Shown piece by piece: positions 1-64,000 of a DNA stretch of 64,000 nt. The notes under the pieces are model-generated. The model did not search any database and was not told the origin of the DNA. It was given only the letters and a program-made list of their open reading frames with translations. The DNA is from Bacteroidales bacterium. Its GTDB lineage: Bacteria > Bacteroidota > Bacteroidia > Bacteroidales > UBA3824. The stretch spans positions 4,674 to 68,673 of the forward strand of contig JAFXUC010000089.1 of NCBI GenBank assembly GCA_017535325.1. The letters run 5' to 3'. The translations under genes and the position numbers were made by a program. Positions within the stretch are counted from its first letter, which is position 1. Each line of letters opens with the position of its first letter.

Positions 1-348
1 CTCCTTGTTGCCGAGTTCCGTGCTGATTTTCAGACTCTTTTCGTAAAGTTCAAGTGCCTTGTCGAAACTGCCCGCGTTTTTGTAACTTCTGCCCGTATAA
101 CTGCATGCCAAAGCCTGCTGCGCTTTCTGACCCGTCAAAAAGGCAACCGAATCCGCTATGTGTCCGTAAAAAGCGGCAAGCAGAGGGGCAGAGTTTCTGA
201 TTTTCTGACAGATTTTTATGTAAAGCGCGGGTTTTTGCATATCGGGGGCAGTCTCCGCAGCATGTATGAGAGAGTCGGTCTCCGGCGAGGAAGCCCTCAG
301 AGCGAAAACCGTCAAAACCAATAATATCGTTACCGCAAACCGTTTCAT
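1..348 (-). CDS. TPR-repeat protein, 5' part only (gene continues left of the window)
   Basis: Absent from the ORF track because it has no stop inside the window. Hand translation of the reverse strand from ATG 348..346 gives MKRFAVTILLVLTVFALRASSPETDSLIHAAETAPDMQKPALYIKICQKIRNSAPLLAAFYGHIADSVAFLTGQKAQQALACSYTGRSYKNAGSFDKALELYEKSLKISTELGNKE, open through position 1 (116 codons). It has a signal-peptide-like N-terminus and TPR-like helices. It starts 15 nt after the stop of the upstream TPR-phosphatase gene. Confidence 0.6.
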   Translation of the reverse strand, partial: MKRFAVTILLVLTVFALRASSPETDSLIHAAETAPDMQKPALYIKICQKIRNSAPLLAAFYGHIADSVAFLTGQKAQQALACSYTGRSYKNAGSFDKALELYEKSLKISTELGNKE

Positions 349-363
349 CTTTTTTTCTGAAAA

Positions 364-2340
364 TTAATCAATTCCAAACGCAATTACCGTCATGTCGTCT
401 GACTGTTCCGCCTTGCCTGTCCATGAAGAAAACTCGCCGTCAAATTTTTCTGCGGTTTCGCGGACACTTTCTCCGGCGGACTCCGTGAGAAATTCCGCAA
501 ATCTGTGCAATCCGAAAGTTTTGCCTTCGGGATTTTGCAAGTTGTTGACACCGCCGTTTATCATAAACACAGCATCGCCTTTTTGCAGCGGAATTTCTTT
601 TTCTGAAAAAGGCTTTCCGTTTTCTGACGCGCCGATTGGCATGTCGTCGCCTTCGAGCAGGATAATTTCGTTGCCGCGTTTCAAAAACGCCTGCTGATTG
701 GCAGAGGCAAAACTCATAGTTTTGTTTCCGGGGCTTATAACGGCGATTGAAGCGTCCATTCCGTCGACTGAAAGTGCGCCGTCGCCGGTGTTTTCGGCAA
801 TCATCGCCTTGACTTTTTCCCGCATACGGTCAAGGATTTGAGACGGACTTATTCTCTCGCCCGAAACCGCCATCGCGCCGATAATATCCTTGAAAACACT
901 GATTCCCATCATGCTCAAAAGCGAGCCCGGAACTCCGTGTCCAGTACAGTCAGCCTCTATAACTATCTTACAGCCAAGACGTTCCTCTATTCTGTACCAA
1001 TCGCCGGAAATTATTTCTTTCGGACGGTAATAAATTATGCTGTCGGCAAAAAGTTTCGTAAAATATTCGTCAGTGCTGAGAGCCGCCTTCTGAATCCTCC
1101 GCGCATAGTGAATTGACGAAGTGATTTCGGTGTTGATTTTTGCGAGCGCGTTTTTTTGCGAGGCAAGTTCCGAGTTAAGACGTTTGACCTTGCGGTTTTT
1201 GTACGTTATGTGGACAAGCGCGGCAACTGTCAAAACAAGAATTATGACGGCGGCTGTGCTGATACGCTTTGAAAACGCCTTGCGCTCCGAAAGTTGCAAC
1301 ATTTCCGACTCTTTTTTATAAGCGTCCACGCCGTAGCGGAAATTGTCGGTTTTCATCTTGACCCTGCCTTTGAAAATGCTGTCGTTGCAGCCGACCTGCT
1401 CACGGTAACATTCCGCAAGCCTTTTATAATTGTTTTTTGCGCGGTAAACGTCCTCAATAACTCCGTAGGCTGTCATCATCGCGCCTTTTGAACCGAGGTG
1501 CTTGGCGTAACCGAGACTTTGTGAGGCGTAATAAAGCGCGCTGTCGTAGCGTCCGCCGTCAAAATGGTATCTCGCAATGTTGATTGTAAGTTCCTCCAAA
1601 AGGTCATAGTCGTTGAGTGCGTCAACGTTTTTGAGGGTTGAGAGGTAGACGTTGTAAGCGAGTTTTTTGAGACCCGCCTCAGCGTAACAGTCGCCGAGGT
1701 TTTTGCGGACAACGTTGCACTGAGGATTGAGTTTTTTGCATTTGGTTCTGATGTCGAGCGATTTGAGCAAATATTCCTCAGCCTTGTCAAAATCCTTGAC
1801 TCCTAGCCGAGCGCGTCCGAGGTTCAAAAGAACGTATCCGAGAACCGCCGAATCGTTGTCGGCACGGGCAACGGGCAGGGCTTTTTGAAGTTCCAACTCC
1901 GCCTCGGCAAATTTGTTCTGATGGATAAGCAGGTTTCCGAGGTTGACATAACCGTAGCCGATTTGGTCTCTGATGTTGTATTCTATCGCGTGGTCGATTC
2001 CGAGTTGGTAATATTCGCGGGCATCGTCGTAGTTGTCAAGTTTTTTCTGACAGACACCCACAAAACTGTAACCTTTTACGAGTTGCACGTGGTCGCCGAT
2101 GCGCTTTGCGATTTCAATGGCTTTGAGTCCGAATCTGACGGCGATTTCGGGGTTTTTGTTACGAAGCCTCCAACAGATGTCGTTGTTGAGACCGTCGGCA
2201 ACCGAGTCGGGCGCGTTTGCGGCAAGAGCAGCCAAAGAGTCGGCTTTTGCGTCATGAAACTGCGCATAAACCGTCCCGGCGGTCATAAAAAAGATTATAA
2301 CCGCTGAAAACAAGGCTGTTATGTAACGCGAATTTTGCAT
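364..2340 (-). CDS. Membrane-anchored TPR sensor fused to a PP2C/SpoIIE-family serine phosphatase (RsbU/SiaA-like)
   Basis: 658-aa ORF. It has an N-terminal signal/TM segment (ITALFSAVIIFFMTAGTVYA), about 330 aa of TPR-like repeats, a second TM helix (ISTAAVIILVLTVAALVHITY) and a coiled-coil linker. The C-terminal PP2C/SpoIIE domain carries the motifs SGDWY, DCTGHGVPGS, DGMDA and SDDMTVIAF. Confidence 0.85.
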   Translation of the reverse strand: MQNSRYITALFSAVIIFFMTAGTVYAQFHDAKADSLAALAANAPDSVADGLNNDICWRLRNKNPEIAVRFGLKAIEIAKRIGDHVQLVKGYSFVGVCQKKLDNYDDAREYYQLGIDHAIEYNIRDQIGYGYVNLGNLLIHQNKFAEAELELQKALPVARADNDSAVLGYVLLNLGRARLGVKDFDKAEEYLLKSLDIRTKCKKLNPQCNVVRKNLGDCYAEAGLKKLAYNVYLSTLKNVDALNDYDLLEELTINIARYHFDGGRYDSALYYASQSLGYAKHLGSKGAMMTAYGVIEDVYRAKNNYKRLAECYREQVGCNDSIFKGRVKMKTDNFRYGVDAYKKESEMLQLSERKAFSKRISTAAVIILVLTVAALVHITYKNRKVKRLNSELASQKNALAKINTEITSSIHYARRIQKAALSTDEYFTKLFADSIIYYRPKEIISGDWYRIEERLGCKIVIEADCTGHGVPGSLLSMMGISVFKDIIGAMAVSGERISPSQILDRMREKVKAMIAENTGDGALSVDGMDASIAVISPGNKTMSFASANQQAFLKRGNEIILLEGDDMPIGASENGKPFSEKEIPLQKGDAVFMINGGVNNLQNPEGKTFGLHRFAEFLTESAGESVRETAEKFDGEFSSWTGKAEQSDDMTVIAFGID

Positions 2341-2384
2341 ATTTTTATCTACGGCAAAATCAGTGCCGAGTTTTATTTTTTTTG

Positions 2385-3830
2385 TTATCCGACTGCGCCT
2401 TCAAGCGTTATCGAAAGCAGTTTACGCGCCTCAACCGCAAATTCCATCGGAAGTTTGCTCAAAACGTCTTTTGCAAAACCGTTTACAATAAGGCTGACGG
2501 CGTTTTCCGTAGAAATTCCTCTCTGACGGCAATAAAAAAGTTGCTCGTCGGAAATTTTTGAAGTCGTCGCCTCGTGTTCCAAAGTCGCCGTGTTGTTGGC
2601 ACAGTCAACATACGGGAAAGTGTGCGCTCCGCATTTGTCGCCGATTAAAAGGCTGTCGCACTGGGAATAATTGCGGGCGTTTTGTGCGCCTTTTGCAACT
2701 TTCACTAAACCGCGGTAAGAATTTTGACTTTTGCCGAGCGAAATACCTTTGCTGATAATCGTTGATTTTGTATTCCGTCCGATGTGAATCATTTTTGTGC
2801 CGGTGTCTGCCTGCTGATAATTGTTGGTTACCGCAACAGAATAAAATTCCGAAGTCGAATTGTCGCCTTTCAAAACCGTTGACGGATATTTCCACGTAAT
2901 TGCCGAGCCGGTTTCAACCTGTGTCCAGGAGATTTTTGAATTTTCGCCCTTACACATTCCGCGTTTTGTAACGAAATTGTAAATTCCGCCTTTGCCGTCC
3001 TTGTCGCCGGGATACCAGTTTTGAACGGTTGAATATTTTATTTCGGCGTTGTCAAGCGCGATTAACTCCACAACTGCGGCGTGAAGTTGGTTTTCGTCTC
3101 TCATCGGAGCGGTACAGCCTTCCAAATAAGAAACGTAACTGTCTGAATCCGCGATAATTAAAGTGCGTTCAAACTGACCGGTTTTTTCGGCGTTGATTCT
3201 GAAATACGTTGAAAGTTCAACGGGACAGCGCACGCCTTTGGGGATATAAACAAACGAGCCGTCAGTAAAAACCGCCGAGTTCAACGCCGCATAAAAATTA
3301 TCGCCGACCGGAACAACGCTGCCGAGATATTGTTTTATAAGGTCTCTGTGTTCGCGGATTGCCTCGCTTATCGGACAGAAAATTATGCCTTTTTCCGCCA
3401 ACTGTTTTTTCATTGTCGTGTGTACGGATTCCGAATCGAAAACCGCGTCAACCGCCACGCCCGCAAGTTCTTTTTGTTCTGAGAGCGGAATGCCGAGTTT
3501 TTCGTAAGTTTTCAAAAGTTCGGGGTCAACCTCGTCAAGAGAGTTGACTTTCGGACGCTTTTTGGGAGCGGCGTAGTATATTAAATCTTGATAATCAGGC
3601 TCTTGAAAATCAAGATGCGCCCAATGCGGCATTGTCATTGTTTTCCACTTTTCGTAGGCGCGGAGGCGGAAATCAAGCATTTCTTCGGGTTCGTTTCTAA
3701 GAGCGGAAAGTTTTCGGATAACGTCTTCATTAAGACCTTTTTCAAACTTTTCCATTTCGATTTCAGTAACAAATCCCGCGTTGTAACCGCCGTTTTCAAG
3801 TTCGCTGATTATATTTTTTTCGTCTGCCAT
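2385..3830 (-). CDS. sufB: Fe-S cluster assembly scaffold protein SufB
   Basis: 481-aa ORF that matches SufB in length and in full-length sequence character (for example [56 protein letters not shown]). Confidence 0.95.
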
Positions 3831-3852
3831 TTTGATTGTCTGTTTTAAGGCA

Positions 3853-3860
3853 CAAAGTTA
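3853..3860 (-). promoter_or_regulatory. Candidate Bacteroidota -7 promoter box for sufB (TAACTTTG on the minus strand)
   Basis: Exact match to the Bacteroidota -7 consensus TAnnTTTG, 23 nt upstream of the sufB ATG (3830), in the 76-nt gap after recJ. Confidence 0.35.
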
Positions 3861-3906
3861 ATAATTTTTTGCGGATAATCTATAAAAAAACAAGAAAATA
3901 CATTTT

Positions 3907-5625
3907 TTATTCTACGCCTGTTTTTATATCCTTTACAACAAGTTGAACGCTTGAAATACCGTTAAACACGTTTAAATCAAGAGTATAGCATATATCAAAA
4001 GGCTCTTTTGTCCTGATTTTGTCGTAAAAATCCGCCTTGCCGAAAGCGATGCCGATTTTTGTAATTCCCGTCTGGTCTACCACTTCCAAACGCAAATGAC
4101 GTTTGTCAGAACCGACAATTTTTGAACCCATGTCCGTTACGCCGCGCGTACAAAAAACAGGTTCGGGATTGCCGGGTCCAAAAGGCTCAAACTCTTTCAG
4201 ACGGTTGTAAAAATCTTCCGTAACAGATTTAAAATCAAGTTCCTGCTCGATTCTGATTTCGGGATTTTTTTGCGACGGCAAAATATGACTTTTTACATAA
4301 TCCTCAAATTTTTGCGCAAAAGGCTCAAAATTTTCAAACTTCAAATTAAGCCCCGCCGCAAACTTGTGACCGCCGAAAGCCGTCAGAAATTCACGGCAAC
4401 TGTCAACAGCCTCATACAAATTGAAATCCGAAACCGAACGCGCCGAACCCGTCAGGGTTTCACCGATTTTCGTAAAAACTATCGTCGGACGGAAATACGT
4501 CTCCGTAAGCCGCGAGGCAACTATTCCGACAACGCCTTTGTGCCAGTTTTCACCGTAAACCACTGTCGTAGAATTGTTTTCTGTGCCTTCGAGTTTTTGC
4601 AGAGCCTCAGCCGTAATGCTCCGGTCAAGGTCTTTGCGCGTGCGGTTGTAGTCAGAAATCTCTTTTGCAAACTTTTCCGCCTCGGTCTCGTCCTGAGTCG
4701 TCAGAAGCCTTACAGCATCGCGTCCGAGGTGTATGCGTCCGGCGGCGTTGATTCGCGGTCCTATCATAAAAACAGAGTCGGTCATCGTAATGTTTTTGCC
4801 GTCAAGTTTCGCCTCTTTTTTCAGAGCCTTGAAACAGGTCAGAGGGTTTTCGTTGAGTTTTTTCAGCCCGTAATATGCTAAAATGCGGTTTTCGTCAACT
4901 ATCGGAACAATGTCGGAGCCTATGCTGACGGCAGTTAAGTCAACGTATTTCAAAAGGTTTTCAAGCGGAATTTTGCGCCTGATGCACAAAGCCTGCATAA
5001 ACTTAAAACCGACGCCGCAGCCCGAAAGTTCGTCAAAAGGGTAAGTGTTGTCGGAGCGTTTTGCGTCCAAAACGGCAACCGCTTTGGGCAGTTCAAGCCC
5101 CGGAGTGTGATGGTCGCAGACGATGAAGTCTATACCTTTGTAATTGGCGTATTCTATCCGCGCATTGTCTTTTATACCGCAGTCAAGGGCGATTATAAGC
5201 GTGCAGTTGTTTTCCGCAGCAAAGTCAACACCCTTGAAACTTACGCCGTAACCTTCTGTATATCTGTCAGGTATGTAATAGAGAATATTTAAAGGATAAA
5301 ACTCTTTCAAAAACGAATACACTAAGGCGACGGCTGTTGTACCGTCAACGTCATAATCGCCGTAAACGAGGATTTTTTCGTTGTTTTCAAACGCTTTTTC
5401 CAAACGGTCAACGGCTTTTTTCATGTCGTTGAAAAGGAAAGGGTCGTGAAGGTTTTCAAGTTTCGGGCGTAAAAAATTCCGCGCTTTTTCTGTTGAAAGT
5501 CCTGTTCTGACAGCCAAGAGCCGTGTCAGATGAATATCTTTGAAGTAACCGTTCAGACTTTGGTGAAATTCGAGAATATCACTTTCTGAAAAGTCCGTAT
5601 TTTGTATTATCCAGTTTTTTAGCAT
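3907..5625 (-). CDS. recJ: Single-stranded-DNA-specific exonuclease RecJ (DHH/DHHA1 family)
   Basis: Carries the DHH-family motifs VYGDYDVDGTTA, LDCGIKD, VCDHH and GGHKFAAG. The track ORF starts at 5691, but that start overlaps the upstream gene by 46 nt. I place the start at the in-frame ATG 5625 (MLKNWIIQNT...), 20 nt after the upstream stop. Confidence 0.9.
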   Translation of the reverse strand: MLKNWIIQNTDFSESDILEFHQSLNGYFKDIHLTRLLAVRTGLSTEKARNFLRPKLENLHDPFLFNDMKKAVDRLEKAFENNEKILVYGDYDVDGTTAVALVYSFLKEFYPLNILYYIPDRYTEGYGVSFKGVDFAAENNCTLIIALDCGIKDNARIEYANYKGIDFIVCDHHTPGLELPKAVAVLDAKRSDNTYPFDELSGCGVGFKFMQALCIRRKIPLENLLKYVDLTAVSIGSDIVPIVDENRILAYYGLKKLNENPLTCFKALKKEAKLDGKNITMTDSVFMIGPRINAAGRIHLGRDAVRLLTTQDETEAEKFAKEISDYNRTRKDLDRSITAEALQKLEGTENNSTTVVYGENWHKGVVGIVASRLTETYFRPTIVFTKIGETLTGSARSVSDFNLYEAVDSCREFLTAFGGHKFAAGLNLKFENFEPFAQKFEDYVKSHILPSQKNPEIRIEQELDFKSVTEDFYNRLKEFEPFGPGNPEPVFCTRGVTDMGSKIVGSDKRHLRLEVVDQTGITKIGIAFGKADFYDKIRTKEPFDICYTLDLNVFNGISSVQLVVKDIKTGVE

Positions 5626-5645
5626 TTTAATTCTGACTTTAAGTT

Positions 5646-6935
5646 TTATATTACCGCAGAGACTGCGTACAGCGGATAATTTGTTACCCACGATTGTTCT
5701 TTGTACGGAGCCATGGAAAAGCGGATTCCGTGAAGTTCAGGATTTTTTTCGACAAAAGAACGCAGACTTTTTGCTTGAAGGTTTTCCTCCGCCTTGACTT
5801 CGACAGGCAGAATTTTTCCGCCGTTCTGAACTAAAAAATCTATCTCGCCCTGCGAATTGTCAGCAGACCAATAATAGATGAGATTTTCTCTGTTGAGCCG
5901 CAACTGTTGCTGCACATATTGTTCTGTAAGTGCGCCCTTGTAATCCGTAAAGACGGCGTTGCCGTTGACAAGAGCCTGCGGCGGCATACCGCTCATAGCG
6001 CAAAGAAGTCCGATGTCAAGCATAAAAAGTTTGAACGCCGCAAAATCTTCGTATGCTGACAGAGGGAGCAATCCTTTTTTTGTCCGGCTGACCCTGTAAA
6101 CAAGACCGGCATCGCGCAGCCATTCAATCGCAAGTTCAAAATTCTTTGCTCTTGCCCCTTCTTTCAAAAAGCCGTAAATAAATTTCTTGTTCTCCTTTGA
6201 AAGTTGTCCGCTGATACTCCGCCAGACCATACGCAGACGGGGTACTTCGTCCAAAGGCGCGTGTTTTGAAAAATCTCTGTCGTATGCATCTAAAATATTG
6301 TGCTGCAATTCCCTTACCAAACCAACGTCATGAGTTTCTGTGAAATTCTTGACAACCTCAGGCATTCCTCCGACAAAAAAATACTGTTTGAGAAGATCCT
6401 GCAACTGACCTTCAAACGGAGCGAGATTTTCCCACCGCTGCTCTTTTACGGCCGCAACAAACTGTTCCTTTCCGGCGGCTTCGAGAAACTCCAAAAAACT
6501 CAACGGATAAAGCGACACAAAATCAACTTTTCCGACCGGGAAACTGTCATTTTGATGTGTTGCTATTCCAAGCAGAGACCCAGCCGCAATAACAGGCAGT
6601 TCGGGAGACTGTTCATAAAAATATTTCAAAGCGGTAACTCCGCGCTTGGCTTCCTGAATCTCATCAAAAATCAAAAGCGTGTCCTTGTCGGGCATAATGC
6701 CGGAATACAATTGAATTTCAAATTTAATACGCTGAATATCAAAGTCTTTTATAAAAAGGCCGCTCAATTGAGCATTATTTTCAAAATTTATGTAAATGCT
6801 TTTTTGAAACGCTTCTTTGGCAAATTGCTGCATAAGCCAAGTTTTGCCAACCTGACGCGCCCCTTGCAAAATCAGTGGTTTTCTGTTCTTTTTATCTTTC
6901 CAAAGATAAAGTTCCTTTATGGCATATCTGTTCAT
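5646..6935 (-). CDS. AAA-family ATPase of the AAA_14/DUF4143 type
   Basis: 429-aa ORF with Walker A LILQGARQVGKTWL and Walker B DTLLIFDEIQEA. The C-terminal half is typical of DUF4143-containing ATP-binding proteins, which are common in Bacteroidales. Confidence 0.8.
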   Translation of the reverse strand: MNRYAIKELYLWKDKKNRKPLILQGARQVGKTWLMQQFAKEAFQKSIYINFENNAQLSGLFIKDFDIQRIKFEIQLYSGIMPDKDTLLIFDEIQEAKRGVTALKYFYEQSPELPVIAAGSLLGIATHQNDSFPVGKVDFVSLYPLSFLEFLEAAGKEQFVAAVKEQRWENLAPFEGQLQDLLKQYFFVGGMPEVVKNFTETHDVGLVRELQHNILDAYDRDFSKHAPLDEVPRLRMVWRSISGQLSKENKKFIYGFLKEGARAKNFELAIEWLRDAGLVYRVSRTKKGLLPLSAYEDFAAFKLFMLDIGLLCAMSGMPPQALVNGNAVFTDYKGALTEQYVQQQLRLNRENLIYYWSADNSQGEIDFLVQNGGKILPVEVKAEENLQAKSLRSFVEKNPELHGIRFSMAPYKEQSWVTNYPLYAVSAVI

Positions 6936-6955
6936 TTGTTCCGTTTTTTTCTGTG

Positions 6956-6963
6956 CAAATATA
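6956..6963 (-). promoter_or_regulatory. Candidate -7 promoter box for the AAA ATPase-recJ unit (TATATTTG on the minus strand)
   Basis: Exact TAnnTTTG match 21 nt upstream of ATG 6935. Confidence 0.35.
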
Positions 6964-6982
6964 GGTATTTTTTATAAAAAAA

Positions 6983-7081
6983 CAAAAAGTGCAACTAAAA
7001 AGTGTATCAAAACATCAAAAAGTGCGACTAAAAAGTGTATTCAAGCAACAAAAAGTGCGACTAAAAAATGTAAATACCCCT
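6983..7081. repeat. Three tandem 33-bp direct repeats (CAAAAAGTGCRACTAAAAAGTGTAT core) in a divergent intergenic region
   Basis: R1 is 6983-7015, R2 is 7016-7048 and R3 is 7049-7081. R1 and R2 agree at 25 of their first 26 nt, and R3 agrees with R2 over its first 19 nt. Each unit holds two AAAAAGTG octamers (the last is AAAAAATG), so six octamers alternate at 13- and 20-nt spacing. Confidence 0.85.
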
Positions 7082-7187
7082 GCACAGTGTAATGTACGGG
7101 GGGGTAACAAAATATTGTAAACCGTTGCAAACTTTTTTTTTGAAAAAACAAAATAAAAACAGATTTTTTTATACGGTATTTTTTCAA

Positions 7188-7195
7188 TATATTTG
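7188..7195 (+). promoter_or_regulatory. Candidate -7 promoter box for the tatD-family/ribD unit (TATATTTG)
   Basis: Exact TAnnTTTG match ending 13 nt before ATG 7209. Confidence 0.35.
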
Positions 7196-7208
7196 CGAAA
7201 AAATACAA

Positions 7209-7991
7209 ATGTACCTTTTTGACACACATACTCATTTTTTTGACGAGGCATTCAACGAAGACCGCGACGAGGCTGTTTTAAGAGCGGTTTTGTCAGGCGT
7301 AGAAAAAATGGTTTTGCCGTGCTGCTCAGAAAAATCACTGAGCGGAATCGAAGAATTGTGCAAAAAATTTCCAGAAAACTGTTTCCCGACTCTCGGACTT
7401 CACCCCGAAGATATTGACATAAAAAACGTTGACAATCAGTTGAAAGAAATTTTTGATTTCAAGTTTTCCAAACCGGCAGTTGCCGTCGGCGAAATCGGAA
7501 TTGATTTGCATTACATGAAAGACACTTTTGAAATTCAGAAGAAAGTCTTTGAGTATCAACTAAATATTGCCGTTAAAAGAAACCTTCCCGTCATAATTCA
7601 CTGCCGTGAAGCATATAAAGAAATTTTTGAAATTTTGGACGGTTATAAAGACAGCGTAAAAGGGATTTTTCACTGTTTTTCGTCGGATAAAAAAGATGCC
7701 GAAAAAATTCTCAACGATTTCAAAAACTTTTATTTCGGAATCGGCGGTGTGGTAACGTTCAAAAATTCAGGCAAAGAACTTGCCGAAACCGTCCGGGATT
7801 TTCTGCCGCTGGAAAAGATTGTCTTGGAGACAGATTCGCCGTATCTCGCCCCCGTCCCAAACCGCGGAAAAAGAAACGAAAGCAGTTTTGTAAGGTTTGT
7901 CGCGGAGAAAATCGCCGAACTTAAAAATATTGACATTCAAACGGTTATAGAAACCACAACGTTAAACGCCGAAAATATTTTCAAAATATGA
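7209..7991 (+). CDS. TatD-family metal-dependent hydrolase
   Basis: The track ORF starts at 7092, but its first 39 codons run through the AT-rich promoter region. The conserved TatD N-terminus MYLFDTHTHF begins at ATG 7209. Further family motifs are GEIGIDLHY, IIHCREA, GIFHCFS and LETDSPYLAP. Confidence 0.88.
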   Translation: MYLFDTHTHFFDEAFNEDRDEAVLRAVLSGVEKMVLPCCSEKSLSGIEELCKKFPENCFPTLGLHPEDIDIKNVDNQLKEIFDFKFSKPAVAVGEIGIDLHYMKDTFEIQKKVFEYQLNIAVKRNLPVIIHCREAYKEIFEILDGYKDSVKGIFHCFSSDKKDAEKILNDFKNFYFGIGGVVTFKNSGKELAETVRDFLPLEKIVLETDSPYLAPVPNRGKRNESSFVRFVAEKIAELKNIDIQTVIETTTLNAENIFKI

Positions 7992-8971
7992 TTACAAAAG
8001 AAAACGAAAAATTTATGCGCCGCTGCATCCAACTCGCAAAACTCGGCGCGGGCAGTGTCAGCACCAATCCGATGGTAGGAGCGGTTGTTGTTTATAACGG
8101 CAACATCATCGGCGAGGGTTTTCATAAAAGATTCGGTCAGGCGCATGCCGAGGTAAACGCCATCAACTCGGTAAAAAATCCGGGACAGCTTTCTAAATCA
8201 GAGATTTACGTCAGCCTTGAACCCTGCGCACATTTCGGGAAAACGCCGCCCTGCGCAGACCTCATTATCGAAAAAGGCATCAGAAAAGTTTATGTCGGCT
8301 GTCTTGACCCGTTTTCAAAAGTGGACGGAAAAGGCATTCTGAAACTTAGAAACGCGGGCATAGAAGTCGTAACCGGCGTTCTCGAAAAAGAATGTCAGGA
8401 ACTTAACCGCAGATTTTTTACTTTTGTGAATTTAAAACGTCCGTACATAATTCTCAAATGGGCGCAAAGTCTTGACGGATACTTGGATAAGGATTTTCGA
8501 CCGGTAAAAATTTCCAATCCTCTGACAAACATTCTCAGCCACAAATGGCGCAGCGAAGAAGACGCTATTTTGGTCGGCACAACCACCGCCGAAAGGGACA
8601 ATCCGCACCTCGACAACAGACTTTGGAGCGGAAAAAATCCCGTCAGAATAATTCTTGACAAGGAAAACGCACTTGATAAAAAGTTGAATATTTTTGATAA
8701 CTCGCAGCCGACTATAATTGTAAAGGAATTTGACGTTAATGAAATTCTTAACAAACTGTATCACAATAATATACAAAGCGTAATCGTGGAAGGCGGCGCA
8801 AAAACGCACAATCTTTTTCTCGAAAGCGGACTTTGGGACGAAATACGGATTTTTCAGTCTGACGAGATGCTGCACTGCGGCACAAAAGCCGCTAAAATCC
8901 AGGGAAGTTTAGTTGAAAATACAAATATAGGAAATAATAAGTTGTTGATTTTTAGAAATATTATTTCTTGA
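7988..8971 (+). CDS. ribD: Bifunctional riboflavin biosynthesis protein RibD (pyrimidine deaminase / uracil reductase)
   Basis: Has the deaminase zinc motifs HAEVNA and EPCAHFGKTPPC, followed by a reductase half (ILKWAQSLDG, VIVEGGAKT). Its start overlaps the upstream stop as ATGA (7988-7991). Confidence 0.92.
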   Translation: MITKENEKFMRRCIQLAKLGAGSVSTNPMVGAVVVYNGNIIGEGFHKRFGQAHAEVNAINSVKNPGQLSKSEIYVSLEPCAHFGKTPPCADLIIEKGIRKVYVGCLDPFSKVDGKGILKLRNAGIEVVTGVLEKECQELNRRFFTFVNLKRPYIILKWAQSLDGYLDKDFRPVKISNPLTNILSHKWRSEEDAILVGTTTAERDNPHLDNRLWSGKNPVRIILDKENALDKKLNIFDNSQPTIIVKEFDVNEILNKLYHNNIQSVIVEGGAKTHNLFLESGLWDEIRIFQSDEMLHCGTKAAKIQGSLVENTNIGNNKLLIFRNIIS

Positions 8972-9392
8972 TTATTTTGTAAACGCCCTCATCTTCGTCT
9001 TCCGGCTCTGCTTCAAATTCGGTTTCTACAAACTCAAAACCGAGGTTCAAAAGTTCGGAATATTTTTGTCCGCTTTTAAGCATCTCGCTGTCGTCTTTTT
9101 CGTAAAACCATTTTACATGAACCTCGCTGCTCTGTTTTAAACTGCTGATAAGCGTAACGAGTTTTGCGATTTGTTTTGCACTCGAAGTGTTGAAATACGT
9201 ATAACCGAACTCGATTTCGGTAACTTTTTGAGGCGTTTTTGAATATTCCGAAACCCACTGATACAAAGGCTCATAAAAGCCGTACGCATCTTCAAGCCAA
9301 GACGTGCCGCTGATTCGGATAAAACCTTTCTGAAAGTCCATTACAACTTCCGGAGAATCTTCCGTGCCTTTGATATTAAGAGTTTCAATCAT
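8961..9392 (-). CDS. DUF1987 / SiaC-like partner-switch phosphoprotein
   Basis: 143-aa ORF with the DUF1987 pattern IKGTEDSPEVVMDFQKGFIRISGTSWLEDAYGFYEPLYQWV ... EFGYTYFNTSSAKQIAKLV and an acidic tail. It lies 7 nt downstream of the kinase-like gene. Confidence 0.75.
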   Translation of the reverse strand: MIETLNIKGTEDSPEVVMDFQKGFIRISGTSWLEDAYGFYEPLYQWVSEYSKTPQKVTEIEFGYTYFNTSSAKQIAKLVTLISSLKQSSEVHVKWFYEKDDSEMLKSGQKYSELLNLGFEFVETEFEAEPEDEDEGVYKIIKK

Positions 9393-9399
9393 TTTTCAT

Positions 9400-10539
9400 T
9401 TAAATATTAATGTAAGTTGTTATCTTAAAAAGCGAATACCCCTCTTCGGTGTCAAAAAACTGATATTCAAGCGGGTTTTTGCTTTTGTTCCTGATTTCAA
9501 TAAGACCGAGACCGCCCTCTTTGAAGGACTCGTCGCTGTCAAAATCAAAAAGTCTCTCGTTATAATAATCTTCTCTTTCTTCGTCGGTAAGGGAGTTAAT
9601 ATGGTCGATTTTGTAAGACAACTGCTCCTTGTCGGTTGTCTTTACGTAATTTATGGTCGTAAGACAATATTTTCCGCTATTGAGCGAAATATAAAAAATT
9701 CCCTGACAACCGCTTATGCCCGAAACAGTTACATTACCGTGGTGAATAATGTTCTGGAGCATTTCAACCATTATGCTGATGATTTTTTTCTTGGAATTTA
9801 AGCCCCCGCTCATACGGCTTTTCATAATCGAAATCAGGCTCAACAGACTGTCCTGGTCAAACACCGCGCTGTAAATCAGCAAAATGGAATTGTCCAAAAT
9901 AAAACGGTGAAGATTTACCATATAATCAACCGTATAAACCGAACCCAAAGGCTGAACCGGAGCCTCGCCCAAGGTAATTCCGTTGATGTCGCTATGAAGG
10001 TAAAAATAAGAAATCTCGTCGTTGACCTTCTCGATATGATAAGAAAGTTTGTTGCCGGATTTTCTGACCATTTCTATGAGTCCGAGACCCGCACCGCCTT
10101 TGTTTGAGAGTTGTCCGTTGCCCAAAACCGCACGGTAAAAAATATCAAGTTCCTCGCTGTCAAGGCTGTTAATTTTGTCAAGTTTAGACCTTAAATCATC
10201 GATTTTGTTGTTTTCTATTATATTACCGGTAGTGATATAATACCACTTGTTCTGTTTTTGAATAGAAAAAAACGAACTTGTCATCTCTTCGGAATTTTCC
10301 TTGGCGTCGCCGTGCCGCGAAATGTTTTGAATACTCTCCACCATTATATGGAAAATCCGTTTCTTGATTTTACCTGAAATTCTGTCCCTGTCGATGTTTT
10401 TTTCGGCAAGAGATAAAATATGCTGCTGGAGGTTTTGCGTAAACTCACCACGATAGATATAGTTGAGGTCGTCTGTACCGGTAGACTTCATCAACTCTAT
10501 CACAAAATCCCTTTTTGCTATATTGTTATCCGAACTCAT
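9400..10539 (-). CDS. Internally duplicated GHKL (HATPase-like) SiaB/RsbW-type serine-kinase-like protein
   Basis: 379-aa ORF made of two homologous halves of about 190 aa. Matching pairs are KKRIFHIMVESIQNISRHG / KKKIISIMVEMLQNIIHHG (N-box-like E..N..H), DKINSLDSEELDIFY / DHINSLTDEEREDYY and KGGAGLGLIEMVRKSGNKLSYH / KEGGLGLIEIRNKSKNPLEYQ (G-box-like). The family call is by eye only. Confidence 0.55.
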   Translation of the reverse strand: MSSDNNIAKRDFVIELMKSTGTDDLNYIYRGEFTQNLQQHILSLAEKNIDRDRISGKIKKRIFHIMVESIQNISRHGDAKENSEEMTSSFFSIQKQNKWYYITTGNIIENNKIDDLRSKLDKINSLDSEELDIFYRAVLGNGQLSNKGGAGLGLIEMVRKSGNKLSYHIEKVNDEISYFYLHSDINGITLGEAPVQPLGSVYTVDYMVNLHRFILDNSILLIYSAVFDQDSLLSLISIMKSRMSGGLNSKKKIISIMVEMLQNIIHHGNVTVSGISGCQGIFYISLNSGKYCLTTINYVKTTDKEQLSYKIDHINSLTDEEREDYYNERLFDFDSDESFKEGGLGLIEIRNKSKNPLEYQFFDTEEGYSLFKITTYINI

Positions 10540-10552
10540 AAAAAACTTTTGT

Positions 10553-10560
10553 CAAAATTA
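10553..10560 (-). promoter_or_regulatory. Candidate -7 promoter box for the kinase-like/DUF1987 pair (TAATTTTG on the minus strand)
   Basis: Exact TAnnTTTG match 14 nt upstream of ATG 10539, downstream of the rpoD terminator. Confidence 0.3.
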
Positions 10561-10643
10561 CTAATAATTTAAATGCAAATTTCTTGCCTTGTTTAGATTT
10601 TTTTACATTTTAACATTTTTTAATATCCAAGCGGTTAAACTAT

Positions 10644-10671
10644 AAAAAAAGACCGCCTTACGCAGACGGTC
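10644..10671 (-). terminator. Rho-independent terminator after rpoD
   Basis: The minus strand reads GACCGTC-TGCGTAA-GGCGGTC (7-bp stem with one G-U pair, 7-nt loop) followed by TTTTTTT. It lies 44 nt after the rpoD stop (10715). Confidence 0.7.
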
Positions 10672-10714
10672 CTCCAAAAACAAAAACCTAAAAATTATGA
10701 ATAAATAAATTTTT

Positions 10715-11575
10715 CTAACCTAAATAGGCTTTAAGCAGATTGCTCCGAGAGGTGTTTCTCAGTCTGCGGATTGCTTTTTCTCTGATTTGGCGCACCCTTT
10801 CACGTGTAAGACCGTATTGGTCGCCGATTTCTTCGAGACTGAGTTCCTGACAACCTATTCCGAACGAAAGTCTTAAAATTGAACGCTCGCGTTCCGTAAG
10901 GGTTGAAAATGCCCTTTCGATTTCCTTGCTTAAAGACTCGTTCATCAAGTTGCCGTCCGCTACCTGCGAATCGGGGTTTTCCAAAACGTCCAACAAACTG
11001 TTTTCTTCGCCTTGAACAAACGGTGCGTCAACGCTCACGTGCTTACCTGAAACTCGCATTGTGTCCGAAACTTTTTCTGCCGGAAGATCAAGAATTTTGC
11101 TCAATTCCTCAGGAGACGGTTTGCGCTGATGCTCTTGCTCAAAGTCTGATACAGCCTTGTTGTACTTGCTTAAAGAACTTACTTGATTCAATGGCAAACG
11201 TACAATTCTCGATTGCTCGTTGATAGCCTGCATAATAGACTGACGAATCCACCAAACGGCGTAAGAAATAAACTTAAAACCGCGTGTTTCGTCAAACTTT
11301 TCAGCAGCCTTAATCAAGCCGAGATTGCCCTCGTTAATTAAGTCGGGCAGGCTCAATCCTTGATTTTGATACTGTTTCGCAACAGATACAACAAATCTGA
11401 GATTTGCACTCGCCAATTTCTCAACAGCAGAACGGTCGCCCCTACGAATCCTCTGAGCGAGTTCTACCTCCTCTTCAACAGAGATTAACTCATATTTACC
11501 GATTTCCTGCAAATACTTGTCGAGCGATGCGCTCTCCCTGTTGGTGATTGATTTTGTAATCTTAAGCTGTCTCAT
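10715..11575 (-). CDS. rpoD: Primary (housekeeping) RNA polymerase sigma-70 factor, short Bacteroidota type
   Basis: 286 aa. The N-terminus [26 protein letters not shown] is characteristic of Bacteroidales primary sigma. Region 2 reads [57 protein letters not shown] and region 4.2 reads [19 protein letters not shown]. Confidence 0.95.
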
Positions 11576-11661
11576 AACTCTATATAAATATATCCTAAAA
11601 TTTTGTGCTTGTAACTACTTGCACCATTTATTCTAAACGTAATTTTTGAAAAAAAGTTTCA

Positions 11662-11669
11662 CAAAATTA
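11662..11669 (-). promoter_or_regulatory. Candidate -7 promoter box for rpoD (TAATTTTG on the minus strand)
   Basis: Exact TAnnTTTG match about 87 nt upstream of ATG 11575. A weaker TATATTTA lies closer to the start, so the assignment is tentative. Confidence 0.25.
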
Positions 11670-11767
11670 CAGTTTTTTTTGGTGATATTATAAAAAATAA
11701 CGTTTTTTAAGAATTTATACCAAAAATTATTCCTTACTTTGCCGTACAAATTAAAATTTTAATTAAT

Positions 11768-12082
11768 ATGAACGAAAATTTACAAACACAAGACGGCGAA
11801 ATCCAAATTATTTCGCTGAAAGACGAAGACGGTAACGATAAAGATTTTGAGATTCTTGACGAACTCGAATACGAAGGTGTTAATTACTGCGCTCTTATGC
11901 CCTATTACGGCGACAGCGAAGACTTGGACTCTGAAAAAGAGGAAGACACCGACATCATTATCGTCCGTTTCTACAAGGACGAAAACGGCGAAGAGTATTG
12001 CGAATCAATAGAGGACGACGACCTCTTTGACAAAGTAGCCGCACTTTTCGATGAAAGAATCGAAAAAATGTACGAAGAATAA
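11768..12082 (+). CDS. DUF1292-family small acidic protein
   Basis: 104 aa with the typical DUF1292 pattern: IISLKDEDGNDKDFEILDELEYEGVNYCALMP ... IIIVRFYKDENGEEYCESIEDDDLFDKVAALF. Confidence 0.75.
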   Translation: MNENLQTQDGEIQIISLKDEDGNDKDFEILDELEYEGVNYCALMPYYGDSEDLDSEKEEDTDIIIVRFYKDENGEEYCESIEDDDLFDKVAALFDERIEKMYEE

Positions 12083-12094
12083 AAAACATTTTTA

Positions 12095-12124
12095 AGGGGA
12101 TTTTTTAATCCCCTGTTTTTTTCA
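12095..12124. terminator. Hairpin plus T-run between convergent genes (likely bidirectional terminator)
   Basis: AGGGGATT-TTTT-AATCCCCT (8-bp stem) followed by GTTTTTTTT on the plus strand and preceded by an A-rich run. The stop codon of the minus-strand gene (12105-12107) sits in the loop. Confidence 0.6.
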
Positions 12125-12758
12125 AAAATTCCGAAATTTCCGCGTTAAGAGATTTGATGTGCATTTCCGACATTTGGTCTTTATTAAGAGGCAAACCAAG
12201 AAAATTAGTAGGGAAAAGCGAAAATCTCAACTGGAAAAAATGCGACATCAAACGCGCCATGCGGTAATTTGCAACGCTCCAGGGCAGGAGTTCAAAAATC
12301 TCGAAATACGCCTCAAAGGTCAGCATATATTTTTCCCACGGCTGCATATCCTGAACATTCTGACATTTTATATTCATCTGTTCGCAAAAGTCGCTTAATT
12401 CCTGAGTCTTAAAACATTCCCTTCCGCTTTCGCAGTCAATGTATTTGGTACACAAAAGCCAAAAACCGTTGACATCGTTAAAAGTCAAAACTTTGTTTGT
12501 TTTAGCAAACTCCGAAGCCGCCTTATACGCGCGGAAAAGTCCGTAAAGCATTTCATAATCCGACAAACGGCTTGGCGTGGAGGTACAACCCGTTTCAAAA
12601 AGCGTCTCAGCCCCCTCCTGCCCTATTTCCGCGCCGGAGAGAACCGCACTTTGCCAAACAATCTTGTAAAGATAGTTTTTCATGTAACCGTCCTGGCTGT
12701 CTATTTCCAAAGACTTGAATTTGGCGTTGGTATTATAAAAATCCGCTTCTATACTCAT
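12105..12758 (-). CDS. Hypothetical protein, Fic/DOC-like fold with a degenerate active-site motif
   Basis: 217-aa ORF. LPWSVANYRMARLM aligns with the Fic motif HPFx(D/E)GNGRxxRLL but has Leu for the catalytic His and ANY for GNG. An upstream SAVLSGAEIGQEGAETLFETG resembles the Fic N-terminal xIEGxxLTxxE segment. The coding call is firm, but the family call is by eye. Confidence 0.5.
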   Translation of the reverse strand: MSIEADFYNTNAKFKSLEIDSQDGYMKNYLYKIVWQSAVLSGAEIGQEGAETLFETGCTSTPSRLSDYEMLYGLFRAYKAASEFAKTNKVLTFNDVNGFWLLCTKYIDCESGRECFKTQELSDFCEQMNIKCQNVQDMQPWEKYMLTFEAYFEIFELLPWSVANYRMARLMSHFFQLRFSLFPTNFLGLPLNKDQMSEMHIKSLNAEISEFLKKTGD

Positions 12759-12784
12759 TTTTTTACCATATAATAGTTACGTTG

Positions 12785-12792
12785 CAAATGTA
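12785..12792 (-). promoter_or_regulatory. Candidate -7 promoter box for the Fic-like gene (TACATTTG on the minus strand)
   Basis: Exact TAnnTTTG match 27 nt upstream of ATG 12758, just downstream of the giant-gene terminator. Confidence 0.3.
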
Positions 12793-12804
12793 AAAACATT
12801 TTTG

Positions 12805-12853
12805 TAAAAAACAAAGAAAATGCCGTAAACTTTTTAAGGGTTTACGGCATTTT
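12805..12853 (-). terminator. Rho-independent terminator of the giant gene
   Basis: Perfect 14-bp inverted repeat AAAATGCCGTAAAC (12817-12830) / GTTTACGGCATTTT (12840-12853) with a 9-nt loop. On the minus strand it is followed by CTTTGTTTTTT. It begins 26 nt after the TAA stop (12879-12881). Confidence 0.75.
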
Positions 12854-12878
12854 ACTTTATCAAGATTTGCGAAATTTA

Positions 12879-15800
12879 TTATCTGAGCAACGTTACGTTA
12901 CCGATTTGCTTGAAGAGTTTTCCGTTTTCAAACGTACATCTGCACTTGAATACGTAAACGTCCTGTTTGCAAAGTTCGCCACGGTAGTAACCGTCCCAAC
13001 CTATATCCGGATCGGTTGTCTCGTAAATCTTCTCGCCGTAGCGGTTGAAGATTTCAAGGATGTAGGTTCCTTTCTTGACACCGCGTCTCGGGTACGGCAA
13101 GAATACGAAGTTTTCGAACTTGGTCTCAATACCGCCGCAAGGTCCTGACGGGTCAGGTCTGAACGCGGTCGGGAATCTCAACATACCCTCAGCCTCAACT
13201 CTTACCGGAACTTCCTTGCCTTGGGCAGGACAATTCTTGTCAGACCAAACTTTCAAGTTGACGTAATATGTACCCGGTTCGGTGTAATAGTGAACAGGCT
13301 CCATTTCGTCGTAAACATTGCCGTCGCCCATTTCCCACTTGTAGGTTGCAGCACCCTCAGACTCGTTCTTGGTAAAGAGCGGTACATTCGGCAGCCTTAC
13401 TGTATCCGGATGTATTGAGAAGTTGACCGTAGGTGTCGGGTTGATGATCAACGTATCAGTTCTCATAAATACCTCGTGGTCTGCACCGGGACCGTAAGCG
13501 TATTCTGTCAAGAGGTAACGTCCTACCTTGTTGAACAAGTACGATTCGGCTTTCCCGTCGGGAACCATCAATTCTGCTTCAAGTACCGGAGTCTCTGCCG
13601 CATAGTAGATTTCCCATTTTACAGAGTCAGCAAAATCTACACCCTGAACCAAATTGAATACCTCCGGGTTACAACGCTCCAACCTGCTCGGCTTAACAGT
13701 TCTTGTCGGAGCAGCGGGCAATATAGTAACTGTTACCGTATCGCTTGCAGGACAATGCTTGGTCGTAACATCAAGTATTACCTGATACTCACCGTAGGTC
13801 TTGTATTCCCAAAGTTCAGTACCTTTGTACTTAGTATTGTCTTCCCAAAGATCTGTTCCGCCGTCACCGAAACGCCATGTATATCTTACATCGTCGCCCG
13901 GAACGCTGTCGGCATACATCTCAACCTTCATATTAGGCTGCTTGTAGAGCGGACTCGAAAGTCTGATGTTAGCCGTCGGAACGCTGTATACCGTAACCTG
14001 AGCAGAATCAGAAGATGTACATACATCGTTCGGAATCTTCAAACGTGTAGAGAGCCATACCCAGTACGTTGTGTCGCGATATGATTTGTTTTCAAAGGTT
14101 TCAACCCTGATAGAATCATGATCGTCGGTGTCATAACTCTTTATATCGCCGAACTGCCAACGGTAAGATACGTAATCAACATCTTCTTCCGGTACAACCG
14201 TCGTGTTCTGGAACTGTGCCCTGAACGGACTGCAATCTGCCGCCGTACGCGGTATTATCTTGAAGTCAGGTTTCGGAGCAACGTAGTAAGTTACCCTTAC
14301 TGTATCCTCGTTGCGGCATGTTATCGTCGAACGGTCTTGCGTGTAAAGTTTCTCTGCCGTTACAACCGAGTGCCATACAAGAACGTTGGTCATCGCGTGG
14401 AGACTGTCAATCTTAGTATCGCGCTGCTGCTGGTCGTAGTAGTGAACGCCTCCGACAGGAGTATCCCAGTAACCTTTGACTACAATGCCCGATTCAGGAT
14501 CGTCAGTGTTAATCAACGAGTTGCCGTAAGGCTTAGAAGCATTCAACGTAGTGTAATCCACGCAGAGGTGCTGATCTTTGCCCGCGTCTACATCAAACGA
14601 GTAGTTGTAGATGATGACAGAGTCGGTAGCCGTAAAGCCGTTCTTTGTTACATTCCAGTAAAGAACGTTCTTGCCTCTTGTCAAACCGTGAACCGTAGTC
14701 TTCGGGTCTGTTGAGTTCTCGAACTTAGCACCGCCGTTTTGAGCAGCCGACCAGTGAGATACAGCACCTTCAACTTTCTGAGCATTCAATTTAACCGAAT
14801 CCTCGCAAATTGATTTGTCCGTACCGGCCTCTACTGTAAACGCACTGTAATTGATAGTTACAATATCAGTAGCCTTACAAGGCGGTATCCTTCTTACACC
14901 GTCAGGCGAATCGTCTTTCAAGGTTGCAATCCACCGCAACATATTCTGACCTTGTGCAAGGTTGGTAACATGAGTCTTAGGCTGTGTATAGTCGTCAAAC
15001 TTACCAGCACCGGTAGCCACATGCCATTCACCGGTATAAGTATCCACAATCTTCGCTTCTATATCGTACTCATTAGACTGATCTACGGTATATAAGTTGT
15101 CAGAGGTTCTTACGTCAGCATCAACCTTGAATTTGTAACATACGATTCTTACCGCAGCCTCAGCCGTACAGCCGGTTACATTATCTTTTACACTCCAAGT
15201 AAAGATGTTGGCGTAACCCTTACCGTCGTCATCGTAATACAAGCCTGATACTCTGGTATTGAACAACGTGCTGCTCTCAAACTGAGGTGTAACACCCGTT
15301 GCAACAATAGGTGTTTCAGAATCAGCACCCCATGTCCAATGACCTTCCTGCGTAGATGTCAGCGGCTGTCCTGCAAGTGTTGCAAACGTATCGCAGATTG
15401 CCTGATCCTCACCGGCTGTGATGTTTATTGACTGGTTGTTGACCACAACATCCTTGAAGGTCTTACATTGTATATTTTCTCCGTTAACAACCGTCCAACG
15501 GATAGTGTTAGATCCTGACTTCAACTGCTCAACCATAGAAGCCTGTGCAGTACTCAAGTTAGGAGGAATTACACCATATCCTTTAACAACCTGCCAGTAA
15601 CCAGAACCGGCTGACTGATGTGCCTCCAAGTTGGTTGACGGCGTACATACTGTCTTGTTACCAGAGTTTATCGTGATTTCAACCTGCTTGTTGGAAACCG
15701 TGATAGAGTTCGAAGCCGTACAACCGTTAAGTTCAACCGTCCAAGTCAAGACGTTGTCGCTTGCAGGCGGCAAGCCGTATACAGTGGTCTTGTTGTTGGT

Positions 15801-18800
15801 AGAGGACGTGAATGTGCCTGCACCAGACCAGTAACCTCTTGCCTCAGGTCCTTGATACAACGCTGTAACCGTAGTCATCGTATCGCAAATCTCGAAATCG
15901 CGACCCGCGCTCGTTACGAAGTGGTTGTTGTTGACAACAATTTCGTCCTGAGCATGACATCTCTTCGGATTGCCTTCCGCATCCATTACTTCGGCTGAGT
16001 AAACATGCCAGATCAAAGTGTTGGCACCCTGATGGATGTTGCTTACCGTGGTAATGTGAGCATCAGAATTTGCGATGTCAACATGACCGTTCGGATTTTC
16101 CCAGTATCCGTAACCGCCTGCCGGAGGCTCAGGACCGGAAATCGTTCTGATGTCATCGTCGTTACAAGCAACTATATCATCACCAAGTTCTGCGTTTACG
16201 GAGAAGTTCTGAACCTCTACCGATGCAACAGACTTACACTTGCCTTTTTCAATGTGCCAGTAAGAAGTGTTGGAACCGTTGATTGTCGGATACAACGTCG
16301 TTACAGGCTGAGTTGAATTAGAAACCTTTGCAGTTGTCGGCGGTTCCCACCAACCTGTTGCACCGCCTGTCGGAACGTTACCGATAAGTGTCGCATAACC
16401 GTCGCAGACAGGATTCGGTGTTGCAAGACTTGCTGTCGCCTTGTAAAGGTTGTTGACAACAATCAACCTTGCCGTAGCATTACACTCTGTTCCGTCGGCT
16501 TCTTTCTTTGAAATGTGCCAAATAAGCGTATGAGCACCTGTTGATACATTGTTGACAACCGCGTTTTCAGAATCGCTTCTTTCAATCTCAATTACCTGAG
16601 AAGGTGTCGTCCACCAGCCTCTTACACCCTCGCCGGCAGGTGCTGCTGAAATCGGGCTTGTAGTACCGCAGATTTCCAAAGTATCCGTACCGTTGTCGCC
16701 GGAGGTGCTTGTTATCAGTTTGTTGACTGTAATTGCTATCGTGTCTGACGACTTACAATTGCCTTTGTGGATTGTCCATGCGACATAGTTGACATCATCA
16801 CCAGTCAATCCGTATACCTTGGTGCTGTAAGAGGTTGAGTTCTCAAAGTTTCCGATACCGTCGGCAATAGTCCACTCGCCCCAAGTGCCTTGCGGAGGCA
16901 TGTTAGCCAAAATGTTGGTAAACGTATCGCAAGATGTCTGAGTCTCACGAACAAGAGCCTGCGGAGGTTTGTTGTTAAGAACCCTGATGTCAGCGTAGTT
17001 TTGACACTCCCTGTCTTTCATCATAGTCGTTACAGTCCATCTCAAAACGTTGACACCTTCTTGGAGGTTTCTAACCTTAGAGTTGTTCTGATCTGATGTT
17101 TCAAATTCCGCATCAGAGCCGACAGCCTCCCACTTAGAGGTGTAATCACTAACGTTGACATATCCGTAAACCTCGCCTTCGTCAGAGCAGTATTCCTCAG
17201 CACTTGAAGATACCGAAACTTGTACGTTGCTGCTTTCCACTTTGATTGTATCAGAAGAGAAACAAGCATTCGGATCTGTCTTATAAAGTTTGTCGCTGAT
17301 AAAGTTCGGCAAATCTTTATACATACCGCCTCTGATTATCGTCCAAGCAAACGAGTTGCCGCTGCTCAAACCGAGAACCTTGGTCTTGAAACTTGTTGAT
17401 TCGAGACATTCACCGCTGCCGCTTACAGTCTCCCAGAATCCGATTTCGTCAACACCGGGAGTATTACCAATCAAGGTAGTGTTGTTCAAGCAAGAGGTCT
17501 GGTCGTCGCCGGCATACGCCTGTGTAGGCTTGTTGACAGTAACCGTTACCAGAGCAGTTGCCTCACAAGCACCGTTAGAGATTGTCCAACGGAATGTGTT
17601 ACCGCCGATTTGGAGACCTGTAACCTCAGTCTTGAACGAGGTTACGTCTTTAATCTCACCCTGATCGGTGATATGAGTCCACTTACCTGAGTAGATACCC
17701 GGATCTTGTGCTTGAAGTACTGCGTCAGTTTCACAAGTTACAAAATCCTGACCTGCGGTCGTAGTCAAGTTCTCGTTGGTAAGAACAACTTCTGCCTGAG
17801 AGGTACACTTATGACCTTCTTCAACATTCGTAATCGTCCAATAGAACCTGCTCTGACCAATCGGCAGTTTGTGAATTTCAGTGTAAGAACTGCTCGGATT
17901 ATCAATTACAACAGGAGAGTTATCCTTTCCTTCTATTGTCCACTCACCTGTACCGACTTTCGGATCGTTACCGCTAAGGTGATAATCCTCGGTACATACA
18001 GGAGTGCTTTCCATTACAACAGCCTTGTCAGGAGCAACATTTCTGATTACAACATCATCGTGAACATCACACTTGTTGTAGTATACGTGCCACTCAAAGG
18101 TGCTGATACCGTGGGTCAAGTTGCGAACCGTAGTCGTGTTACAAAGTGCCGAATACGGGTTGGTTGTACTTGCGTATTGCGGCAAGTTGCTGTTGTGAGT
18201 TCTGGCAAGGTCGAACTTGCCGCCCATACCGTAACCTTTCTCCCATTTAACTGAGTCGTAAACCTCAGGCATTACAGCAAAGAACTGATAGTGGTCGTCG
18301 CAAGTAATAATCTCGTTACCTTCTTTCATTCCGGCATTTGCAACTGCACCGTCGTTGATAATAGTTACGTTCTTGGTCATCTTACAAGTACCGTTATCAA
18401 CCGTCCAACTAAGAACGTTCTTACCGAAGCCCAAGCCTGTTACCTCAGAACCAAAGTTCGTTGAGTTAACAAAATGTATCGTCTCAGGTCCGCTAACCGG
18501 CTGCCAGTAAGACTTAACATTAGGCAAGTCGCTGTCATCCTCAAAACTTGCAGGACTCGTTGCCGCAAGAGGCGCAGTCGTAGAACAAGTTACCTGATCT
18601 TCGCCGGCAGTAAAGCCCGGATAAGACTTATGGAAGATGTCAACATAAGCATCACCATCACAACCGTTTTCTGCCACAACGTGCCATACGATAGTATTAG
18701 TACCAAATTTGAGGTTAGAAACCTTCGTTACATTCTTGGATGCATTCTCGAATACAACTGTACCGTTGGTATTAGCAGAAGACCAATATCCTATATCACC

Positions 18801-21800
18801 CTTGTTAAGCGGTGATGCGGAAATTGCAACCTCATCGCTACAATAATCTTCAACAGGAGCAGCCGAAACTTGAATGCTCTTATTCTCAACGTTGGTAGTC
18901 TTAGTAATCTTACAACTCGGATCGCGGTCAACCGTTACTGTCCAAGTCAAGATAGTAGAACCGCGTCTTGCACCGGAATACCTCGTAATATTAGATTCTG
19001 AATCAAATATTGAGAACTCTGCATATTCAGTACCTTTCTTCATAGCCCAAACACCGTGCGTTCCTGCTTCGAGTGCGCTTGCCTCAATCTGACCGTGGTC
19101 GTCGCAACTGCTGAAATACTGTGAAACTGATACTTTCGGAGCAATGTTGTTAATCGTAATTGAAGAAGAACCTACACAACCGCCTTGTGAGCGTACTTCC
19201 CAAACAATCACGTTTTCACCCTTATCCAAGTCGGTAACTTTGGTCTGCCAGTTGGTTTTGTTAGCAACCTGACCACCACCCTTGGTTACTTTCCACAAAC
19301 CGGTGTAATCATGATTTGCAGGATTTTCGGTTGCAGACAAATCATATTCGTAACCGCAATAGTCATCAACTCTCGTATTCGGAAGTTGCGCACTTGGTAT
19401 CAAGTAATCAACAGTGATATTAGTAGCGTCAGAACATCTGCCGTTAGTAACAGTCCATGTAAACGAGTTCTTGCCTTTGTTGAGGTTGTCTACCCTACTG
19501 TTGTACAATGTTTCGTCTGCGATGGTAACATCGTTAGAACCGCTCCATGTACCGGTTTCACCTGTTTTGAGGATACCATTCAAGTCTGTGAAGTTATCGC
19601 AGGTTGTACCGTCCTGAGCCTCTGCAACAACCTTGCTGCTCATTACAACAGCGTAAGCATCGTGAGGACAAGCATTCTTGGTGTATGTCCACTTCAAGTT
19701 GACAGTAGCACCCGCAGCAATGTTAAGTTTTGCATTCGGATTGGTAGTCTGATCATCAGCAATCCAGCCTTCACCAGACTCTACCGTCCAATAACCTGAA
19801 CCGACCGAGTAACTTGTAGCCTGTAACGTTACATAATCGTTACACAAAGGCTGTGTTCCTTTGATTTTGTAATTACCGTAGTAGTACTTGCCGTCACCGC
19901 CGTCAGATACTTTCCATTCTTTGCCGCCTGCGCTGAGGTTGAAGCCGTTGTTGACAACCGTTACAGCCTTGCTGTCTTCACACTTAATACCGCCGCGGTC
20001 AATCTTAACGTACCAGATATACTTCTCGTTGAAGTCAGGTTTAACACCGTTGACCTCGGTAACAGCAGCCTTAGAGTCTCTCATTACGCCCTGGTTAGAC
20101 GGAGTAGCCGGTTCCCAATGACATTCAGCCTCGCTGAGTGCCGTTGCTTCAAGCATTACGTTGTTGCCCGTACAAGTATTAATGGTTTCGTTAGTAACCT
20201 CAGCCTTAACTTTGTTAGACCTTACGCTGACAGTCTTAACATCAGTACACTTCTCGTTAACCGTGCTTGTTACTGTCCATTTCATTGTTGCAAACGCGTC
20301 TACTGCAAGGTTCTTCAAAGTTATGGTTGAACTTTCAGTATCACCTTCAACAATTACATCGGTCTGGTCGTCTTTGGTCCATTTACCTGTGCAACCGCTC
20401 GGCAATACAGCCTGCAATGTATATTCATCGCTGCAAGTGTAAATCTGGTTGTGTTCGTCAACGTTTGCAATAGAGGTTTCAACTCTGTTGCTTACGATTG
20501 TTACCTCATCGGTGAGAGAACATTCGCCCTTAGATACCGTCCAGTAGAAGGTATTGGAACCCTGAGACTTCTTCAAACCGCTGATTGCAACTGACTCTGC
20601 GGTAGAAGAAAGAACTACGTCTGCCGAGAAGGGACTGCCCTTAGACCACTCACCCGTAGAACCTGTGCCTTCAAGGTTGTTGGCTGTAAGGGTCTCCTTG
20701 TCGTTACAAGAGTAGATTATCTTCTTGCCTTCATCGTTCTTAGCAACGTTGATTTCGGCTTTAACGGTGTTGTTGACAACCGTAACCTTGTCAGTCTTAA
20801 CGCACTGGCCTTCGCTTACCGTCCAGGTAAATACCGAAGAACCGGCGGGCAAATTCTTAACCCTTGCGTTGGCAACCGTCTTGTCGTCCAAAAAGATGAT
20901 GTCGTCAGAAGGTGCTTTCCAAACACCCGTTCCGCAATATGCTTCGAGTGTAGCCGGGTCAACAGCGTTGAGTTGAGCCTCGCCGTCACAACTTTGAGCA
21001 ATAAGACCGACTCTTGCCAAAACCTGATTGTTGGTAATTTCAATCTCGTCGGTTGTAGAACATTTATCTTTCTTAACAGTGAAGGTAAATGTATGTGTAC
21101 CCTTATCAAGTTTCGTTACCGTTACAACGTTGGTGCTTGCATTAGGAGCAAATTCAGCGTTGCCGGTCAACTCCCATACGCAGGTCTCGCCTTCTTCGAT
21201 GTTGGCAGCCGTAAGAGTGAGCGAACCGTCGCAAATCTCTTTCTCTGCCGTCAACCTGTCGGTAATAATAGTAGCCTGAGAAGGATCGTTGTTGATAATC
21301 TTGACACTTACAGGATTGCTGCAAGTCTTTTCAGAGCCTGCTTTCTTAACCGTCCAGAATATTTCGTTCTCACCCTTAATCAAGCCGGTAACATTAGTTA
21401 TCGAAGATGTTGAATTAGAGAACTGAACAGTCTTGTTGTTGCATGACCACTCGCCGATAAAGCCGTCGGGCAAAGTACCAGTCAAGTCGTTATAAGTATC
21501 GCCGCAGATCTTCAACTCACCAGAAGGAACTTTCGGTATTCTCGGCGTATACTTGAAGTTGGTAACAACTGCCTCAACCTCATCGTAACAAGAAGTCAAT
21601 ACATCGTCGTAAATTCTCCAAATAAGGGTTGCCGAAGCATTTTCGTCAACACCGTGGTAAACAGCGTCAGCAGACAGAGTAGAAGCAACTTTGTTGTCCG
21701 CGCTTCCGAAGTATCCTGAATAAGACTCTGCTTTCTTGTACCAGTAACCCTTCATGTCGTTTCTGTCTTTGTTGGCATGGAGTTCAAACTCGCCGTCGCA

Positions 21801-24800
21801 AGACTCGTAAGTAGTCTTAGCCTTCGGGAGCGGCTTGCGGTTGTAAAGCGTTACGTAATCCGTAGCAGTACACTTGTCGCTGCCTGTGCCGCGCTCTTCT
21901 GTCCATGTCAAAGTAGCATTCTCGCTGAATGATACATATACCTTGTTAGAGGTTGTGTTGTCATCCTTGAAGGTTACTCCGTCAGAAGCCGTCCAGTATC
22001 CTGTGCCTACCAAAGTCTGAGCCTCAACAACGATGTTGTCCTGACCGCAGACATTGCGTGTCTTGGTTGCGGCTTCGAGGTCGGCGTCAACCGTGAAGGT
22101 CTTGTCGTATACCGTTACCGTAGAAGAAGACTCACAGAAGCCGTCCTGAGACGTTACAGTCCAAGTGAACTTATAGTCGCCGCCGGCAAGGTCAGTTACC
22201 GGAGTCTTGTAAGTCGTCGGACTTGCGATAGTATATGTACCGATATTGTCACCGGTCATCGTCCATTTACCTGTTGCATTGTAATTGAGGTCGCTTGCAT
22301 CTGCCTCCAAAACTGTCTCGTGTTTGCAAACCGTGAGAGATCCACCAGCGTGAGACTCAACAGCCGAGTTGACAAACGTTACAGGATCAGACGGTAAGAT
22401 TGCGCAGTTTCCGCCCTGAACATTCCAGTAGAAACTTGTTGTACCGTGCGGTATGCCTTTGACTACAATGCTTTCCGTGCTTACGTTAGACGGCATTGTT
22501 ACCTCGTCGGGACGGTTGCATGTCCACCAGCCGGTTGCACCGCTTTCAGCAATGCTGCTTGCTTCGAGAGTGATGCCTTCGTCCTTATTGCTGTCGTAAC
22601 AGATTGTTCCGCCGTTTGTAAGAACCTCAGCCTTGTAAGAAGTATTGGTAATAGCAACACTTACAGGTATCTGACATTCAACATCCATATCAGGACGTTT
22701 CTTTCTGTATACCGTCCAAGTGAAGGTTGTCGTAGTATTGGGTACGAGGTTCTTAACAAGTACCTGATTATTTGACTTCTCTTGGTCATAACCATTAGTA
22801 CCCCATGTAAGACCCTGAGCATCGGCTTTCCATTCGCCTCTGTCTTTACCGTCAGCAGCCTTTGCAGAAAGCATGATGTAATCCTCGCAAATAGTCTTGC
22901 TTTCGGTGTAGATTACAGGAACGTCAGGCAAATTGTTGGTGATGACAACAGCCTTAGAGTCTTCGCACTGGTTAGCAGTTCTCTTAACGTGCCATACAAA
23001 CTTAGTACCTTCGTTCTTCAAGCCCTTAACCGTAACGTTCGGGTCAAGCGAACCGTCAGTGTATTTAGAATTTTCAGTGTAGAACTCTACGCCGCTGACT
23101 GCATTCCAGTAACCTGTTGCGTCATCCGGTTTTGTAGCGTTCATCGTGTAAGAATCTGTACACTCGGTGTAATCGTTAACACCTGCCGTAAACTCGCTGT
23201 CTTTGAACATATCGTTAACAACCGTTACATAATCATGTTTGGTCGGGCAGTTAACAATTTCATTATCGTTAGCGTCTTTTGCTGCGTAGTATACGTTCCA
23301 AGCAAACGTGTAAGTACCTTTGGCAGTAAGACCGCTTACCTTTGTAGTATAGTTAGAAGCACTTGCAATTACGCTCTGGTCGATTACATATCCCTCAGGA
23401 GCGTCAATAAGCGTCCAGTAGCCCTTAGCGTTGCCGCTTACGTTCTGTGCTTCGAGCGGCGTTGTCATCAGACCGTCAGGCGAACAAATCGTGATGTCTG
23501 AGGTAACAACTTTTGCAGTTACGTTCTGATTAGCAACCTTGATAACTCTTTCATCGTGGCACTTAGCACCTTTACGTACCGTCCATGTGAAGATGTCGCC
23601 CGTTGACGGAATGTCGATTGCCGTTACAGAGAACGCTGATGCCGCCGTCAAAGTCTGACCGTTTACGACAAACTTGGAACCGTTCTGCGACGTCCATTCT
23701 CCCGTAGAACCCGGATATTTCTCGTAACTGTTAACAACTTGAAGATTAATCTCGTTATCCTTGCAACTGTAAAGGTTGAGGTCAGGAATGTTGCCTGCTT
23801 CAACGTAGTTGTTAGTAATCGTTATAGACGCCTCGCTCTTACAATAACCTTTCTCCAATGTCCAAACGAATACATTATTGTTAAGATCAAGATTATTATA
23901 GGTAACAGAGGTTACGTCGGTTGTTGCACCTTTTGCAACAGCACCGCCCCAAGTAGACCATGTACCCTTTACCTGACCCTTATCAAAGTCCGCCTCATCG
24001 AACTTGTCGGTTGTAAGAGTGATAGTGTTGTCGCAAGTTTCGGTTTCAGCCTTGATTCTTGCCTTAACCGGGTTGTTGTTGGTAACGGTCAAATCAGCAG
24101 TGTATTCGCAGTGTTTGCCGTCTACAACGCCGTCGGAAGTAACAGTCCAAGTAAATGTGTTAGGACCTCTTTCGAGAGCAGCCGTTACAGTAAGGCTTGA
24201 CTCGTCAAGCGCGGTGATTGCACCGTTCTTGTCTGATGACCACTTACCGGTGTAGCCGGTTTCAGGCATTGTGGCTTCAAGGTTGATTTCGGCATCGCAA
24301 GTAGTTGTTATGCCGGTCGTGGTTGAAACCTCAGGCTTGAAGTTGTAGTTGGTTACATAAGCCTCTACAACATCGCTACATTCAGTAAATTCGTTGTCGG
24401 TAACAGTCCAGAGCAACTTAACAGTGCTGTTGTCGTCCATACCGAAGAACTTAGCGTTTATGTTGGTCGTTGCCGAAACAGACTCGTCGAAGTAACCGTG
24501 AGCAGTTGCAACAGCCTTAGACCATACGCCGGTTGTACCGTCAGCAGCAGCGGTTGCAGTAAGTTTTGCAACTTCGCCGTTACAAGTAGAGTACAGTTTC
24601 GTAGCGTTAGCAACAGGTTTGCGGTTGTAAAGCGTGATAGAAGCCTCAGCATCGCAACCGTTATAATCCTCGTGCCATACAAGCGTTACGCCGTTCTTTG
24701 TAATACCGCCGGTTACATCAGTAATGTAGTTGGTCGGATCGCTTACTGTTACGCCCTGAGGAAGAATCCAATGACCTTTTGCACCGGTGTGCGGCAATGT

Positions 24801-27800
24801 AGCCGTCAAAGGTTTGTCAGCAGGAGTTGCCTCGCCGCAGACATAACGCTGTCTGCTGAACGGAACTTCTACACCGTTCTCAATTACAGGCTCGCCGTAG
24901 TAATCAGCGTATTCAACCGTAAAGCCGTTCTTATGAATAGTAACCTCGTCAGAGATTTCACAACCGTGTGCGGAAGTAACAGTCCACTTGAACTTGTAAT
25001 CACCCTCGGTCATACCCTTTATTACCGTGTGGTAATAGGTCGGACTTGCGATGGTTACTAATTCCTTGCTAACACCGCTTTCTATCGTCCACTTGCCGGT
25101 GCCTAAGGATGACGGGTCGCTTGCATTAAGACCGTCGTAATCAGACTTACACCATGTAACGTCGTTGCCTGCATTTGCAGAAACTTTCTCGTTGTTAACA
25201 GTGATGGTCTTCTGATGTTTGAGCGGGTCAAACGGACAAGGACCGTCAACTTTCCAAGTAAATACCGTAACACCGTATTTCAAACCAGATACGCTGATTT
25301 CGTTAGCAGAGTTAGAACCCTCATTAGTGAAGGTTACAGGATTAGAAGTCTCCCAGTGTCCGGGTACTCCGTATCTCTCCTGAGAATTTGCAGCAAGCAA
25401 GTTGTAAGCAGCACCGTCTTTTGTTATCAAGGTGTTGTCGCAAGTCAAGATGCTGGTTTCGCCCTCAGGAACAGCCGTTAAGATTTCAGCCTCGTAATCC
25501 CTGTTGGTAACCTTGATTTCGGCTCTTGAAGTACACTTGCTGCCGGTGCCGTTTGCTCTTTCAACAACCCAAGCAAAGGTTGCTTCGGAATTAGCAGCCA
25601 AACCGCTGATTTCAACTTTGTTGGAGTTAGCATCTTTTGCTGTTACAGTACCAAACAAGTACTCCCAGTGTCCTGTGCCTTCGCTTACAGCCGTTGAATT
25701 AAGTTCGTAAGGCTGATTACAGATAGCGATTTCAGAGCCTTCTTCGATTACAGCCTCGTCAACGGCGTTGTTCTTAATCGTTACCTTGTCAGAAGCCGTA
25801 CAACCTGACGGGTTGGTTACCGACCAAGTGAAGTTGTTAGAAACTTTGTTGCTGAGACCGGTTACCTTAGTAGTAGCCGAAGAAGCGTTCTCAAACTGAA
25901 CCTCAGTGTTAGCCGTCCAAAGACCTGTCCAGCCCTCCTTCAAAGCGGTTGCTTTCAACTCGTACTCGTCAGAGCAGTTCTGACCGTTGATTACGGCAGT
26001 GTTGGCATCAGAGCCGGCATTTACGGTGAACTCTCTGTTTTCAACAGTGAACGTGGTAGAAGTTGTACAACTGTTGACAGTAGTGCCGTGAACAACCGTC
26101 CATGTGAAGGTTGCAGTAGTACCCGGTTTCAAGAAACGGTATGTTGCCGATTTGCCTTCTGCGGTGGTAACTCTTACATTGGAATCAGTACCGAATGTAC
26201 CGCTTTCAGCATCCACGGTCCAAACACCGTGTGTATTTCTGTCGGTCAAATCGTTGGTTGTCGTCATCATAATGCCCTTTGCGCCGTCGCTGGTAAAGTC
26301 TTTGTCAGCAGCGGCAAGAGCCGTATATTCATCATTGTATATCGTGATGTCATCATAATCCTCACAAGCATCGTTCTTAACAGTCCATCTGAGGGTTACA
26401 CCGTTGTTGGTAAGACCGCTTACAGATGTAATAGCCGCAGTTGAATTGTCGAAGGTGATGTAATCGGCATTCTTAGGATTGATAACTTCCCAGTACTGCT
26501 CGGTTACGCCGCTCGGCAATGTTGAAGCGTGGAGTTCGTAAACTCCGCCGCAAGCACTTGCTGACTTGCCGTGTTCATTGTCAACATTAACGTCAGCATC
26601 AACAGTGAACATTGCGTTGGTGATGTTGACAACAGCAGCCGTGTCGCAGACATGCTTGTCATTAATCTCTCTGTAAACATTCCATGCAAACGAGTACTGA
26701 CCAGTCTGTGAAAGACCGTTAACAGTAGTTGCTGTTTCAGTAGAATTTGCAATTACAATCAACTTAGAATCCTCGATACGTGTATCAGGATAAGTTCTAA
26801 GCGTCCAGTAACCCTTAGCATCCTCACCGTACTGAGTAATTGATGTTGCCACCAAATCTACGCTTTCACCGCAAATTGAGTTCTGATCGTTCTTAGCCTT
26901 AGCCTCGGCAAGTACACTGTGGTTAGCGATTGTTACCTCGTAACTGTCATGACAATGACCCTTGTAAACCGTCCAAGTGAAGATTTCACTATTGTTAGGT
27001 TTGATTCCGCTAATCTTAATTACTGAACTTTCAGAATTATCTATCGAAGCGTTTTTGCCGTCGGTCTTCATTGTCCAGCGTCCGTAAGCCGAAGCACCGT
27101 TGTTTACAACCGGGTCTTCTGCCGACAAGGTGTAAACGCCGCCGCAAGTGTAAGCGTCTTCGGGTTCTGTACCCATGTGAACCTTGTTGTTGACAACGTT
27201 GATTGTGCTTTCTACATAACACTTGTCATGTCCCGTGCGGAAGATTCTCCAAGTAAGGAGGTTGTCGTCAGCACTCATGCTTGTAAGCGTTACAAGTGAA
27301 GATGCCGAGATACCGTCCTTGAACGAACCGCTGCGGTTGGTGTACCAGTAACCTTCTACATTGTCAACAACAGGTGCTTTTGCTTGAAGTTCCTGGTTAC
27401 CGTCGCAAGTTTCAACTTCCTGACCGGCGTTGGTCAAGATTTCGGGATAACCAGGATGGATATTGTCGATGGTTACCTCTGTATAGTTGTTGTTACACTT
27501 GTCGCCGGTGGTGTTGAGAACCGTCCAACGGAGAGTGTTGAGACCAAATTCAAGACCCTTAACAGTTGTCTTAGAATCGTTAACACTTGCGAAGGTTACA
27601 TCAGAAGATGTCGTACAAGACCATGTTCCGATAAAGCCTTCCGAAGGCATTTCACCGCTGACAACCGTGTCAAGACCGCAAACCTCAGGAGCGACATAAA
27701 TCGTCGGTTTGTAGTAGTTGTTAACGAGTTTTGCGTAATCGTATGCGGGACAGTCTTTCTCTACGCCGTCAGTATCGGTAAACTTAGAGGTTACAGTCCA

Positions 27801-30800
27801 AACAAGTTCTACCGAAGAGTTACCCGGTATGCCGGAGTAAACTGCGTCGTACTCGTCAACCTCGCTTGCACTATTGCCGTTGAACGAGCCTTTCAAAGTC
27901 GGAGACTTCTTAGACCATACGCCGTGTGTACCAGTAGCAACCGTCTTAGCGTTGAGAGTTACTCTGCCGTCCTCAGCACAAGTGTAGTAAACCTCTTTGC
28001 CTGCATCTACGATAGTCGGCTGAATGTTGTTAAGAGTAATCTTATCCTCAGCCGTACAACCCTTAGAAGTTGCATGCCATGTAAGTGTTGCCGTAGTGTT
28101 AACACCAAGGTCAACAGTGATGTCGTAGTAAGACGGGCTGTTGATAACAACCGTGCCGTTGTTGGGCGATACTGTCCAGTAACCTTCGTATTGAGAAGCG
28201 ATTACACTTGCAGTAGTACCGCAAATTGCGCGTTTCTTTGTTGCATCGTCTGCGGTGTTGTCTGCGTCAACAGTAAAGCCGTCAGCAGAAATTTCAACCT
28301 CGTCAGAAGCCTTACAACCCTTGGTTACATTGCCCTGAGCATCCACAGCATAATGTTTTGAGTAAACAGTCCATGTAAACTGGTATGCACCTGACTTCAA
28401 GCCTCTAACCGTAGATATATATTTCTTAGAATCATCAAATACAACCTGCTCGTAATCTACGCCGCCGGTACATTCCCAAACGCCGTGACATTCTGACTTC
28501 GGAGTTGTAGCAGTCAATGACTCGTATACGCCGTTGCAAGTAAAGCCGTCGTCGCCTGCATTGGTCGTAAGAGTTTCGTTGATAACAACGATTTCAGCCA
28601 CAGACTCGCTGCATTTGTGTTCAGCGTCCCAAGCATGCCACTGTAAGGTTGTAGAACCGTAAGGCAAGTTTTCAACAGTCATCATGTATGAGTTGGTGTT
28701 GCTTGCAAATGTAGCCTCGTTGCCGGTCTCATTTGTCCACCAGCCATTAACACCGTAGTCAGTCAAAACGTCGTTTGCCTGGAGTTTTATCTTATCCGAG
28801 CAGATAACGATTTCCTTAGACTCTTTTGCATTAACAGCAAACGGTACTGTAATATTAGCCTCATACTTCATATTCTTAACAGTAACCGAAGCCTCTGAAC
28901 GGCACTCTTCGCCGTTGCCGTTAGGACGAGAAATTATCCATGTGAATTTCTGATCCTGATTAGCAGCAAGGTTAGTTACAGTAATAATATTTGTAGTATA
29001 GTTACCGGTTGTATATCTAATCTGAGCCGGTGGCTCCCATCTGCCTACGCCTTTGCCTTCGGGATCGTTAGCATTGAGGCTGAGTTCATCACCGCAGACA
29101 ATGTTGCTTGCAAGCGGAGTGATGGAAGCCTTCTTAACCTGATTGTTGGTAATGGTTACCTCTCTCTTGTCTTCACAGCCGTTTGCATTTACTGTCCAAG
29201 TGAAGACGGTCGGCGTAGTATTGTTCAAAGCAGATACTCTTGCATTCGGATTGGTGCTTGCTGTTTCGCCGTCGGTGTAAACAAACGACTGTTTAGCCTC
29301 CCATTTACCGGTTGCACCTTCAACACCTTCGGGATAAGTACCCTGCAATGTGTAAGTACCGTCGCAAGACGCGTTAGCATCGTTGCCCGCCGTGAAACTG
29401 AATCTGTTGTTGGTTACGCTGAACTCTTTCGTAGTCGTACAAGTATTGTTGTTTTCCTTGTGCGTCAAAGTCCACTTGAAGGTTACGTTAGCACCGTTAG
29501 GCATATTGTAGAACGTTGCCGTAGAGCCTTCTACCGAGTAAACCTTTTCTTCGGTCTCACTAAACGAGCCTGATGTAGCGGTTGTTGTCCAAGCACCAAT
29601 CAAGTTGTCGTTCAAAGCGTTTGAAGAAGTCATCTTTATTGTACCGTTGCAGGTTGTCGGGAGAGCAGAAACTGCCGGTGTTACGCTGTTGTTGTAAACC
29701 ACGATTTCTTTCTCGTCTGAGCAACGATCCATAGTAACGCTCCAAATGAATCTCTTACCGAGACCGTCAAGACTTGTAAGGCTGAGTACCGAATTGGTGC
29801 TTACAACCTTTGTGCGGTCTTCGCCGGAGTACCATACGCCGGTAGCGTTTTCAGGAAGCATCGGTGTAATCTCAATGTTGTCGCCGCAGACACTGATGAT
29901 TTCGCCAGTTCTTACAACGTCCTCACGGTTGAAACTTACAGCAGCGTCAACCTCAAACTTGCCGCGGGTTACAACTACCTCGTCGTAAGCATGACAGATG
30001 TTGCCGTCAGCGTAAACCTGACCGTTCTTGTCTTTCTCGGTAAAGCCTTCAACGTGCTTAGATACCGTCCAGCGGAACTTGTAAGAACCGGTTGCAGTAA
30101 GACCGGTTGCAAGTACGCCGTTGCTTGTAGCAGCAGGCTCAAATTCGAGAGTAGACAAGGTTCTGCCTTCGAGAGTCCACTGACCGAATACATCCTGACC
30201 GTCGCCCTCTGCCGTGCCGTATGCCGACAACGGATCTGCGTAGAGGTTAACCTCGTCGCCGCAAATCGGAATTGCTTTCGGGTGAACGTTCGGGATAACC
30301 TGATGGTTGGTTACCGTTATGCTTTCGCTTGCAACGCAAGTGCCTTTCGTTACAGTCCACTTGAACTGCTCGGAAGTGCCGGCTGCGATACCGCTGACAG
30401 TTACATCGTAAGAAGAAGACTCCTCACCGAAAGAAATTCTCTTAGAGAGAGACTCCCATTTGCCGGTTGTTACGCCGGTGTTGTGAGCAACGTTGTCAGC
30501 AGCCTTCAAATTGTAAGTGCCGTTGCAAGTGTAAGCCGTTTCAGGAATCTTGTTGCCAAGGTTAACGGTGTTGTTGTTGATTACAACCGTAGTTGTATTG
30601 TCGCACCATTCGTAACCCGGACGGAAGATTGTCCATGTAAACGTGTTGGCGTCTTTTTCAAGCAGTGCCGTTGATTTGTTGATAACGAGGTTGGTTGTCT
30701 CGCTTACGTAAGCACCTTTCTGAATTACGCCTCTGTCATCAGACCATCTGCCGGTTACGCCTAACTCAACGTTTTCAGCCCAAAGTTCTACAGTACCGTC

Positions 30801-33800
30801 GCAAGATTCATTCTGAACGAGGTCTGAAATCTGAGCAATACCGGGCTGTACGTTAACAATCGTCTTAGATACAGTGTTGTTAGTACAAGCAGGACCGTTA
30901 TTGTTAAGTACCGTCCATTTAACTACGTTATCACCGTGGAGAAGGTTCTTAACAACAGTCTTAGAATCGTTCTTATTTTCAAATACGATGTCGTTGCTGA
31001 GTCTTGTCCAAGTACCCGTGAAACCTTCCGCCGGAATAGAACCGATAATATTAGCCTGATCGTTGCAAACATTAGGAGCAGTGGTTTCTTTTATAGTGAT
31101 TTGCGGAGTATACTTGTTGTTAACCACTCTGAATTCCTCAGAAGCCGAACAACCGTCAGCATTAGTTATCGTCCATTTCAAAATAGCAGTCTTGTTTTCT
31201 TCTGCCGAAGAGAATATGTATTTAGCCGTATGACCGTTAACCGCTGCAACACCGCCATCATACTGACCGGGTTGTGTGCTTTCTACTCTTGACCATGTGC
31301 CGGTGTAGCCGTCAGGAATATCAGCAGAGAGTTCTGCAACGCCGTCGCAAGTGTAGAATACCGGCTGTACGTAAACCGTAGGTTCTACATTATTAACAGT
31401 GATTTGGTCTTGTGCTGTACATTTCCTGTAATTGTCGTGCCATACAAAGACAGCCGTTCTCTCGCTACCGAGGTTGAAGTTCAATACATTGTCAGTAGCA
31501 TCGGTCGTGTAAGTCAAGTCATCAGGTCTTTCCCAATATCCGTCGCCTTTACGAGGTGTTGCAGTGATAGAGCCTGACTTGCCGCAGATGTCGATTTCAT
31601 GTCTCTTACCCGAAGCGTCAGCAAATACCTGCAAGCCGTCAGCATTGATTGTTACAGTCTGTACTGCGTTGCAACCTGCTTTCTTAGCTGCATCTTTCTG
31701 ACGAGCCGGAGATTCAAGCGTCCACTTAAAGGTGTACTTACCGCTCTTCAAGTTGTAAACCTCGGTTTCGTTTACATTTGAGTTCTCGAAAGAAAGACTC
31801 TCCTTGCCGTCGCCGGATTCACAAGTCCAATAACCTTTTGCCTGCCATGAAGACGGAGCCAAATCAGTCGTGAGTTTGTAAGTATCCGAACATGTATAAT
31901 CGGTGTAATTATCGGCTACCGTTACGCTTTGGTTAGTAATCTTAACGGTTGCTTTTTCCTCAGGACAATTACCGCCTTTAACATGCCATGTAAAGTTGGT
32001 CTGACCGTAAGGCAAATTGTAAGCGTTAACTGTACGGCTTTCAGTAGACGTTGCAGTTGCAGTAGACTCAGTACCGAATGTTACTTTCGGATTGCTTGCC
32101 GTCCACCAGCCTTTCGCATTGTATTGTTTAACTACGTCATTTGCTACAAGTTCGATGTTATCCTTACAGATAACCTGATCCTTAGTAGAAAGTTCCGCAA
32201 CATATCTCATATTGGAAATAGTAATCGTTCTGCCTAACTCTGCGGTAGATTTAGAGCAAACTACTTTTCCTGTTTCATCAGTATTCTCAATTACCCAATC
32301 TATCGTAACAACCGAGTTGTCGGGCAAATTAGTAATCGTTACGTTAGCGTCAGTAGATTTGCCGTTACCTACAAATGTTACGGTTTCAGGATTGAATAAC
32401 CAGTGTCCCTGACCTACCGATGCACTCTCTGCCGAAAGATCTACGGTAGCCTCACAAACAGCCTGACTCTTAGTATTAATTACAGGATCTTCAACACCGT
32501 AGTTCTTGATAGTTACCGTATGTTCTTTTTCGTCACAACCTGCATATTTTACAGTCCATGTAAGAACGTTGTCGGTAGCGTTGCTGAGACCTCTAACCGT
32601 AGTATTCGGGTCGGTGCTGTCGTCGAATGTGATTGTAGAGATTTCTTTGCCCCATTTACCGGTTGCGCCCTTAGGCATTGTAGCATGGAGTGTGTAAGAA
32701 TCGCTGCAATTCTGTGTCGTAGCATCAGTACCGGCAGTAAATTCAAAGTCGTTGTTCTTAACAACTTTAACTACCGTCTGAGAAGCACATTCGTCGTATT
32801 CCTTAGAACCGTCGGTTACTTTGCCAATGTGTACGTAGTTCCATTTGAAGGTTGCCTCAGCACCCTTAGTCATATCCGTGAATACGATAGACGGTTTGTC
32901 AGTACCGGTCAACTTAACAGATGACTCGTTTGTGCCGTCAAAATGACCGTGTGCAGTTGTTGTCCATACACCGTAATGTTTGTCGTCCAAAACATCGCTC
33001 GTGTTAAGCGTAACTTCGCTTGCACAAACTGACTCAGGAACGATAGCCGTTGCAATGAGTTTTTCATTGTAAAGGGTGATGTCATCATAAGCGGTACAAC
33101 TACCATTAGAAACTGTCCATCTCAAAGATACGCTGCCGGCAGCAGGAATATTGTTAACCTTAGCCGAAGCATTGTGGCTGTCAGTAGTTGAAATATAGCG
33201 TTCTGCCGAAGTACCGTCAGTCAATGTCCATGTACCCTGTCCGCCGTGCTGATCAACGTTAGCATTCATTGTAAACGTTGTGCCGCAAACTCTGATTTCT
33301 CTATCAAATCTCGTATCGGCATCAGCCGTAACGGTAGAGTTGTTAACGATTACGACATCAGAGGTCTTATGACAGATACCGCCGTCATTGTAACCGTCTT
33401 CACCGGCAATACCCGGAACAATTCTGTAAACATTCCAAGTGAACTGATATTCACCGTTTTCAGTCAAGTTGTAAGCCGTAGTAACATTAGCGTTAGAGTT
33501 AGAAATACCGGCTGTCGTAGAGGGCGACTGTTTAATATGCCACTCGCCTACAACCTCAGTATTCTCTATTGCATACGGTGTAAGAGCGTCCGCTTTGAGC
33601 GTAGCCTTTCCGAAGTCATCACCGCAAATGTCCTTAACTGTGTATACAACGGGTTTAACGTCGTAGTTAGTAACCGTTATGCTTTCGTTCTTAGAACAAC
33701 CGCCCTTATGAACAGTCCAAGTAAACTTAACTGACTTCTTGCGGTCGATACCGGTTACTTCTACGCTGTAATTAGAAGAAGCCTCGCCGAAGTTGATAGA

Positions 33801-36800
33801 ACCGTCGTCAGATTTCCACTCGCCCCAAGCGGTCTTACCGTTGAGAACAATATGGTTGTCTGCTTCAAGTGTGTAATCACCGTCGCAAGTGTAATCGCTT
33901 GCAGCAATCTTAGTACCGAGGTTAACGGTATTGTTAACAATTCTAACCGTAGTAGCATCGGTACATTCTTCATGACCTGCACGGAAAATAGTCCATGTAA
34001 ATTCGTTGAGGTCATCACTGAACTTATTAATTGTAACGGTTTCGGTATTCTGTGCACTACCGTATGTTACGCCCTTGTCAGCAGTCCATTTACCTTCAAG
34101 ACCGAGAGCAAGAGTAGCGGCTTTGAGGTCAAATGTTCTCTCACCGTTATAACACCACTCGGTCATATCTTTTGTATTAATAACTGCAACGCCGGGTTTG
34201 AGGTTGTCAATAACGTGCGGAGCAGATGCCGTGTAGCATTTCTCACCGTCAATGTTATGAATTGTCCAAACGATGGTATTATTACCAAGTTGTAAATTCT
34301 TAACCGTCGTGTTCGGGTTAGTAGCATCTTCAAACTCAACATCTGATGAAGAAGTACATGTCCAAACTCCTGTGTAACCTGATTTGGGGATAGTACCAGA
34401 AACCTCAGTTTCAAATGCACAAACCGCAGACTCAGCAGTGATTTCAGGAACGAACTTGTTGTAAACAGCCGTTACTTCGTCAGTCTTAGAACATTTCAAA
34501 CCGTTTTCTTCGTATGTTACCGTCCAAACCAAAACGGCTGATTTGTTTTGTTCGCTTAATGCGTTAAATGTATAAACTGCGTTGTTAATATTAGTTGCGC
34601 CTGTAAACTGACCCGGATCAGTATCCACTTTCTTAGACCAACCGTAAGTTGTATTTGCAGCCGTAACTTCTCTTGCAGCCAATGTAATGTTATTGTCATC
34701 GCAAGCGTAGTATACTTTACGACCGCCGTTAGCCTCAGGCTGAATGTTGTTCAACGTTACATAATCGGTTGAAGGACAACCGTTACGTGTCTCAGTCCAA
34801 GTGAAGGTAGCGTTCTTCAAACCGCCCAAGTTAACTTCAACAGAAGAGTTGGTGCTTGCACCTACTATCAAACCTGCGGGTTTTGAAGTCCATTCGCCGG
34901 TGCCTTCAAGACGGGTTGCGTTGATTATAGCCTCGTCACCGCAAATAGCACGTTTCTTAGTCGTATTATCTGCTTTGTCGTCTGCGTCAACTACAAAACC
35001 GTTAGCCGAAATCTCAACGATGTCTGATGTTTCACAACCTTTGTGTCCGTGATAATCAGGAGATTTAACAGTCCACTTAAACTGATATGCACCGCTTGTG
35101 GTCATACCCGTTACCTTGGTTATATAATTGTTAGAATCGTCGAACAGAACGTCCTTGCCCTCGCAAGACCATGAACCTGTCCAGTCAGACTGTTCATAGT
35201 ATACAGCGTTAAGTGATTCGTATTCTGTTGTACAAGTTATATCGTCAGTACCTGCGTTTGCAGTAACCATACCGTTCTTAACGGTGATACTTGCAGTTGA
35301 AATAGCGCAGTTAGCAGCCTGAACATACCATGTAAACTTGGTTTCACCGTAAGGCAAGCCTGTTACTACGATTGAATTTTCGGTAGACTTGTTGTCCCAG
35401 CCGCCTTCAATATCAACACCACGGTCTCTGTTGGTGATTTCCCACCAGCCTTTTGCACCGTATTCCTTAGCAACGTCGTTTGCATCTACTTGCAAACTGT
35501 TCTTGTTGCAAAGGAGTTGGTAATCCGCAGTGTAGATTTTTGCTTCGTAGTACATATTCTTAACGGTCAACGTCTTAGATGATGAACACTTGCCGCCTTT
35601 ACCGTCTTCACGTGATATTGTCCAAGTAAAATCTGCCTCTTTGTTCTTGCCGAGGTTGGTTACTGTAATATCTTCGTCTGTAGCGGCTGAGTTAACAAAC
35701 TCAACACCGTCAGGAATTGTCCATCTGCCTTCGCCTGTACCGTCAGGTGATGTACCTGAGAGACTTATCGTGCTACCACAAGCAATCTTAGTACCGTTGT
35801 AGTCTGATACGCCTGAGGTAAACGATGCTGTTGCCTCTTTAACCTGATTGTTTGTAATAACTACGTCTCTTGAATCAGAACATTTATCGTCAATGCCGTC
35901 GCCGTACTGATAAGAAACTGTCCAAGTAAACTTCGTCGGGGTCAACTTATTCAAGTTAGAAACTACCGCGTTCTTATTTGTCTTATCACTAATAGTTACT
36001 ACCTGATCCCATGACCATTCGCCGGAGAGATTGTCTGAAGGCAAACCGTCGGGGAATGAACCTTGTAACGTATATGTACCGTCGCAGTCTGCAAAGGCAT
36101 TCTGTCCTGCCTTAAAGTCAAACTCGTAGTTCGTTACTGTAAACGGTATTTCTGTCTTACAAGTATGGTTGTGAGCCGTATGGTTCAATGTCCACTTGAA
36201 GTTTGCAGTAGCACCTTTCGCAATATTGTAGAATGTAGCAACAGGACCTGCTGATGTTTGTACATTCTCGTTGGTGTTATTAGTGAAACTACCCTTTGTA
36301 GCAGACGTAGACCATTCGCCGGTGAGGTTGGTACCAAGGTCGTTGGTGGTTCTCATCGTGATGTTGCCGGTACATGTTGCAGAGGCAACGTCAATGCTCG
36401 GTGTTACGTTGTCATTGTAAACCATGATTTCGTCAGACGCCGTACAAATGTTGGGTGATGTACCGCGCTCTACCTGCCAAATCAAACGGGTTACATTGTC
36501 AGTAAGGCCAGTCAAGGTAATCTTGCTGTCGGTTGAGTAAACCTCTCCATTAACGTTGTACCATTTTCCGATTGCACCCACAGGTTTGTTCGGGGTGATT
36601 GTTACCGTAGTACCGCAGACACCGATAACATTGTTGTTGTTAACAACGCCTTCTGTCTTGCCGTTAACAGTAGCAGATGATACCGCCTTAACACTTAATA
36701 AGTCTACGTTTACAAGTACTGATGCAGATTTTTCACATACGTTTTCTGCACCTCTTGCAACAGTCCAGATAAACTCGTACTGACCTTTCTCGGTAAGACC

Positions 36801-39800
36801 GTTGACAGTAGTCTTATAATTGTCCGGACTGCCGAATGTTACGCCGCTAACAGGCGAGGTCTTAATACTCCACTTTCCGTGAGCGTCCTCTCCGTAAACT
36901 GAAATCGGTTTAGCCTCCAAGTCTGCACTGCTGCCGCAAGTGTAAACTACGCTTTCAACCATTTCGGCTTTTACGAAGTTGTTGGTAACGGTTATATCCT
37001 CGCTCTTAGAGCATCCGCCCTTATGAACAGTCCAAGTGAACTTCTCAGATGTATTAGCCTTGATACCGGCTACGTCTACTCTGAAAGAAGAAGACTGTTC
37101 ACCGATGGCAACCGTACCGCTTTCATTTACCCATTCGCCCCAAGCGGTCTCGCCGTTGAGTGCCTTGTGGTCGTCGGCTTCGAGTCTGTAAGCACCGTTT
37201 TCTTCACAAGTTGATGCTGCAACAGGTATCTCGTTGCCAAGGTTAACGGTGTTGTTGGTAATAGTAATCGTTGCAGATTCACTACACCAATCTTTCTCAC
37301 CGTTACGGGCAATTGTCCAAGTAAATACGTTTTCGCCGTTTTCAAGAAGCGCGCCCTGCTGATTAATAGAAATTTCAAGCGCGTTGGCATCATAAACGTT
37401 CTTGTTCAAAATACCTCTGTTATCCGTCCAAGTACCGCTGACATTTTCGTTATGAGAAGCCACTGCGGTAAGGATTACCGACTTGTCGCAACTTTCGTCG
37501 TTAACGAGGTTGCTTGATATTTCAGGTACACCCGGATAAACATTTTGAATTATCTTAGAGGTTGTATTTTCAACACATCTTTCATTTCCGTCCTTATTCA
37601 ATACAGTCCATTTTACACTGTTGTTAATGTAAGCCAAACCGCTGATTGTAACCTCGGAATTATGAATTTCGTTTTCATCAATAATATTGCCGGTTCTCTG
37701 GATAGTCCATGTGCCGGTAAAGCCTGAGGTCGGGATAGTACCCTTTATCTTAGCCTCTGAACCGCAAACCTTGGGAGCGTGGGGTTCGTTGACAGTAATC
37801 TCAGGAGTGAACTTATTGTTAATAACGGTTACTTCCTTAGATGCGGAGCAGTTTTCCGTATTGGTAAGAGTCCACAACAGTTTTACCTTGCGCAACTCAG
37901 GATTGGTTTCCTTGCTGTTGTTTGCGTTGAAAGTAAATTTGCCGTTTTCAAATACACCCGGCCATGAACCTTCTGCCAAAGACCATTCACCTCTGCATCC
38001 ATCAGGTACAGCAGGTTTGTTAACTTCCGTATCAAAGGTGCCGTCGCATGTGTAGAACACATTCTGAACTACTACCTCAGGTGCTTTGTTAACAATAGTA
38101 ATATCATCTGATTTCTTACAGCCTTTGTAATCATCGTGCCATACCAATATAGCCTCTTTGAGAGTACCGAGGTTGAATCTCAATGAATTAGAAGTCAAAT
38201 CGGTTGTGTAAGTAACACCCGAAGGAATCTCCCAATATCCTGATACGCCCGGCTCTTGTGCCTCGCTTGCTGTGATTACACCCTCAGATTCGCAAACCGA
38301 ATGGGTCTTTTCTGTTGTGCTGATGTCAGCATCCACAGTATAACCGTAAGACTGAACATATACATTCTGTACTGCCGCACAACCCTTTGAAGGATCTGAC
38401 ACACGGGTCGGAGACTCCAACGTCCATGTAAACTTATACTGTCCGTTTTTGAGACCTGATACCGTTGTCTCATTAGCCTTGCTGTCAGCGATATTAGCGT
38501 CAACAGTCTCTTTGTCATCACCGCTTACGCAGTCCCAATGACCTACTGCCTGCCATGATGCTGTCGGTATGTCTGTTTCAAGACTGTAAGTGCCGTTGCA
38601 AGTATAGGCATCGGTAATATCAGCGGCTACTTTTACAGACTCGTTGGTAATAACAACCTTGTCTGTCTCTTCGTCGCAGTTGCCGCCCTTAACGTGCCAT
38701 GTAAACTCTACCTGTCCGTAAGGCAAGTTGTAAGCGTTGATCTTATAAGACTTAGATGATGTAGCAGTAGTTGTGGATACATCGCCGAAATATACATTCG
38801 GTTTGTCGGCTGTCCACCAGCCTTCCGCATTGTATCCGGTTACAACATCAGTAGCGGTAAGACCTTCAAAGTAGTTCTTACAGATTACCTGTTCTTTTGT
38901 TGTAACAGTAGCAACATAACTCATATTGCTGATAGTTACAACATCACTTTCCTTATGGCAGACAACATCGCCGTTTTGGTCTTTCTGCTCAATTACCCAA
39001 ACAAACGTTGCGTTGGAGTTCTGCGGCAAGTTATTAAACGTCAAGTTAGCGTCCGTAGATGCCTTTGTGCCTTCAAATCCAAGTGTGTTAGGCGTATATT
39101 TCCAATAGCCCTCGCCAATAACAGGAGTATTGGCATCCATCTGAATCTTCGGAGAACATACTGACTGAGACTGTGTATAAATTACGGGCTCGTCAACATC
39201 GTTGCTGTAAATTACAACATCGTCAGATTTTTCACAACCCTTGTAAACAACTGTCCATGTAAGAGTGTTACCGTCAACTGCATTGCTCAAACCGCTTACC
39301 GTAGTGGTAGGATCGTTTGCATTTGCAAATGTCGGAGTACCGCTCCATGTACCGGTTGCACCCTCAGGCATAAAGCCGTGGAGTTTGTATGACCTGCTGC
39401 ATCTGTCAGCCGTAGCGTCATTGCCGGCACCGAATACGTAGTCGTTGTTTCTAACTGTTACTACATAATCGTCAGAGGGACATTCTGTAATATTGTGGTT
39501 CTGACCGTCGGTTACGGTTACATTCTTAACTGTATAATTCCAGTGGAATTTAACCTCCGCACCCTTGGTTGCGATGTGGTAGGTTACCGACATACCCGTT
39601 GCGGTAGATTCGGTTGCAGTAGAACTGAACGAACCGGCAGCGTTTGTAGACCAGATACCGATATGGTCGTCATCCAATGTATTGTTAGTATTAAGGGTAA
39701 TCAGAGAGTTACATGTTGTCGGATCTGCCGAAGCAACTGCTTGGAGTTTCTCGTTAACAATCTTAATTTCATCAGCGTCCTCGCAAGAGCCGTCGTTGCG

Positions 39801-42800
39801 TCTTACAGTCCATTTGAGGGTGATGCCCTCGTTAGGAATGTTTCTAACCGTAGCCGTCGGGCTGTGGCTGTCAGATGCTGCGATATATGTCTCAGCCGAT
39901 GAACCGTCTGACAATGTCCATGTGCCGGTAGAGTTGGACTGGGTGTTAGCCAACATCTGGAACTCAGGTCCGCAGACACTGATTTGTGCCTTGTTGTCAG
40001 AAGCATTCTCCTTGCCTCTGAATCTCGTATCGGCAACGGCTGTAACAGTGTTGTTGTTGACAATTACAGTTCTCGTATCGTGGCAGATGCCGCCGTCGGT
40101 ATAACCGTCTTCACCGGCAATACCGGCAACCTTTCTGTAAACAGTCCAAGTATATTTATATTCACCGTTCTTGGTCAAACCTTCAACAACCGTTACGTTG
40201 TTGTCAGAGTTCTTAATTGCAGTAGCAACCGGGTTCTTATCATCAGCCTCCCATCTTCCGAATACGTCGGTACCTACCGTGCCGTATGAAGAAAGGGTTT
40301 CGGCTCTAAGTGTTGCCTTGTTAAAATCCTGTTTGCAAACCGGCTCAACCTCATAAACAACAGGAGTTACCTCGTAGTTGGTAATTGTAATCTCCTTGCT
40401 TTCAGAACATCTGCCTTTGAAAACAGTCCAAGTAAACTTCTCACCTGACTTAGGCGGCAAACCGGATACTTTTGCCTCATTGTAACTTGTAGACTTGTCG
40501 ATTACAAGTGATGAGTTTTCAGCAGTCCATTCGCCTCTCATAATGCCTGAGTTAGAGTTGTCGGCTTTATAGTTTGAAGCGATAAGTTCGGCAGTGCCGT
40601 CGCAGGTATATTCGCTGCTTGTGATACCCTCGCCCATGTCAATTGTGTTGTTTACGAGTTTTGTAGTAGCCTCGGAAATACAATTTTCATGACCGTCGCG
40701 GTATACTGTCCAAGTAAACCTGATTTCGTCGTTTGCAAGACTTGTAAAGGTAATCTCAGCCTCGTCAGTAGCATTGTTTGCAACTGTGAACTCTTTGTTG
40801 GCAGTCCATTTGCCTTTTTCGTCGCCGGAGAGAGCCTTTGCTTTAAGTCCGATAACTTCGCCTTCTTTACCGCAATACTCCTGACCTTCGTGAGAAAGTA
40901 TCTTAGCGTATGAAGGCATAATGTTCATCAAAGTGGTAGTAGCATAGTTCTCTTTGCAAACCTTGCCGTTGGTGTTGATGATTGTCCATACAACACGTGC
41001 GGTTTCGCCCGGAATCAGACCTTTAACCTTGGTATCGGCATTGGTCTTATCCTCGAAAGTTACATTGCCGGAAGAAATGTATGACCATTCGCCGGTGTGA
41101 GCAAAGTTCGGTTCAGTACCCAAAATAGTGGTATCCGTTCCGCAGACATTTTTCTCAACGGTGATAGCCGGAGTAAACTTCTGGTTAACCAAAGTAATGT
41201 CTGCATGGTTAGAACATTCACCGTCAGCAGTAGTTACAGTCCAGCGGAGTTTTACTGAAAGGTCTTCGTCGGTTGCAGCAAACTTAAATACTGCGTTAGA
41301 CTTAGCAGCGTCTCCTACGAAATTACCTGCTGCATCCGGGTCAACTTTTGACCAAACGCCCTGATTGCCGTTCAAATCGCCAGCCTGCATTGTAACGGTA
41401 TTATCACCGTCGTTACATGTATAGAGAACCTTAGGTCCGGGATTTACATTGGGAGCATTGTTAACAACGTCTACGTAATCAGAGTTATGACAAGTTGTAG
41501 AACGTGTTTCTGTCCAAGTAAATCTTGCAGACTTGTTGTCTTTAAGGTCAAACTTCAAGTTGTAATCCGAAACATCTGACAAGATTTCAACCGTAGAGGG
41601 TGATACTGTCCACTCACCGGTACCGACAGGTTTCTGTGCGCTGATACCGTCAGAAGGTTTAGCCTCGCAGAAGACATGTGTCTTGTTAGCGGGTTTGGTA
41701 ACATCGGCAACAACCTCAAAACCACTTACGTGGATTGTTACAACGGGAGACTCTTTCATACAACCCTGAGCACCGTTTGTCTTAACATAAGTCGGAGATT
41801 TAAGTGTCCATACGAAAGAGTAATCACCTGTTACCAAATTACGAACCGTAGTTTCGTAATTATTAGAATTGTCGTATGTGAGATTTTCCTTAGAAACTCC
41901 GTTCGTGCAAGTCCATTCACCAGTCAAATCGCTGAAAGGCAAGTCGGCTTTGAGTTCTGCCTCATCCGAACATGTCCAGCCTTCGGGAGTTACAGTTGCG
42001 TCAAATTTCTCACTCTTAATTGTAATTTCGGCTGTTTCCTCACCCGGACAGTTGCCTTTAACATGCCATACGAAGTAATTGTCTCCGTATTTCAAGTTCT
42101 TAAAGGTAATCTTGCGTGAAGATATGCCCAAACTTTCAACCGCTGCGGTGTAAGTTACACCTTCGGGATATGTCCAATAACCGTCAGCACCGTAAATTGC
42201 TTTTACGTCGTTTGCTGTAAGTTCGATATAATCCTCGCAGACAACTGTCTTTGTAGGAGTATTAATAACAGCGGAAATAGTGTTGTTGACAACATTAGAA
42301 ACGCTGGACTCAGACTTACAAAGCACGTTGCCGGCATTGTCTTTTCTTTCGATAATCCACTGGAACTTAGCAATGCCGTTGTCAGGCAAGCCGGTAACAG
42401 TAATATCATTTGTAGTAGAATTACCGCTTACAAAGGTCAAATCTTCCGGAGAAATCTTCCAGTGACCTTCACCCTGTGCAGGAGCATTTGCAGAGATTGC
42501 CACGTTCTTATCACAGGTAGAAGCAGGAATGCTTGTAATCTTAGCCTCGTCAACGCTGTTGTTGACAATAACCATCTGGTCGGTCTTAGAACAGCCCTTA
42601 TATGTAACGTGCCATGTAAGAGTATTCTCAGCCGAATTGCTCAAATTATAAACCGTAGCGGTCGGCAATGACTTGTCGCTGTAAGTAACCGCTGACTGGT
42701 CTGCACTCCAATAATGTTCTGTCAACTCAGGATCGTTAATATCGCAAGGCAACGTACCTGAGAGAGCAAGCGTATTTGTACAGTTCGTTACTCTGTCAGC

Positions 42801-45800
42801 ACCGGCGGTAAATACGAAATCGTTGTTCTGAACCTCAATCGGAAGTTCATCTGATACACATTCGCCGTCACGAACCTTGTTGATAACTTTCCAGTAGAAA
42901 GTAGCCGTTGCACCCGGAGTAATGCCGGAGAAGGTTACTGTCTGGTTGGTAGTGCCGTTGGCAACAACAGTCTTAACACCGTCAGCCGTATTAGCAGTGA
43001 ACGAACCGACAGCAGTTGTTCTCCATACGCCCGTCAAATTCTCGGTCAAGCCGTTGGTTGTAGTAAGTTCTGCAACACCGTTGCAAACTTTTACAGCCTT
43101 GGCATTAGCCTTGGGCGTAATCATATCGTTGTAAATAGTTGTCTCGTCGGAACTTTCACATTTTTTGGTTGTAACATTACCGTTTGCATCTTTAATGTGG
43201 TTATCAAGTGTCCAACGCAAGGTTACACCCTCGTTAGGAACATTTGAAACCATTGCAGTAGCGTTGTGAATATCACTTTGAGCAATGATTACAGAAGAGT
43301 TCTGCGTTACAATCTCCCATGTGCCGACTGCACCGTCCTGAGAGTTGGCACGCAATGCAATCTCGCTTGAACATTCGCTGCGTGAAACGCCGCCTCTGCC
43401 AAGTTTGGAGTCTGCAATTGCGGTAAGCATTGCATTAGTGATGATAATCTCGTCTTTGTTATGACAGATACCCTCTGTATAACCGTCTTCAACCCAGTCA
43501 GTTTCATGACCTTTTACTTTGCGGTAAACGTTCCATGAGAACTTGTAATCACCGGTAGCCTCTTTGTCAAAAGCGACGGTTGTAGAATAAGCATCCGAAT
43601 TGTCAATATGAATTTCAGATTCGCTGATTTTGGTATCAGGCCATTTTTCCAACTTCCAGAATCCGTAAGCGTCTTCTTCTGCCGCCGATTTGGTCTTAAT
43701 GTTTTCAGCAACAAGAGCAACGTCCTCGACATCGCACGCAAAACGGTCTGTAAGCGTTCTGTCAATTACGGGTTTAACCTCGTAGTTGGTAATAGTTATG
43801 CTGAGTTTCTCAGATTCGCAAATCTTCTTGTCGCCCTTGAATACCTGCCATGTAAATTTAACAGGTTCAATAGCCGAGATGCCTTTAACGTCAGCAACGT
43901 AACTGTCGGTAGCATCGTTTACAAACTCAACCGAAGAAGAAGGAATCCAAGTCCATTTGCCCCAAGTTGTGCCGGTGTTTACATTGCTGTTGTTTGAAGC
44001 AACCAAGTGATATGTGCCGTCGCAAGTATAATCTGTTGCTTTGAGCGGCTCACCTGCTTTTACGTGGTTGTTGACAATAGTAATCTCAGCCGGAGCAGAC
44101 GCACAGTCGTCCTTATGACCTTCACGGTAAATTGTCCATGTGAAGTAGTTGTTGTCAACATCGAGGTTGTCAACCGTTACTTGAAGCGCGTCGCTTGCAG
44201 CCAAAGTTGCCGAAGTTTTGAACTCTGCGTTGCCGAGAGTAGCCCACTCTCCTATTACACCCTCGTCAACAGGCGCAGCGTAAAGGATAAAGCCGTCAGC
44301 CGAACAAGTCTCCAATTCGGTATTCGTAATGCGCGGAGTACCGGGCAAGAGATTGTCAATTTCAATTTCGTCAAAGTTGGCGTCGCATTTCTTGCCTTCT
44401 TTGTTGAGAACAGTCCAACGTATTTTGTTAATACCGCGTTTCATGCCTCTGATGTCAGTTGCAGACGAAGTAGCATCGTCAAAACTGTCAGCAGTCTGAC
44501 AAGACCACATACCGGTAAAGCCTTTTTCAGGTATAGTACCGATTAAGCCTACGTGGTCGGCACAAATCTCGCGGCTCAATACGTTCGGAGACTGAATTGC
44601 GGGTTTGTAACCGTTGTTGATTACCAAGGCTTCTGCGCGTGCAGAGCATGTCGTAATAGTCTTGTCGGTTACCACCCAGTTAAGTTTCAAGGTCGAAGTG
44701 TTGGGTATGTTGGTAATTCTTGCATTCGAGAGCGTGCTTTCCGTTACAAAATCACATGAGCCGCTTACGATTTCCCACTTCGTATCGTAACCCGTAGCCT
44801 CTGTTGCGGCAAGGGTAATTTCTTCGTCTTTGTCGCAGACATACTGCGTTGCAATATTGCCGGTTGAAGGTATGCGGTTGCGGAGCGTTACCTTGCCGTA
44901 TGCAGTACATGAATTTTCTATCGTCCATGTCAATACGACAGGCGTGCCGGGAACAATGCCGCCGATTTCAACCTGATTGTCGGTTGTACCGATAATCTGT
45001 GCTGCCGAACCTGCGGGCAACGACCATTCGCCCTTAGAACCTTCGTTAAGAGCCGTACCGGTGATAATGATAGTCTCACCCTTGTCAAGACAAACGTCAT
45101 GAGCCCAGACTGCATCCTCACCCGTGCCTTCCAACACAGCCGAGTTGTCAGCCTTAACTTCAAAACCGTTTACGTTGATTGTAACCTCTCTGCCGTCCTG
45201 ATAACCGTCGCGGCAAACAGGCAGACCGTTGACTTTCGTATTAGACTCAACAATCCATTTGAAAGTATACATACCTTTCTTCAAGTTCTGAACCTGAGCG
45301 TATGCGTTGGAGTTGTCGTTGTTACGCCAAACGACAGAGTTTTCGTCTCCGGCGGGTGCGCCTGAAATGTATTTCCAGTAACCAGTACCGTTGGTCGGGG
45401 TTACAGCCTGGAAATCGTATGTGGTACCGCAGGCAACATCACTGGTCTTGCCGGGATTAGAAACAACTGCGTTGTTGTTGATTTCAGCCGTTACAGTCTT
45501 TTCCTCGCAGTTTGCACTCTTAACATGCCATACAAATTTGGTCAAGCCGGCTTTCAAATCCGTTACTTTGTATACGGGATCATCAGACAAATGAACGTCG
45601 CTGTTTTCAACAGTCCAATAGCCCGCTATACCCCAGACTTCTTTTGAATCTTCGGCTTGAAGCGTATATTCAGTTCCGCAGACATAATCCCTGCCGAGAG
45701 CCGGATTAGCACTTTCGGGAGTCGGATGGATAAGTTTTGCATCATACGAGTTGTTCATTACGGTTACGTTGTCGGTTGAAGAACAAACGCCGTTGCCGTT

Positions 45801-48800
45801 GGTTTTGGATACCGTCCAATAGAATGTAACATTCTGATTCTTCGGCATGCCGCTTACATTAACGGTTGCCTTTGAAACATCCTCAGGATCCAAGCCAAGG
45901 TCAAAACTGCCTGACCATTTACCGCCGTCGGCAGGATCAGCCTCCAATCTTACAGTGCCTTCACCGCAAATTACATCACCTGCTTTCGGAGAAATAATTC
46001 TTGCGGGATCAACACTGTTGTTGGTAATCTTAACAGAGTGATCGTTGTATGTACAACCGTTCTTTTCTACAATCCAATACAAAACGTTGTCGCCGCGTTT
46101 AAGTCCGCTGACTTTTGCGTGCGGGTCGTTCTTGCCGTCAACACCTGCAACAGAAGATGTAAAGGTCAAGGTTTCATCGCCTTTCCAAGTACCTTTTGCA
46201 CCTGCGGGAAGTTCGCTTGCAGAAAGTTGTTCATAAACATCCGAACAAGCCGTTACATCGTTGAATCCTGCGCTGAACGGGAATGCCTCGTTGGTAACTT
46301 CAACGTCAATGAAATCGTCGCAATTAGTGAGTTTGCTGTTTTTCAAAGTCCATCTTACGGTTACGCCGCTGTTTTCGGGAATACCTTTGAATACTACCGA
46401 AACATTGCCGTCCATATCATTAACCGTCAAATCTGACAACAAGTTGTTGTTAATGTCATACAAATTGCCGCCGTTTTCAACAGACCATACACCGGAGAGG
46501 TTGGTCTTTGCAAGGTCGTTGGTCTGCGTAATTGTTACCTCGCCGTTGCATACGGGCGAAGAAGCACTTGCACGAGCGTATTCTTTCGTATCATAAAGTT
46601 CTACCCAACTTGACTCATTACATTGGTCATACGAAATAGTCCAGGTCAGTTTAACGCCGTCGGCGGGTATGCCTGTTACTTTCGTATTATAAAGGGTAGA
46701 GTTTGCAAAAATGTTCTTGCCGTTGGAAGCCGTCCAAACACCCTTCTGACCGGTCTTCGGTTCGGTAGCGTTGAGAGTGTATTCGCTGCCGCAGACAGGA
46801 ACAGACTGTTTGTCGTAAACATTGTCGGCTTTTACGTTAAGGGATGTTCTTGTTACAGCCACGTTTTCAACCTTGTCTTCACAGTGTCTCTTACCGTCAG
46901 AGTCTTTTCTCCATGCTGTCCATGTGAAGTAGTATGTGCCGGCAGAGGTAAGATTGCTGATTGCCGTTACAGCAGCAGTACCGCCGTTGGCAAGTGAAAC
47001 GTCTGCGATGGTGATGTCATGCGGAGCAGACACTACTGTCCATATACCTTCCGCACCTGAGTAAGACGAAATGTCTTTTGCACGCAAAACAGCCGTTCCG
47101 TCGCAAGAAGAAACTGTCATCTTCTCCACTTCAACAGGGAGAGCGTAGTTCATAACGGGAACTTCTATCTCGTCATGACATTTTGCGCCTTTCTTAACAG
47201 ACCATGTGAGCGTTGTTCCGCTTTCAGGAATGTTGTATACAGAAACCTGGTTTGCAGTTGCTGTGGTTTCACCCGTTACACTGCCGAATCTTGCAATGCC
47301 GTCTGATGTCCACATACCCTCAGAGCCTTTGTAAGTTACTTTCGGGTCTTGTGCGATAAGACTTTCGATTGTACCGTTACAAGTTTCAACATCGTCGTCA
47401 GTAGCCAATTTTGCTTTTACAAAATTGTTAATGATAGTAACGGGAACATCTGTATAGCAGTTGCCCGCCTTGATTCTCCAAGTGAGTTTGTTCTCATCCA
47501 ATGAGAAGCCTTTGAACTCAGCGTATGTCTTATTGTCAGAGCCGACAAGAGTAAGAGTGTTTGGCAACCATTCGCCGGTCTCGTTTTTAGAAGCATCGGG
47601 AGCGGGAACGTCAATGTGCAATACAGCGTTGTCAGCATTGGGATCAAGACATTCTTCGCGGGTTACCGCCATTCTTGCGTCAACAGTATTGTTGGATACA
47701 ACCTCAGTTACTTTGTTAGCAGAACACTGATGTCCGTCGTTGCTTGTCAAAGTCCATGTAATCTCGTTGTTGCCTTTGTTAAGACCGGTTACAACGGTGT
47801 TGTTGTTGTCGGTAGGCGTAAATACTACACCGTCCTGAACACAAGACCATGCACCCGTAAAGCCGCTCGGAATTGCAGGAGCGGTAAGCGTTCTCGTAGA
47901 GCCGCATTCCTCAGATGACAAATTAGGCTGAGTAATGGTAAGACCTGCGATATAATTATTCTTAACAGTAACTTCTTTTTCGTCGAAACAGTTCTTGTTG
48001 TTTTCAAGTTCAACAACCCATTTAACCTTAGCCGTTGAGTTGGAAGGCAAATAGAAGTTCGGCGAAATTACATTGGTAGAAGAAGCGTTGCCTTCAAAAT
48101 AACCGTTTTGAGAAGTTCTTACCCAGTAAACCTTCTGACCGTCGCTTGCATTAGTGCCTTTGATGTTTACATAACCGTCTTCACAAGCATAATACTCGTC
48201 GGTGCCGAGAGTTGCAGCAGGCTGACGGTTGCTCAAAACTACCGTTGAAGTTGCTGTACATCTGTTGCGTGTTTCGGTATAGGTTACTTCAACAGAAGTA
48301 GATATGCCGCTGAGTGTTACCTCCAACGGTTTTGAAGGATTCGTAGTTGCAATTACAGTACTCGGATTTGTTGACCAAGAGATATTGTCGGCGTTTGCGT
48401 TGCCCGATGCGGTTATCATAATGTTTTTGCCGCAAATATCGCGCTGACCGGTGTATTCACCGTTTTCAAATGCCTCAGCATCGGCATATACGTCGAATCT
48501 CTCGCACGAAATCTTAACCTGGTCGGTAGACTCGCACTTCTCGTCGTCGCCGTCGCCGTATTTGTTGGTAACAATCCAGTTGAATGTATAGAAGCCGCTT
48601 GTCAAACCGCTTACAAGAGTATGGTTGTTGTTAACGTTTGAAATCGAAACAGAAACAAGGTTCAAACCAGTGCTCTTAGTATCGAGTTCCCATCTTCCGC
48701 TAATCGGATGAGAAGGATCGCTGCTTTCAGGAAGCGTATTTGCATCAAGCGTATATTCTCTTGAACATGTATAATCGTCGTCGCCTGCTTTTGCAGTTAC

Positions 48801-51800
48801 CATGTTGTTGGTAACGTTGACAGAAGTACTCTTAACACCGCAAGAGTTTACAGTTTTGTTGTCAGTCAGGTTCCAGTAGAACGTTGTAGTACCGTAAGGT
48901 AACTCAACGGTCATAACTGCGTTGGTAGAAGTTGCAGGCAGCGTAATGTTGTTGTCGTTTACTGACCAGTAGCCGCTTACCTTGTCGCCGTAAGACTTAG
49001 AAGGATCTTCTGCTTCAAGTCTGAATTTAGGCGTACATACAACCTGATCAGGATCTGTCAAAATTCTCGGTGTATAAGCACTGTTCATAATCTCGACAAA
49101 ATCCATACGCTTGCACTGAGTACCGTTCTTTTCAACAACCCAGGTAAATTTGGTCTTGGTGTTTTCAGAAAGGTTTCTTACTTCAACGGAATTCAAAGTA
49201 GAAGCAACTGCGTAGCCGACTTCCTGATTGTTTGAATACCATTTAACACCGCTGACATTCTCCCAGTATCCGGTGTTGTCGTTTGCGACTGCTCTTGCAG
49301 AAAGTGAATATTTGTTTTCGCAGAGCGAGTAACCCTCGGCAGGCTTGTTGTTGATAACAGCCGCTGCGGGAGTATTGTTAAGAACAGTTACAGAACTTTC
49401 AGCCGTACAGCCGTTTGCGTTAACAACATGCCAGAAGAACTTGTTGGGCTCTTCGTTGGAGAGACCTTTAACAAGTACCGTAGCGGCAGAGTTCTGAGCC
49501 GTACCCTCGTAAGTTACAGTAGTAGTTGAAGTCCACCAGCCATACTGACCAGAGGTCAATTCCTGAGCCTTCAACGTGTATTCGTCGGCGTGAGCCTCGT
49601 CGTTACAAACTGTCTCGCCGTCAGCACCCGCGCTTACAGTGAAGCCGTTGTTTTCGATTTCAACAGTTGTAGAAGACGAACATTCAAATACGCCGCTGAT
49701 ACCGGCAACCTGATTTACATAATTTGTAACCGTCCATTTTACCACAGCCTTGCGACCGTTTGAAAGGTTTTTGTAAACAGCGTCTTTGCCTGTTACATCA
49801 CCCTCAAAATCTCCGGTGTAAGAAGGATCGTCTTTCGACCAGAGACCTTTCAAACCGCCGTTTTCAGCGGTGTAGTCAAGGTTGTTTGCCGTGGTAAGCG
49901 AAACTGTTTCCGAGCAGTAAGGTTTCGTTGAAGAAACTGATGCTACTGCCGGAACTTGAATGTTCTTAAATTCGTATGTATCAATAAGTTTGCAATCCAA
50001 ATTCTTATCGTCGCTTGAAAGAACCCAATGAAGTTCTACGCCAGAAGTCGGAATGTTTTTGATTGTCGTATTAGATACTGTAACATCATTTACATAATTT
50101 ACAGCCTCGGTAATATCGTCAGCCAAAGTCCAAACGCCGTGAGTGCCGGTTGCAGTAGTAGCCGAAATTGTAGTTTCAGAACCGCAAACATTGATTTTCT
50201 CGTTCTTAGCAACCTGATTAATCTTCTTAACCGTTACGGTTACGGTTTTGGTGTGCTGACAAGTGCCTGCCGCGTCAAAAGCAGCAATCCATTTGAAGAC
50301 ATATTTGCCTTCGTATGTAAGACCGCTTACAGTGGTATTGTTTGCTTTCGGGTTGAAGCCCGTGCCCACAACATCATCAGAAGAGTTGATATGCTCTTTA
50401 ACCCAGTCAGCAACCTCCCAGTGTCCGACAGCATGATTGCCATTGTAACCGGCAATTGAAGAAGCCTTCAAATCGTATGTAGGACCGCAGATTTCTACTG
50501 CAACGTCCTCTTCCTGAGGTACTGAACAGTTTCTAACATTGAGTTCAACCGTTTTAGCCGGACAATCGCCCTTCTGAACGCTCCATGTAAATTTAGCACC
50601 CGTCTTAGGAATGTTAATTGCCTTAACATTGTCAAATACGTTGTCGTCTTCAATTGATTCAACAGTCTGATTGTTTACTACAAACTTAACACCCGGAGTG
50701 TTAGTAGACCATTTACCTTTCGAGCCTGCATAGTCAATAGTATTGTCGATGGCAACGAGGTCAAGCGTACCGTCGCAGGTTGCATCAGACTGGTCAGGAC
50801 TGAGTTCTGCCTTAACGAAATTGTTCTGAATAGTGATTTCGTCAGACTGTGCGCACTTGTTGTTGAGAGTCCAAGTAAACTTGTTCTCATCGTTTGAAAG
50901 TCCGTAAGCCGTTACACGGAAGTCAGACGAAGTGCTGTGTCCGATTGTCTTATCTCCGAATTTAACACTGCTGTTTTCGATAGACCAAACGCCGGTTACA
51001 TTGTGTCCGGGTTCAACGGCTACAAGTGCGATAGAACCGTCGCAGGTTGTAGTAACAGTCTTGTCGATTTGTGCATCGGCAAGTTTTTCGCTCTTAACGG
51101 TAACTTTGCTCTCTGACTTACAATTCGGATCCTCATTGTTAACCAAAGTCCAAACAAACGTGTTGTTGCCGAATTGGAGATTGAGCGCGGTAACGTTGGA
51201 AGCAGTAGTAGCGGTTGCCTTTTCATCACCAAAGTATACAGAAGTGTTTTCACACGTCCATGTACCTGTAAAGCCGTCAACATCGTTACCAGTGATAATT
51301 ACCTGATCATCACAAGTCTCTGCAACCGAAGCCTTAGCCTTAGCCTCTGCCTTGCGGTTTTTGATAGTAACATGAGCATCAGCATAACAGTTGTTGTCAG
51401 AGTTTGAAGTGATTCTCCATGTAAGAACCGTATTAGTATTAGGTTCAAGACCGATTATCGTTGCGCTGTTGACATTGGCTGCGGAAGATACAAATCTCAA
51501 AGCCTCATTTCCGCCTGTATAAATCCACTGTCCGGTAGCACCGTTGAGTGCCGAAGAAGTAATAGAATATTCCTGTTCTTTTGAATGACAAGCGTTAACC
51601 ACTTTATCTGAAACAACAGGAGCAACATTCTTAACGTCAACAGTAGAAACCGCAGTACACTGGTTTCTTGTCTCTGTCCATGTAAGTGTCGCCATAGTGT
51701 TGTTGCCGACAAAACTGAAAGAAGACGAACCGTCTTTGCTGTTGTCAACGCTTACAACATTTTCATCATAAGTCCATTCGCCGGATGTGCCCTCTGCCGC

Positions 51801-54800
51801 CAAAGTACCGGTTGCGCCGCAGACACTGCGTTTGTTGTTATCGTGCTGCAAGTCGGCATCGGTAGTGAAACTGTTGTCAACAAGAGAAACATCTACGCTC
51901 TGAGTACAAGCCGGATTTTCACGGTTCGTAACAGTCCAAGTAAATGTATATTTGTCGTCAGCAACCGGAACAAGACCGTTGAATACCAATTCCTTAGTGG
52001 TAGCATCTGTAATGTTGCCCGTTGCTGATTCCAACGACTCAGCACCCATAGGAATGTCTTTCAACGCCCACTGTCCTGTCCAACCGCTCTGAATTTCAGT
52101 TGCGGTAAGGATTGCATTGTCGGAACAGATTATATTAAGAGATGTTTTAGCATCTTTTACTGTTACGGCAAGAGGCTGCATAAGCATCTGATTCTTAACC
52201 GTTACGGTAGCAGACTTATGGTTGGTCTTCTGACCGTTTTCAACCTCACCGCACTCTGAGTTTACAACTGACGAAGTTACAACCCATTTGAACTTGTATG
52301 TACCGGCTGTAAGATTCTGAGCCGTAGTACGGTAGTTGGACGGATTTGAGAACGAAACCTCAGAAACGTTAGGACCTTCAACACAAGACCAAACGCCGGT
52401 TGCACCGTTGTAGTCGGCAGGATCTACGGCTACGAGGTCCATCTCGTCGTCACAAATTACAGTGCCGTTGGCAGTAGTGATTTTTGCCTCAAAGAAGTCA
52501 ACCGTAAAAGTTTTGGTATCATAAGCCACACATTCCGGCTTGCTGTCATTGCCGGTGTTGGCGTTGGTTACAGTCCAAGTAACGGTGTGAGGACCGTATG
52601 TCATACCGCTGATGGTGTTGTTCTGTTTTGTACCTTCATCGGTCATAGAGATACCCGTTGTCTGGTCGATTGACCACTGTCCGCTTGCAGTTGCAGGAGT
52701 ATAGTTGTCAGCCAAGAAAGTATGAGCCTGTTCACAGATATTAGAACCGTCAGCAATCGGGTCGGTAATCAAGACGTTTTTCGGATTGTTGTTTACAACC
52801 TCGATGTCGTCAGAAGATACGCAGCCGCCCGGAGATGTTACTGTCCAGGTGAATGTGGTTGTCTTGGTATTGTCAAGGTTGGTAACAACCGCATTCTTGT
52901 TTGAAAGGTCGCTTGCTTCGATAACAGCCGACGCAGTGTTGGGATAAGTCCATACACCGGTGTAATCTCTGCCGCCTACCGAAGAAGGAAGCACAGCCGT
53001 CATCATATATGTATCGCTACAAGGAGTAACCACCTTGTCGCCGCCGGCGTTAGCCTCAAAGCCTTCGTTGGTGATTTCAATTGTTTCTTCATCACTACAT
53101 TCTTTGTAACCGCTCGGTGTACCAGTCTGAGGTACAGATTTTATAGCATTGAAGAGAGTGTAAGTAATTTTTGCAGTCTCACCCAAGCCTACATCAGACA
53201 ATACAGTGTTGAAACCAGCATTCTGAGTAAGCGTACCTCTCTGATGCTCGGCATCGCTTGCGCCGATAGTCCACTGTCCTCTTGAAGTTTCAGCATTGCC
53301 TGAACCGCTGAGACGGACAGACTGATCTGTTTTACAAAGTGTCTCGTTGTCGGTTCTGGTGATTTTAGCCTCGATTTTGTGGTTGGTAATATACAATTCG
53401 TCGGTCTTTTCACAAGCCGAACCGTCAAATTTAACGCCGCTCTTAACATGCCATACAAGGCGTGTCTCAGAAGTCGTCAAACCGTTGACAACTGCGTTGG
53501 CGTTGAACGTCGTAGTGGTTTTAGCCTCTTTTGTGCCGAAATAACCCGGACCGCTTACTGTCCAGTAAGCCTCGGTATATTCGGGATCAATGTGAGGATC
53601 AAGAGTGTAAACATCATAACAATCTGCAACCGCTCTAATACCGTTTTCGTCTTTGTCAACGTGCTTGTCGGCAATTGCCTTTGTATTAAGAACGTTGACA
53701 CTGATTTTTGCCGAACTTTCGCATTTGGTGTTTACAACTCCGTTTGCATCCTCCGCATCATCACCTTTGGTAACATTCCAAGAGAATGTATACTGACCAG
53801 AGGCGGTAAGGTTGGAGAATGTAATCTCATACGGAGCACCGTTGGTAATTGCCGAACCGATGGCATTTTTGTCGGCTCCAGCCGGTACTTTCTCTATTTT
53901 CCATACACCGTGTGCATTGGCGTTTTGAGCAAGGTCGTTTGCACGGATTGTTATCTTGTCGCCGCAGAGCGGATATGCATAATCGGGATTAGAGAATTTC
54001 TCCTTGTTGGCTTCGTTGGTTGTAGAAATACCGTCAACAAGAAGAATTTGAGACTCAACCTCGTTGTTATAAAGTTTTATAGTCTGTTTGTTGTCGCAGT
54101 CGCCTTTCTTAGCGTGCCAAACGTATGAAGAACCGTTGGGCGAAGGAGTTACTGTAATAGAAGTAGATGTAACATCCTTGCTGTTGTTCCACCAACAAGT
54201 AACAGTACCGTTTTTGTTCCAACCTGTCAATTCAGGAACGGTAATTGTATATTCGCCGCATACATATTTCTCGTAGTCTTCGCCTACTTCCACATGATTC
54301 CATGTAAGAGTAATCGGGCTGGAAGTGTTAACGCATTTAGGATCTATTGCAACATTCCAATATACAATATTCGGTCCCTGTTCAAAACCTTTTGCGTAAA
54401 CTACCGCATTAGAAGCGTTATTTTGAGTAGCAGCCTCGTCTGTGTAGAATTTAACTCCATTTGGGTTGTCTGATGTCCAGAAACCTACAACGCCGGTAGA
54501 GCCGGTTACAGGACTTGCTTCCAATTTTTCAATATTCTCGCATACCTGATGGTCGGTAGTGGTCGGCATCGGTGTACCCGGATTAACATTATCAATCACA
54601 ACCGTGGCAGCAACCTTGCAGTCCTTGCCTTTCGGGTCGGTCGGAACAATAGTCCAAGTCAAAGTATTTTTGCGTGCAGCGAGACCTTTTACTTTCGCTG
54701 CGGGATTTGCTGAGTTTTCGGTAACGCCGTCGGCATCGTAGAACTTAACGTTTACATTAGAAGATGTCCAACCGCCAGTGTAGCCGCTGACAGGCAAAAA

Positions 54801-57800
54801 TGCGCCAAGTTGTGCATAATTGTCGCAAACGGTCTGGTCTGAACCTGCCGATTTCTGATTGAAACCGAAGTTGTAAACAGTTACTGTTTTCGTGTTGGTA
54901 CAAGCGTTAAGCGCGTTTTTGTCGCTGACTACAACCCATTTCAATTCTACCTGCGAATTGTCGCCCATACCATTGAATGACGATGCAGGATTATTTACGT
55001 CAATTCCGTCGATTCCTGATACGGGAACATCCCAATATCCAACTGCGGGATCGGTCGGCAGAGTAGCCTGCAATTTGCCAGTACCATCGCAAGATACAAT
55101 CTCAGGCTCTGCCTGTGCTTTTACGCTCTTGTCGTTGATGGTCAAATCGCTTTCAGCAGTACAGCCGTCTTTATGAACTCTCCATGTCAACTTCAAAGTC
55201 TTGTCAATGCCCGAAACATGAGCATTGTAGAGCGAACTATTGGCAGTGAAAGTAACATTGCCCGGACTCTTTTTAATCCAAACTGCATACTCACCGTTTG
55301 CCGCATCCAAGTCTCCGGGAGACATTGCCTCCAAATCGGTCTCGGTATCGCAGATGTTCATAATGTTTTCATCATTTCCGGTATAAGCGTCAACAGTAAA
55401 TGTATTGTTGTTTACATAAACGTCAACGTAGTCAGGATCGCACTCCTCGCCGAATTTGCCGTTCTTTACCGTCCAACGGAAAATATATGTACCACCCAAA
55501 TTGAGACCGCTTGTAATAGTTACCTGATTATTGTTGTTGCTTGAATATGCTTTATCTGAGAAATAAGAATTTAACTCTTCCAAATCAGAAACAGCAGTGC
55601 TGTTATGAGCCTGAATACAAGACCACTGTCCGACAGCATCAGGGAAGTTTTTCAACGACTGACCTGTAAGAGTTAATTGTACGTTTCCACTTGAAGGATT
55701 ACAGATAACAATATTCTTTTTGCCCTCAACAGAGGCTTTAAGTTGGTTGTTGACAACAGTCATAGAGTGAGAATCTTCACAACCTACGGTAACCTTGTTG
55801 CCGTCTTTTTTCGTAAGTTCAGTTTCATATTTTACAGTCCATGTAAACTGAACACCACTCGCCTGAACAGGAATATCGGCAACAGAAACATCGTAATCAC
55901 CTTTTGCATTCAGTTTTGTACCCGCAGTTATAGACGAACCGTTGCGGGTAACAGCAGAACTTGCAGTCCAATATCCTACATACTCAGCACCCGGAACAGC
56001 CGGAGTCGGAGTCGGAAGGTCGTATGTTCCGTCGCAAGTATAATCCTTTTCCTTTGAAAGTTCGGTAGAAGCACCGTTGTAATAAACCGAAACTGACGCA
56101 TAATCAGTACAAGTATAGTCTCTGTCATGACCTTTGGAAGTACGAGTAACAGTCCATTTATAAGTGTTAAGACCGTTCTGCATGCCGGAAACGTTGGTTT
56201 TATTGTCATCAGCCGGAGTAAACGTACCTGCGCCGAACGTCATAACACTCCATGCTCCACTCTCGGTGGTATTTGCAACTGCCTGAGCGGTCAATGCAAC
56301 AGAACCGCTGCACGTATAGTAGTAATACTGCTCATTGCCATCAGCATCATCAGCCAACTGAACAGGTGCATTGTCAGTGTCAACACCGATAATCTTAGGC
56401 GTGGTTACAGACGGATTATAAAAGACAACCTCAGAAGTGCTGGTACAACCGTCAGTATAAGTTGTTATATTGCCTGCATTGTCCTTAACAGGTATTTTCT
56501 CTTTAACAGTCCAGAGGAAACGGTTTGCCATTTGATTGCTGAGTCCGGAGATACGAGCGTTTGATTTACTCTTATCGCTTTCTTCAATAAGCCAAGAACC
56601 GGAAATCTTAGACCACATACCTTCATATCTTGAATCGGCAACGCCGCCTTTTGAAACAAGTTGCGCATTCATCTCACGATAATCAACACCGCAATTCGTT
56701 GTGAAATCACTGCCTGCCGAAGTTTCAAAATAGTTGTTGGTCAGCGTAACCTCATCTTCGTTGGGACAATTCTCGTTTACAGCCGAAGCAGCATACGGAC
56801 GGTCAACGTGCCAACGCAGCGTTACACTCTGACCCGCTTTGATACCTGAATAATAAATTATATTCGAGGTAAGTTGTTCACTGTCGGTAATTTTGTTACC
56901 GTTTGCATCGCAGAAATATCCGGAATACAAATCGTCATAATAAGGTTCGCTCCATTGTCCTTTAAGAAGGTTGCCTTCACCGCCTACCGTAGGAACAGAC
57001 GAAAGTTGGATTCTCGTTGTTCCGTCGCCGTTGTCGCAGATAGGACCTGTTGTAACCTGCGTAGCCTTAGTATCAGGTTTAACATTGTAAAGTGTTACCT
57101 CATCAGATTTCGTACAGCCCATAGAACTCGTTACCGTCCATCTGAGCGTTACTCCGGAAGCAGGTATATTTTTAATCTCAGGTCTCTTGTTGGGAGAGTT
57201 TGCAGCAGTACCTTCGATGGTCGTGTTAGTACCCTCGGTCAAAATTTCCCAAACACCGTTTGCAATCTCGTTGTCTGACAAAGAAACCACACCATAAGGA
57301 GAATAAGTGTCGCCGCAAACATAAATATTGTCGCCGCCTCTGCCGTCAGCGTCAATGGTGAAACTCTGATTGTTGAGCATAACGGTCATTTCATCGTTAC
57401 ACTCGTCCCAATCAATACGCCATTTGATTTTATAAAGACCGCTGGTGGTCATACCGTCAAACTTAGCCACATAATTGGTAGCATTGTCGCTGATTGATAT
57501 GTGTCCGGGAGTCAAACCCTCATTAGTCGGAACTGAGGTTACTTCCCATTTGCCGGTTGCATCCTTGCTGAAATCCGCTTTCGGATTATTGCCGGTCAAA
57601 GTAATGTAAGTGTCGCAAAGAGGATTGTCTGCAATGTAAATATTGCCGTTTTCATTCTTTGTATTCTCCACTACGGCATTAACACCCTTGTCAGCAATTA
57701 CATACTTCTGAACTCCGTGACAAATACCCTTTGTCAATGTCCATGTGAAAGTTGCGCCGCCGTTAATCATCGACTTCGTAATCTCCAAAGTAGACTGGCT

Positions 57801-60800
57801 GCCCAACACAGAAGCAGATTTCGTAGATGTCCATTCGCCCGTTACAGTGTAATTGCCGTAACTGTAAGCCTCAGGATTATAGCCTTTGAGAGTGTGTTTC
57901 TCGTCATTAGACTTCAAGCAATAAGTAGCCTCCGAATTCAAATCCTCGGGCTGAATAGTTATCTGATTGTTGTGAATCGTAATAGACGACTCGCTGTAAC
58001 AAGACTCGTCTTTCTTAGAGTACGTTCTCCAATAGAATACATTGTCGTTGTTGGCAAGATTTCCGAAAGTAACAATATTAGCCGTACTTGCAAAACCGTC
58101 TTTCAATCTGCCGCCCTGCTCGGTAGTCCAAAGACCGTAATCGCCGAGAGAACCCGGATCAACCTGCGAAGCAGACAAATCAACCTCGTTTGTACAAACC
58201 TCGTCGCTCTGACGAGAAGAAATCTTAGCCTCGGTCGGATAATTATAATAAATGCTTACAGGACTTGACGCATTAGGACAGTTGGTAACGCCTTTTCTAT
58301 GAATTGTCCACGTAAATTTGTTTTCGCCCTTGTCTTTCTTGGCAAAAGTTACGACAGTAGTAGACTCGTTGGGCGTAGCAAGAGCAGCACTTGAAGAAGT
58401 CCATGTACCCTCCCAGTCATCACCGGGCAACTGACCTTCAAGCGTATAAGTGTCTTCACCTCTATAATGACAAAGCATATCGGACATCACACCCGGATCA
58501 ACATGTCTGTAATTGTTGTTTACGATGGTAACTTCTTTGCTGTCATGACATTTTGCATTGTCTGTTTCAACATACCATATAAAAGTTACCACAGCACCGT
58601 CGGCAATATCCGTAACGTATGTATTATTTGCATCTTTATCTTCAATTTTACCTGATGCAGCCGAGTTTTTCGGCAACCACCAGCCTTTTGCGGGAGAAAC
58701 AACACCGCTTGCAGACAAAGGCGCACGGTCTGTATTGTCCTTGTCGCAGAAATTAACTGTTTCAGAAGAAACAACTGCGTCTACAAATTCGTTCTTAATG
58801 GTGAACTTGTCCCAAGTCTCGCAGCCTGCTGCATTTGTAATGTGCCAAGTAAGACTCTTTTCCTGTCCCTTGGGAACGCCGGAAACATAGGCATTGGCCT
58901 GATGTATAGCATCAGAAGACTCGTTGTTGATATGACCGTCAATAGAGAGACCTGCATCCAAATCTTCCCAAGTACCAATAACTCCGACACCTGACAATAC
59001 AGTACCGTTAAGTTGAATGTGGTTTATATCGCACTGGGTAATAACCCTTACGTTTTCAGATTTTATACTTTCGTTTGAAACTTTAACCTCCTCTTCGTCA
59101 GTACATTTTTTATCAGGATCTGTTTCAGCGTAATCTTTCTCAACAAACCAGCGGAAAGTATAAGTACCGGGCGTGGTAAGACCGGAAACACCCGAAACAT
59201 AATTGTTCGGAGAACCGATCTTAATACCGGTTGTGGCATCGCCCATAGCAGTAGGCCAGCCTACCAACGACCAAGTACCGCGTGCCTTAGAGCCGTAAGT
59301 CTGAGTTACGTTGTTTGCATAAATAGTAGCATTTTCGCCGCAGGTGGTAAGTTCTTTATCTCCGGTGATGTGCGCCTCTACATGGTTGTTGTAAAGCGTT
59401 ATTCTGTCTTCTTTGGCCTCGCAACTGCCTTTCTGTACATGCCAAACCAACGTAGCCTGACCGTCATTGGCCGTGCTTACGTTGACACTGATGTTGTAGT
59501 CGGTGGAAGTGCCTTTTGTATAAGAGAAATTGCCCTCTTCAAGCGACCACCAGCCTGTTGCCTTTGTTTCAGTATTGTCGTCGTAATCAGCAGGATTATT
59601 TGCTACCAAAGTTATACCGCCGTTGCAGTCGGTTCTGTTGAACTCTTTTGCACCGATTGTGGCAGCAACAATATTCTGATATACGGTAACATCTGTCTGT
59701 TTAGCACAAGTCTGACCGTTAAGTTCTCTTACAACCCTCCAAGTATATGTTGTTTTACCTTTGTTAATTCTCGTTACCTGAGTATCGCTGCTGTGAACAA
59801 GCGCGATAGAACCGCCGTTGTTGGAAGACCAGGTACCTTGAATAGTACCCAATCCCTCGTCCGGGGCAGCGGGCTTTGCTTGAAGCGAAACCTCGTCAAC
59901 GACACAAAGCGTTTTGCCGTCGGCAGGACTGGTAATCTCTGGATCGTCAGGCTGAGGATTGTAAATCTTAAATTCCTCTGTACCCTCACAAGCCTTCTTA
60001 CCGTTTACGTAAACGCTCAAAGTCCAACGGAAAATATTAGCCATCGTATTAGACAAGCCGGTAACATGCAGTTTGTTGCTGTTTACTTCAAACGCCATGT
60101 GTTTTCCCGAAAACTGTGTCCATTCACCGCTGTATGTAATTGCATTGCCGTATCTGTCGGTATAATTCTGGAATACCCCGCCTTCCATATCTGCAACGTC
60201 AGAACACTCAGTAGTGATCTCGTGAGGCGCAGGCATATCAAAATGATAGTTGTGGATACTTACCTCGGCAGAAGTCTTACAGCCGCCGCCCAATGTCTTG
60301 CCGGCGTTGTTGAATTTCTCCTTGCTTTCTACGTTCCACGTATAAGTTACATCACCGCCGGCAGGAATATTTTCAACCGTTACGGTGTAATTTGTAGACT
60401 CAGCAGCCTCGTTTCTGATGTTGCTTCCGTCGCTCAAATGTGTCCAATGACCAGAGCCTTTTGCCGGATCTACAACAGTACCCTCAATCTCAACAGTGCC
60501 GTCGCATGAGAAATATGCGGGATTTTTCTGTTTTGCAATAATAGGTTTGATTCTGTCGTCATAAATAGTAACATCGTCCCACGCAAAACATGCAGCATGA
60601 GACTTGTCTTCGGTAACCTTCCAGCGTACAACAGTTCCTTTGCCGGTAAGACCGGTAATTGTTGCATTCATATTGGAAGAATAACGTGAGTCGCCGTTGC
60701 TTATATCAGCACCGGCAAAACGTCCGTCGCCGTCAATAACATGCCATTCAACCTTTGAAGGCACTGTCAACGGATTGTTAGGATTGAGCGTATATTTGTC

Positions 60801-63800
60801 ATCGCACCAATAAACTGTATTCGGGTCGTATGTCTGATCGGCATCAACAGTAAACGAATTGTTGGTAATCTCAACCTCGTCTTTAACCTCGCACTTAGAT
60901 GTCTTACCCGGCAAAGCCACAGACCAGCGTATTTTGTATTTTACGCCCGGAGCAGACAACGCCTCCATATCAGTTATATAATTGTTAACCGACTTGATTA
61001 CTATGTCGCCGCCGTCTTTGTCTTTTCCCAAAAGAACTGCCCATGTACCCTGAGCATTTTGATGATACATATCATCGTTGCCGGTAATTGTAATTTTCGG
61101 CTTGCAAATGTCCGCCGTTTTAACGGTTTCGTTGCCGGTAAATGTAGTTACCACATTATAGTTGGTTCCAATCTCAGGAGTTTCAGTATAACTGATGCTC
61201 TTAATATGAGCCTCCATGTGGTTGTTGTCGATAACAGCGTATGCCGTATCAGAACAAATAAAATCAGTATTGTTTTGTTTGGTTATCTTGTTGGTAACCG
61301 TCCAGATATAATGATTTTCGCCGGAAGGAATGTTGGTAACTTCCGTATAATTTGAATTCGGATTGGCAATGCCCGTTTTTAATCCGCCCACGTATGACCA
61401 AGAGCCCGAAGCAGACGAACCGTATTTTACTTTCGGGTCTTTCGCGGAAAGATGCCACTTGTCATCACAAGTCTCATAATATTTTTCAAGAATTTCATGG
61501 TCTATGTGGTTGTTAATAACATAAACACGGACACGTTTTTCGCAGACAGGACCTTTGCCGTCCTGAGCCCTATATGTAAGAACCCAGTTGAATGTAGATT
61601 TTCCAAGCGGCAGGTTGTTGATCTGTGTCTTGTCTGACGAGGGACTTACTATAGTACACGTTTCGCCTCTTTCATTGCCGATAAACTCCCAATGACCTTC
61701 GCCTATCGGGTGCGCACCAGCCTGCAAAAGATACTGACCGTTTTTGTTTTCCTGAACGTTGGAAGAATATTTCTTTCCGGTAGTTCCTACCGTCCATTCA
61801 GGATTCTGACATGTATATACATAATACTCATATTTCTGTTTGCCGTCTTTGTCCAAATATACCCTCTCAATTCCGCCGACTTCAATTTTTTCGTCGTAGT
61901 AGTCGATTTTCGGATCATCAGGCTCGCTGTTGATTACTTTCATCTCGTCAGTAACCCTACAAGTAGGATCTGTTGTACCTCTTGCATTTGATTCTGATAT
62001 GCTGTAATAAACACCGTCTTTCACGTATGCATTTGCATTAGTTGAAGTACCCCAGAATTTATATGGAGTAAGATCGCTGAGTTTATTCCAAACAGTAAGT
62101 GTTATAGGTGTCTCGCCCTGAGGTGCTTTATAAAAATATACATTTTTTACTGCATCGCCTGTCAACTTTTCATTAGCAGTTCCGCCTACACTTGCAGCAG
62201 CAGGCTGTCCAGTTGCAGTCAACGAAAGACCCGAACCGTATGCGTTGCCGGACTTGTTGAAAGACCACATACCTTCACCGTATTTCAAAGTCTGCGGCTG
62301 CAACTGCGTAAAGTCATCGGCATTGCCGCAAATATAAATATCAGGACCGGCATGAGACTCAACATGGTTGTTGTATACGACAACCGTGTCAGAAGCCTGA
62401 CAACCATAACGCGATACATTCCACTCAAATTTGTTTTCACCCTGACTAAGATTTGCAAAACGGGTGATGGCATTGGTTGCTTCCGTATTATACTTAGAAT
62501 CCAAAACCGCGCCGTCAGACTGCAAAACTTTCCACCAGCCGTGAGCATTCATAAACTGGTCTTCACAAACCGACTGAGTCTGGTTTGCAGGACAAGGATC
62601 CTCTCCTTTCAACTCGGCAGTAGAATCACAAACAATAAAGTCGTGTTTATGGTCAATGTCAAATGAGTTGTTGTATATCAAAACAACATCCTTGTCAATA
62701 CAATAGCCGTTGGATTTTCTACCGTTGGCAACCCAATTTGTTCTTGTAGTACTCTTAGCATTAACAGAATACACATCATATACATTCCAACCCGGAGCAC
62801 ACAATTGAGGATCCGCTGCTGAAAAATGTCGGTTGTTACCAAAACTATAAATTTCCGAATTAGCGATACGCGCCACCGTCCAAACCATCCTAACCGGATT
62901 TTTGTTACCGTTAGACTCAGGTATTCCGGAAATAGAAGCCGTATTATTCTTAAATTTTTCATAATGCGCATCAATTGTTGACTTTGCACCATTGGCGTTA
63001 CTTGCATTCCGTGTTATCGGTACACCCAAAGCAGCATTATTATCACCATTATAATTACCTTTGTTGTTTGCTGTACCAAGATATATTGGATTTCCATCTA
63101 CTTTAAGTTTGTTCAAAATCTCAAACTCATTCGTTGAAGTATTATCAACAGACCAAAAACCTACAAGCGTAAAATCGCCATGCGCTTGATCCGCAATCGG
63201 TTTTGCTGACAAAGTGAAATTATCCGTGCAAAGATTCCACACCTTTTCTCCCGTACCGTTGAGAGAAAGACGCGCATCACCATCCCTTGTCTCTGCAACC
63301 GCCTTTACACTGTTGTTCCAAATTGTAACATGTCCGATAGAGGTACATGCCTCACCGTTTTTACCCGTACCGTTTTGACTGTACAAAGTAAACACCGTAG
63401 GACCGGCAGGAAGATTTTTGACCTTTATAGAGCCGTTATCACCTCCTGATTGCCATTCTTTAACACCGTCACTATATGTTATTACATCATCATGATTTGA
63501 TGTAAGTTTGCCATAATTGTTAATCTTAGTCCAAGTCAACGCAGTTTCATCCGAACATACAGCATCAGATTCCAATCCGGCAGTACCTTTGGCATCTGCA
63601 ATGAATCTCGCAGTATCGGCAACGTTGATAGTATAATAAACTGTGTCCCAATCCCAGCAATAATTACCGTCATCTACAACCTTATTCAAACCCTCATAGA
63701 ACTCTTTACCTAAATTATTGCCATCACTGGGCAGATTAGGATTTTTCAACTGTTTTACAGCGTACTCAAAACCGTATATACCGGAACCTGTTGTACCGGA

Positions 63801-64000: not shown

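Follow-up and report, generated by a model that had tools for sequence, protein, structure and literature searches.

A giant gene of a gut Bacteroidales bacterium as a candidate for a very long T9SS type-B surface fibre

The giant gene and its genomic context

The stretch of DNA analysed here (the window; 64,000 nt from a Bacteroidales bacterium, contig JAFXUC010000089.1 of assembly GCA_017535325.1) is dominated by a single gene on the reverse strand, which takes up 80% of its length (Table 1). The frame is free of stop codons from position 63998 onwards, a run of 17,039 codons with a probability of about 10^-442 at the base composition of the window, under which one stop per 17 codons is expected. 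Counted from the Met codon at 63914, 17,011 codons precede the stop and 28 further open codons lie upstream. A recount of the reading frames bore out the unbroken frame of more than 51 kb described in an initial annotation. The longest competing ORF overlapping the gene reaches at most 379 aa. The view of the same annotation that the frame is no artefact holds as well, as the coding signal runs from end to end and intact Ig-like domains tile the frame, confirming one real gene that is coding along its full part in the window. This part corresponds to a protein of predicted 1.85 MDa with a pI of 4.7.

The hairpin terminator previously proposed at the 3' end is real, consisting of an 11-bp stem (12850-12840 paired with 12830-12820), a 9-nt loop and a T-rich tail (12819-12806). 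It was missed by a consensus scanner because the loop exceeds the 8-nt limit of that program. Rfam and tRNA scans across the window returned nothing.

Table 1. Features of the giant gene in the window (residues are numbered from the window edge).
Feature	Window positions	Strand	Remarks
Giant ORF, 5' end missing	12879..64000	-	17,039 sense codons + TAA 12879-12881
Irregular, putatively distal region, residues 1-747	61758..63998	-	three good repeats, degenerate repeats, unique inserts
Repeat zone, residues 141-16571	14286..63578	-	170 tandem Ig-like domains, ~90 aa each
Eight cassettes of 12 domains each, residues 4401-13400	23799..50798	-	1,101-1,136 aa, about 3.35 kb each
Four PKD/Ig-like modules, residues 16572-16940	13179..14285	-	three of four with W-x-[FM]-G-D motif
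Putative C-terminal T9SS type-B sorting domain, residues 16942-17039	12882..13175	-	TIGR04131 + PF13585, ends ...IGNVTLLR
Intrinsic-terminator-like hairpin + T-rich tail	12806..12850	-	29 nt past the stop codon

The genes downstream encode a 217-aa orphan, a DUF1292 protein, an RpoD-like sigma factor, a DUF6272 protein, SiaC and others, and downstream synteny with DUF1292 and RecJ is common among the orthologous loci. No PorP/SprF- or PorE-like gene was found in the 12.9 kb downstream within the window, in the 10 kb downstream of the orthologues L006 and L010, or in the 1.1 kb upstream of the orthologue L086. Such a PorP/SprF-like partner is often, not always, adjacent to its substrate gene, as PG1035 of P. 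gingivalis binds the T9SS component PorP itself (Gorasia et al., PMC9143113). The 217-aa ORF (12105-12758) was considered as an anchor or partner and rejected, having no family match and no tblastn counterpart in eight orthologous loci.

Ig-like repeats and 12-domain cassettes

The repeats follow the consensus C-x15-G-x-W ... F-x-W-T-V ... C ... V-x-I-x-N, and the signature residues (Cys/Gly-x-Trp/Trp/Cys) are kept in all 170 domains, which share a mean pairwise identity of 24%. Cys occupies the two conserved Cys positions in 96-98% of the domains; repeats without it are mostly trimmed alignments, and the pattern of presence and absence gives no Cys pairing. Only sub-threshold Pfam matches to the repeat were obtained. 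Modelled with AlphaFold2 as a pair of domains, it formed two beta-sandwiches (pLDDT 91).

The repeat profile matched grappling hook protein A (GhpA, chain 9flp_A) with an E value of 6.3e-94 and 11 strong domains, and the best Foldseek match of the model was the GhpA base (9fly_A, E 1.9e-10). The SprB repeat (PF13573) gave no match at E <= 0.01 in four overlapping pieces spanning the 17,039 aa. As judged from these comparisons, the repeat is of the Ig-like type solved in GhpA, with homology to its stem and base domains, and not the SprB repeat.

Part of the zone is organised in eight cassettes, which are 24-48% identical to one another. The most recent event among them is a two-cassette duplication, in which C4C5 gave rise to C6C7. 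Serial duplication of this unit of about 1,100 aa is likely to have led to the extreme length of the protein, the ancestor of which was probably about 6,000 aa long, as typical family members are.

PKD modules and the sorting domain at the C-terminus

The PKD domains claimed earlier at the 3' end were recovered by Pfam search above the gathering thresholds (PKD_4, PF18911, 69 bits against a cutoff of 27; PKD, PF00801, 48.3 bits against 23.5), and the modules match the PKD structures of ColH (E 3e-16). In an AlphaFold2 prediction of the last 300 aa, the PKD part was confident and the sorting-domain part had a pLDDT below 50.

The assignment of a T9SS type-B sorting domain in the initial annotation was supported: the E values against TIGR04131 (3.4e-7, 30.3 bits) and PF13585 (CHU_C; 7.3e-5, 23.3 bits) are significant, but both scores lie below the curated cutoffs of 35 and 27, respectively. 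The orthologous C-termini, which are 54-70% identical, matched both models in all eight cases, with best E values of 5e-9 and 3.6e-8. The motifs FPNAF.P.P.GP, IFNRYGE, GWDGYYRG and GNVTLLR are conserved in the domain, and no type-A sorting-domain model matched. The extreme C-terminus of the giant protein fits the class of type-B substrates.

The N-terminal region and the full length

Residues 1-747 had no sequence match in Pfam, NCBIfam or PDB. Neither at Met 63914 nor in the 28 residues before it was a signal peptide detected, so the true start lies outside the window. Window residues 1-3710 align collinearly with the metagenomic orthologue L086 (44.7% identity), residue 1 falling at about residue 2967 of L086. 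The orthologue starts about 2,960 aa beyond the window edge with the N-terminus MFKLVSKKVAVRLFTVLSILFIIQTSAWA, which carries a signal peptide. As the N-terminus of L086 sits that far upstream, the complete giant protein is probably about 20,000 aa long, and the earlier figure of just over 17,000 aa stands as a minimum (17,039) rather than as the full length.

An exact 60-mer from the window edge had no match among genome and metagenome contigs. A homologue search with the first 800 aa returned nothing among proteins of up to about 1,325 aa, a result that does not imply absence; the search method listed proteins up to that size only and missed P0107 (3,215 aa), which is 45% identical over the C-terminal 470 aa.

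Orthologues and relatives

The nearest relatives of the giant gene are found in Bacteroidales MAGs from ruminant guts. Eight of them carry positional orthologues whose last ~3,600 aa align collinearly with the giant protein (37-53% identity) and whose frames show no stop as far as the DNA was examined, for at least 3,633 residues; across nine other assemblies, orthologous frames are open for 3,400-6,700 aa. An orthologue lies on contig JAFPYR010000017.1 (141,581 bp) of the goat abomasum MAG RGIG1595, its stop falling near contig position 16,031. The cross-species comparison covers window residues 1-3710 (with L086) and the last ~3,600 aa (with the eight MAGs).

The same Ig-like domain was found in 10,531 representative proteins; many of them are complete, begin with a signal peptide and finish in ...VTLLR or ...VTLIR. 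The giant protein is far longer than any relative found. The Bacteroidota O-glycosylation sequon is markedly avoided in it and strongly enriched in some of the relatives.

A proposed surface fibre and the alternatives

The tiling by Ig-like domains, the PKD modules together with the type-B sorting domain, and the Bacteroidales relatives all support the initial proposal of a T9SS type-B surface fibre or adhesin. With a probability of roughly 80%, the giant gene encodes a very long fibre of this class, in which an Ig-like stalk grown by cassettes carries an irregular region at its distal end. A Sec signal peptide, seen only in the orthologue L086, would direct the chain to the periplasm. The sorting domain would then be recognised by the T9SS and stay on a PorP/SprF-like protein of the outer membrane, as suggested by the work of Gorasia et al. 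(2022, PMC9143113), so that the C-terminus would be the cell-proximal end. The stalk would be formed by Ig-like beta-sandwiches arranged as beads on a string, about 170 in the window and probably about 190 in the full protein, and may reach roughly 0.7-0.8 micrometre at about 4 nm per domain (240 nm for the 5,898 aa of GhpA). The distal end would be the irregular N-terminal region of about 3,700 aa, which contains unique inserts and is likely the binding part.

An SprB-like gliding adhesin, that is, a mobile type-B cargo, would share the type-B sorting domain and the giant repetitive architecture, and the lack of a PorE-like gene nearby also fits this reading, since a missing nearby PorE has been associated with mobile type-B cargo (Gorasia et al., PMC9143113). 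It is nevertheless improbable, as no SprB-repeat match was found across all 17,039 aa and no sprF-like gene in the 12.9 kb downstream of the giant gene.

Among solved proteins, the closest by a wide margin is GhpA from Aureispira sp. CCB-QB1 (PDB 9flp/9fly; Lien et al., bioRxiv 10.1101/2024.01.29.577165), and both proteins appear to be T9SS substrates built of Cys-containing Ig-like repeats. A grappling hook of the GhpA type, in which several chains run side by side as a rigid hollow stem and distal hooks seize the flagella of prey in ixotrophic predation, could be expected from this likeness. However, the strong matches are confined to the 11 base domains of GhpA (4754-5724), whereas the stem domains, like residues 763-1487, match the repeat profile weakly. 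No sequence similarity to the hook of GhpA (26-1402) was found in the first 760 aa of the window or the first 300 aa of L086. The ghpB (PorP) and ghpC (PorE) genes lie immediately downstream of ghpA, and neither was found downstream of the giant gene or of the orthologues L006 and L010. With more than 10,000 representative proteins containing it, the domain is, moreover, a generic building block. The host differs as well, being an anaerobic Bacteroidales of the gut and not a filamentous marine member of the Saprospiria. A hook of this kind is thus very unlikely.

The reading frame itself might be an artefact of assembly or consensus, or a decaying pseudogene that is split into shorter genes in real populations. 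Frameshifts inside the ORF, if shown by long reads, had been named in the initial annotation as evidence against the gene. One was seen in a single independent assembly, on the ENA scaffold L087 of a sister sample, where a 1-nt deletion at window position 34349 splits the ORF into gene calls of 932 and 7,095 aa; this bears on the named condition but does not refute the gene. Strain heterogeneity, visible as a SNP-dense patch of 3 kb, and the ending of other public short-read contigs of the organism near or within the gene point in the same direction. Apart from the deletion, however, L087 is collinear and free of mismatches along most of its length, and the deletion site lies inside R098, which is full-length in the window frame (56.7 bits). 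Window positions 8284-14465 and 24163-38613 recur collinearly in independent assemblies of the same organism, one contig of which holds an uninterrupted call of 7,095 codons that ends at the same stop. Collapse or expansion of repeats in the assembly is unlikely because mean identity among the domains is only 24% and no DNA repeat in the gene is longer than 234 nt (at 73% identity). With signature residues intact in every one of the 170 domains, no stop over 51 kb and orthologues open for thousands of residues in the nine other assemblies, an artefact or a pseudogene is the least probable of the alternatives.

Implications

T9SS type-B fibres such as SprB and GhpA, both about 6,000 aa long, serve Bacteroidota as tools for moving and for catching other cells. 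The giant protein belongs to this known kind as an extreme new member. Tentatively, it may be the largest T9SS substrate yet, a single expressed chain of about 20,000 aa with ~190 Ig-like domains and a mass of roughly 2.2 MDa that is conserved across a clade of ruminant-gut Bacteroidales and forms a cell-length fibre of 0.7-0.8 micrometre. In that case, folded cargo three times the size of SprB or GhpA would have to be handled by the T9SS translocon and by a single PorP-like anchor, and a gut anaerobe would possess a tether on the micrometre scale, tipped by a non-repetitive distal head, with which to reach plant particles or other microbes. The avoidance of the O-glycosylation sequon would then point to a distinct export or surface strategy. 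Two questions are raised by such a family member in uncultured rumen Bacteroidales: what the upper size of folded cargo is for T9SS export and anchoring, and for what a gut anaerobe would use a cell-length tether, be it fibre attachment, aggregation, or the capture of partners or prey.

The gene is estimated to occupy about 1.5-2% of a typical Bacteroidales genome of 3-4 Mb, in agreement with the share of more than 1% put forward initially, and this large cost argues for strong selection on it. It also offers a clear case of gene growth via duplication of 12-domain cassettes, and the analysis defines an Ig-like domain family of more than 10,000 representative proteins with GhpA as a solved relative.

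Comparison with known giant proteins

The statement of the initial annotation that very few bacterial proteins far above 10,000 aa have been reported is out of date. According to West-Roberts et al. (bioRxiv 10.1101/2023.11.21.568195), proteins of at least 10,000 aa are frequently detected in several phyla, and the longest predicted one has 85,804 aa. The giants of Omnitrophota and other phyla described there likewise come from single genes of more than 10,000 codons and are proposed to take part in attachment to other cells. Those of the Omnitrophota type are distinguished by many transmembrane regions and divergent SecA DEAD helicase-like domains, whereas Pfam and NCBIfam searches of the giant protein found PKD modules and the sorting domain only, with no SecA DEAD helicase-type domain, and its export would be through the T9SS.

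SprB of Flavobacterium johnsoniae (6,497 aa), anchored via a PorP-like protein (PMC9143113), is a giant repetitive surface fibre with a type-B sorting domain, as predicted for the giant protein, which differs from it in having no PF13573 match and no sprF-like gene downstream and in being about 2.6-3 times longer. With GhpA it shares the T9SS sorting domain at the C-terminus and the long run of Cys-containing Ig-like domains; GhpA comprises 5,898 aa with 52 stem repeats and forms a heptameric hollow stem, whereas for the giant protein 17,039 aa and 170 repeats are the minimum.

The closest plan is seen in uncharacterised Bacteroidota proteins such as P0073 (6,346 aa, 69 repeats) and P0074 (6,580 aa, 73 repeats), which have a signal peptide and a ...VTLLR end and likewise combine Ig-like repeats, PKD modules and a type-B sorting domain. 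They align best to the C-terminal 2,500-6,600 aa of the giant protein, which contains 2.3 times the repeats of the top-scoring representative among 1.84 billion. Its excess over such relatives consists of the eight 12-domain cassettes and the long irregular N-terminal region.

An uninterrupted frame that encodes protein

The initial annotation claimed a single uninterrupted frame of more than 51 kb, and this was borne out: 17,039 sense codons on the minus strand are free of stops from the window edge to TAA 12879-12881, comprising 17,011 codons from the Met nearest the 5' end of the frame (63914) and 28 further open codons ahead of it. With one stop expected per 17 codons from the base composition of the window, the probability of such a frame by chance is ~10^-442, and the longest competing ORF over the giant gene reaches 379 aa. 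The hairpin terminator claimed for the 3' end is likewise present, with a T-rich tail, 29 nt past the stop. The in-window protein (1.85 MDa, pI 4.7) is abundant in Thr, Val, Asn, Ser and Gly, and contains 2.3% Cys and 2.4% Trp, both spread very evenly along the chain.

A de novo repeat model, started from a single segment and then iterated on the window protein, uncovered 170 significant back-to-back copies of a ~90-residue unit at residues 141-16571. Nearly every copy preserves two cysteines (at 96% and 98%), the motif G-x-W and, within F-x-W-T-V, a second Trp. The AlphaFold2 model of a two-domain unit, with the other units supplied as the alignment, featured two beta-sandwich, Ig-like domains (pLDDT 91, pTM 0.80). 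An accidental open frame or a decaying pseudogene is disfavoured because 170 consecutive domains are intact, and the whole giant frame codes for protein.

Assembly and the artefact reading

The repeat copies share a mean pairwise identity of 24% (maximum 67%). Direct DNA repeats reach at most 234 nt, at 73% identity, and nothing relevant came from Tandem Repeats Finder; repeats this diverged give an assembler few chances of collapse or expansion. Five contigs of the same organism, taken from four further samples, agree with window 8284-14465 (99.4-100% identity). L087, a 34,242-bp ENA scaffold of the same organism from sample SAMN15830000, aligns collinearly with window 38613-24163, the region of the youngest duplicates, and its final gene call runs for 7,095 codons without interruption to the same C-terminus. 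The frame is likewise open in nine orthologous loci of other assemblies. An assembly artefact is unlikely, and so is the wider reading of the frame as artefact or pseudogene, against which stand the intact domains, the diverged repeats, the agreeing independent contigs and the open orthologues.

That reading is kept alive at a low level by L087, which has, besides a 16-N scaffolding gap, a 1-nt deletion relative to the window at 34349 (residue ~9884); owing to the deletion, its gene calls fall into two, of 932 and 7,095 aa. Long reads with a frameshift or stop inside the ORF had been named in the initial annotation as a sign against it, and the L087 scaffold does carry a frameshift, but the repeat domain at the deletion site (R098) is complete in the window frame, where it scores 56.7 bits, so the window version is the intact one; the deletion may be either a real variant or an error. 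L087 and the window are identical over most of 14.4 kb, with a 3-kb patch (window about 30340-33340) of 135 mismatches (~4.5%) between flanks without mismatches. Together, patch and deletion suggest strain mosaicism, within-gene recombination or chimeric assembly.

Domain architecture

Features of the window protein and neighbouring genes
Feature	Residues	Window positions
Window protein	1-17039	12882-63998 (-)
Irregular region: three good repeats, degenerate repeats, unique inserts	1-747	
Regular Ig-like repeats	748-16571	
Eight cassettes of 12 domains each, inside the regular repeats	4401-13400	
Four PKD/Ig modules	16572-16940	
C-terminal sorting domain (CTD)	16942-17039	
217-aa ORF		12105-12758 (-)
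RpoD-like sigma factor		10715-11575
Double DUF6272 protein		9400-10539
SiaC-family phosphoprotein		8961-9392
TPR + SpoIIE/PP2C phosphatase		364-2340

The unique inserts of the irregular region had no match in Pfam, NCBIfam or PDB. The cassettes measure 1,101-1,136 aa (~3.35 kb) and share 24-48% identity; the most recent duplication involved two cassettes, as C4 and C6 are 48% identical and C5 and C7 40%.

A search with the PKD, TIGR04131 and PF13585 models, proposed in the initial annotation, returned matches to all of them. The PKD domains near the 3' end were confirmed by PKD_4 (69 bits, cutoff 27), and ColH PKD structures also match (E 3e-16). The predicted T9SS type-B CTD matches two T9SS type-B models, PF13585 (E 7e-5) and TIGR04131 (E 3e-7), with the window copy scoring under both curated cutoffs. 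The two models also recognise the C-termini of all eight orthologues (54-70% identical), at best with E 5e-9 for TIGR04131 and 3.6e-8 for PF13585, and the conserved motifs are FPNAF, IFNRYGE, GWDGYYRG and GNVTLLR.

Relatives of the repeat

In Pfam, the repeat matched only K319L-like PKD models, below threshold. The ~90-aa Ig-like repeat seemingly has no dedicated Pfam model, despite a solved relative in GhpA, the grappling-hook protein of Aureispira. Among PDB sequences, the repeat profile ranked GhpA first (9flp, 5,898 aa, E 6e-94), with 11 strong domains at 4754-5724 and weaker ones along the stem, followed by human KIAA0319-like PKD domains. The best Foldseek match was the GhpA base (9fly, E 1.9e-10), and generic tandem Ig and cadherin folds ranked lower.

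Among 1.84 billion representative proteins, the profile matched 10,531 at E <= 0.001, of which 2,001 also passed E <= 1e-30. The best-scoring representatives have 69 repeats in 6,346 aa and 73 repeats in 6,580 aa, and none of the best 150 among the 10,531 matches exceeds 7,425 aa, in a library that may omit very long proteins. Several are complete, from a signal peptide to a C-terminus ending in VTLLR or VTLIR. The homologues match the window protein best over its C-terminal 2,500-6,600 residues. This alignment and the size of the ~6,000-aa relatives fit growth of the window protein from a ~6,000-aa ancestor through cassette duplication, as far as a library that may lack very long proteins can indicate.

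The window protein shows a strong depletion of the sequon for O-glycosylation in Bacteroidota, D-[ST]-[AILVMT] (26 observed vs 84 +/- 9 in shuffles). D-[ST] is depleted overall as well (93 vs 221), whereas E/N/G/K-[ST] are not. The orthologue on metagenome contig L086 shares the sequon depletion (7 vs 33). Other proteins with the repeat form two groups: the sequon is depleted in P0074, P0085 and P0090, and strongly enriched in P0073 (147 vs 46), P0075 (77 vs 26) and P0084 (82 vs 40).

Orthologues and the missing N-terminus

Scanning species-representative genomes with a C-terminal profile yielded eight close loci (51-68% identity over 300 aa), all in Bacteroidales MAGs; the sources given for two are goat abomasum and yak reticulum, and the other six have MAG names that point to gut origins. 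All eight are collinear with the last ~3,600 window residues at 37-53% identity, and each ORF is open to the start of the DNA examined (3,633-3,640 aa in five, ended by contig ends in three). Several share downstream DUF1292 and RecJ genes with the window, and the eight loci are therefore positional orthologues.

The 217-aa ORF directly after the giant gene had no Pfam or NCBIfam match and no tblastn counterpart in the eight loci, where DUF1292 and RecJ are conserved, and looks like a lineage-specific insertion. In the goat-abomasum locus, L006, the gene next to the giant ORF (positions 11210-13027 of L006) encodes a Cthe_2159-type carbohydrate-binding protein (E 9e-68), followed further downstream by VTC, DUF4956 and DUF2490 genes and a LytTR two-component pair; synteny 3' of the giant gene thus holds only in part. 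In the window, the SiaC gene adjoins the DUF6272 gene, and the two, taken with the SpoIIE/PP2C gene, resemble a SiaABC-like partner-switching module; the sigma factor gene lies nearby.

The first 400 residues of the window protein, scanned against metagenomes, retrieved one contig, L086 (51,645 bp), whose ORF aligns collinearly with residues 1-3710 of the window protein (44.7% identity). It starts 2,966 residues further upstream, past an in-frame stop, where a Met leads into a classical signal peptide, MFKLVSKKVAVRLFTVLSILFIIQTSAWA. These ~2,960 residues hold ~20 repeats and several large inserts, the latter without a Pfam match. By extrapolation from this orthologue, the full protein of the window organism would comprise ~20,000 aa with ~190 Ig-like domains.

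Proposed export and anchoring

The signal peptide, seen in the orthologue, would direct Sec export, and the T9SS would then recognise the type-B CTD and keep the chain on a PorP/SprF-like outer-membrane protein (PMC9143113). If the chain is held like GhpA, the gliding adhesin SprB and PG1035, for which anchoring through the C-terminus has been proposed, its C-terminus would lie at the cell surface and its N-terminus at the distal end. At ~4 nm each, ~190 domains could form a stalk of ~0.7-0.8 micrometre, as scaled from GhpA (240 nm per 5,898 aa), with the irregular distal ~3,700 residues as the putative binding part.

The 12.9 kb downstream in the window, the 10 kb that follow two of the orthologues and the 1.1 kb ahead of the L086 ORF contain no PorP/SprF- or PorE-like gene, whereas the partner gene adjoins in sprB-sprF and ghpA-ghpBC. 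This absence is compatible with the proposed mechanism, because Porphyromonas gingivalis PG1035 binds PorP, itself a T9SS component (PMC9143113).

Comparison with known systems

GhpA is a T9SS substrate whose seven chains form a 240-nm hollow stem with 52 Ig-like repeats; it has glycans, an N-terminal hook and disulfides that link one Ig-like domain to another close by, and its gene is followed by PorP (ghpB) and PorE (ghpC) homologues (bioRxiv 10.1101/2024.01.29.577165). A true GhpA-type grappling hook is not supported for the window protein: the common domain is a generic building block, sequence comparison of the first 760 aa of the window protein and the first 300 aa of the L086 orthologue found no homology to the hook, and ghpB and ghpC are absent beside the giant gene. 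GhpA is reported to be glycosylated in every domain (bioRxiv 10.1101/2024.01.29.577165), in contrast to the sequon depletion of the window protein. An SprB-type gliding adhesin is not supported by domain content, as the SprB repeat (PF13573) has no match, and keeps a low probability.

The premise of the initial annotation that only a handful of bacterial proteins far above 10,000 aa have been reported is outdated, as proteins above 10,000 aa are frequently detected in several phyla, with predictions up to 85,804 aa (bioRxiv 10.1101/2023.11.21.568195). The putative giant fibre is surprising for T9SS biology and gut Bacteroidales without founding a new category. It is of a known kind, a T9SS type-B surface fibre of Ig repeats with the domain type solved in GhpA, and a new, extreme member of it: the window protein is at least 2.6 times as long as SprB and at least 2.9 times as long as GhpA, and its repeat count is 2.3-fold that of the best representative in a library that may omit very long proteins.

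Follow-up and report, generated by a model that had tools for sequence, protein, structure and literature searches.

Titin, in which Ig and Fn3 folds are mixed, carries super-repeats of 7 and of 11 domains in its A-band part, with a period fitted to the 43-nm repeat of myosin. Bjorklund, Ekman and Elofsson (2006, PLoS Comput Biol, PMC1553488), who also cover the 7-module super-repeat of nebulin, show block duplication to be the common mode of domain-repeat expansion and note that it may help proteins to avoid aggregation; the typical duplication units comprise mostly 2-7 domains and are mostly eukaryotic. The only relative of the protein considered here with a solved structure is grappling-hook protein A (GhpA) of Aureispira sp. 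CCB-QB1 (PDB 9flp, 9fly, 9flw and others). The accessible sections of its preprint (bioRxiv 10.1101/2024.01.29.577165) present GhpA as a T9SS substrate of successive Ig-like repeats that forms a heptameric parallel bundle with a hook at the N-terminus and lateral inter-domain contacts. They give it a length of 5,898 aa and a stem of 52 'slightly varying' repeats, and a super-repeat is not mentioned in those sections. A keyword search of the literature returned no paper joining super-repeats to T9SS or to bacterial adhesins.

Layout of the gene and fold of its modules

The gene described here belongs to an uncultured Bacteroidota, probably one of the Bacteroidales, that occurs in ruminant-gut metagenomes. 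It forms a single open reading frame, uninterrupted by stops over 51 kb of the window (the whole 64,000-nt stretch of DNA that was analysed). The frame stays open 5' of the ATG at 63914 as far as position 64000, where the window ends. This probably places the true N-terminus beyond the window, and a signal peptide would be invisible; none was seen in the first in-window residues, the window starting inside the frame. The encoded protein comprises approximately 176 all-beta modules (172 by an HMM made from the protein itself, 176 with gaps included) of ~92 aa and two cysteines each, followed by PKD domains and then by a weakly scoring sorting domain of T9SS type B. The features are as follows:

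12879..63914, minus strand: giant ORF of 17,011 codons (open frame)
61125..63914, minus strand: irregular N-terminal part, aa 1-930, whose ~8 modules are weak or irregular and carry long inserts, outside the super-repeat (module segmentation)
53985..61124, minus strand: units 1-2, modules 9-32, aa 931-3310, very diverged (module classification, identity)
23505..53984, minus strand: units 3-11, modules 33-140, aa 3311-13470, nine clear copies of the 12-subtype block (module similarity)
26892..40355, minus strand: 24-module (two-unit) duplication, units 7-8 and 9-10 (module and DNA similarity)
20727..23504, minus strand: partial unit 12, modules 141-150, aa 13471-14396, 10 modules (register with the array)
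13722..20726, minus strand: non-periodic C-terminal tail, ~25 unique modules (151-176), aa 14397-16731 (no period in module comparison)
13065..13721, minus strand: PKD region with two Pfam PKD/PKD_4 matches, the best at aa 16849-16905, i.e., 13200-13370 (Pfam)
12888..13064, minus strand: probable T9SS type-B C-terminal sorting domain, aa 16951-17009 (TIGR04131 and CHU_C, below curated cut-offs)

The AF2 model of unit 8 (pLDDT 78.7, pTM 0.34; its inter-module geometry is unreliable) predicts all-beta beads on a string, with ~7 strands per module. Foldseek matched this model to Ig arrays; the best bacterial match was to GhpA fragments, at 16-19% identity, and titin I65-I70 was also matched. Among PDB sequences, GhpA was the sole match of the unit profile (E 2.8e-127, 9 stretches), and PF22352 matched the tail modules at 38.5 bits (cut-off 27). 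Judging from these matches and the predicted model, the modules are Ig-like beta-sandwiches of the K319L-like PKD type, homologous to the GhpA repeats. The N-terminal region (aa 1-930) gave no Pfam match and no homologue at E<=1e-8.

At the other end of the protein, both TIGR04131 (28.4 bits against a curated cut-off of 35, E 1.3e-6) and CHU_C (20-25 bits, cut-off 27) aligned to the last 60 residues, and orthologous C-termini carry precomputed PF13585 matches. With a sorting domain that scores below the curated cut-offs, a T9SS context is plausible but weak. The genes downstream encode a 217-aa ORF of no family, DUF1292, sigma-70, DUF6272 and SiaC-like proteins. No PorP/PorE-like gene (of the ghpB/C or sprF type) was found within 12.8 kb downstream, the one side covered by the window, and no T9SS components were found among the other genes of the window. 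In the ortholog L088, a TypA GTPase gene lies downstream.

The 12-module period and its layers

We confirmed a super-repeat over modules 9-150. Its block contains 12 distinct module subtypes and measures ~1,125 aa, or 3.37 kb. When the protein was compared with itself by BLASTP in 100-aa chunks, the summed score peaked solely at offsets of ~1100-1140, 2220-2260, 3340-3400, 4460-4500, 5600-5640 and 6740 aa, that is, at multiples of ~1,120 aa, in agreement with the off-diagonals near 1,110-1,180 aa expected in the first-pass annotation of this DNA. The mean normalised Smith-Waterman score reached 0.18, 0.19, 0.16, 0.15 and 0.14 at module lags 12, 24, 36, 48 and 60 over a background of ~0.105. 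In line with that annotation, the duplicated entity was a heterogeneous multi-module block. Modules at the same position score 0.182, compared with 0.107 at other positions (label-permutation z = 47), and for 110 of 142 modules the best match lies at the equal position in another unit (~11 expected). Adjacent modules, at 0.111, are no more alike than other non-cognate pairs, and the claim that a module resembles its counterparts elsewhere more than its own neighbours thus holds. How long a module is depends on its position in the unit (F=25.7, p=6e-24), the length of units 4-11 is 1125 +/- 10 aa, and some residues are invariant at particular positions alone (e.g., K1084-G1085, Y624/F626 and T898 in unit-alignment numbering).

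Both units that had been parsed by hand reappear in our segmentation with exactly 12 modules each (modules 10-21 and 93-104). The regular motif spacings reported at first were recovered in part: a regex search returned some of them (e.g., 3396, 3315, 3360, 3384, 3492 and 3444 nt), but the literal motifs are less regular than had been listed. Likewise, the 29-nt island described as identical near two units is exact at 33700, but agrees at 28 of 29 positions at 37015.

The array is shorter than initially proposed. It consists of 11 full units (23505-61124) and one 10-module unit (20727-23504), about 12 blocks rather than ~14. Unit 12 stays in register, but without two positions (2-3, module 9 being position 0). 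Units 1-2 share 22-25% aa identity with the other units and are too diverged for more than 10 of their 24 modules to be classified to the expected position. The modules before the first anchor had been assigned to positions 1-7, but none of the eight pre-array modules fits its extrapolated position. Neither can the proposed range of 19621-63578 be kept at its other end, where modules 151-176 (13722-20726, partly inside that range) show no period.

The hierarchical architecture is nevertheless borne out and goes deeper than claimed, from a hexad to the 12-module unit and further to a 24-module duplication. The youngest layer is formed by units 7-8 (33645-40355), which pair with units 9-10 (26892-33644): unit 7 shares 51% aa and 58% nt identity with unit 9, and unit 8 shares 41% aa and 52% nt identity with unit 10. 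DNA-level self-similarity is detectable nowhere outside 26892..40355. Local stretches of 64-78% nt identity amount to 11 HSPs, all inside 28.2-40.5 kb, at offsets of one or two periods. The earlier estimate of 60-75% nt identity between cognate stretches thus fits local HSPs in units 7-10, but not whole units, which share 39-58% nt and 22-51% aa identity.

At the oldest layer, weak similarity peaks appear at module lags 6, 18, 30, 42 and 54. In profile-profile comparison, lag-6 partners score 77.7 on average versus 61.4 for other pairs, a value reached by 5 of 20,000 random matchings. At the level of sequence profiles, these data show the 12-module block to be composed of two old six-module halves. 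One could go further and take the hexad as the basic unit, so that six-module blocks of types A and B alternate and 12 is the period of just one lineage. The lag-6 family of peaks and the significantly higher scores of lag-6 profile partners would agree with this, as would the ortholog L007, in which the hexads follow the order B A B / B A B and similarity is strongest at lag 18. However, lag 12 stands far above lag 6 in the present protein (0.18 versus 0.12, with a background of 0.105), and the similarity between corresponding positions of A and B now hardly exceeds that between unrelated ones. Moreover, the L007 sequence is a scaffold from short reads in which the frame is broken, and its hexad calls come from a noisy classification of modules of ~25% identity. 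We regard the hexad as basic unit as improbable.

Age, integrity and origin of the array

Comparisons between units gave pS of 0.66-0.78, i.e., saturation of synonymous sites, and dN/dS of ~0.2-0.5, in keeping with the initial view that the duplications are old. That view also held that they are not assembly stutter. It is true that public short-read assemblies break within the gene and that all orthologs found are fragments, as one might expect if the array were an artefact (a shorter repeat stuttered or collapsed by the assembler) or the gene a pseudogene. However, the units differ by 42-61% nt and their synonymous sites are saturated, so they are not assembler duplicates; the frame runs through all 17,011 codons without a stop, and dN/dS stays below 0.5. 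Furthermore, an independent metagenome contig from another sample spans units 7-11 collinearly, with 98.9-100% identity over 14.4 kb and a 16-N scaffold gap as its sole ORF break, and an identical fragment (P0040) is present in the protein database. We consider the chance of an artefact or a pseudogene practically negligible.

The family of this protein includes 6,110 representative relatives; for 1,427, the match reaches E<=1e-30. Other members show periods of 2, 4, 5, 6, 8 and 14, pointing to block duplication as common in the family. The 12-type order is kept in orthologs from different 50%-identity clusters (P0026, P0060, P0124, P0110, P0068 and P0002/L007). The fragment P0026 runs through 14 modules at consecutive positions, from 3 to 4, while passing from unit-7/9-like to unit-10-like and then unit-11-like modules; such jumps mean that whole periods are missing in it relative to the present array. 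L007 carries an 18-module duplication that places two like hexads in a row and breaks the 12 register. In L088 (~50% identical), the tail is collinear one-to-one with modules 151-176.

The first annotation likened the architecture to titin and suggested that the period may reflect a structural register. According to this interpretation, the 12-module period (or its six-module half) would have been selected to match a structural repeat, be it a multi-stranded bundle, helical or staggered, or a partner that attaches once per unit, and each position would have a role of its own. The module order kept in orthologs below 50% identity, the residues invariant at single positions, the position-specific module lengths and the near-constant unit length could all be read in this way, and in the solved homologue GhpA seven strands are bundled, their Ig-like domains touching laterally. 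Nevertheless, all of the favourable evidence is also expected from shared descent, and a strict register is found neither within the protein nor between orthologs. The protein tolerates a 10-module unit, L007 has its 18-module duplication with adjoining like hexads, the L088 array ends after position 6 and the present one after position 11, the number of units differs in P0026, and the periods of relatives vary. In a parallel in-register bundle of the GhpA type, in addition, each module touches its own copies, which makes a period unnecessary. The data thus do not support a fixed structural register, and we hold a titin-like functional register to be unlikely. Shared descent and in-register recombination explain the favourable evidence, and the titin analogy therefore fits the architecture, not the mechanism.

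In-register block duplication is, on the sequence data, the most likely origin of the array, a better explanation than a titin-like 'ruler' function. The array would have grown by tandem duplication of multi-module blocks via unequal homologous recombination between cognate modules. Since such recombination adds or removes whole periods, the register would be kept without selection for it. Purifying selection on the module folds, and probably on fibre length too, may then have preserved the copies long past synonymous saturation. Duplicating a heterogeneous block would lengthen the fibre while leaving neighbours dissimilar, which is expected to limit misfolding between domains. If an Ig-like module spans ~4 nm, the protein in its mature form could measure roughly 0.7 micrometres and one unit ~50 nm. 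Overall, we consider it likely that this gene, which exceeds 17,011 codons, specifies a GhpA/SprB-like fibre or adhesin, extracellular and very long, that originated in this manner.

The order in orthologs, the position-specific lengths and the units of 1125 +/- 10 aa nonetheless exceed what pure drift needs and leave room for a functional register. It is tempting to imagine the hexad/dodecad order as a selected structural code, whose position-specific surfaces would fix the lateral register or a ~50 nm one-unit stagger in a multi-stranded GhpA-like bundle ~0.7 micrometres long, or present one binding site per unit. We think this quite unlikely; if true, bacteria would have in this protein their first 'molecular ruler' fibre comparable to titin or nebulin.

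Comparison with known systems

The architecture is interesting, yet it is not a new kind of system. Both GhpA and the present protein are giant Bacteroidota proteins with successive Ig-like repeats and many cysteines. GhpA ends in a T9SS sorting domain and builds a fibre outside the cell; here, the sorting domain scores below cut-offs and the fibre is predicted. With at least 2.9 times the length of GhpA, the present protein also carries the 12-type super-repeat. GhpA has PorP/PorE homologues (ghpB/C) encoded downstream, whereas the present gene has none within 12.8 kb downstream, and glycosylation has been reported for every GhpA domain, whereas the O-glycosylation motif is depleted in the present protein.

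SprB, the gliding-motility adhesin of Flavobacterium johnsoniae (6,497 aa), is another giant repetitive Bacteroidota surface filament protein, with a type-B T9SS CTD, and relatives of the present protein bear the source name 'gliding motility-associated-like protein'. Unlike in the case of SprB, no sprF (PorP-like) gene lies within 12.8 kb downstream, and the host apparently comes from a lineage of gut anaerobes not known for established gliding. The Pfam SprB repeat (PF13573) had no match in the whole 17,011 aa at E<=0.01.

With titin and nebulin, the present protein shares a fixed order of distinct modules, tandemly repeated, in which cognates are closer than neighbours and neighbours have low identity. 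In contrast to titin, with its two folds and a period fitted to myosin, it has a single fold, and its register is not as strict as in titin and nebulin (the 10-module unit, the 18-module duplication in an ortholog). It has no evolutionary tie to titin beyond the Ig-like fold. Finally, like the repeat proteins analysed in PMC1553488, it shows autocorrelation of domain similarity with peaks at lags above 1 and duplications in the middle of the array; as a bacterial protein that exceeds 17,000 aa and has a 12-module unit nested in a 6/12/24 hierarchy, it stands at their extreme end.

The giant reading frame and its 12-module period

A single open frame encloses the whole range (19621-63578) in which the first-pass annotation had described about 14 copies of a titin-like 12-module block. 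By module positions, we found about 12 such units, namely 11 full ones and one of 10 modules:

12879..63914, minus strand: giant ORF of 17,011 codons
23505-61124, minus strand: 11 full units (aa 931-13470)
20727-23504, minus strand: partial unit of 10 modules, two positions missing
13722-20726, minus strand: about 25 modules after the array, in which no period was found

No stop codon occurs between the window edge (64000) and the listed ATG at 63914 (63915-64000, minus strand), and no signal peptide is visible among the first residues in the window. Thus, the true gene start probably lies outside the window, and the protein probably exceeds 17,011 aa in length. Thr, Val, Asn, Ser and Gly are enriched in it. 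In Pfam and NCBIfam searches, modules of the first 12,900 residues had no match, K319L-like PKD (PF22352) was matched on tail modules, and two PKD domains were found toward the C-terminal end. At the extreme C-terminus, a T9SS type-B sorting domain scored below threshold (TIGR04131, 28.4 bits, cut-off 35; CHU_C, 20-25 bits, cut-off 27).

A profile built iteratively from one module found 172 modules of about 92 aa (176 with four gaps counted); of these 176, 140 contain exactly two cysteines. When 100-aa chunks were compared with the whole protein by BLASTP, background similarity appeared at every module offset, with a clear excess only at about 1,120, 2,240, 3,360, 4,480, 5,620 and 6,740 aa. 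Mean normalised Smith-Waterman similarity rose at module lags of 12 (0.18), 24 (0.19), 36 (0.16), 48 (0.15) and 60 (0.14) over a background of about 0.105 at other lags. With positions within the unit assigned from module 9 onward, same-position pairs scored 0.182 and other pairs 0.107 (label permutation on same-position similarity, z = 47), and the best match was the same position in another unit for 110 of 142 modules, about 11 being expected. Module length depended on position (F = 25.7, p = 6e-24), and unit length was 1125 +/- 10 aa in units 4-11. The offset peaks near 1,120 aa and the excess of same-position similarity both bear out the proposed super-repeat.

For this periodicity, the tests to rely on are those of best hits and label permutation. 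Average-linkage clusters, which had been expected to follow position in the unit, did so poorly at exactly 12 clusters (ARI 0.16), because the old units are too diverged, but better at 30 (ARI 0.64). In gapless residue autocorrelation, where indels blur the signal, nothing stood out but the 92-aa module period and a faint peak at 1,117 aa; chunked BLASTP and module-index analysis were used in its place. The literal motif spacings reported earlier were not used as evidence; regular expressions recovered incomplete series. Seven modules before the first anchor had been said to fit positions 1-7, but none of the eight modules preceding the array fits an array position.

Divergence of the copies and public fragments

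Identity between whole units ranges from 22 to 51% for amino acids and from 39 to 58% for nucleotides; percent identities between modules from global alignments are rough figures only, since short aligned cores inflate them. In units 1-2 divergence is so great that no more than 10 of the 24 modules classify to the correct position, still far above chance. Between units, pS is saturated (0.66-0.78) and dN/dS is about 0.2-0.5. Only 11 off-diagonal HSPs were found at the DNA level, each at one or two periods, with 64-78% identity and all within 28.2-40.5 kb. The 60-75% nucleotide identity estimated by eye therefore holds for local stretches but not for whole units, while the 29-nt island noted near 37.0 and 33.7 kb was recovered exactly at 33700 and with 28 of 29 matches at 37015.

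An assembly artefact was rejected, the copies being far too diverged for assembler duplicates and the frame intact; the intact frame and dN/dS also speak against a pseudogene, a reading likewise rejected. Scaffold L001, from an independent metagenome in ENA, is collinear with 24163-38613 (units 7-11) at 98.9-100% identity. The reading frame on L001 is interrupted only by a 16-N scaffold gap at L001 1203-1257 (window 37343-37411), because of which the scaffold's gene calls are split into 431, 932 and 7,095 aa. Together with the saturated pS and the intact frame, this collinearity upholds the earlier view that the copies are old and not assembly stutter.

The N-terminal 958 codons (61125-63998, minus strand) had no homologue at E<=1e-8 among 5.8 billion proteins; for central and C-terminal pieces the same database holds identical (P0040) or orthologous fragments. 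Every ortholog found in public assemblies is a fragment ending at a contig edge, a warning that genes of this kind are systematically broken up in short-read metagenome assemblies. All matching public contigs came from ruminant gastro-intestinal metagenome assemblies. SufB reaches at most 76% identity, to Bacteroidales MAGs, and no relative turned up when unit 8 was scanned against the GTDB representative genomes.

Nested duplications and the meaning of the period

Weaker similarity peaks occur at lags 6, 18, 30 and so on, and in profile-profile comparison positions k and k+6 pair preferentially (77.7 vs 61.4; 5 of 20,000 random matchings reach 77.7). The 12-block thus arose by an old duplication of a 6-block. 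A later 24-module duplication shows in the pairing of units 7-8 with units 9-10 (51% aa between 7 and 9, 41% aa between 8 and 10). Thus, the architecture is real, old and more hierarchical than first described. The protein shows that a T9SS-type Ig-repeat fibre can lengthen by nested block duplication, from 6 to 12 to 24 modules, and remain intact although its copies have long since diverged to 22-50% identity.

It had also been proposed that, as in titin, the 12-module period may reflect a structural register. If true, bacteria would have their own equivalent of the titin and nebulin rulers. As a possible sign of constraint, ortholog fragments from different 50%-identity clusters keep to one common order of positions: 14 of 14 consecutive ones in the database protein P0026, 11 in P0060, and largely so in P0124, P0110, P0068 and P0002. 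Moreover, the non-periodic tail (modules 152-176) is collinear one-to-one with that of L088, an about 50% identical ortholog C-terminus (1-11296; ENA XIEF21-1_SAMN15830176 scaffold_5482). However, L088 exits the array after position 6 and the giant protein after position 11, and the latter itself retains a 10-module unit. Within P0026, unit-7/9-like modules are followed in register by unit-10-like and then unit-11-like ones, so that whole periods are missing relative to the window, which is the outcome that unequal recombination between cognate modules produces.

In the distant ortholog L007 (1-10460; ENA XIEF21-1_SAMN15829999 scaffold_9445; 37 modules), module-type order is kept, but internal similarity is strongest at lag 18 (0.265), with six-module halves arranged B A B / B A B. 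Such an arrangement indicates a probable 1.5-unit duplication that broke the 12 register. By lag analysis, other family members have clear periods of 2 (P0113, P0051, P0030), 4 (P0018, P0025, P0058), 5 (P0024, P0038), 6 (P0083), 8 (P0014, P0020) and 14 (P0028). No result obtained needs a structural register, which we regard as unlikely; the titin-like hierarchy stands and is deeper than described. The best-supported account is that nested block duplication would build the array, with in-register recombination and purifying selection on each module maintaining it. Repeats usually expand by duplication of several domains at once, and selection against aggregation may favour this (Bjorklund et al., PMC1553488); adjacent modules here are as dissimilar as any non-cognate pair (0.111 vs 0.107). 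A keyword literature search returned no earlier account of super-repeats, either for T9SS fibres or for bacterial adhesins, which is only a weak sign of novelty. As it stands, the array illustrates a known evolutionary process strikingly well and does not amount to a new mechanism.

Neighbouring genes, fold and relation to GhpA

Downstream of the giant gene lie:

12105-12758: 217-aa ORF, no family, no signal peptide
within 364-12758: DUF1292 gene
10715-11575: sigma-70 family gene
9400-10539: DUF6272 gene
after DUF6272: SiaC-like gene
364-2340, further downstream: TPR-SpoIIE phosphatase

This set resembles partner-switching regulators. Genes of the window other than the giant one have housekeeping or regulatory roles, and no PorP/SprF- or PorE-like anchor gene was found among them. 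Public matches to the 217-aa gene occur only on contigs of 5 kb or less; in L088 a TypA/BipA-like GTPase stands in its place, so synteny is not conserved there.

AlphaFold2 predicted unit 8 (11 units as alignment) as twelve all-beta beads; with pLDDT 78.7 and pTM 0.34, the predicted fold of each domain can be trusted, but not the way the domains are placed relative to one another. Foldseek matched the model to Ig-domain arrays (titin I65-70, DSCAM, contactins), the best bacterial matches being cryo-EM fragments of GhpA, the Aureispira grappling-hook protein (16-19% identity). The unit profile matched a single protein among PDB sequences, again GhpA (E 2.8e-127). The family is very large, with 6,110 representatives reaching E<=1e-3, many of them 4,000-7,600 aa long, and its few named relatives are labelled gliding-motility-associated-like or T9SS sorting-domain proteins. 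P0113, which has a near-identical two-module repeat, and its cluster are named 'NqrC' by JGI, which looks like a mis-annotation.

GhpA is described as a 5,898-aa T9SS substrate made of Ig-like repeats in succession; seven strands of it run in parallel to build a rigid 240-nm grappling hook, which is anchored near homologues of PorP and PorE (10.1101/2024.01.29.577165). GhpA is reportedly glycosylated on every Ig-like domain. In contrast, the giant gene has no PorP/PorE-like gene in 364-12758, and the Bacteroidota O-glycosylation motif D[ST][AILVMT] is three-fold depleted in its product (26 vs 83 +/- 8 in residue shuffles). We consider the giant protein to be a new, exceptionally long member of the GhpA-type Ig-repeat fibre family. 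Its one set of 12 module types in 11 diverged copies, together with the orthologs, forms a natural series usable to ask which GhpA-type module residues matter for fold, lateral packing or binding. At 17,011 residues or more, it is more than twice as long as the longest (7,609 aa) of the 150 best-scoring family representatives and about three times as large as GhpA and the gliding adhesin SprB, the relatives that have been studied.
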